From positions 1 to 32,363 of IMG/VR virus record IMGVR_UViG_3300037851_000932: 32,363 nt of DNA, one strand, 5' to 3'. Below are positions 1-32,363 of this stretch, piece by piece; position 1 is the stretch's first letter, and each line of letters begins with the position of its first letter. Source of the DNA: a virus (Duplodnaviria; Caudoviricetes). The notes beneath the pieces were generated by a model that saw only the letters and a program-made list of their open reading frames with translations, made no database searches and was not told where the DNA came from. The position numbers and the translations under genes are program-made.

Positions 1-127
1 CAGCGGCGACCTGTGGACCAGGGCGCGGAAGGACTTGTTCGCGCAGAACCTGATCGACATCGAGAACATCGTCCCTGCCCCGAACTCGTGGGCATCCAAG
101 ACATCCAGGATCATGTTCGACATCGTG
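1..127 (+). repeat. Terminal direct repeat, left copy (identical to 32237-32363)
   Basis: cagcggcgacctgtgg...gttcgacatcgtg matches exactly at both ends. 127 nt equals a common assembler k-mer length, so this is probably circular-contig overlap. Confidence 0.95.
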
Positions 128-3100
128 GGCCACAACACCATCGACATCTCCACCGTCCATGTGTGGGTCATGGGCGACGCGGCCTGGACGGGCGGCGCGT
201 TCGTCGCGCCGTACTCCGGCGTCACGGACTTCGCCACCGGGCGCAGGCTGCGCTTCGAGATCGCCTCGACCGACCCGTGGCCGTGGCAGACCAACGTGTC
301 CGTCAGGGTCGTCGCCAGCGACATGTTCGGGAACGGCGTGGACGAGACCTGGGAGTTCTCCGGCGACTCCGGCCCACCGTACATCCTGTGGGGCGATCCG
401 TGGTACGGCGGCCGCCTGGAGGGGGACGGATACCTCAACTTCTTCGTCACCGACGACAATGCGGGCGTGGACGGCTCCACGCTCGACGCCTATGTCGGCG
501 GCGAGTGGGCCGTAACCCTGGCCAACTGGCCGACCCCGATATTCAAGGCTCCGTACAACGGACCGCTCTCCGACGCCTACCAGGACACCCGCGACGGCAT
601 GGATGGCTACCATATCACGCTGCAGCGCACCAGCCCGTACACATCAGGGCACCAATGGAACCTGCGCGTCCTGTCGGACGACAGGCTCGGGCGGCACCAG
701 GACCAGACATGGCTCCTGAACACCATGCCGTACGTCGAGATCGTTTCCCCGGCCGACGGGTCGCACAACAACGCGCCGCATGCGCAGATGGAATTCTGGA
801 TTCTCGACGACGGGTACCTGCTCCAATCCTCCATCGACGCGTACGCGTCAGGCACGCTTGTGATCGAGCACGGAACCATCGTGACCGGTTGGACATTCTT
901 CGCTGGCGAGATCACGCCAGGCACCCATGATGGATATGACGGATACCATGTGATCCTCGTCCCGAGCCCTGCGTACGGAAACAACTGGCCGACGAACTGC
1001 GAGATGCGGATCATGGCGTCCGATTCGGACGGTTACACCATGGACAGCCGGTCGTGGGAGTTCCACACCGACAACACCGCGCCGAACCTGGAGAACATGT
1101 CCCCGGCTCCTGGATCGTCGAGGCAGCCGCTCGACTCGCTTGTGGTGTTCGATGTCGTGGACCACGAGTCGCATGTGGATAGCAACAACCTCTCCGTCGA
1201 GATCGACGAGGGCGACGGAGCGGTCACGGCCTACACCCACGCTGGAGGCTTCGTGTCCCCGTACGACGGTGGCTCGTCTTCGGTGGCGGCGATAACCGAC
1301 GGGTACCGCGTGACAATCCAGAAAACGGAGGAGTGGGAGACGAGCTGGATCAACATCGCCGTCCAGGCGTACGACCATGTCGGCAATGTCATGGACGATG
1401 GATGGGAATGGAACACGGGGTGGTGCCGTTTCGATCTGCGCGCCCAGTCGGGCGCCGCGAAGTCAGGGCACAAAATGACGGCAGGGACAGGCGGCGCGCC
1501 GACATGGCCGTCCTTCGCGTACAACGCCGCGTCATGCGTGGCGGCGTCCTGGCCGGCGTGGGACGGCTACGGCAACACGCTGACGGCATCCGGTTCCGGA
1601 TCCACCAGGCTGAACGCCGGCTCTCCGCTGAACAGCTCCCTGGACGACTCCGTCGTTTTCGACGGCTCGAGGACATACAGGAACTATGACGGCGATGTGA
1701 CCACACACGACTTCGCCGTGGAGTTGCTGGTCCGCACGCCGCCGAAATCGTCCGGGCACGGATACATCGTCCGCAAAGGGTTTTACTATCCCGGATGGAA
1801 CATCTCCGTCGAGGACGCTCCCGCCGACCCGTACGGATGGGTAGGCAAGCGCATTCGCTGCACCATGGGGTCGGCCAGCAGCCAGTTCTCGGTCGTGTCA
1901 AACACTTTGTGGTACGACACCTGGTACCATGTCCAGGTGCTGGCTGAGCGCAACGGCTATCTGTGTCTGATCGTCAATGGGGACATCCACTCATCGTCGT
2001 ACATCGGTTCGCTCGATGCCGTGTCGCTGACCACGACGCACGGTTTGGTGATCTCCGAGGCGCGGGTCGCCCTGGCGTTCATCCGCTTCTGGACGGCCGA
2101 GAACCTGGTCGGAGGGGGATTCGGGGCATCAATAACCAGGCGGTTCCGGCAGATATGCGGAGCGAATCCGCAGACCGCTGGGCTGGACACGGAGGCGCAG
2201 CGCGACAGGGCGTCGTTCAAGAACCTCGATTCCAAAGGATATGTCCATCGTGTCGGGGAAAACTGGATCGGCACCTGCATGCGCACGGATGCGTCGGTGG
2301 TTCCAACATGGCGCGAGGGGCTGCTCATCGAGGACGCCACAGCGAACTACTGCGGCAAAGGAGATTTCGAGTTCGGTGACTACACACAGGGCAAATGGTA
2401 CGGCTATCTCGGCTGGTCCATCTGGCGTCCGCTCGCCCCAAATCGCGTGTCGGACGCCCTGTACTGTTTCTGCGGAAATCCCTCGGTGTTTACATACGCC
2501 TCGTCATGGGAGGGCAGCGGGCCTGACCGCGTGGTGTACTCGGCATATGTCAAACCATCCAGGAACAACTACCTGTATTTGCGTCTTGATGCTTTTGGTC
2601 CTGTTCTCCATGTGTATGGCACTTATTCGGTGTGGTTGGATGATCCATTCTACATGATCGGGGTGTTCGACTTGACAGGCGCCGGCTCGGCCGCCATCTA
2701 CGACTACCATGGAGGATCGCTGGATCCGCAATCCGCAGCCGAGGAGGCTGGGATAGAACGACTGTCCGACGGCTGGTACAGGATCTGGGTGTCCGGTCCG
2801 TATTCAAAAATGATGAAGCACACTCCCGGCTACGCTCTAACCCCGCGCATACAGCCGTGTAAATCCTTGACCGACCTATCGGCTCCGTCCGGCTCGTACA
2901 GCCCCGGCGACGTGTGGTTCTGGTTCTGGGGGCCGCAGATCGAGAGGTCGGTGACGAACAAGCCAAGCAGCCTGTTCGATTGGGCCCACGACCCGCTGTA
3001 TCCGACCCGCGACCGCGAGCCGGACGATTTCGCGTTCTATTCGTCCTACAACTGCTGGGACGGCTACGGGCGCCTGCGCGCCGAGGTGGTCGGCAGAAAC

Positions 3101-3460
3101 GTCGGCTCGGAGTTGGCAACGACAGAGACGCCCGTGGTCCTGACGGACCTGGTGCCGCCGACAGGCAGGATATCCCTTGACATCGGGGTGTCGGCGGCCG
3201 ACACGCGGTTCGTGGACGGCGCAGCCGACACGACGCTGACGGGGTCGGGCGACATCCTGGACGGCGACATACACTCCATCGAGGCGGCCTACGATTCACT
3301 CGGCGCCGACCTGATCGTCGACAACGCGGTCGAGGCGTCGGGTGCCCCCGATGTTCCGTCCACGACGTCCGGGTACATCTACATCGGTTCCGACCGCCTG
3401 ACGGCGGGGCATTGCCCCGACCTGGCCATCAGGCGCGTGAAGATCTGGAACAAGGAGTGA
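35..3460 (+). CDS. Large virion fibre/spike protein (about four Ig-like repeats, LamG/ConA-like domain, C-terminal beta-sandwich region); true start at 32160 across the junction, about 1178 aa
   Basis: About four ~115-aa repeats (P.P.S...FD/F.V...PY.G...DGY...V.A.D..G...W.F) in the N-terminal ~460 aa. LamG-like segment DFAVELLV...WYHVQV...LIVNG. GLLIE..TANY motif typical of phage fibre proteins. The frame is open back through the terminal repeat to ATG 32160. Confidence 0.75.
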   Translation: MFAQNLIDIENIVPAPNSWASKTSRIMFDIVGHNTIDISTVHVWVMGDAAWTGGAFVAPYSGVTDFATGRRLRFEIASTDPWPWQTNVSVRVVASDMFGNGVDETWEFSGDSGPPYILWGDPWYGGRLEGDGYLNFFVTDDNAGVDGSTLDAYVGGEWAVTLANWPTPIFKAPYNGPLSDAYQDTRDGMDGYHITLQRTSPYTSGHQWNLRVLSDDRLGRHQDQTWLLNTMPYVEIVSPADGSHNNAPHAQMEFWILDDGYLLQSSIDAYASGTLVIEHGTIVTGWTFFAGEITPGTHDGYDGYHVILVPSPAYGNNWPTNCEMRIMASDSDGYTMDSRSWEFHTDNTAPNLENMSPAPGSSRQPLDSLVVFDVVDHESHVDSNNLSVEIDEGDGAVTAYTHAGGFVSPYDGGSSSVAAITDGYRVTIQKTEEWETSWINIAVQAYDHVGNVMDDGWEWNTGWCRFDLRAQSGAAKSGHKMTAGTGGAPTWPSFAYNAASCVAASWPAWDGYGNTLTASGSGSTRLNAGSPLNSSLDDSVVFDGSRTYRNYDGDVTTHDFAVELLVRTPPKSSGHGYIVRKGFYYPGWNISVEDAPADPYGWVGKRIRCTMGSASSQFSVVSNTLWYDTWYHVQVLAERNGYLCLIVNGDIHSSSYIGSLDAVSLTTTHGLVISEARVALAFIRFWTAENLVGGGFGASITRRFRQICGANPQTAGLDTEAQRDRASFKNLDSKGYVHRVGENWIGTCMRTDASVVPTWREGLLIEDATANYCGKGDFEFGDYTQGKWYGYLGWSIWRPLAPNRVSDALYCFCGNPSVFTYASSWEGSGPDRVVYSAYVKPSRNNYLYLRLDAFGPVLHVYGTYSVWLDDPFYMIGVFDLTGAGSAAIYDYHGGSLDPQSAAEEAGIERLSDGWYRIWVSGPYSKMMKHTPGYALTPRIQPCKSLTDLSAPSGSYSPGDVWFWFWGPQIERSVTNKPSSLFDWAHDPLYPTRDREPDDFAFYSSYNCWDGYGRLRAEVVGRNVGSELATTETPVVLTDLVPPTGRISLDIGVSAADTRFVDGAADTTLTGSGDILDGDIHSIEAAYDSLGADLIVDNAVEASGAPDVPSTTSGYIYIGSDRLTAGHCPDLAIRRVKIWNKE

Positions 3461-3466
3461 TGAGCC

Positions 3467-3628
3467 ATGATCCTCAAGGAGAACGGCGAATACATCCTGT
3501 ACGACAGCACCGGCGAACGAGTCCTTGGACGCCACACGACGCGGGCCAAGGCCCTCGCCCAGGAGATAGCGATACGGATCTCGAAGGCGCGGCGCGCGGG
3601 CCGCAGGATACCTGGAGGGAAGAAATGA
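3467..3628 (+). CDS. Small basic phage protein (53 aa, MILKENGEYILYDSTGERVLGRHTTRAKALAQEIAIRISKARRAGRRIPGGKK)
   Basis: Translated by hand (below the ORF-track cutoff). AAGGAG upstream, and its stop overlaps the next ATG (ATGA at 3625-3628). Confidence 0.7.
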   Translation: MILKENGEYILYDSTGERVLGRHTTRAKALAQEIAIRISKARRAGRRIPGGKK

Positions 3629-3816
3629 TCCTCCTGAACACAAGCGATTCAAAACGGATGGCCGTCCTGGCGGAACTCTGCCAGTTCGCCAAGGAACACG
3701 ATATGACCGGGGTGGAGTTCGTGGAGCTGGTCCGCATGTACGCCGACATCAACCCGGCACTCCCGGAATGGCGGACCGTGGTCACACGGATCTGGCTCGG
3801 TCTCGCCGCCAAATAG
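3625..3816 (+). CDS. Hypothetical protein (63 aa, MILLNTSDSK...)
   Basis: GGAGG RBS and ATGA coupling to the previous gene. Last gene of the rightward arm. Confidence 0.6.
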   Translation: MILLNTSDSKRMAVLAELCQFAKEHDMTGVEFVELVRMYADINPALPEWRTVVTRIWLGLAAK

Positions 3817-4369
3817 CCGTCACGCGGTCGTCGCCTGTGCTGGTCTCGAAGAACCCGCGCTCCGCGAACCAACCGCTCGGCACGCTCCAGAGATGGCTCT
3901 CGCGCTCGTTGCCGTATGCCGGGCCGTCCAGCGTTTCCTGGTCCACGGGACACGCGCACAGGATGGCTCCGCAGGAGCGCTGCAGCAGCGACAGGATAGC
4001 GATGGCGTCCGCCTCGGGACAGTGCTCCAGCACATGGATGAGCAGGACGAGGTCGTAGTTCGGAAACCTCAACTGCTGCGAGATGTCGCCGCGCACCACG
4101 CGGCATTCGGGGAACAATCTGGCGATCTCGCGGCAGTTCCCCTCGTCGATCTCCAGCACATCAGTTTTGTACCCGCCACGCAGCAGGTCGGGCAGCAGGA
4201 ATGCCCGCCAGCGAGAGGCTCCCACATACAGAGCCCTCTTCCCCTCGCCGTGCGCCAGCTCGGGGCAGATCGCCCGAACAGTTTGCCACTCGTGGTCGTT
4301 GTCCTGCTCATGGTGCACCCGTGCCAGACCATGTGTCGGCGGCACGCCGTCAAGATGCAGTCGCCTCAT
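3782..4369 (-). CDS. Class I SAM-dependent methyltransferase
   Basis: Motif I-like ALYVGAS, acidic VLEID, RGDI and YDLVLLIHVLEH, typical of small-molecule/glycan class I MTases. GAGGAGG upstream, and ATG 4369 overlaps the stop of the HNH gene. Confidence 0.8.
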   Translation of the reverse strand: MRRLHLDGVPPTHGLARVHHEQDNDHEWQTVRAICPELAHGEGKRALYVGASRWRAFLLPDLLRGGYKTDVLEIDEGNCREIARLFPECRVVRGDISQQLRFPNYDLVLLIHVLEHCPEADAIAILSLLQRSCGAILCACPVDQETLDGPAYGNERESHLWSVPSGWFAERGFFETSTGDDRVTAIWRRDRARSV

Positions 4370-4836
4370 CGCATCCTCCTCGAAATCATCTCGACCGTGT
4401 CGAGAAAAGCATCCACTGTCAGCGCTCCGCGCATGTGGTTGCAGCGTGGGCAGCACGGCATACAATTGTCCCATATGTAGCCAGCTTTATTGTCTATTCT
4501 ATCGACCCCACCGCCCTTTTCGCCACACCATGCGCATGGTTGCGAAATCAAACAGGAAAATTTCTCCAGCGACAAATCCCACTCCAGACCGCGTTTCGCC
4601 GCCGACGCCTGGTACCTGCCATACAACCGCTCTGGCACCGACCGTTCGCGGCACGCCGCGCACAGCGGCAGACCATCCACCCTGGCCGCCACCGCTTTCA
4701 CAAACCCGCACGCCGAGCACGGCTCGGCCTTCGCCAGAGCGAGGCAGTGCTTGCACAACGGGGCGCCGGCACGGCGCGCCCACACCAGGCGCTCGCGCCC
4801 GCACACCGAGCACGGCTCACGCTTGATCGAAGCCAT
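4366..4836 (-). CDS. HNH-type endonuclease with two N-terminal Zn-ribbon repeats
   Basis: EPCSVCG...PLCKHC and EPCSACG...PLCAAC repeats, then AAKRGLEWDLS...PCAWCG...GVDRIDNKAGYIWDNCMPCCPRCNHMRG (phage HNH signature). GGAGG RBS before ATG 4836. Confidence 0.85.
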   Translation of the reverse strand: MASIKREPCSVCGRERLVWARRAGAPLCKHCLALAKAEPCSACGFVKAVAARVDGLPLCAACRERSVPERLYGRYQASAAKRGLEWDLSLEKFSCLISQPCAWCGEKGGGVDRIDNKAGYIWDNCMPCCPRCNHMRGALTVDAFLDTVEMISRRMR

Positions 4837-5239
4837 TGGCGACCTCCCACCTGTCCCACCGCAGCGAGCCGACATCGCCAGCCAGCACCCAGCCGCCATT
4901 CCCCAGCCGCCATTCCCCCGGAGGCGACCCCAGCCGCTCATACTCCGCCAACCACTCGGGATGGCGTATCGGTCTGCCGGACAGCCAGCGGCGAAAGTCG
5001 GCGCGGAACGCCGACTTCAGCCTGTGGCATGGTTTGTACGATGGCGGATCCCATCGCCGACCAGCTTCCACCGGCAGCCGCCTGTCGGCGGCATGTTCCC
5101 GCGATCGCGTCGCGATCCGCATGCATGCCATGCATTGCGCCTGGAGCCCGTCCAGACGCCTCCAGAACGCGCTCCGCCGAGCTTCCCCGCACCGGCATGG
5201 TTTGCATAGGATCCATTCTGATCCAATCATATCGCACAT
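4817..5239 (-). CDS. Hypothetical protein with N-terminal Cys motifs
   Basis: CKPCRCG...DGLQAQCMAC resembles the Zn-finger preceding phage HNH proteins. Fills the gap in the leftward operon. Confidence 0.5.
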   Translation of the reverse strand: MCDMIGSEWILCKPCRCGEARRSAFWRRLDGLQAQCMACMRIATRSREHAADRRLPVEAGRRWDPPSYKPCHRLKSAFRADFRRWLSGRPIRHPEWLAEYERLGSPPGEWRLGNGGWVLAGDVGSLRWDRWEVANGFDQA

Positions 5240-5242
5240 GTG

Positions 5243-5566
5243 TCACCTCTTTTTGTAAGCATCCTTACGCGGTTTCGTGCGATTCGCGGAAACACCGCTC
5301 GTGTCTGCCACGGATGCCCAGTCCTCCGTGCCTCCTGCGCGATTCTGGAGCGTCTGGAGGGTGTCCCTGACCCCAGCCTGGTAGGCGTCCGCGAGATCGC
5401 GCTCGCGCTGCTCGACTCTCATCCTCTCGATGTCCTCCAGCCACACGTCGTCCTCCAGGATCGCGATCGCCTCACTCGTCGTCATCGCGCCGTCTTTTTC
5501 CGATGTCCCGAACTGGGACGCAGAACGGTCTCTGTTTTCCTGATTGTCTGAATGTTTTCGCGTCAT
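5243..5566 (-). CDS. Hypothetical protein (start 5566 or 5485)
   Basis: GAGGAG RBS before ATG 5566. Helical, charged segment EAIAILEDDVWLEDIERMRVEQRERDLADAY. Confidence 0.5.
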   Translation of the reverse strand: MTRKHSDNQENRDRSASQFGTSEKDGAMTTSEAIAILEDDVWLEDIERMRVEQRERDLADAYQAGVRDTLQTLQNRAGGTEDWASVADTSGVSANRTKPRKDAYKKR

Positions 5567-5987
5567 TGAGCTGTCTCCTCGCTTTTTTTTCCATCTCTTC
5601 CCAGCCGCCCTTGGCGGAGCCCTCGATCTCGCGCCTGTCCATATTGTCCAGCAGATCCGCCGTGGTCGGCTCCACATACGGCGCAGGTTCCACGGATGCC
5701 TGGTAGGCATCCATCATGGCGTCCAGCACCGTGTCGATCTCCGCCGCGTGCTCACGGGGCACAGGCTTGGGCGGCGGGGCGTATGGCGGCTTCGGTTCAG
5801 GTTTCGCCTTGGGCTTCAGCTTGGGCGGCGAAGCCGCCCGCCAGGCGTTCCAGTAGTGGTGGCGGCATAACTTTTTGGAATACTGTCGCTCTCCGCACCC
5901 CTCGACCGCGCAGACCCCGGTCTGGGTCCGCGGCCTACCCCTGCGGGGATTGTTCGGATTCCTCGGCATTCTCTTCACCGTATCCAT
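5472..5987 (-). CDS. Zn-finger (C-x4-C...C-xx-H) protein with AT-hook-like RGRP motif
   Basis: PRRGRPR followed by CAVEGCGERQYSKKLCRHHY, a common phage Zn-binding module, then a Pro/Lys-rich linker. Confidence 0.65.
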   Translation of the reverse strand: MDTVKRMPRNPNNPRRGRPRTQTGVCAVEGCGERQYSKKLCRHHYWNAWRAASPPKLKPKAKPEPKPPYAPPPKPVPREHAAEIDTVLDAMMDAYQASVEPAPYVEPTTADLLDNMDRREIEGSAKGGWEEMEKKARRQLNDAKTFRQSGKQRPFCVPVRDIGKRRRDDDE

Positions 5988-6192
5988 CTCGCATGCGCTC
6001 GAGCATCTCGGTCACCAGGATCGCCTGGCCCAGCAGAAGCAAGGTGCCATTGGACATGATGTAGAAATTGTTCATGTTGGCCGTGGGCGTTTTCCACATC
6101 GCCGCAGGGGACACGCCTGCCGCTTTTGCCCTGTCGCGCCAACCAAGGCCTCGCAAAACTTCAACTCGTTTGTGGTTATTGCCCATCGGCAT
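5935..6192 (-). CDS. Hypothetical protein, or degenerate C-terminal part of the methyltransferase remnant
   Basis: Open frame MPMGNNHKRVEVLRGLGWRDRAKAAG...LGQAILVTEMLERMR fills the gap between neighbouring genes. Start is uncertain. Confidence 0.35.
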   Translation of the reverse strand: MPMGNNHKRVEVLRGLGWRDRAKAAGVSPAAMWKTPTANMNNFYIMSNGTLLLLGQAILVTEMLERMRDGYGEENAEESEQSPQG

Positions 6193-6282
6193 CCCAGTCG
6201 GTGGCGTGGACGATCTCGCATCCCGCCTGGATGAAACCGAGATCCATCCCCCGCCACCCGAGAAAAACGATGCGACCCTCAT
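6140..6282 (-). pseudogene. Frameshifted N-terminal remnant of a DNA (cytosine-5) methyltransferase
   Basis: Reads MRVASFFSGGG, then after a shift in a G-run MDLGFIQAGCEIVHATDWD, then after a second shift WAITTNELKF. These match C5-MTase motifs I-III. GGAGG RBS and ATGA coupling to the upstream gene. No catalytic PCQ or ENV motif follows. Confidence 0.65.
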
Positions 6283-6653
6283 TCCGCCACCTCCATCTGC
6301 GCCCATTGGCGCATGCGCGCCTGCAGCCCGATCCTCACGACCTCGGGCATCCCGTCGATCACCGCCGCGATGCGCTCTGTCGCGCAGTAGCGCAACAACC
6401 CGTCATCCAGATCTGGACGCCAGTCCGCCAGCAGCAGCCGCGCCATGCGCTGCGACCACCGCGCCCCCTCCGGCATGGACGCCATCGCGTCCCGCACCGC
6501 GCCCATATGGCGGAATCCCTTCATCCCATTGATAAGATTGCGGATGTTCACATCTCCCTGCTTGTCGTCCATGGTCTTCCCCTTCAGATGTATGCGGCGC
6601 GACACCCGCGCCGCCATGATCGTCGCCGTCATGGCGATGGATTCGTGCGTCAT
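6279..6653 (-). CDS. Hypothetical protein (alternative start 6572)
   Basis: AGAGGAG RBS. ATGA overlaps at both ends (6650-6653 and 6279-6282). Confidence 0.6.
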   Translation of the reverse strand: MTHESIAMTATIMAARVSRRIHLKGKTMDDKQGDVNIRNLINGMKGFRHMGAVRDAMASMPEGARWSQRMARLLLADWRPDLDDGLLRYCATERIAAVIDGMPEVVRIGLQARMRQWAQMEVAE

Positions 6654-7156
6654 CTCCTCTTTCCGGCGATCCCCGCAGCTCCCTTGCCGGCGATCCAGTA
6701 GGACACATCTGGACTCCCCATATCCACCCACGCCAGCCAGCCCTCCGCCCGCGCCATCGCCATCGCCTCGCGCAGCGAGCCATCGTCCTTGCCGAGCGTG
6801 TACAACGAATCCCGCCTGGTGTTGCGGGCGTGCCACGCCATCTGCCAGCCAATGGTGAGACCTGGACTGGCGTTCGCCAGCTCGGTCGGCTCGGCATCCT
6901 CCCACATCTCCCGCAGCATATCCAGCAGCGCGGACACCGTGCCCTCGCACGGCTTGGGAGAAAATTGTTTCAGGCTGTCCGCCATCCGCTTGTCCATCTC
7001 CTTGTCGCTCATGCCTGCCTCCTTTTTCGTTTTCGCCACGATGTTGACCGTGCTGACGCTGATTTTGCATTCGCGCGCCACAGCGCGCTGTGATGATCCG
7101 TTCTCCAGAAGGGAAAGCACTTTGGCCCGTTCCCGTTTCGACAACTTGTCAGCCAT
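6650..7156 (-). CDS. Helix-turn-helix DNA-binding protein
   Basis: N-terminal LSKRERAKVLSLLENGSSQRAVARECKISVSTV is a canonical HTH. AAGGAG upstream. Confidence 0.8.
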   Translation of the reverse strand: MADKLSKRERAKVLSLLENGSSQRAVARECKISVSTVNIVAKTKKEAGMSDKEMDKRMADSLKQFSPKPCEGTVSALLDMLREMWEDAEPTELANASPGLTIGWQMAWHARNTRRDSLYTLGKDDGSLREAMAMARAEGWLAWVDMGSPDVSYWIAGKGAAGIAGKRR

Positions 7157-7183
7157 CCTCACTTCTCCTTGTTTGTTTCCGGT

Positions 7184-7335
7184 CGTTCGAGCGCGCCCCT
7201 AAATGAGGGAGCCTGTGTTCGGCTCCCTCTATAGGGGCGAACCGAACACCCGAACATGCCGTTTTTTGAAGTTAACCCATTGGATTATTTTTGGAATAGT
7301 GTTCGAGTGCTCGAACACCCGCAATCGAACACCTA
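7184..7335. promoter_or_regulatory. Non-coding control region with repeated CGAAC(AC) boxes and inverted repeats (candidate origin or operator array)
   Basis: CGAAC at 7238, 7243, 7251, 7312 and 7326, and inverted (GTTCG) at 7185, 7217 and 7301. Palindrome GTGTTCGAG-TG-CTCGAACAC at 7299-7318. Nested hairpin at 7194-7239. AT-rich core at 7262-7298. Confidence 0.55.
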
Positions 7336-7381
7336 ATGTGTCCTGGCTTACGGTTTTTTGGTTGCGATATAGCATTTCGCT

Positions 7382-7624
7382 TCACAGGGTTTCGTCCTCG
7401 AAACCCGGCTGCTCGGGATGCACCGGCGCACCGCCTCCCCGGCACTTGCATCCCTGCGGAGCCGTGTCGGGATGCGCCGTCTCCTCCAGCAGCCACGCCA
7501 CAGTCTCCCCCCTGGTGCGCCCCAGCGCGTCCGCCAGCGCGTCCAGCGCGTCGAGTTGGTCGCGGGTCATGGTCATCGATACTCCAAGCTTGCGGTTTTC
7601 CTTGCTTTTCCTCGGTTTTCCCAT
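7382..7624 (-). CDS. Ribbon-helix-helix (CopG/Arc-like) transcriptional regulator
   Basis: VSMTMTRDQLDALDALADALGRTRGETVAWLLEE fits the RHH strand-helix-G-helix pattern. GGAGGAG RBS. Confidence 0.8.
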   Translation of the reverse strand: MGKPRKSKENRKLGVSMTMTRDQLDALDALADALGRTRGETVAWLLEETAHPDTAPQGCKCRGGGAPVHPEQPGFEDETL

Positions 7625-7625
7625 G

Positions 7626-7862
7626 CTACTCCTCCCGTGCGATGCGGGTGCGGTACTCGGTCTCGGCGACCGTGCCCTCCGCCATCCCGATGGCGCGCTC
7701 CAACTCGCCGATGCGCCGCTCCAGCCTCCTCGCCCTGTCCATGATGCGCCGGTCGAGATGCGCGTCGCGCCACAGACTGGACAGCAGGAGTTCCGCGTCC
7801 TTGAGCGCCTGGTGTGCCTTCGCGAGTTCGTCCCTGTTGGTGATGTTCGTGCTGATTCTCAT
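7626..7862 (-). CDS. Hypothetical coiled-coil protein, first gene of the leftward arm
   Basis: AAGGAG RBS. Heptad-like segment ARRLERRIGELERAI. Confidence 0.65.
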   Translation of the reverse strand: MRISTNITNRDELAKAHQALKDAELLLSSLWRDAHLDRRIMDRARRLERRIGELERAIGMAEGTVAETEYRTRIAREE

Positions 7863-7914
7863 GTCTTCTCTCCTTGCGATGGGCGGCTTCGCCGCCTGGT
7901 TGCCGCCAGGATCT

Positions 7915-8065
7915 CTTTTCTCCCTTGGCAAAAATATATATACGCTTTTTTCTACGATGTCGACATCTATCGAGAAAATATTTACAACTACCTCACATCA
8001 TTGAGAATAAATCGTATGCGATCTTATATGTCCGAAATCTATCAATTATCCGCCATTTAGCCAGA
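7915..8065. promoter_or_regulatory. AT-rich divergent promoter region
   Basis: Markedly AT-rich island between the divergent arms. The minus strand has TCGACA-N17-TATATA (7963 to 7935). The 12-bp palindrome GATGTCGACATC (7956-7967) overlaps the putative -35. Confidence 0.6.
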
Positions 8066-8162
8066 TAGCCGCCAAGCCGTGTGCGCAGATCCAGCACGGC
8101 TGGATTTTTTCCACGGATGTGCGGCTTTCAGCGCGACGAGCGCGACGAGCGAGGCACGACCG

Positions 8163-8510
8163 ATGCGATCCCCCGCAGGCACGATCCGATCAAGACCATC
8201 CCACGACACCGATGACGGTTACGCGAGCCCGAAGGGCTCCGCTCGCCGCCTTGTCGTCACCCCGCCGGTTCCTTCATGGACCACATCACAAATCATAGAG
8301 GAACTGCGCGGTTCCATTGGGCAAACTTTGATTCACCTCAGGTCGTGCTCGGTGGCCAAGGAGCGCGCCATCATCATCAGCCACCTTTGCCGCAGCATCG
8401 CCGCCCTTGTGGGCATCGCCGCGATGGACACCGCTGATTTGACCACAATGTCCGACACCGAGCTCGTCGATCTCGGACAAAAGCTGATACGCGACATGGT
8501 GCGCGCATAG
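8163..8510 (+). CDS. Hypothetical protein, possible terminase small subunit
   Basis: First gene of the rightward arm. C-terminal DLTTMSDTEL resembles the DLS.LSDEEL tail common in small terminases. GAGG before ATG 8163. Confidence 0.4.
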   Translation: MRSPAGTIRSRPSHDTDDGYASPKGSARRLVVTPPVPSWTTSQIIEELRGSIGQTLIHLRSCSVAKERAIIISHLCRSIAALVGIAAMDTADLTTMSDTELVDLGQKLIRDMVRA

Positions 8511-8549
8511 GCGACAACAGGGTGCGCATAAGCACCTACATCGTGGAGG

Positions 8550-8786
8550 ATGGCGGTGAGGGTTGTGAACACGAAGCGCGATATGCGGGGATGGATGCTG
8601 GCGCACTGCCCGGATCTGCTGGGTATGCTCGAGGCGTGCGCGACGGCGCGGCGCCTGCGCCGCCGGGACGATCCCACGGCGCCGACCGCCGACCTGGACA
8701 ACAGGGAAAGGGAGTTGTGGACGATGGTCGCGCGAACGCCGGGCTGGGCCGGCACGGCCCGCGTGGATGGAGGAGAGGAGACATGA
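8550..8786 (+). CDS. Hypothetical protein
   Basis: GGAGG near the start. The stop overlaps the next ATG (ATGA 8783-8786). Confidence 0.55.
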   Translation: MAVRVVNTKRDMRGWMLAHCPDLLGMLEACATARRLRRRDDPTAPTADLDNRERELWTMVARTPGWAGTARVDGGEET

Positions 8787-9082
8787 GCGGGAAGTGGAGA
8801 CCATACCAGACGCAGTACACAGCCATCGTGGAGTGCACGAAGAATCTGTGGCTTGTGGTCGAGGACAAGGTCAACGCCATGGTCGGTGTGGTGCCGGTCG
8901 TGGCGTACGGGTGCGAGACGCGCTCGACCGAGTACGGTCGGAGCGACAAATGGGTCCCTCTCGTGCTCGAGCAGTGGGCTCTCGTGGATGCGGAGAGCGT
9001 CCCCGGCGCGATGGGCATCATCATGGGCAGGGGCGGCGAGCCGCCCGACGAGGAGACCATCAGGGGTCTCGTGGAGGAATAA
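8783..9082 (+). CDS. Hypothetical protein (MSGKWRPYQTQY...)
   Basis: Strong GGAGGAGAGGAG RBS and translational coupling. Confidence 0.65.
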   Translation: MSGKWRPYQTQYTAIVECTKNLWLVVEDKVNAMVGVVPVVAYGCETRSTEYGRSDKWVPLVLEQWALVDAESVPGAMGIIMGRGGEPPDEETIRGLVEE

Positions 9083-9083
9083 G

Positions 9084-9302
9084 ATGGAAGGAACAGTTGT
9101 GTGGTTCGACGATCTGAAGGGCTTCGGCTTCATTCGGCCAGCGGAGGAGGGGGACGATGTGTTCGTCCACTTCACGGGCATCGCCCCGCCAGATGGAGGC
9201 GGCAGGCGCAGCCTGCGTCAGGGGCAGACCGTGTCGTACGAGCTCGGCTCGCACGCCGGGCGCACAGTGGCCACGGAGGTTGTGGTCGTGTCGGAGGAGT
9301 AG
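9084..9302 (+). CDS. csp: Cold-shock domain protein (CspA family)
   Basis: MEGTVVWFDDLKGFGFI (RNP1), DVFVHFTGI (RNP2) and SLRQGQTVSYE. 72 aa. GGAGG RBS. Confidence 0.95.
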   Translation: MEGTVVWFDDLKGFGFIRPAEEGDDVFVHFTGIAPPDGGGRRSLRQGQTVSYELGSHAGRTVATEVVVVSEE

Positions 9303-9303
9303 C

Positions 9304-9738
9304 ATGGGTCGCGACCCGGAGATCGCGGTGAGATCGCCCCGCGAGGCGGATTTGCCATGGATCTACAGCACATTTATTCGGTCGCTGGCCAACCAGAAGA
9401 CCTACAGGTCCATTGAGCCGCACCTGCTGTCCGCCATGCTGCACGCCCTATGCACGCGGATACTGTCGCATTGCGCGTGCGTGGTTGCGTGCGACCCGGA
9501 CGATGAGGACCAGGTGTACGGGTACGCGATCGGCGATCAGCGCGACCGTTTGCTGGCGTGGGCGTACACCAAACACGACTTTCGGGGTTTTCATGTGGGG
9601 TCGCGGCTGGTCGAGGCGATGCTCGGTGATCTTGGCGGGGAGCCCGTCGGGCTCCTGCTGGCGACCGGGGCGAGCAGGCACCTGGAGACCAAGTGGCGCC
9701 TGGTGCCTCGTCCGGAGGCCGTGGGGAGAATGAGATGA
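9304..9738 (+). CDS. GNAT-family N-acetyltransferase
   Basis: VRSPREADLPWI...VVACDPDDEDQVYGYAI...WAYTKHDFRGFHVGSRLV contains the acetyl-CoA-binding motif A (R.xG.G-like). GGAGGAG RBS. Confidence 0.75.
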   Translation: MGRDPEIAVRSPREADLPWIYSTFIRSLANQKTYRSIEPHLLSAMLHALCTRILSHCACVVACDPDDEDQVYGYAIGDQRDRLLAWAYTKHDFRGFHVGSRLVEAMLGDLGGEPVGLLLATGASRHLETKWRLVPRPEAVGRMR

Positions 9739-10076
9739 GGCCGCCGGTCGAGTGTGTGCTTGTGAACCACGCGAGGATCGGCCCGCTGGCGGGCATGATC
9801 CGGCAGGCCGACGGCCTGCTCATGGAGTGGGAGGAGAACGGCCGCGGCGTCGTGGTGACGGACACCAGGCAGGGCAACCAGTGGCTCATCCCGTGGACGA
9901 ACATCGCCAGCGTCAAGTTGGGCGAGGAGCCCAAGGCTCCGCCCGCCGGGACCGGCCCCGTGTCGCGCAAGGGCGGCAAACCGAAAGGCAAGCCGGTGGA
10001 GGCGCCGAAGCCGGCGCCGACCGGACCGCAGCCGTGCGACAAAAGGTCGCTGGCGCCGTTGATCGGGCTCAAATGA
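9735..10076 (+). CDS. Hypothetical protein (beta-rich N-terminus, Pro/Lys-rich tail)
   Basis: ATGA coupling on both sides. Contains LIPWTNIASV. Confidence 0.65.
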   Translation: MRPPVECVLVNHARIGPLAGMIRQADGLLMEWEENGRGVVVTDTRQGNQWLIPWTNIASVKLGEEPKAPPAGTGPVSRKGGKPKGKPVEAPKPAPTGPQPCDKRSLAPLIGLK

Positions 10077-11431
10077 ACCTCGTCGATGTGGTCGCGGAGC
10101 TCGGGCGCCGCAGGCGCCGCATCGGGCTCCTGGAGGGTTTGCATCCCGGCCAGCGCAGGATCCTGGACGCCATGGCGTCCAACCGCTTCATCGCCGTCCG
10201 CAGCCCGCGACGCTGGGGAAAAAGCGAGGGCGCGCTTCGCATCGGCCTGTCGGTGGCCGACAGGCTGAACGCCCGCTGCCTCTACCTCTCGCAGTACCGC
10301 ACCAACGCCAAATCCATCGCATGGCCTATAGCCCTGGACCTCAACGAGCGCCTCGGCTGGCAGCCGAACCTGGTGGAACTCGCCCTGCGGGGCGACGGGA
10401 ACCGCGAACTGCTGGTGGCGGGGGCGGATCGCCCCGACCTGGCGCGGCTGCTGCGCGGCTGGAAAAACGCCATTGTCATCCTGGACGAGGCGCAGGACTG
10501 GTCCATCGACCTGAGGTCGTTCATCAACAGCATACTTCGTCACACATTGACCGACCTGCGCGGACACATGATCGTCCTTGGGACACCTGGCTGGCAGGAG
10601 GACGGCTTCTACTGGTCGGCAACGCAGGGGCTTGAGCCCGAGTGGTTTCCGATCATCGGGGGGATGCTGGAGAACCCGCACACGGCGGAGCAGCAGCGCG
10701 AGGAGATGGCGGCCGCGCTGCTGGCCAACCCTTTGGCGGACAGGGAGCCGTGGTGGAAACGCGAGTACCTTGGCCTGTGGGTTGCTGATTCGCGCGCGCT
10801 GGTCTACCCGTTCTCGGACAGGAACATCATCCATGGCTGGGAGAACGCGCCGAGGCGGCGCATATTGGCCGTGGACTGGGGCTCGCAGAGCCCGTCGGCG
10901 TTCGTGGTGGCCGAGTTCGACACGAAGTCCAGCGACAAACTGGACTATGTTGATGCGTTCCAGCAGGCTGGGATGTCGCTGGATGATTACATCCGCGTCG
11001 TGTCCGATTTCCGCGACCGCTGGTCGCCCGTGCTGACGGTGGCGGACCCCGGCGGGACGAACCGCGCCCTCACGGACGAGATCGCGACGCGCTGCCGCGT
11101 GCCCATCCAGAATGCCGAGAAGGTGGACAAGGAGGCCGCGATCGCGGCCATGGTGCGCGACATCAGCCTGGGGACGGTGCGCGTCGCGTCGCCGCAATGC
11201 GAGCCGCTGCTCGACTGCTGGCGCAAGCTGGTGTGGTACAGGCGTCCCGACGGGACGCGCGAGGAGAGGGGCGAGAACCACCTGGCCGATTGCGCCCTGT
11301 ACGCCCGCCGCGCCGCGTGGAACTGGACGCACAAGCCGGCTCCGCCAAGGGAGACCGAGGAGGAGCGGATGTTCAGGGAGGCGCGCGAGCGCGCCGCGAA
11401 GACCTTGAAAAGACAACGCGGTAGGGTCTAA
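10073..11431 (+). CDS. terL: Terminase large subunit
   Basis: LHPGQ adenine-binding motif, Walker A RRWGKS, Walker B IVILDEAQD, coupling motif LGTP, RNase H-like nuclease LAVDWG and C-terminal NHLADCALY. Confidence 0.93.
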   Translation: MNLVDVVAELGRRRRRIGLLEGLHPGQRRILDAMASNRFIAVRSPRRWGKSEGALRIGLSVADRLNARCLYLSQYRTNAKSIAWPIALDLNERLGWQPNLVELALRGDGNRELLVAGADRPDLARLLRGWKNAIVILDEAQDWSIDLRSFINSILRHTLTDLRGHMIVLGTPGWQEDGFYWSATQGLEPEWFPIIGGMLENPHTAEQQREEMAAALLANPLADREPWWKREYLGLWVADSRALVYPFSDRNIIHGWENAPRRRILAVDWGSQSPSAFVVAEFDTKSSDKLDYVDAFQQAGMSLDDYIRVVSDFRDRWSPVLTVADPGGTNRALTDEIATRCRVPIQNAEKVDKEAAIAAMVRDISLGTVRVASPQCEPLLDCWRKLVWYRRPDGTREERGENHLADCALYARRAAWNWTHKPAPPRETEEERMFREARERAAKTLKRQRGRV

Positions 11432-11469
11432 CCTACCAATATTCCTGTATTTGGTGGAGGGATAAGCGC

Positions 11470-13242
11470 ATGTTTGATTGGCTCGACACGCCCGACGACG
11501 AGGTCCACACCGTCCTGGTTCCGATGATCAGGGCGCTGGAGGCGGAGCGCCAGCCGTACATCGACGACCTGAAGCGCTGGGCGGCGTTGTACCGCGACCG
11601 GCCGATCGTTGATTTCTGGCCGGGGCGCTGGCGCAACGAGATCGGCTGGCAGCTCGATGTGCCGTTGTCGTACAACGTGGTGCGGTCCTGCGTCGATACC
11701 CTTCAGAGCAAGATCGCGGTGCACCAGCCGGTGCCGAGGTTCCTGACCTCGGACGCCCTCCAGGAGACGCAGGACAAGGCGCGCTCCATGGAGCGCTACA
11801 CGGAGGGGCTGCTCCGGGCGAGGCACGGGTGGGCGGTGGCGTCCCGCGCGCTGCGCGACGCGCTGCTCTACGGCACGGGGATCGTCAAAATCTATGTCCG
11901 GGACCGCAAGGTCCGCATCGAGCAGGTGCATGTCAGCAGGATCGTGGTTGATGAGCAGGCCTGCCTGTCGGGCGAGTGCCGCGAGATACACCAGCACGAG
12001 ATGGTGTCGCTGGACGAGCTGCGCAAGGCGTGGCCGGACGCCGACATTTCCGGGACCAGGCCGGTCCCGGCCGGCATCAGCGGGCAGTGGGTGCGCGACC
12101 TGGTCGATGTCTTCGAGACATGGACGCTTCCGGCGGCTGGAAGACCTGGCAGGCACGCGATCTGCGTGGACTCGTGCACGCTGTTCTGCGAGGAGTGGAA
12201 ATCCGAGCGCTTCCCGTTCGCCGTGATGCGTCACCAGGATCCGCTGCTCGGATGGTACGGCTCGGGCGTCGGCGACCTGGTCGAGGGCATACAGGTTGAG
12301 ATCAACACGCTGCTGGAGAGGATCCGCCAGAACATGAACCTGCTGGCGGTTCCATACGTGCTGAAGCACGTGTCGTCGTCCATCGTGGACGAGCAGCTTC
12401 TGTCCAACGACACGGCGCGGATGGTGGAGTGGGATGGCACGGTCAAGCCGGAGGTGGTGACGCCGCCGGCGATACACCCGCAGGTTTTCGAGCAGCTTGA
12501 GACGCTGGTGCGCAGGGCGTACGAGATGGTTGGCGTTTCGCAGCTCTCGGCCATGGCGGCGAAGCCGCCAGGGCTGTCGAGCGGCGTGGCGTTGCGGTCG
12601 TACCACGACATCGAGACGCAGCGGTTCAGCCAGTTGGCGCACCAATGGGAGGGCTTCTTCGCCGAGATCGGGATCCTGGTCGTGGACGCGGCGCGCCTTG
12701 CGCGCGAGAAGGTGCGTTGGGCTGGTCCGACGGGCTGGCAGGAGCTGTCCCTGGCCGATATCGGCGCGGACGCGAACGATTTCGAGATCCAGGTGATGCC
12801 CGCCAGCGGGTTGCCGCAGACCCCGGCCGGAAAGCTGGAGCGGGTCGTGGAGATGGCCAACGCCGGCATGGTCGACCAGCGGGAGGCGAGGCGCCTCCTC
12901 GGGATGCCGGACCTGGAGAAGGCCGATCGGTTGGCCAATGCCGCGCTGGACGACATAGACAGGACGATGGAGCACATGCTTCGCACGGGCGAGTATCTAT
13001 CGCCGCTTCCGATGCAGGACCTGGCCTACGGCCTGAAGGCCTGCGCGTCCTACTGGCTGCGCGCCAGGATGGACGGGGAGGACGAGCGCAAGCTCGATTT
13101 GCTGGCGAGATGGATGGCTGAGGCGGCCGACACCCTGAAGCCGCCCGTTCCGCCCGTTCCGCCGATCGCGGCGCCTGCGGCGCCCATGCCACTTCCGCCG
13201 GGGGTGGCTCAACCAGGACCCGGACCTCTTCCGGGGACATAG
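11470..13242 (+). CDS. Portal protein
   Basis: 590 aa directly after terL. NVVRSCVDT, DALLYGTGIVK, WYGSGVGD..EGIQ.EIN and SGVA motifs typical of podovirus-type portals. GGAGG RBS. Confidence 0.85.
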   Translation: MFDWLDTPDDEVHTVLVPMIRALEAERQPYIDDLKRWAALYRDRPIVDFWPGRWRNEIGWQLDVPLSYNVVRSCVDTLQSKIAVHQPVPRFLTSDALQETQDKARSMERYTEGLLRARHGWAVASRALRDALLYGTGIVKIYVRDRKVRIEQVHVSRIVVDEQACLSGECREIHQHEMVSLDELRKAWPDADISGTRPVPAGISGQWVRDLVDVFETWTLPAAGRPGRHAICVDSCTLFCEEWKSERFPFAVMRHQDPLLGWYGSGVGDLVEGIQVEINTLLERIRQNMNLLAVPYVLKHVSSSIVDEQLLSNDTARMVEWDGTVKPEVVTPPAIHPQVFEQLETLVRRAYEMVGVSQLSAMAAKPPGLSSGVALRSYHDIETQRFSQLAHQWEGFFAEIGILVVDAARLAREKVRWAGPTGWQELSLADIGADANDFEIQVMPASGLPQTPAGKLERVVEMANAGMVDQREARRLLGMPDLEKADRLANAALDDIDRTMEHMLRTGEYLSPLPMQDLAYGLKACASYWLRARMDGEDERKLDLLARWMAEAADTLKPPVPPVPPIAAPAAPMPLPPGVAQPGPGPLPGT

Positions 13243-13251
13243 GAGCGAGAC

Positions 13252-14121
13252 ATGGTCGATTCGATGGAAAGCACGCAGGCGCCCGCCCAGGCGGCGGACA
13301 GGATGACGGCGGCAATGGCCGCTTTGGATTCGGTCGAAGCCGCGCCGGTCGAGACGCCGCCGGCTGAGACGCCAGGGACGCAGGAGCCGGAGGCTCCGCC
13401 TGCCGACAAGGAGCCGGAGACCGGCGACCGCGGCGAGCTTTGGCACAGGTTGGCGGAGCGCGACCGCGAGATACGCAGGCTGAAGCAGTCGGCGAAGTCC
13501 GATGTGCGCGAGCTGGCCAGGACCGATCCTCTCGCCGCGTTGCGCGAGCTGGGCATCGGGCTGGATCAGGCGTTCGACCTGCTGGCCGGACAGGCCCGCC
13601 CGATGGAGCCGGAGGCTCCGCAGGACGAAGGCAGCGAGGTTGCTAAACTTCGCGAGCGGCTGGAGAGGTTCGAGCAGGAGCAGCAGCGCAGGGCGCATGA
13701 GGAGGTCGTCTCTCGTGAGCGCGACAAGATTCGCGACCTGGCGGCCAAGGACAGCGAGCGCTGGGAGCTGATCCACTCCCTGACCTCCGAGGGCAGTATC
13801 GAAAAGGTGCTGGAGACGGCGGCCGAGGTGTACAAGCTCACCGGCGAGCTTCCAGGATACGACGTTGTCATGGACACTGTCGAGGAGGACCTGGAGCAGG
13901 TGCTGTCGGAGAGATACGAGAGGATGAACAAGCTGCGCAAGCTGCAGGCGAAGTTCTCGATGGGGAAGAGCATGGGCGAGGCCAAGAGGCTCCTTGAGGA
14001 GCCGACAGCTCCCGCCCCGACGCTTTCCACCGGCATGGCCGGAGGGCCGGCTCCGAGGAGTTTCACCGAACAGGAGAGAATGGCCAAGGCCCTGGCGTTG
14101 CTGGAGGGGAAGGGCGATTGA
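13252..14121 (+). CDS. Capsid scaffolding protein
   Basis: Lies between portal and capsid. Acidic, Pro-rich N-terminus, long coiled coil and short helical C-terminus (TEQERMAKALALL). AGGAG RBS. Confidence 0.75.
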   Translation: MVDSMESTQAPAQAADRMTAAMAALDSVEAAPVETPPAETPGTQEPEAPPADKEPETGDRGELWHRLAERDREIRRLKQSAKSDVRELARTDPLAALRELGIGLDQAFDLLAGQARPMEPEAPQDEGSEVAKLRERLERFEQEQQRRAHEEVVSRERDKIRDLAAKDSERWELIHSLTSEGSIEKVLETAAEVYKLTGELPGYDVVMDTVEEDLEQVLSERYERMNKLRKLQAKFSMGKSMGEAKRLLEEPTAPAPTLSTGMAGGPAPRSFTEQERMAKALALLEGKGD

Positions 14122-14327
14122 CAGGGACCGATGGTCCCGCATGAGCAAGAAAGGCGAAGAAGATGAAAGTGCTGAATACGAGGAAGGATCCGCTCGCGCT
14201 GGCGCGGGCGGTCGAGGCGGCCTTCGATGCTGCCGTGGAGAAGTGGGAGCAAGAAGACCGAGAAGCAATGTCTCCATCATCGGAAGATCCGGGGTCGCGG
14301 ATAGCGAGCCGGACAGGAGACATGACA

Positions 14328-15551
14328 ATGTCGATCACGAAAACCACGCTCGACGCGGTTCTGAAGGAACTGTACGCCGGGCAGGCGGTCCAGGACCTGG
14401 CCTATGACGCCAGCGCCCGCCCGCTGCTCACCATGCTCAAGAAACGCACCGATTTCGGTGGCGTGAACATGCCGCTGCCCGTCATCTACGACGACGTGCA
14501 GGGTCGGTCCTACACCTTCTCGAAGGCGCAGGCCAACATCTCTGGCGGATCGATGATCCAGTTCGCGCTGGACGTCACCCAGAACTACTCGCTCGCCCAG
14601 ATCACCACGGACGCGCTGCTCCGCTCCAGGAACGACAAGGGCGCGTTCCTGAACGGCCTGAAGTTCGCCGTCGACAGCGCGATCAACCGCCTCTCGAACG
14701 ATATCGAGTCGGCCCTGTTCCGCGACGGCACGGGCGCCATCGGCGTCATCGCCAGCCTGTCGGGCGGCAACAAAACCGTGACCCTCGAGAACACCGAGGA
14801 CGTGGTCAACTTCGCCGTCGGCCAGAAGGTCGTGGCCGCCGACACCAAGGCTTCTGCGCTGCGGTCCTCGACAGCCGGCACCGTGTCGGGCGTCGACCGC
14901 GACGCGGGCACCGTGACTTTCTCCCTCACCCTCCCCGCCACATTCGACGGCTATGTGGGTGACTACCTCTTCACCGAGGGCGACTACGACAGTGCGTCGG
15001 ACAAGAACAAGATCTACGGTCTCGACGCCTGGATCCCCTCCACCGCGCCGACCTCCGGCGACTCCTTCTTCGGTGTCGACCGCTCGGCCGACCCGACCCG
15101 CCTGGCAGGCGTTCGCTACACTGGCTCCTCGGCAGCCATCGAGGAAAGCATCGTTGGCGCGGCCGCCCGCCTTGGTCGCGAGTGCGGAGCGATCCCCGAC
15201 ACGGCGCTGATGTCCTTCACGACCTTCCGCAGGCTCGTGAACGAGGTCGGCTCCAAAGTCCAGCGCGACGCTGGCGGGAAGGCCACGATGGGCTTCCAGT
15301 CGCTACAGGTCTACGGACCGCGCGGCGTCGTGAACTGCGTTCCGTGCACTTTCTGCCAAGAGGACGTCATCTGGCTGCTCACCTCCAAGTCGTGGGTGTT
15401 GGTGTCCATGGGTGACGCGGTACAGGTGCTGGAGCAGGACGGCAACAGGATCCTGCGCGTCAGCTCGAGCGACGCGCTCGAGGTCCGCGTAGCGTCCTAC
15501 AGCCAGCTCGGCTGCAGCGCGCCTGGCTGGAACTGCAGGATCGCGCTGTAA
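14328..15551 (+). CDS. Major capsid protein (407 aa; frame is open back to 14163)
   Basis: Follows the scaffold gene. AGGAGA 7 nt before ATG 14328. Strongly C/G-ending codons and a terminator-like hairpin downstream, as expected for the most highly expressed gene. Confidence 0.85.
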   Translation: MSITKTTLDAVLKELYAGQAVQDLAYDASARPLLTMLKKRTDFGGVNMPLPVIYDDVQGRSYTFSKAQANISGGSMIQFALDVTQNYSLAQITTDALLRSRNDKGAFLNGLKFAVDSAINRLSNDIESALFRDGTGAIGVIASLSGGNKTVTLENTEDVVNFAVGQKVVAADTKASALRSSTAGTVSGVDRDAGTVTFSLTLPATFDGYVGDYLFTEGDYDSASDKNKIYGLDAWIPSTAPTSGDSFFGVDRSADPTRLAGVRYTGSSAAIEESIVGAAARLGRECGAIPDTALMSFTTFRRLVNEVGSKVQRDAGGKATMGFQSLQVYGPRGVVNCVPCTFCQEDVIWLLTSKSWVLVSMGDAVQVLEQDGNRILRVSSSDALEVRVASYSQLGCSAPGWNCRIAL

Positions 15552-15587
15552 GCGGCACGACATGGGCGGTGCCGCCCGACAGCCACA

Positions 15588-15616
15588 GGGAAGGGCCCGG
15601 CACCGGGCCTTTTCCC
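15588..15616 (+). terminator. Terminator-like hairpin after the capsid gene
   Basis: GGGAAGGGCCCGG-CA-CCGGGCCTTTTCCC: GC stem followed by TTTT. Confidence 0.65.
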
Positions 15617-15688
15617 GCATCCATGGATTAAACACTTGCGTATGCGAGCATCCATCACTTTCGGATGGGGTCCGTCGGGAGAGCAGAC

Positions 15689-16102
15689 ATGAAACTTCGG
15701 CAGCAATTCCACTATGGCTACAGGTGCGGCGACACATCCATCAGGGGAAAGATTCCTCTTCTGCACGGCGGTGTTGTCGATGATGACAACCTGGCGATTC
15801 CCGGTGTGCGCGATGTCACCAAACTCGGCACCGGCAAATACCGAATCGACCTGAACGAGCGTTTCCTTGGTCTCACGGCTTTCCAGGCGAACATCCAGAA
15901 CGCCGCCACCGACGGGTATGATGTGATCCTTCTCAACGATGAGTTCATCGACGGCGATGAGGGGGTGAATGCCGCAGTCAACCAGCGCGATGGATATTGC
16001 GAGATCCAGGTGATTCAGGCCGACGGCACCGGGGCGGTCAATCTCACCAATGGCACGGCCATCTGGTTCACGCTTGGGGTCAAGACCAGCGAGCAGGGAT
16101 AA
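15689..16102 (+). CDS. Putative virion structural (decoration-type) protein
   Basis: Directly after the capsid gene. Beta-rich, with VTKLGTGKYRIDL. GGGAG RBS. Two DGY motifs. Confidence 0.6.
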   Translation: MKLRQQFHYGYRCGDTSIRGKIPLLHGGVVDDDNLAIPGVRDVTKLGTGKYRIDLNERFLGLTAFQANIQNAATDGYDVILLNDEFIDGDEGVNAAVNQRDGYCEIQVIQADGTGAVNLTNGTAIWFTLGVKTSEQG

Positions 16103-16112
16103 GGGGGCTGAC

Positions 16113-16322
16113 ATGTTCGGAAAACCCGATGAAAAGAAACCAGGCCTGGCGCTGATCATCGCCTCGAAGATGAAGGGGAAGCCGGAAAATGGCGAAACGG
16201 ACGACGATGTCGAGATGGCGAAGGACATCATCGACGCCATCAAGGCAGAGGACGCCGAGAAGCTGGCCAAGCTGCTCGGTGCTTTTGTCGGGATGAGCGC
16301 CAACTGCGGAAGCGAGGACTAG
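16113..16322 (+). CDS. Small helical hypothetical protein
   Basis: AAGGGGG RBS. Contains MAKDIIDAIKAEDAEKLAKLL. Confidence 0.7.
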   Translation: MFGKPDEKKPGLALIIASKMKGKPENGETDDDVEMAKDIIDAIKAEDAEKLAKLLGAFVGMSANCGSED

Positions 16323-16326
16323 GGAG

Positions 16327-16350
16327 CGGGGCCCGTGAGGGCCCCGTTTC
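16327..16350 (+). terminator. Hairpin, weak intrinsic terminator
   Basis: CGGGGCCC-GTGA-GGGCCCCG-TTTC: 8-bp perfect stem, GNRA loop and short U tract. Confidence 0.6.
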
Positions 16351-16365
16351 CACGGAGGCATCCGG

Positions 16366-18324
16366 ATGGGTCGCACACTCACGCTTCAGAACATCATGGA
16401 CGCCGTGCGCCTGCGCGGCGAATGGCGCGCGTCGTGGCTCACGGACGCCGAACTGTTGTCGTATGTACAGGACTCGGTGGCCGCGCTGCACGATATGCTG
16501 CTGGCCATCGATCCAAGATCCAGCCTGCTGCTCGGCATGGGGGTTGTGCCGGTCGTGGCCGGGACGGCTCTCTACGACCTGCCAAGCGATTTCGGAATCA
16601 TTCTCGGCGTGTCAGTCAAGGACGGAACGTCTGCCGACGGCTATGTCGCGCTGGAGCGCATGGAGTTCGAGCAGCGCTACGCCGACGACTACGACAACAC
16701 GGCGAAGACATCCGCGAGATGGGATCTGTTCGGAGACAGGCTGCGCCTGCAGCCGACACCGAACTGGACGGGCGAGCTTCGCCTGGAGTACTGCAGGACG
16801 TTCGCGCCGACCGGGTTGGCGTCGCAGGCGGTGGATTTCGAGAACAGTTGGCATGAGTGGACTGTTCTCGATGTCTGTGTCAAGTGCTGCGCGAAAGAGG
16901 AGACGGATCCGTCGGTCTATGCCGCCCAGCAGAAAGCCGTCCAGGAACGCATCGGGGCGGTCATGCGGACAGCCGACAATATCGACTCCGAGGCCAGGAG
17001 CCCGTCGGCGACCGGTCTCACGCTGGCCGACATCAGGCGCGCGGTGCGCGCGCGCGGCGGTTGGCGGCTGGGGGAGGTGTCCGACGCCGTCATCACGGGG
17101 GTTGTCAACTCGTCAGTGCGGGCGCTTGAGGATGTGGTCATCGGGATCAACCCGACGCACAGCTCCATGCTGCGGCGCTCGGACATAACCGTCGTGGCCG
17201 GCACCGGCCTGTACTCGCTGCCTTCCAACCTGCACACTATTCTCGGCGTGTCTGTCAGGGACGGATCCACTGCGGACGGCTACGCCGTCCTGGAGCGGTT
17301 CAACTGGGACGAGAGGCTGGCGGACGGTTACGCGGGCGCGGGCAAGGCGAACGCCAGGTGGGCGAGATGGGGATCGCAGATCATGATCGAGCCGGTTCCG
17401 GACTGGTCCGGCGTCATAAGGGTTGAGTATGCCGGGCGGACCGCCCTGACCGGCGATCCGACGCAATCGCTCGACATAGGCAACGGCTGGAGCGAGTGGA
17501 TCATCGCCAACTCCTGCCTCATGCTGTGCCCTCGTATGAAGATGGACCCGGCGCCGTTCGCGGCGCAGGTGTCCGAGATCGAGAAGCGCATCGCGGCTTC
17601 CGTTCGCGCCGAGGAGATGACTACGCAGTTCCCGAGAAGGGGCTCGTCCGGGACGACGCTGGCCGACCTGCGCAGGGCTGCTCGCGGACGCGGCGCATGG
17701 ATGCGCGCGGACATCTCCGACACGCAGCTCACCGAGTGGATCAACGCCTCGATTCGCGAGCTTGTCGATTTCATGGTTGTCCGCGACCCGTCCTTTTTCG
17801 TGTCCAGGACAGACATCGACGTGGTTGTCGGCACGAGGCTCTACAACCTGCCGTCCGACATGTGGAAGCTGCTTGGTGCGGCTGTCGTGGACGAGACCGC
17901 CGTGGACGGATACTGCGTGCTCCAGAGGCATTCCTGGGACGAGCGGTACGACACGGTCTGGTCGAACGACAAGCTGGACACGCGCTATCTGATCGTGGGC
18001 GACCAGCTTGAGCTGCACCCCACGCCGAATTGGTCGGGAACCATCAGGCTGGAGTACGCCCCATATCCGACAGCCCTGTCGGAACCATCCGACACCTTCG
18101 ATTTCCGCAACGGCGCCCAGGAATGGGTGGTACTCGACGCGTGCGCCAAAGCGGCCCTGGCGACCGGCAAGGATCCGGCGCCATGGATGGCCATGCGGGA
18201 CGCCTCGGCGGCCAGGCTGTCGTCTGGTCTTCCGAGGGACGCGGCGAAGCCGAAGAGGGTCGTGGACACATGGAGGCGTGGCGGGGCGGATAGGGCCAGG
18301 AGGCTTCCGTGGCCGGTCCGCTGA
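16366..18324 (+). CDS. Head-tail adaptor (tail tubular protein A-like) with three tandem copies of the domain
   Basis: Three ~213-aa repeats starting near 16375, 17017 and 17653 (TL.....R.RG.W....D......N/D.S...VV.GT.LY.LPS....LG.....DGY..L.R......P.P.W.G..R.EY....EW). Lies between capsid and nozzle genes. Confidence 0.75.
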   Translation: MGRTLTLQNIMDAVRLRGEWRASWLTDAELLSYVQDSVAALHDMLLAIDPRSSLLLGMGVVPVVAGTALYDLPSDFGIILGVSVKDGTSADGYVALERMEFEQRYADDYDNTAKTSARWDLFGDRLRLQPTPNWTGELRLEYCRTFAPTGLASQAVDFENSWHEWTVLDVCVKCCAKEETDPSVYAAQQKAVQERIGAVMRTADNIDSEARSPSATGLTLADIRRAVRARGGWRLGEVSDAVITGVVNSSVRALEDVVIGINPTHSSMLRRSDITVVAGTGLYSLPSNLHTILGVSVRDGSTADGYAVLERFNWDERLADGYAGAGKANARWARWGSQIMIEPVPDWSGVIRVEYAGRTALTGDPTQSLDIGNGWSEWIIANSCLMLCPRMKMDPAPFAAQVSEIEKRIAASVRAEEMTTQFPRRGSSGTTLADLRRAARGRGAWMRADISDTQLTEWINASIRELVDFMVVRDPSFFVSRTDIDVVVGTRLYNLPSDMWKLLGAAVVDETAVDGYCVLQRHSWDERYDTVWSNDKLDTRYLIVGDQLELHPTPNWSGTIRLEYAPYPTALSEPSDTFDFRNGAQEWVVLDACAKAALATGKDPAPWMAMRDASAARLSSGLPRDAAKPKRVVDTWRRGGADRARRLPWPVR

Positions 18325-18716
18325 TCGCACGCGTCAAACGCGTCTACGACGGCACCGAGACGACCGTCCAGCTCCAGGACTCGACCGAGTCCGCCTTCAG
18401 GGACGTGGACACCGAGCGCCCGTGGGGAACCCCCACAGATCTCAAGACCGCGAACTGCTTCGCTGGTTTCGGCGACATCGTGCTGTGCGACCCGACCGGC
18501 GGGGCGTTCACCGTGACCCTTCCGGAGATCACGTCGCAGGATGTCGGCAAGCGCGTCACCGTCAAGAACTACTCTGTTTCCATGAACGCCATCTATGTCG
18601 TGGGAAAGAACGGCGAGACGATAGACCTGCTGTCGTCGATCTTCCTGGCTATCCCGTACCAATGTAGGACCTTCGCGGCTCGGCGCGTCGGAGAATGGAT
18701 CCAGGTGGTGGTCTGA
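18309..18716 (+). CDS. Tail/fibre-associated protein
   Basis: DPTGGAFTVTLP...GKRVTVKN...NAIYV...GETID pattern, common in phage fibre modules. GTG start. Confidence 0.6.
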   Translation: MAGPLIARVKRVYDGTETTVQLQDSTESAFRDVDTERPWGTPTDLKTANCFAGFGDIVLCDPTGGAFTVTLPEITSQDVGKRVTVKNYSVSMNAIYVVGKNGETIDLLSSIFLAIPYQCRTFAARRVGEWIQVVV

Positions 18717-18718
18717 CC

Positions 18719-21700
18719 ATGGCGATCAACAAGAGAACCATACCGGCGTCCATCGGGTCGTTTCCGCTTGACACGGGAACCGATCCGAAGATCGTGTCGC
18801 AGGGAGTCACACGCCTGGAGAACGCCTCGTACAGGCGCAAAGGCGCGATAGGGCATGTTTACGGCTCGAACGAGACGCATTCGACAACGTTCGCGGACGG
18901 CTACTGCGCGGCCCACAAGGGCAGGGCGATGATCTGGAAAAACGGCGAGCAGCGCCTGTGGGACGGCTATGACTTCGTCAGGCTCGACAGCGGTTTCAGG
19001 ACGCTCGACGCCGAGGCTGTCAGGATGGAGGGCATGGGAGATCCCATCGTGTTCCAGCACTCGATGGCCGAGTTCGGGAACATCAGGGCCGTCGTGTGGA
19101 TCGGAAGCGACCCATACACGGGTTTCGCGCACCATGTCGCGACATACGAGATCGACTCCGGGCTGCTTGTTGAGAAGGTATCGATGGGCTATGTCTATAG
19201 CCTCTCGATCATCGAGATCGTCGCCACGTCCACCAGCCTGGTCTACTTCTTCGTCGACACGGACGGCGACCTGCGCAACGGCTTGATCGACACGGCAACC
19301 GGTGCGATCGGGTTGCCGTCCAAGATCAACGCCGGCGTGTGGCCGCAGGTCAAAGCCGCAGTTCTCTCGAAGGATTTCGATGTCTGCGCCTTCGATGGCG
19401 GTGACAATATCGTGGTCGGATGGATCGGCGACGGCGGCACCCCCGACGGTTACTGCGTATGGGGCACCATGAACTCGTACGGCGTGGCCGACGGATATAA
19501 TTGGCGGGACGCCGAGCATGTCGGAACCATCGGCGTCTTCGACGCCGGCGACGATGACGGCCACTACGGCCTGTCGTGGGTGGACAGCAGAAGCGGCGAT
19601 ACGGATTTCTATGTCTTTGTCATCCTTGGTCTTGACGGGGCATCTTTGGATTCTGGGGACATCGAGCTTTGGAACTGGACGGACACGAACGTCACCATCC
19701 TCTCGCCGCCCATGGGCGTCAAGAAAAGCTCGACGGAATGGTGGGTGTACCTGAATGTGCTCGACGACAACTACACCTATCCTGAATGGGGAGGGTATAT
19801 TAGGCGCAACTGGTTTGACGCCGACGAGAACACGGGAAGCTGCCTTGAATTCCACGAGGGTGCGCTCATAGCCGGCAGGCCGTGGAACGACAGGTCGACA
19901 CCCGACAGGCATCAGATGGTGATCGTGCCGCACATGGCGACACCCGGTGATCAGTCGCAGATCACATTCCACATCGTGGGCGATTTCGGCCTCAATCTGC
20001 CGCGCTACATGGGTAGGTTCATGCTCGGCTCGGCGTTCGGCGGGTGGCCCGCCAGGGTTATTGACACACTTCGCAATGGTACGCAGGTCTACCGGTCCTC
20101 GTTCGCCGCTTTGTACCCAGACGACACGATGGGGCTCTGCATGGTCGATATGACCGAGCCGGAAGGCAGGCATATGACGGCCGTCGAGACCCTCAACCAC
20201 CTTGTGTTCCCGGGATCGGTGCCGTACGTGTGGGATGGTCAGGTGCTGGCCGAGCAGGGGTTTTTGCTCTGGCCGTACAGGCTGCGGACAATCCAGAAGT
20301 CCGGCGCCGGGCTCGATGCCCCCAGCACGTACGGATACGTGGCGACCTACGAGTGGTACGATTCCAGGGGCAACCGGTGGCAGTCGGCTCCGTCGCTCGT
20401 GGCGTCCCACAAGACGAACACGGGATACGGGCAGGTCTATGTCCGCGTGCCGCCGCTGACGATGCACGACCCGTACAAGCAGAACATCAACATCATCCTG
20501 TGGCGCACCGACGGGTATGGCATCGTGTACAGGCGCGTCGACCAGTTGCCAAACGCGCAGTTCGCGGCGTATGTCGAGTTCACGGACAACCTGTCGGACT
20601 CCTCGCTGGCCAGCAGGGAGGTTTTGTACACGCAGCCGCCGGGGGATGTCCTGGAGGACATCTGCCCTCCGCCGACCAGAATCGCGTGCGTCCATCAGAA
20701 CAGGTTGTTCGTGGTGAACCGCGAGAAGGACAACATCGAGATCCAGTACACCAAAGAGTTCCAGTACAACCATGGCATTCGGCATTCGGATTTCCTGACG
20801 GTCGAAGTCCCGAGCGCGGACGGCGAGATCACCGCCATGGCATCCTTCATGGACCGCTTGATCGTTTTCAAGCGGAACTCCATCTGGTACTCCTACGGGA
20901 ACGGTCTGTCGAACACCGGCTCCGGCACAGGGTACACGGCGCCGCAGCTCCTGCATCCATCGATAGGGTGTGTGAACCAGAAAACGATCGCCGAGATCCC
21001 GGCCGGGCTGATGTTCCTAGGCAGCAACAACAAAATCCACATCATCAACCGCTCGATGCAGGTCTCCGTTGTCGGTGAACCGGTAGCCTATCACACGCGG
21101 ACATATCCGCCGGTGTCGGCGGCAGCGATCCCGTCCAACAACGAGGTGGTGTTCGCGTCCGCGACTGTCGGGCACACATGCGTCTACAACTGGGAATACG
21201 GCCTGTGGAGCGTGTGGGCGGAATGGAGCGGAAGCGATTGCTCGATCGCCAAGGTGCTTCCGGCGGCCACGGCTTTCGAGTCGGGCGGCGAGAGTGTCCT
21301 GTGGATGGTCAGGCACGATGGCAAGGTTGTCCACCAGAAACCTGGTCTTTTCGGTCATTGGGTTGCTGGCGCCTACTCCTCGGGGCCGGAGGCGGTCCTG
21401 ATCGAGACGGGGTGGTTCCCGTTCGCGCAGGTTGGCGGTTTCCAGAGGCTGCGCAGGATCGTCGTGGTCGGCCAGATGCCGACCCTGCACAAGCTCGGGG
21501 TCAGGATCGCCTACGATTTCGAGCCGGCGTGGGCCGACGACATCCAGCTCGACGTGGACGGCTACATGACGAAGCCGTTCGGGTACGAGCAGTTCATCGA
21601 CGGAACGAACGACAACGCCCTGCTCGACAAGGGGTATGTTGTCGAGATCACCGGCAGCAGGCAGAAATGCTCCGCCGTCAGGCTGCAGTTGTACGACATC

Positions 21701-21826
21701 TCGCCGGATCCGGGCAACAGCGATTTCGTGGTGGCTGACTGCGGTTTCGAATTGACGGCGCTGGCGTTCGAGGTAGGCGTGAAGAACGGGCCGTTCAGGC
21801 CAGGTGATGGAAGGCACACGGATTGA
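18719..21826 (+). CDS. Tail nozzle / DNA-stabilisation protein (tail tubular protein B / P22 gp10-like)
   Basis: About 1035 aa, beta-propeller-like. Contains HQNRLFV, GEITAMASFMDRLIVFKRNSIW, IGCVNQKTI, VYNWEYGLWS and IETGWF. Follows the adaptor gene. Confidence 0.78.
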   Translation: MAINKRTIPASIGSFPLDTGTDPKIVSQGVTRLENASYRRKGAIGHVYGSNETHSTTFADGYCAAHKGRAMIWKNGEQRLWDGYDFVRLDSGFRTLDAEAVRMEGMGDPIVFQHSMAEFGNIRAVVWIGSDPYTGFAHHVATYEIDSGLLVEKVSMGYVYSLSIIEIVATSTSLVYFFVDTDGDLRNGLIDTATGAIGLPSKINAGVWPQVKAAVLSKDFDVCAFDGGDNIVVGWIGDGGTPDGYCVWGTMNSYGVADGYNWRDAEHVGTIGVFDAGDDDGHYGLSWVDSRSGDTDFYVFVILGLDGASLDSGDIELWNWTDTNVTILSPPMGVKKSSTEWWVYLNVLDDNYTYPEWGGYIRRNWFDADENTGSCLEFHEGALIAGRPWNDRSTPDRHQMVIVPHMATPGDQSQITFHIVGDFGLNLPRYMGRFMLGSAFGGWPARVIDTLRNGTQVYRSSFAALYPDDTMGLCMVDMTEPEGRHMTAVETLNHLVFPGSVPYVWDGQVLAEQGFLLWPYRLRTIQKSGAGLDAPSTYGYVATYEWYDSRGNRWQSAPSLVASHKTNTGYGQVYVRVPPLTMHDPYKQNINIILWRTDGYGIVYRRVDQLPNAQFAAYVEFTDNLSDSSLASREVLYTQPPGDVLEDICPPPTRIACVHQNRLFVVNREKDNIEIQYTKEFQYNHGIRHSDFLTVEVPSADGEITAMASFMDRLIVFKRNSIWYSYGNGLSNTGSGTGYTAPQLLHPSIGCVNQKTIAEIPAGLMFLGSNNKIHIINRSMQVSVVGEPVAYHTRTYPPVSAAAIPSNNEVVFASATVGHTCVYNWEYGLWSVWAEWSGSDCSIAKVLPAATAFESGGESVLWMVRHDGKVVHQKPGLFGHWVAGAYSSGPEAVLIETGWFPFAQVGGFQRLRRIVVVGQMPTLHKLGVRIAYDFEPAWADDIQLDVDGYMTKPFGYEQFIDGTNDNALLDKGYVVEITGSRQKCSAVRLQLYDISPDPGNSDFVVADCGFELTALAFEVGVKNGPFRPGDGRHTD

Positions 21827-21841
21827 CCGGAGGAAAAACAG

Positions 21842-23374
21842 ATGGCGTACGGATACAGCGGATACTCGAACAGCTCGCCGGGCTCCGACCCGATGGCCGG
21901 CCAGAAGCAATACTGGGACAGGAGCAACCCGGCGGGATCGTCCGAAAACTGGTACGAGTACACCAAAGGGATGTACCGTCCCGCGCCCGAGGCTTTCGAC
22001 ACCCCCGGCGGTGCCGGTCCGCAGGGCTCGTATGTCAAGGGCTACGCCGGAATGGGCTTCATGGCCCCCCAGGACGAGGACAAGTACCGCAGTTGGATCT
22101 CTCAGGGTTACGGTCTGGCGGGAGCCTCGCGCGGCGACCAGGAGCGAATGCTGGACTACATCAAAGCCGTGGCCGAGGGCAATCTCGGCGGCGGACGCAA
22201 AACGCTCGCCCAGCAGGCTCAGGAGCAGTCCCTGGCCCAGATCCAGGCCTCCTCGACGGCTGCCGCCAGGTCCGGAGCCTCCCCGGCGCTTCAGCGCGCG
22301 GCGATGTACCAGGGCGGGGCTGCCTCGCAGCAGGCCGCCGCGAGCGGCGCCCTGGCCAGCATGAAGGAGCAGCAGGACGCGCAGCGGCTCGCCCTCCAGG
22401 CCGCCGGGCAGATGAGGACGCAGGACATCCAGCAGGCCGTGGCGGCCCAGCAGGGGCTGTTGTCGTCAACGCAGGCCGAGTCCATGAAGAAGGAGATGAC
22501 CGCAAAGTACATCGCCCTCGGCTTGTCCGATCGCGAGGCCGAGAGGCGAGCCAACATGGCTCTCGAGGCCATGCGCATGCAGTCGTGGGAGTCGCAGCAG
22601 GGCAGGGCGATGCAGCAGTCGGCCATCGACCAGAGTTTCTGGAACTCGCTGCTTGGCGGCGGAATCGCGGCAGGCGGGGCGCTGCTTGCCGCCTTCTCCG
22701 ACAAGCGCGGCAAGAAAGACATCGAGCGCGCCGACATGCGGCGCTACCTGACGTCCTGCGCGGGCGCGAAGACAGGCATCACGGACACCACCGGTTTCCT
22801 GGACGATCTGTACGACGAGCCCGGCGTGGTTGTGTCGAATGTCGACGAACCGGGCGTCGCCGGAACCAAAGCGACCCCCGCGACCACTGCGGACAACTCC
22901 GCGAAATACAAAGCCGCTGGCGGAGCCCTCACATCATTCGGCACCAGCATCATGGCGCAGGGCAAGAACGCGGCGCAGGACATGATCCAGGCCGCAGGCG
23001 AGAAGAACCAGGAAAGGATGAACGATTTGTTCAACAGCCTGATGTCGATGCCAGGCGGAACATACGCCGAGGCCGCCCCGGCGGCCGTGAGCGACATGTC
23101 GGCCAAGGAGGGCGAGACGCCGGTGAACGACTTCATGGATGCGCTCCAGGCCTACAGGTACCGCTACAAAGAACCTGAGAAGCATGGGCGCGGCGAGCGC
23201 ATCGGCGTGATGGCGCAGGACATGGAGAAAAGCAAGCTCGGGGATTCCCTTATTGTCAAGGACTCCAAAGGTCTGCGGCACATCGACATGGATCCGCAGA
23301 AGTTCAATCCGCTCGTCCTGGCCAGCCTGGCCGACCTGAACAAGCGGCTGCGCAAGGTCGAGTCGGAGGGCTGA
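21842..23374 (+). CDS. Ejection/internal virion-like protein with C-terminal intramolecular chaperone (peptidase S74) domain
   Basis: Ala/Gln-rich helical body and hydrophobic GG-rich segment. SDKRGKKDI motif, then SDMSAK...YRYRYK...IGVMAQDME...LLASLADLNKRL-type C-terminus, the S74 signature. GGAGG RBS. Confidence 0.75.
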   Translation: MAYGYSGYSNSSPGSDPMAGQKQYWDRSNPAGSSENWYEYTKGMYRPAPEAFDTPGGAGPQGSYVKGYAGMGFMAPQDEDKYRSWISQGYGLAGASRGDQERMLDYIKAVAEGNLGGGRKTLAQQAQEQSLAQIQASSTAAARSGASPALQRAAMYQGGAASQQAAASGALASMKEQQDAQRLALQAAGQMRTQDIQQAVAAQQGLLSSTQAESMKKEMTAKYIALGLSDREAERRANMALEAMRMQSWESQQGRAMQQSAIDQSFWNSLLGGGIAAGGALLAAFSDKRGKKDIERADMRRYLTSCAGAKTGITDTTGFLDDLYDEPGVVVSNVDEPGVAGTKATPATTADNSAKYKAAGGALTSFGTSIMAQGKNAAQDMIQAAGEKNQERMNDLFNSLMSMPGGTYAEAAPAAVSDMSAKEGETPVNDFMDALQAYRYRYKEPEKHGRGERIGVMAQDMEKSKLGDSLIVKDSKGLRHIDMDPQKFNPLVLASLADLNKRLRKVESEG

Positions 23375-23375
23375 C

Positions 23376-25646
23376 ATGGCGCTCGATCCGGAGGCCATGG
23401 CGCGGATGGGCGGAACCGACCCGGAGTTCGCCGAGAAGCTGCGCAAGGTCATGGAGAGGTTGTCGGAACAGGGTTTTCAGCCGAGGGTGTCCAACGCTTT
23501 TCGCACGCCCGAGCAGCAGGCCGAGAAGGTCAGGCTCGGGTACGCGAAAAACCCCGACCCCGGCACGCATGGTGCTGGCCTGGCCGCCGACGTGATCGAC
23601 AAGCGGTACGGATGGGAGGACAGCAAACGGAACGCCAAGTTCTTCGCGGCCCTGACCGACGCGGCGATGGCCGAGGGCTTGACGGCCGGCGGATCGTGGT
23701 TCGGGCAGGGCGGAACGCGCCTGAAGCCGACGCGTCCGGCCCTGTGGAACAAGTACGGGATCGGATGGGATCCAGCACACATAGAGTCGAAGACACCGGT
23801 GCCGCAGGCGGCGCGCGCCGAGAGAGGTGGAAAAATGGCTGGCATGCCAGATGCCGGGGTTGGACCCGGAACAAGGCCGGAATGGCTTCCGGCCGACACG
23901 TCGCTCGACAAGCTGAACACGATCATCTCTGGGCTGGAGACGAGGGTGTCGGCCGAGGAGGACAACACCACCCGCAACACATTGATGGCGCAGCTTGAAG
24001 CCGCCAAACGGTACAGGCTCAATTTCTCCGGGCCGCACCAGCCGCCCGGCGGAACTGTCAATCCGCCGTCGAACGAGCCGATCTCGCTGAATCCTCCGGT
24101 GAAGGTGCTTCCGCTGGAGACCGGGTACAAGAGGCTGCCAGGCAAAACAGCGGCTCCGCCGTCCACGGGCGCCCCTGTCGCCGCCCCGTTCGCCGCCGAC
24201 GTGCCGAAGATCACGCTTGGCGCGCAGGGCCGCTCCGTGTCCACCACGAGCGGCGTGCCGTACCCGGCCGAAGACCTGGCCAGGAGGGAGGAGCTTGGCG
24301 GCACAATGCTTGGCGAGCAGCTCAAGCTGGCCAACGCCAGGCGCGAGCGTCTCCAGAAAATCGCCGAGAAGCGCATCGGTCTCCTGGACGAGGCCGACAA
24401 GACCATCGCCAGGTTCTCCCAGTCGGCGCAGGACGATCTCGACAGGCTCACGGGTCTTGCCGGTGGAAAACCCGTGCTCGGGTTGCCTCCGGGGGCTGTC
24501 GAGGAGCCCGGCATGACCAGCGCGGCCCAACGGGCCCGCGCCGGGCTCAAGGGCGGCGAGGTCGAGAAACCGGCCGTTCCAGAGGCCCGCAAAGGCTTGA
24601 TCGCCAAGATGGAGGAGCGCTTCAACGAGGCTGGCGCCCAGCTCGACGCCGCCAGGAAGGATCTGGCCGATTTCAAACTTGATCCGCAGAGAGGTGTCGG
24701 CATCCAGGTCGTCATCGCCGGCATCGCCGACGCGATGCGGATCATGGGCTCGTCGATCGCGTCCGGCGGACGCAATCTCGGCTCTGGACCGTCCTATGTT
24801 TCGCAGGTGTTGGATCGCAACCTCCAGGCGCAGAAGATCGAACTCGAGAAGATGATGAAGATCCACGGAATGACGAAAGAACAGCGCGATTTCACCTGGA
24901 AAGCGTGGAACGAGTTCAAGGACGAGAAGAAAGCTATCGAGCTCCGCATGGCGCAGCTCGACGCCGCCAGGCTGGCCAACATGACATCGAGGATCGACAT
25001 CAAGGCGGCGGCCGCCGAGGAGATCAACAAAATGGGTCGCGACCTGTCGGCGCTGCGGTACGCCACCGGTGTCGGCCAGGTCGAGGCGGAGATCAAGGCT
25101 AAGGAGAAGGCGGCGGGCAAGACGACCACCGAGGTCTCCGAGACGCGGAAGGAGGCAGTGAACCCGCTGGCCGTGGCGCAGGCCAAGGCGCAGGTGGGCG
25201 GAGGCAAGATCATGCCGCCAGCCACCATCCGCAACCTGGCCGAGGACAGAAGCGTCATCTACGCGGCCATGGCCATGGCGAACAAGATAAGGAACAAAGA
25301 CCTGACTCCGATCAAGGGGATCCCATGGCTTCCCACGGACGCCAACACCTTGATGCCGCAGATCAAGTCCCTGGCGCGCCAGATCGAGCGCAGGCTCGGA
25401 ACGGACAGCGGGAACCTGGCGCAGCAGGAGGGACAGCTCATGGTGGAGTCGGTGACCGGTCGCGAATGGAACAAGGCCGCGCAGGCCCACAGGCGGTTCC
25501 TGGAGATCGTCGGCAGGCTTCGCCGCAAATACGACGAGGAGGTCGGGATGTACGGAAGCCAGGGATACCGGACGACAGGCCTCGGTCTTCCCGAAGACGC
25601 GCTGAAACGGTTCGATTTCGAAGCCAAAAAGAAGATCACGGAGTAG
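23376..25646 (+). CDS. Internal virion protein with N-terminal M15-type (VanY/L,D-peptidase-like) peptidoglycan peptidase
   Basis: FRTPEQQ...HGAGLAADV...GG.W...WDPAHIE (H-x6-D...H zinc ligands) in the first ~140 aa. The remainder is helical/coiled coil. Confidence 0.75.
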   Translation: MALDPEAMARMGGTDPEFAEKLRKVMERLSEQGFQPRVSNAFRTPEQQAEKVRLGYAKNPDPGTHGAGLAADVIDKRYGWEDSKRNAKFFAALTDAAMAEGLTAGGSWFGQGGTRLKPTRPALWNKYGIGWDPAHIESKTPVPQAARAERGGKMAGMPDAGVGPGTRPEWLPADTSLDKLNTIISGLETRVSAEEDNTTRNTLMAQLEAAKRYRLNFSGPHQPPGGTVNPPSNEPISLNPPVKVLPLETGYKRLPGKTAAPPSTGAPVAAPFAADVPKITLGAQGRSVSTTSGVPYPAEDLARREELGGTMLGEQLKLANARRERLQKIAEKRIGLLDEADKTIARFSQSAQDDLDRLTGLAGGKPVLGLPPGAVEEPGMTSAAQRARAGLKGGEVEKPAVPEARKGLIAKMEERFNEAGAQLDAARKDLADFKLDPQRGVGIQVVIAGIADAMRIMGSSIASGGRNLGSGPSYVSQVLDRNLQAQKIELEKMMKIHGMTKEQRDFTWKAWNEFKDEKKAIELRMAQLDAARLANMTSRIDIKAAAAEEINKMGRDLSALRYATGVGQVEAEIKAKEKAAGKTTTEVSETRKEAVNPLAVAQAKAQVGGGKIMPPATIRNLAEDRSVIYAAMAMANKIRNKDLTPIKGIPWLPTDANTLMPQIKSLARQIERRLGTDSGNLAQQEGQLMVESVTGREWNKAAQAHRRFLEIVGRLRRKYDEEVGMYGSQGYRTTGLGLPEDALKRFDFEAKKKITE

Positions 25647-25649
25647 CGC

Positions 25650-27701
25650 ATGGTCGGTCTTTACGAGGAGGGGGCGGCACCGCCCCCGCGTCCAAGGGAG
25701 GAGATCGAGCGCGAGCGCGCGGCCGAGACGGCCGACGCCGCGTCCATCGTGGACAGGCTGTACGCGGCCGCGTCCGCCGGCGAGCCCCTGCCTGCCGCGC
25801 CCGAGATGAAGCGGGCCCAGATCGTCGATGGCGACAAAGCGAGCGTCATCAACCCGGACACGGGCACGGTGTCGCTCATTCCCCTGAAGGATCTCGACGA
25901 GGCCATATCGCTCGGGTTCGTTCCCGAGAACCACACCGAGTACGTCAAACGCAAAACGGACGAGCACTACCGCGAGGCGACCGGCGAGGCCGCCGCCACG
26001 GGAGCCCTCGGCTCCCTGACGCTTGGCTTGTCGAACGTGGTCGGAGGCGAGGAGTGGCGCAGGCACGCGGCCAGGCTGAAGGCGGAAAGCCCCACGGCGA
26101 CGATGCTCGGAAGCCTTGGCGGCATCGCCGCCTCGATGGGCGTGGGGGTTGGTGGCCTGGCGGCCTCCGGCGGCAGGACATTGGCCGAGAAGATCATCGC
26201 AAAAGGCGGCGGAAAGCTGGCAGAATCGCTTGCGCAGGGCGGCAGGTTGGCCGGGGCAGTCACCGGGGCGTCCGAGGCGGCAGCCGCCGGACTTCCCATC
26301 GGTTTCGGCGAGTCGATGGGGGCGCAGGCCCTTGAGCATCCGGAGACCGGCGAGTTCTCGGCCACCAAAGCGTTGAAGGCCGGCGTGCTGGCCGCCGCGT
26401 TCGGGGCAGGCTTCAGCCTGGCCGGATCGGCCCTTGGCTGGGGCGGGTCGGCCATCAAGTCGAAAGCGCAGCAGGTTTTCCTGAAACGCTCCGGATACGC
26501 GGGGATGGACAAGAACATCCTCGCCGCCACGGCGAGGGAGACTGCCCCGTTCAGGTCCGCGCTGGACGCCATCGACAACCAGTTGGGCGGAAACGTGGCC
26601 AGCACCGTGAGATCTGCGGCCGACGCGCTTGGAAAAAAAACGACAACCGCCGACGACTTCAGGATCGTGCTGGCCAACCAGTTGGCCGGAACGGGAAGGG
26701 ACGAGCTTCTCGCGCTGGCCAAGACCATGAACAAGGGTTTGCCGGCGTCGGAGAGGCTCGGACGCGACGTGCTGTCGTCGGCAATGGTCGGCAACCCAGC
26801 TCCGCTGGTGGACGGTGTGGCCGACATGGCGGCTCGCAGCGGACAGGCGCTCGCCAAACTCGAGAAAGCCAAGGCGGCGTACGCGGCGGCGTTCCCGTCA
26901 CTCGACAAGCTGATGGGGCTTCCGCCCGGCATGGGCAAGGTGGCCCTTGGTGTCGGAGCCGGTGTGCTGTCCGGGAACCCGGTGGTCGGTGTGCTGTCGT
27001 CATTGGCCCCCATCGCCCTGCGAAAACTGGTTGGCACGCCGTACGCGTTCACCAAAGGGATGATGAGGCAGGATGTGGCGAACATGCTGACAAGGATCCT
27101 GGGAATATCGGGGATCAAGGCCGGAGCCGAGACGATGTCGGGCAAGGAGGTCTCGGAGCTGCGCGAGGACCTGGCGAAGACACCGCCGATCGACGCCCCC
27201 GCGCTGGCGCAGAGCCTGACGGATGGCGGATGGTCCGCCCCGCAGGCGGCCTCGTACGCCAAGTTCCAGTCGTGGCGCGACAGCAGGATACGCGACGAGG
27301 TGGACAAGGCGTCCGACAACCCGATGTCCAGGGCGGCGCTGAGCTCCAGCGTGGTGGTCCTGAACGATCCGCGCATCGCGCTGGCGAAGCTGGCAGACGG
27401 GTCGGCCAAGCCGTCCGACATCAACATCCTGCGCGACATCATGGAGACTTTCGAGCCAGGCTCATGGGCACCAATGGAGGAGATCGCCAGGAACACCCTT
27501 GACACCGCGAGGCACGAAACGCTTCCGGCGAACACGCTGGCCATCATGCGCATGGTGCTCGGCAAACCGGCGTCGCCGCTGGCGGCGATCGGTGCTCCGC
27601 CTGCCGGACCGGCGAAACCGGCAGGGGGCAAACTCGGGCTCGACACGGCGTCGCTGATGACGCAATCCCAGAAGCTCCAGAAGGGGCTCGGGGAGGCGTA
27701 G
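25650..27701 (+). CDS. Internal virion / ejection protein
   Basis: Ala/Gly-rich with several hydrophobic GxxxG segments. Third gene of the post-nozzle block. Confidence 0.65.
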   Translation: MVGLYEEGAAPPPRPREEIERERAAETADAASIVDRLYAAASAGEPLPAAPEMKRAQIVDGDKASVINPDTGTVSLIPLKDLDEAISLGFVPENHTEYVKRKTDEHYREATGEAAATGALGSLTLGLSNVVGGEEWRRHAARLKAESPTATMLGSLGGIAASMGVGVGGLAASGGRTLAEKIIAKGGGKLAESLAQGGRLAGAVTGASEAAAAGLPIGFGESMGAQALEHPETGEFSATKALKAGVLAAAFGAGFSLAGSALGWGGSAIKSKAQQVFLKRSGYAGMDKNILAATARETAPFRSALDAIDNQLGGNVASTVRSAADALGKKTTTADDFRIVLANQLAGTGRDELLALAKTMNKGLPASERLGRDVLSSAMVGNPAPLVDGVADMAARSGQALAKLEKAKAAYAAAFPSLDKLMGLPPGMGKVALGVGAGVLSGNPVVGVLSSLAPIALRKLVGTPYAFTKGMMRQDVANMLTRILGISGIKAGAETMSGKEVSELREDLAKTPPIDAPALAQSLTDGGWSAPQAASYAKFQSWRDSRIRDEVDKASDNPMSRAALSSSVVVLNDPRIALAKLADGSAKPSDINILRDIMETFEPGSWAPMEEIARNTLDTARHETLPANTLAIMRMVLGKPASPLAAIGAPPAGPAKPAGGKLGLDTASLMTQSQKLQKGLGEA

Positions 27702-27778
27702 GGGAGAACCGCCCAAGGGAGCCATGGCGGACAACATGAGGGCGTCCCGCGGGACGCCGCCAAAATGGAGGCAAAAAG

Positions 27779-28141
27779 ATGGGAAACAGGATCCTTGCTG
27801 GCTTCGACGGCTACATGGTGATGAGCGCCGACGGCTACTCCGACGACATCTCGATCGGGCACGCGCGCAACGTGTCCATCCAGACGGACGTCGTGACAAC
27901 CGACGGGTACGGATACATCCACATCCAATGCTCGAACAACCGCGAGAACTGGGTCGATGTCTGGTTCGTGGATGAGAATGGCACCGTCCAGCAGTACAAG
28001 GAGGTGCTCAAGGCCTCCTTCAGCCACATGTTCGACATCAGCGACATCGCGGCCGGCTGGGCGCGGGTGAAGTACGAGAAGAACGACGGCTACGCCAGCG
28101 GGACGGGCGGCCTGTCCTACTATGTGAATCTCAAGAAATGA
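27779..28141 (+). CDS. Small beta-sandwich virion protein, paralogue of 31798..32163
   Basis: Shares Q.SNNRENW.D and R..YE motifs with 31798..32163. GGAGG RBS. Four DGY in 120 aa. Confidence 0.7.
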   Translation: MGNRILAGFDGYMVMSADGYSDDISIGHARNVSIQTDVVTTDGYGYIHIQCSNNRENWVDVWFVDENGTVQQYKEVLKASFSHMFDISDIAAGWARVKYEKNDGYASGTGGLSYYVNLKK

Positions 28142-28144
28142 CCA

Positions 28145-28603
28145 ATGAAAACAAAGATTTGTAGCAAATGTGGTGATGCTTTTGAGGCATCGAACAAGTT
28201 CTTTGCCAAAAACACTCAAACCAAAGACGGTTTGGCTTGCTGGTGTAAACGGTGCATGAATGCGTATGCCGCTGAATTCAGAAAACATCATCCAGACAAG
28301 GTGCGTGCGCTCAATAATTCTCCGCGCGCCAGATATGCTGTTTGTAGAAACCAGGCGGGAAAACGGCGCATTGGGTTCGAATTGTCATTCGATGAATTCA
28401 TGGAGTTCTGGCAAAAACCATGTCATTGGTGCGGATCGGAGATTGCCCTGATCGGATTGGACAGGCGGTTGCCGCATGATCCATATCGCAAAGACAACGT
28501 CGTTCCATGCTGTAAAATCTGCAACTGGATGAAAATGGACATGGGTGAGGACGAATGGATGGACAAGATGATGACAATCCTGAAGCATCAAGGAGTGCTG
28601 TGA
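28145..28603 (+). CDS. HNH homing endonuclease-like protein
   Basis: CSKC...DGLACWCKRC Zn finger, then KRRIGFELS...PCHWCG...GLDR...YRKDNVVPCCKICNWMK. Visibly more AT-rich than its neighbours. Confidence 0.85.
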   Translation: MKTKICSKCGDAFEASNKFFAKNTQTKDGLACWCKRCMNAYAAEFRKHHPDKVRALNNSPRARYAVCRNQAGKRRIGFELSFDEFMEFWQKPCHWCGSEIALIGLDRRLPHDPYRKDNVVPCCKICNWMKMDMGEDEWMDKMMTILKHQGVL

Positions 28604-28713
28604 TGTTCCGCTCACTGATTTGGCTCGCCGGGCACGGCGCGTTCTGGATCGCACTGCCGACCGCCTCATCCTCTGCGACGATGTGGCGGTCCGTGGCACA
28701 CAAGGCGTTGTAG
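28603..28713 (+). CDS. Possible 36-aa hydrophobic peptide (MFRSLIWLAGHGAFWIALPTASSSATMWRSVAHKAL)
   Basis: AAGGAG RBS and TGATG overlap with the HNH stop. Fills the gap to 28723. Confidence 0.35.
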   Translation: MFRSLIWLAGHGAFWIALPTASSSATMWRSVAHKAL

Positions 28714-28722
28714 GAGAACACG

Positions 28723-30918
28723 ATGGGCGCACGCTGGACCACCAACGGGCTTGGCGACCAGACAACCTGTTTTTCCAACGGTTTTCAAACCGGGTACACC
28801 ACGGGGTACGCCGATGGCTATCAGTTCGGCCTGTGGGTCGGCCCGGGGTTTGCCGACGGGTACAACCAAGGTTTCTACATCGACGGCTATGCGCACTGGA
28901 CTCCGTTGGCGTTCCAGGAGGGCATCAATTCTGTCTGGCTGTCGCGTTTCGATGATGGCTATTGGTATTGCTCGCCTTTGGCGTACGCCGACGCGTACGA
29001 CGCGTATGTCGGTCCTGCTTTCCAGCAAGGGATCAACTCCGTCTGGCAGGCCAGGTTCGATGACGGCTATTGGTATTGCTCCCCGCTGGCATACGCCGAC
29101 GCGTACGACGCGTATGTCGGTCCAGCGTTCGCCTCCGGGTACAACCAGGGTCATGTCGCTGGAATCACGGACGGCTACGCTGTTTGGGTTCCGCTCGGGT
29201 TCCAGGAGGGCGTCAATTCCGTCTGGCTGTCCAGGTGGGAGGATGGCTACTGGTACTGCAGTCCTCTTGCGTATGCCGACGCCTATGACGCGTATGTTGG
29301 ACCCGCTTTCACCTCGGGATACAACCAGGGGCATGTCGCCGGCATCACGGACGGCTACGCCATCTGGAGCCCTCCGGCTTTCATCGAGGGGCAGAACGCC
29401 GCATTCCTGCCGAGGTGGCAGCAGGGATTCGCCGATGCGTACGGGACATGGACGCCTTTGGCTTTCGTGGAGGGGCAGAACGCCGCATTCCTGCCGAGGT
29501 GGCAGCAGGGATTCGCCGATGCGTACGACGGGTACTACAACGCCGGACTCGACGACGGATACAGCCGCGACGGGTACTGGGGCAGGAACTACCAGAATGA
29601 CGGGTACTATTTCCTCGGCCTGAACCGCGGGACATCCGACGCCTACGGCATCCTCGTCCCGGTCGCGTTTGAGCAGGGGCAGAACTCCGTCTGGCAGTCG
29701 CGCTACGACGATGGCTACGCCGACGGCGGACCGGCGGGATACACCAGCGGCTACAACCAAGGGCATGTCGCGGGCATCATCGACGGGTACGCCGTGTGGT
29801 CACCGCCAGCTTTTGTCGAGGGGCAGAACAGTGTGTTCTTGTCCCGCTGGAAAGACGGATACAGCGACGGCTATGGCCCCGTGGACGGGAACCCTCCGGA
29901 TGGCTATTTCTGGATGGGGTACAACCGTGGCTGGAACGCCTCGACCGGAGGGTACGACTCCGGCTATGCTGATGGCTACGCCGATGGTTATGATGGGTAC
30001 TACCTGCCTGGTTGGGCCGACGGCTACAACAGGGGGTTGTGGCTTGATGGGTACGACCATTGGGTGCCGATCGGCTACGACTATGGTGAGAATGCGACCT
30101 GGCAACCGCAGTACGATGCGGGGTATGCCGCCGCCAAGGCGGCCGGGTTCGGCGGTGTTCGGAATTTGCATGCCGTCCTCAAAGGAGTAGCGTGCACCTG
30201 CCGCTATGTCGGAGCTGACTGCACTGTCGCGACATCGTGGGACGCCGATGGATATGGAAACAACCTCGGCATCCAGGGGTCTGGATCGACCCCGACCAAA
30301 ACGGCGAACAAGTATTTCCCGGGCGACGACGACGCAGCCATCGCATTCCAGGGCGGCGGTGGGAAATACTACAGGGATTCAGGCACCACGCAGGGAAATC
30401 TCGGGACGAACGATGCCGTGTTCGAACTCGTCTTCATGATCACATCGAGCCACGCCAACAACTACCGCGCAGCGGCGAAATACACCGGTGGCGGATCGCC
30501 GATACAGGGTTGGGCGATCTGGGTCTCGACGGGAACCGACGGGGTGGTGCTCTACCTGCGCTACAACGCGCACGAGGCATATGTGAAAGCCACTATGCCC
30601 GTGGCGGTCATCAAAAGCAACCTGATGCACGCGATGTGTTTCGTGGATCGCAGCGATGTGGCAAGATGGTACATCAATGGACAGCAGGTCGGAGCCGATG
30701 TCACGGTCAGTTCCTTGTCAGCCGACGACATCTCGCCTTCGCTCAACATGGCTCTTGGGGCGCAACCGGACGGGCTGTACGGCATGAACGGCGATATGTG
30801 CTATTTCTCCCTGTGGACAAACTCTGCCGGGTGGTTCGCCAAGACGGACTGGGACGCCATCGTGCGCGACCGCTACCACAAACTGCTGCGCGGAGCAGGC
30901 CCTGGGTCCAGCGTGTAG
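28723..30918 (+). CDS. Fibre-like protein with long G/Y/D repeat stalk and C-terminal LamG/ConA-like domain
   Basis: About 470 aa of GxxxG/DGY repeats built from repeated blocks. C-terminal DAVFELVF...HAMCFVDR...WYINGQQV domain resembles the LamG segment of 35..3460. AGGAG RBS. Confidence 0.75.
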   Translation: MGARWTTNGLGDQTTCFSNGFQTGYTTGYADGYQFGLWVGPGFADGYNQGFYIDGYAHWTPLAFQEGINSVWLSRFDDGYWYCSPLAYADAYDAYVGPAFQQGINSVWQARFDDGYWYCSPLAYADAYDAYVGPAFASGYNQGHVAGITDGYAVWVPLGFQEGVNSVWLSRWEDGYWYCSPLAYADAYDAYVGPAFTSGYNQGHVAGITDGYAIWSPPAFIEGQNAAFLPRWQQGFADAYGTWTPLAFVEGQNAAFLPRWQQGFADAYDGYYNAGLDDGYSRDGYWGRNYQNDGYYFLGLNRGTSDAYGILVPVAFEQGQNSVWQSRYDDGYADGGPAGYTSGYNQGHVAGIIDGYAVWSPPAFVEGQNSVFLSRWKDGYSDGYGPVDGNPPDGYFWMGYNRGWNASTGGYDSGYADGYADGYDGYYLPGWADGYNRGLWLDGYDHWVPIGYDYGENATWQPQYDAGYAAAKAAGFGGVRNLHAVLKGVACTCRYVGADCTVATSWDADGYGNNLGIQGSGSTPTKTANKYFPGDDDAAIAFQGGGGKYYRDSGTTQGNLGTNDAVFELVFMITSSHANNYRAAAKYTGGGSPIQGWAIWVSTGTDGVVLYLRYNAHEAYVKATMPVAVIKSNLMHAMCFVDRSDVARWYINGQQVGADVTVSSLSADDISPSLNMALGAQPDGLYGMNGDMCYFSLWTNSAGWFAKTDWDAIVRDRYHKLLRGAGPGSSV
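28900..29870 (+). repeat. Intragenic modular repeats
   Basis: Block A (FQ.G.NSVW..R..DGYWYCSPLAYADAYDAYVGPAF) x3, block B (SGYNQGHVAGI.DGYA.W.P) x3 and block C (EGQNAAFLPRWQQGFADAY) x2. The two C copies are essentially identical at DNA level. Confidence 0.85.
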
Positions 30919-30927
30919 GAGGACAGG

Positions 30928-31152
30928 ATGGAGACAACCGAACTGGCAGACATGCTGCTGTCGAAACTGGACGGCTACGCCGGAACTCCGATGTTCCCGT
31001 TGTCGGAGAGCGAACGGCTCGCGGTGCGCCTGCGCGCCGCGTTCGGCGAGAACGTCCGCACCGACGGTGTCGATTGGGAGGTGTGCGGCAAATTCCTTAC
31101 CGCCGAGGAATGCGAGCTCCTGCTCGCCGAGATAGCGGGGAGGGACCGATGA
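30928..31152 (+). CDS. Small acidic hypothetical protein (possible fibre-associated protein)
   Basis: AGGAGG RBS and ATGA coupling to the next gene. Confidence 0.6.
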   Translation: METTELADMLLSKLDGYAGTPMFPLSESERLAVRLRAAFGENVRTDGVDWEVCGKFLTAEECELLLAEIAGRDR

Positions 31153-31379
31153 TCGACTCCGCACTGACAGCCGCCCTGGTGGGCGTGATCATTGTGCTGA
31201 CCAAGGTGATCGAGCATCTGCTGGCCAAGCGCGCCGAGGCGCGCAAGCCCGCCGCCAGCCCATACAACGGGCACACGGACAAGATCTGCGACGCGGCCGA
31301 CAAGCTGCACGACGCGGCGATCAAGATCGACATCACGGCGGAGCGCCTGGAGCGCGCCGTGGAGAAAATGGAGCGGTAG
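31149..31379 (+). CDS. Membrane protein with one N-terminal TM and coiled coil (holin/lysis-associated candidate)
   Basis: MIDSALTAALVGVIIVLTKVI hydrophobic helix and C-terminal heptads. GGGAGG RBS. Confidence 0.6.
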   Translation: MIDSALTAALVGVIIVLTKVIEHLLAKRAEARKPAASPYNGHTDKICDAADKLHDAAIKIDITAERLERAVEKMER

Positions 31380-31386
31380 ATGGCCG

Positions 31387-31614
31387 ATGGTTACGATTTT
31401 CCACGGGGAGTGGAGTTTGGAGAGCAAGCGGATCCTGGCTGTCCTGGAACGGCTTGCCCTCGCGACGGGTTTCCGTGTCGATGTGGTACCGATCCCGTTC
31501 ATGGGACCATCGGAGATCACGGTGCCGACGGTGAGGATCGGGACGAGGACGCTGGTGCGTCCGACGGACGCCGAGCTCGCGACAGCCGTGGCAACCTGGT
31601 TCGCTTCCTCATGA
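31387..31614 (+). CDS. Glutaredoxin/thioredoxin-like fold protein lacking CxxC
   Basis: VTIFHGEWSLESKRILAVLE...VDVV...TVPTVRIG follows the Grx pattern (cis-Pro VP motif), with SLES in place of CxxC. The stop overlaps the next ATG. Confidence 0.5.
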   Translation: MVTIFHGEWSLESKRILAVLERLALATGFRVDVVPIPFMGPSEITVPTVRIGTRTLVRPTDAELATAVATWFASS

Positions 31615-31796
31615 GCCGGAAGTTCGTGCTGGCCATGATGATCGTTGTTTTCGGCGCGGTCGCGCTCGGTATCGGATGGCTGACGGGAGGGGAGTTCGTG
31701 GCCCTGGCATCGATCGTGATGGGTGCCTACGGGGCCGCAAATGTCCTACAACCGCGGTTCGAGAGATACGACCCATCGGATTCATTGGAGGATTGA
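31611..31796 (+). CDS. Putative holin (two TM segments)
   Basis: MSRKFVLAMMIVVFGAVALGIGWLTGGEFVALASIVMGAYGAANV. SRKF N-terminus, two TM helices and charged C-terminus. Confidence 0.65.
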   Translation: MSRKFVLAMMIVVFGAVALGIGWLTGGEFVALASIVMGAYGAANVLQPRFERYDPSDSLED

Positions 31797-31797
31797 G

Positions 31798-32163
31798 ATG
31801 GCAAACACGCTGACGAGGGAAGCGATCGCGCTGTCGGGGACGATCGACCTCGACGCCGACGGCTACTCGTTCTACCACAACATCGGCAAAGAGCCGTACT
31901 GGTCGATCCAGATCCTCGTCGAGCCGGGCACGGCGGCCGATGGCTACTGCTATGTCCAGGGTTCGAACAACCGCGAGAACTGGCGCGACATCGCTTGGCA
32001 AAACCCCGACGGATACGCTGCCGATTCCTTCCATGTTGTGCCGCTTCTCGGCATCCATGAGCTGATCAACTCCCCCGGTCTGGCCATCGGGTACATCCGC
32101 CTGCGCTACGAGAGGCAGGCCAACACCGGCACGCTCCGGTACTGGGTCGCGGCGGGCAAATGA
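31798..32163 (+). CDS. Small beta-sandwich virion protein, paralogue of 27779..28141
   Basis: VQGSNNRENWRD and YIRLRYE motifs. GGAGG RBS. Three DGY. Confidence 0.7.
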   Translation: MANTLTREAIALSGTIDLDADGYSFYHNIGKEPYWSIQILVEPGTAADGYCYVQGSNNRENWRDIAWQNPDGYAADSFHVVPLLGIHELINSPGLAIGYIRLRYERQANTGTLRYWVAAGK

Positions 32164-32363
32164 CAATCTACGATCCCATCAGCCACCGGCGGGCATCGTC
32201 CGGAATGAGTGTGGAGCGCGGCGGCGAGCCGCACTCCAGCGGCGACCTGTGGACCAGGGCGCGGAAGGACTTGTTCGCGCAGAACCTGATCGACATCGAG
32301 AACATCGTCCCTGCCCCGAACTCGTGGGCATCCAAGACATCCAGGATCATGTTCGACATCGTG
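32160..32363 (+). CDS. 5' part of the large fibre/spike protein continuing at 35..3460
   Basis: ATG at 32160 overlaps the TGA of the upstream gene (ATGA). It reads MTIYDPISHRRASSGMSVERGGEPHSSGDLWTRARKDLFAQNLIDIEN, in frame with the 35..3460 ORF. Confidence 0.8.
   Translation, partial: MTIYDPISHRRASSGMSVERGGEPHSSGDLWTRARKDLFAQNLIDIENIVPAPNSWASKTSRIMFDIV
32237..32363 (+). repeat. Terminal direct repeat, right copy (identical to 1-127)
   Basis: Exact match to positions 1-127. Confidence 0.95.

What the first reader, a model, noticed from the sequence alone, without database searches (positions are those of the whole stretch)
1..32363. A genome-wide Asp-Gly-Tyr (DGY) tag confined to outward-facing virion proteins: candidate virion surface-modification or recognition system
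Seen (hand count of DGY): 9 in 35..3460, 1 in the capsid, 2 in 15689..16102, 4 in the adaptor, 6 in the nozzle, 4 in 27779..28141, 23 in 28723..30918, 1 in 30928..31152 and 3 in 31798..32163, about 53 in total. About 30 fall in ~3,700 aa even without the repeat protein, where rough residue frequencies predict only 1-2. I found none in ~3,300 aa of terminase, portal, scaffold and the three ejection proteins, although those proteins are also poorer in Tyr. The codons vary freely (GACGGATAC, GATGGCTAC, GACGGGTAC, GATGGATAT, GACGGTTAC, GACGGCTAT), so selection acts on the protein and not on a DNA site. The motif occurs in apparently unrelated folds, and the variant DAY is also frequent in the two fibres. 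Inference: DGY is a convergently acquired surface signal. It could be a site for post-translational modification (Tyr O-glycosylation, sulfation or cross-linking, or Asp-Gly aspartimide/isoAsp chemistry), or a docking or metal-binding turn coating the whole particle. I do not know of a description of such a motif.
Basis: partly seen in the sequence, partly recalled or inferred. Interest (0 to 1): 0.9.

Follow-up and report, generated by a model that had tools for sequence, protein, structure and literature searches.

The report
Small phage copies giant phage's tag
The outer proteins of this complete 32-kb phage carry Asp-Gly-Tyr about 25 times more often than chance, and the phage, which has no recognisable replication or sugar-adding genes, shares both this tag and a likely late-promoter motif with one lineage of giant phages, so it is probably a satellite virus that would borrow the giant's enzymes to mark, likely sugar-coat, its own particle.

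Summary
In detail: 53 DGY in the outer virion proteins against 2.1 expected, and 30 against 1.3 without the repeat protein. The sites are in frame, change position between orthologues and mark one clade only; DGF, NGY and EGY are not enriched.

This scan noted the same tag earlier in huge phages (8 notes). I confirmed it there, beside a conserved GT4 glycosyltransferase gene (56 of 56 loci).

New here: the window is a complete SU10-like podovirus with no glycosyltransferase, replication, integration or endolysin gene found. Two near-complete DGY-rich relatives are the same, while six DGY-poor relatives have replication or recombination genes. An exact copy of a bipartite motif (CTATCAAT-N6-SCAT) sits at the head of its virion operon. 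In the huge phages this motif precedes genes of one subclade only. That subclade shares the DAY/DSY tolerance and several genes, and occurs in the run that holds the window.

Best reading: a helper-dependent satellite whose DGY sites are acceptors for the helper's tyrosine glycosylation. No modification, helper dependence or host is shown.

The parts
1..127 (.). Direct terminal repeat (copy at 32237..32363); the genome is a complete circle of 32,236 bp
35..3460 (+). Fibre or appendage protein with tandem Ig-like domains; 9 DGY, 3 DAY; the frame starts at 32160 and wraps; Ig-like domains are homologous to DGY-bearing huge-phage proteins
3782..4474 (-). SAM methyltransferase; 36% identical to a huge-phage enzyme that lies in a sugar-biosynthesis cluster (GT29, cytidylyltransferase, HAD) behind the same upstream motif; not found in 4 DGY-rich relatives
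8039..8056 (+). Exact copy of the huge-phage subclade motif CTATCAAT-N6-SCAT (26.6 bits), at the head of the virion operon; predicted helper-read late promoter
11433..11450 (+). One-mismatch copy of the motif (16.0 bits) just upstream of the portal gene
10073..14121 (+). Terminase large subunit, SU10-type portal and scaffold; no DGY
14163..15551 (+). SU10-type major capsid protein (likely start 14328); 1 DGY at a site that reads DGY or DAY in 8 of 30 close homologues
15689..16102 (+). Small protein after the capsid gene; 2 DGY; homologues in DGY-rich relatives carry 1-2 DGY
16366..18324 (+). Adaptor with three SU10_adaptor repeats; 4 DGY
18719..21826 (+). Tail nozzle (best fold match SU10 nozzle, E 4e-18); 6 DGY, of which 4 are in loops or at loop exits of the model
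21842..27701 (+). Three predicted ejection proteins; no DGY
27779..28141 (+). Small beta-sandwich protein; 4 DGY; paralogue of 31798
28723..30918 (+). Repeat-rich fibre; 23 DGY, 9 DAY; C-terminal part is homologous to a LamG-domain protein of huge phage G414
30928..31152 (+). 74-aa protein; 1 DGY
31149..31379 (+). Small protein with a hydrophobic N-terminus; 49% identical over 53 aa and 86% identical over 50 nt to a gene of huge phage G415
31798..32163 (+). Jelly-roll beta-sandwich (model pLDDT 83; nearest PDB match is the SPbeta protein YomS, E 1e-4); 3 DGY, at a hairpin tip, a loop exit and a strand start

Best explanation
DGY is a selected three-residue tag on the outer virion proteins, and this podovirus is likely a satellite of a DGY-tagged huge phage whose glycosylation enzymes would attach sugars to the tagged tyrosines. 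Shown: the tag; its restriction to one clade; its change of position; its sharing with huge phages; the matching upstream motif; and the failure to find replication or glycosyltransferase genes here. Inferred: in a co-infected cell the helper's sigma factor would transcribe the operon from 8039, the helper's replisome would copy the genome, and the helper's conserved GT4 (best candidate) and its sugar cluster would modify D-(G>A/S)-Y sites. The satellite's own capsid and tail would then carry the helper's coat.
For: Enrichment 53 vs 2.1. Asp and Tyr are both required: DGF 0, NGY 1 and EGY 0 in the window's outer proteins; in huge-phage loci DGY 714 vs 41.4 but DGF 69 vs 50.6, NGY 59 vs 41.4 and EGY 10 vs 24.5. 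Clade restriction: G006 40 vs 3.0, G007 52 vs 2.7, G008 43 vs 3.0, against 0-3 vs 1.5-2.4 in six distant genomes; nozzles 32 vs 3.3 in 9 close and 14 vs 9.7 in 39 distant sequences. Huge phages: G001 91 vs 16.3, G414 72 vs 17, G415 106 vs 14. A GT4-led sugar cluster directly follows their DGY-richest baseplate-region genes, and 56 of 56 assessable GT4 loci have DGY-rich upstream genes. No glycosyltransferase, replication initiator, primase, helicase, polymerase, annealing protein, integrase or endolysin among 139 non-structural ORFs of the window, G007 and G008, whereas 6 of 6 DGY-poor relatives have an initiator, primase, helicase loader or annealing protein. Motif: 49 of 72 CTATCAAT hits in G002, G414 and G415 carry the second box (about 6.5 expected), and 36 of 54 strong sites lie 10-150 nt before a same-strand ORF. 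The window has 2 matches vs 0.10 expected; G007 scores 24.6 and G008 19.8 bits in the matching region; 0 of 6 DGY-poor genomes reach 17 bits. The motif precedes GT4 in only 4 of 56 loci. G414 and G415 of that subclade share the DAY/DSY excess with the podoviruses, while G001 does not, and they encode a sigma70-type factor 57% identical to each other and 25% to that of G001. The window shares 6 ORFs with the huge phages, against 0-2 for DGY-poor relatives. The run holding the window has a contig about 83% identical to the G002 capsid gene (G414 and G415 79%, G001 72%) and a syntenic tubulin-region contig.
Against: No modification, promoter activity or helper dependence is shown, and the host is unknown. 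The GT4-DGY link is shared ancestry within one clade, not independent co-occurrence, and several of the 56 loci are near-duplicates. The motif was spotted by eye and its matrix was trained on the huge phages. Only 3 DGY-rich podoviruses could be tested for it, because G006 and G009 lack the region. G008's copy has an imperfect second box, and G007's lies at a contig end. G002 carries the motif but shows little DAY/DSY excess (2 vs 1.7 and 4 vs 2.0). G414 and G415 were chosen because they hit podovirus fibres and HNH genes, which inflates gene sharing; DGY-poor G010 shares the LamG domain too. One close nozzle (P0004, 46% identical) has no DGY and a distant one (P0008, 27%) has 3; L119 and L155 (capsid 49-50% identical) are barely enriched. 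One of six nozzle sites is in a strand and one in a short helix of the model, and no solvent exposure was computed. No CRISPR spacer links the two groups (12 spacers tested; no further arrays found). Co-occurrence rests on one run with no control run. Missed divergent replication genes cannot be excluded.
Confidence: 0.45

Rival explanations
1. The podovirus is helper-linked, but DGY acts unmodified as a many-copy docking or metal-binding turn. It would bind the host surface or matrix, or a partner on the helper particle.
For: Up to 23-25 copies in single fibres suit avidity. Asp and Tyr can ligate metals or stack on sugars (general knowledge). The motif, gene-sharing and missing-gene evidence is the same as for the best explanation.
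Against: There is no shared flanking context or DxDxDG pattern. Sites lie on capsid, adaptor and nozzle alike, in unrelated folds, and move freely, which fits a sequon read on an unfolded or looped chain better than a shaped binding site. A sugar cluster adjoins the tagged genes in huge phages.
Confidence: 0.22
2. The two lineages only share a host. A host enzyme reads DGY and a host sigma factor reads the motif, so the podovirus is an independent phage that replicates with host proteins.
For: Gene exchange needs only a shared host. There is precedent for a host enzyme modifying a phage tail protein at a short motif (MepM, ELS motif; PMC13445384, passages). The host is unknown, so its genome could not be tested.
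Against: The motif is restricted to one huge-phage subclade with its own sigma factor. It occurs only 17 times in 401 genomes of the phylum of a Polyangiaceae bin, at most twice per genome. The nearest clusters of the GT4 are 93-100% viral in 6 of 7 rows shown, and it was not found in those 401 genomes at E 1e-30. That phylum is only a guess for the host.
Confidence: 0.2
3. A helper or phage enzyme modifies DGY, but not with sugar: phosphorylation, sulfation, methylation or Asp-Gly aspartimide chemistry.
For: The window has a methyltransferase. G001 encodes a kinase, a tyrosine phosphatase and ATP-grasp enzymes.
Against: The methyltransferase is missing from 4 of 4 DGY-rich relatives searched, and its homologue sits in a sugar cluster. 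DG followed by other residues is not enriched, and DAY and DSY are tolerated, which argues against Asp-Gly chemistry. No sulfotransferase was seen among the 224 of about 500 G001 ORFs scanned.
Confidence: 0.1
4. DGY is an ordinary beta-turn preference of beta-rich structural proteins, inflated by repeats.
For: Many sites sit in turns. Repeats and paralogues multiply sites.
Against: 30 vs 1.3 without the repeat protein. NGY and DGF are not enriched. The 39 distant nozzles of the same family have 14 vs 9.7. Positions turn over while the number is kept.
Confidence: 0.03

Closest known systems
Virion glycosylation of mycobacteriophages (Freeman et al. 2023; seen only as cited in PMC12619734)
   Same: Sugar-adding enzymes acting on virion proteins; glycosyltransferases beside structural genes, as in the huge phages here.
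   Different: There the glycans are reported at the C-termini of capsid and tail tube, and the enzymes are the phage's own (recalled). Here the putative acceptor is an internal tripeptide on at least nine proteins, and this genome has no glycosyltransferase.
Satellite phages MiniFlayer and MulchRoom of Streptomyces (PMC10690885, passages)
   Same: They have their own encapsidation genes, lack key replication genes and depend on a much larger helper.
   Different: This genome encodes a full SU10-like tail (adaptor, nozzle, predicted ejection proteins, fibres) and copies a helper upstream motif and a surface tag. The putative helper is 340-440 kb rather than about 130 kb (PMC13359090). Dependence here is inferred only.
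Virophages of giant eukaryotic viruses (PMC11389934 and PMC13359090, passages)
   Same: They encode their own structural genes but need a giant virus for replication; sharing of late promoter motifs with the helper is recalled for Mavirus and Sputnik, from no call.
   Different: These are tailed phages of bacteria with no homology to virophages; no shared protein tag is known to me for virophages.
Tyrosine O-glycosylation of S-layer proteins in Paenibacillus and Thermoanaerobacter (PMC2943079, passages)
   Same: Tyr as a sugar acceptor on a surface lattice.
   Different: There the transfer is thought to be co-secretional, by an oligosaccharyltransferase, and the word sequon does not occur in that review. 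Virions assemble in the cytoplasm.
Host MepM methylation of a mycobacteriophage tail protein (PMC13445384, passages)
   Same: A virion protein modified at a three-residue motif by an enzyme that the phage does not encode.
   Different: One protein, a host enzyme and methylation; no virion-wide tag.
Phage SU10 (Kuravirus-like podoviruses)
   Same: Portal, capsid and adaptor match the SU10 Pfam families, and the nozzle model best matches the SU10 nozzle.
   Different: Sequence identity is low (8-9% in the nozzle fold alignment), no cultured phage matches the capsid protein, and no replication module was found.

Membership tests
Mycobacteriophage-type virion glycosylation | Glycosyltransferases encoded by the same phage | tested here: not met
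   None in the window, G007 or G008; present in huge phages G001 and G414
Mycobacteriophage-type virion glycosylation | Acceptor at the C-terminus of capsid and tail tube | tested here: not met
   DGY sites are internal and spread over nine proteins
Mycobacteriophage-type virion glycosylation | Glycan detected on virion proteins | not testable with these tools
   Needs particles and mass spectrometry
Satellite phage (MiniFlayer/MulchRoom type) | Own encapsidation genes | tested here: met
   Terminase, portal and capsid
Satellite phage (MiniFlayer/MulchRoom type) | Key replication genes absent | tested here: met
   0 hits among 139 ORFs of three genomes, against hits in 6 of 6 DGY-poor relatives; divergent genes could be missed
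Satellite phage (MiniFlayer/MulchRoom type) | Grows only with the helper | not testable with these tools
   Uncultured; indirect support from the motif and one co-occurrence
Satellite phage (MiniFlayer/MulchRoom type) | Codon usage matches the helper's tRNAs | not tested
   The actual helper genome is not in hand
PICI, cf-PICI, PLE and P4 satellites | Integrase and own replicase; uses the helper's capsid or tail | tested here: not met
   No integrase or replicase found; own capsid and tail genes
SU10-like podoviruses | SU10 portal, capsid, adaptor and nozzle | tested here: met
   PF23899, PF17236, PF24175; Foldseek best hit 7z4b
Ordinary Asx-Gly beta-turn | Asn-Gly and other third residues enriched alike; site conserved across the fold family | tested here: not met
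S-layer tyrosine O-glycosylation | Sugar on Tyr, transferred by an oligosaccharyltransferase during secretion | not testable with these tools
   Only the Tyr requirement is seen (DGF not enriched)

The most novel reading that the evidence does not exclude
A virophage-like podovirus of huge phages. It keeps a complete virion of its own, has dropped replication and endolysin genes, copies the helper's late promoter, and has seeded the helper's D-G-Y glycosylation sequon across its outer proteins, so that it leaves the cell wearing the helper's sugar coat. DGY would be the first virion-wide tyrosine glycosylation sequon, read by a viral GT4 and usable as a three-residue tag.
Probability: 0.4. Interest if true: 0.95.

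Novelty: categorically new. Interest (0 to 1): 0.86.

Why it matters
It turns an odd sequence bias into a testable three-part system: a tag, a candidate enzyme and a freeloader. A recent review states that it is unclear whether satellites become more common with larger helpers and that few such systems are known (PMC13359090). This gives sequence signatures for finding satellites of huge phages that look like ordinary phages: a helper promoter, a helper tag and no replication genes. The small genome is also a natural control for the earlier huge-phage notes. It has the tag but not the enzymes, so the reader of the tag must come from outside this genome. A cytoplasmic tyrosine glycosyltransferase with a three-residue sequon would be a useful glyco-engineering tool.

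Tried and rejected
Single-protein scans of viral contigs found no relatives. No cultured phage matched the capsid protein; the huge-phage sheath matched only distantly.

The GNAT acetyltransferase was rejected because DGY-poor relatives have it too. A DNA site was rejected.

The DGYDGY DNA scan returned 85 stretches, mostly chance or Gly-Tyr low-complexity proteins; about 8 were huge-phage structural regions. The collection-wide motif scan was mostly chance background: of 80 loci examined none was a new DGY-rich phage, and the one podovirus hit lies inside its capsid gene. A de novo search recovered the motif in G414 only, not in G415, G002 or G001. A portal scan gave no new DGY-rich genome.

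CRISPR spacers gave no link. Host: the capsid profile hit 4 of 401 genomes in the phylum of a Polyangiaceae bin, all distant, with no DGY seen in the ORFs called in those loci (two called in wrong frames), so the host is not assigned. The capsid tree did not show DGY as one clade (5 changes; 77 of 500 shuffles as low; quick tree of the first 60 of 120 sequences).

No RNA holder was listed. Rfam found nothing in the window or in two relative loci. My note that G010 lacks replication genes (after) was wrong and was corrected.

Paper searches for the motif found no description (related searches). The library lacks most subscription papers, and no supplements were read.

Full report
OBSERVATION. 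The window is a complete 32,236-bp circle with a 127-bp terminal repeat. It encodes an SU10-like podovirus: portal, capsid and adaptor match SU10 Pfam families, and the nozzle model best matches the SU10 nozzle. Without the repeat fibre there are 30, against a shuffle mean of 1.29 and a maximum of 8 in 5,000 shuffles. All 55 plus-strand DGY are in frame, in 14 codon combinations, so this is not a DNA site. The absence from inner proteins is only a lack of enrichment (0 vs 0.3), three sites lie in other ORFs, and repeats and paralogues make some sites non-independent.

SPECIFICITY AND EVOLUTION. The motif is exact. In the window's outer proteins DGF, NGY and EGY occur 0, 1 and 0 times, while DAY is raised (12 vs 1.8). 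In three related podoviruses DAY (59 vs 6.4) and DSY (20 vs 6.2) are raised too (proteins were picked for having DGY). The trait marks a clade. G006, G007 and G008 have 40, 52 and 43 DGY against about 3 each. Six distant relatives have 0-3 against 1.5-2.4. Of 35 viral and 83 metagenome or genome capsid loci, strong enrichment appeared only at 46% or more capsid identity, apart from one locus with 5 sites in a single 158-aa ORF (L194). In nine close nozzles, 32 sites fall at 16 positions (3.3 expected); 39 distant nozzles have 14 (9.7 expected). Exceptions: P0004 has none, P0008 has three, and L119 and L155 are weak. Models place most sites in loops or at strand ends (4 of 6 in the nozzle); exposure was not computed.

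THE SAME TAG IN HUGE PHAGES. A DNA scan for DGYDGY led to unrelated huge phages. DGY is the top tripeptide in G001 (91 vs 16.3), G002 (42 vs 6.7), G004 (30 vs 2.4), G414 (72 vs 17) and G415 (106 vs 14), mostly in the structural module. Eight earlier notes of this scan report the same for huge phages; none was found for a small phage. A sugar cluster follows the DGY-richest genes directly: GT4, several GT2, GT10, STELLO and epimerases in G001 (224 of about 500 ORFs scanned), and GT4, GT2, GT47-like and dehydratases in G414. The GT4 is conserved. Of 67 GT4 loci, 56 had enough upstream sequence, and all 56 are DGY-rich there (714 vs 41.4), while the downstream enzymes are not (18 vs 28.1). This is shared ancestry, not independent proof.

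THE SMALL PHAGE LACKS THE ENZYMES AND MORE. No glycosyltransferase was found in the window, G007 or G008. Among 139 ORFs from their non-structural regions there is also no initiator, primase, helicase, polymerase, annealing protein, integrase or endolysin. All six DGY-poor relatives have an initiator, primase, helicase loader or annealing protein, and three have an endolysin hit (97 of their ORFs were scanned). The window's methyltransferase is not shared by four DGY-rich relatives. It is 36% identical to a G414 enzyme lying beside GT29 and a cytidylyltransferase, so it may tailor a glycan (inference).

A SHARED UPSTREAM MOTIF. Reading upstream regions showed CTATCAAT-N6-(G/A/C)CAT. In G002, G414 and G415, 49 of 72 CTATCAAT hits carry the second box (about 6.5 expected). 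Of 54 strong sites, 36 lie 10-150 nt before a same-strand ORF, including the sheath and fibre genes and the methyltransferase homologue. The window has an exact copy at 8039-8056, at the head of the virion operon (26.6 bits; 17 of the 54 huge-phage sites score higher), and a one-mismatch copy before the portal gene (2 vs 0.10 expected). G007 (24.6 bits) and G008 (19.8) have it in the matching region. G006 and G009 lack the region. No DGY-poor genome reaches 17 bits, and the best hit (16.6) is antisense inside a gene. The motif is subclade-specific: it precedes GT4 in 4 of 56 loci, with 3 strong sites in 392 kb of G001 against 25 and 22 in G414 and G415. G414 and G415 also show the DAY/DSY excess (10 vs 2.5 and 13 vs 3.4; 21 vs 3.6 and 8 vs 3.5) that G001 lacks and G002 barely shows, and they encode their own sigma70-type factor. 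The motif occurs 17 times in 401 genomes of one bacterial phylum, so a chance match in 32 kb of such DNA is roughly 2 in 10,000 (my arithmetic from that call). That it is a late promoter is inferred from position only.

GENE SHARING AND CO-OCCURRENCE. The window shares six ORFs with these huge phages: Ig-like domains with DGYDGY at the homologous place, a LamG domain, the methyltransferase, a small protein (86% identical over 50 nt) and two HNH-type genes. DGY-poor relatives share 0-2. The comparison is biased because G414 and G415 were chosen from podovirus hits. The one run holding the window (possibly its source) has a contig about 83% identical to the G002 capsid gene over 662 nt, closer than G414 or G415 (79%) or G001 (72%), and a contig syntenic with its tubulin region. 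No control run was laid.

MECHANISM. Most likely the podovirus co-infects with a huge phage of this subclade, which would supply late transcription, replication and a tyrosine-directed glycosylation; selection would then seed D-(G/A/S)-Y over the satellite's outer proteins (0.45). Rivals: an unmodified docking or metal-binding motif (0.22); a shared host supplying both reader and sigma factor (0.2); another modification (0.1); an ordinary turn (0.03). The host is unknown, and no CRISPR link was found.

COMPARISON. It works like the MiniFlayer and MulchRoom satellites (own encapsidation genes, missing replication genes; PMC10690885, passages) and like virophages (PMC11389934 and PMC13359090, passages), but has a full tail and copies a helper motif and tag. 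It is not a PICI-type element. It resembles mycobacteriophage virion glycosylation (cited in PMC12619734, passages; the original paper was not read) but fails the own-enzyme and C-terminal tests. Tyr O-glycans are known from S-layers (PMC2943079, passages), and a host enzyme modifying a phage tail motif from PMC13445384 (passages). A myxophage preprint (10.64898/2026.09.14.751636, passages) does not mention DGY. Searches found no description of the motif; subscription papers and supplements were not seen.

VERDICT. The motif is real, selected and undescribed in the searched literature. The new element here is a small, enzyme-less phage tied by tag, upstream motif and genes to one huge-phage subclade. 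Interest 0.86.

Noticed in passing
window 16366-18324; L121:9293-12457; L122:11996-17116: The adaptor gene is tandemly multiplied in most DGY-rich relatives (462-1,707 aa, up to 8 SU10_adaptor domains), against about 230-360 aa in DGY-poor relatives; G006 keeps a single 222-aa copy. This suggests an extended neck.
   Followed up: partly
L235:1300-1430 and L238:4130-4330: G007 and G008 share a conserved stretch of about 100 nt in the non-structural region (seen by eye); no Rfam match. Possibly a structured RNA or an origin.
   Followed up: partly
window 15620-15680; upstream of the homologues in L234, L236 and L237: After the terminator-like hairpin behind the capsid gene, all four genomes show a TAAA(A)AC...G(C/T)AT(C/T)C-like element before the small DGY gene.
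   Followed up: no
window 8853-9738: A cold-shock protein and a GNAT acetyltransferase precede the terminase. The cold-shock gene is also in G007 and G008; the GNAT is in DGY-poor relatives too.
   Followed up: partly
window 929-952 and L363:11935-11958: A 24-nt exact match, encoding DGYDGYHV, between the window fibre and a G415 Ig-domain gene.
   Followed up: partly
L235:17499-19850 and L318:6952-8418: A G007 fibre shares a His-rich repeat module with a G414 protein lying just upstream of the GT4 (67% identical over 116 aa).
   Followed up: partly
window 23376-23900: The N-terminus of the second ejection protein has a weak VanY/M15-type peptidase hit (E 0.0075, below the cut-off), a possible virion-borne wall hydrolase.
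   Followed up: no
G001 (L086, L090, L096, L099): Huge phage G001 encodes Cas5/Cas7/Cas8-type genes with a 13-repeat array, a major-vault-protein homologue, PARP and a tubulin.
   Followed up: no
L132, L136, L137, L146 capsid genes; L194: Some distant relatives have two DGY in the capsid protein, and L194 has five in one 158-aa ORF. These may be separate small gains.
   Followed up: no
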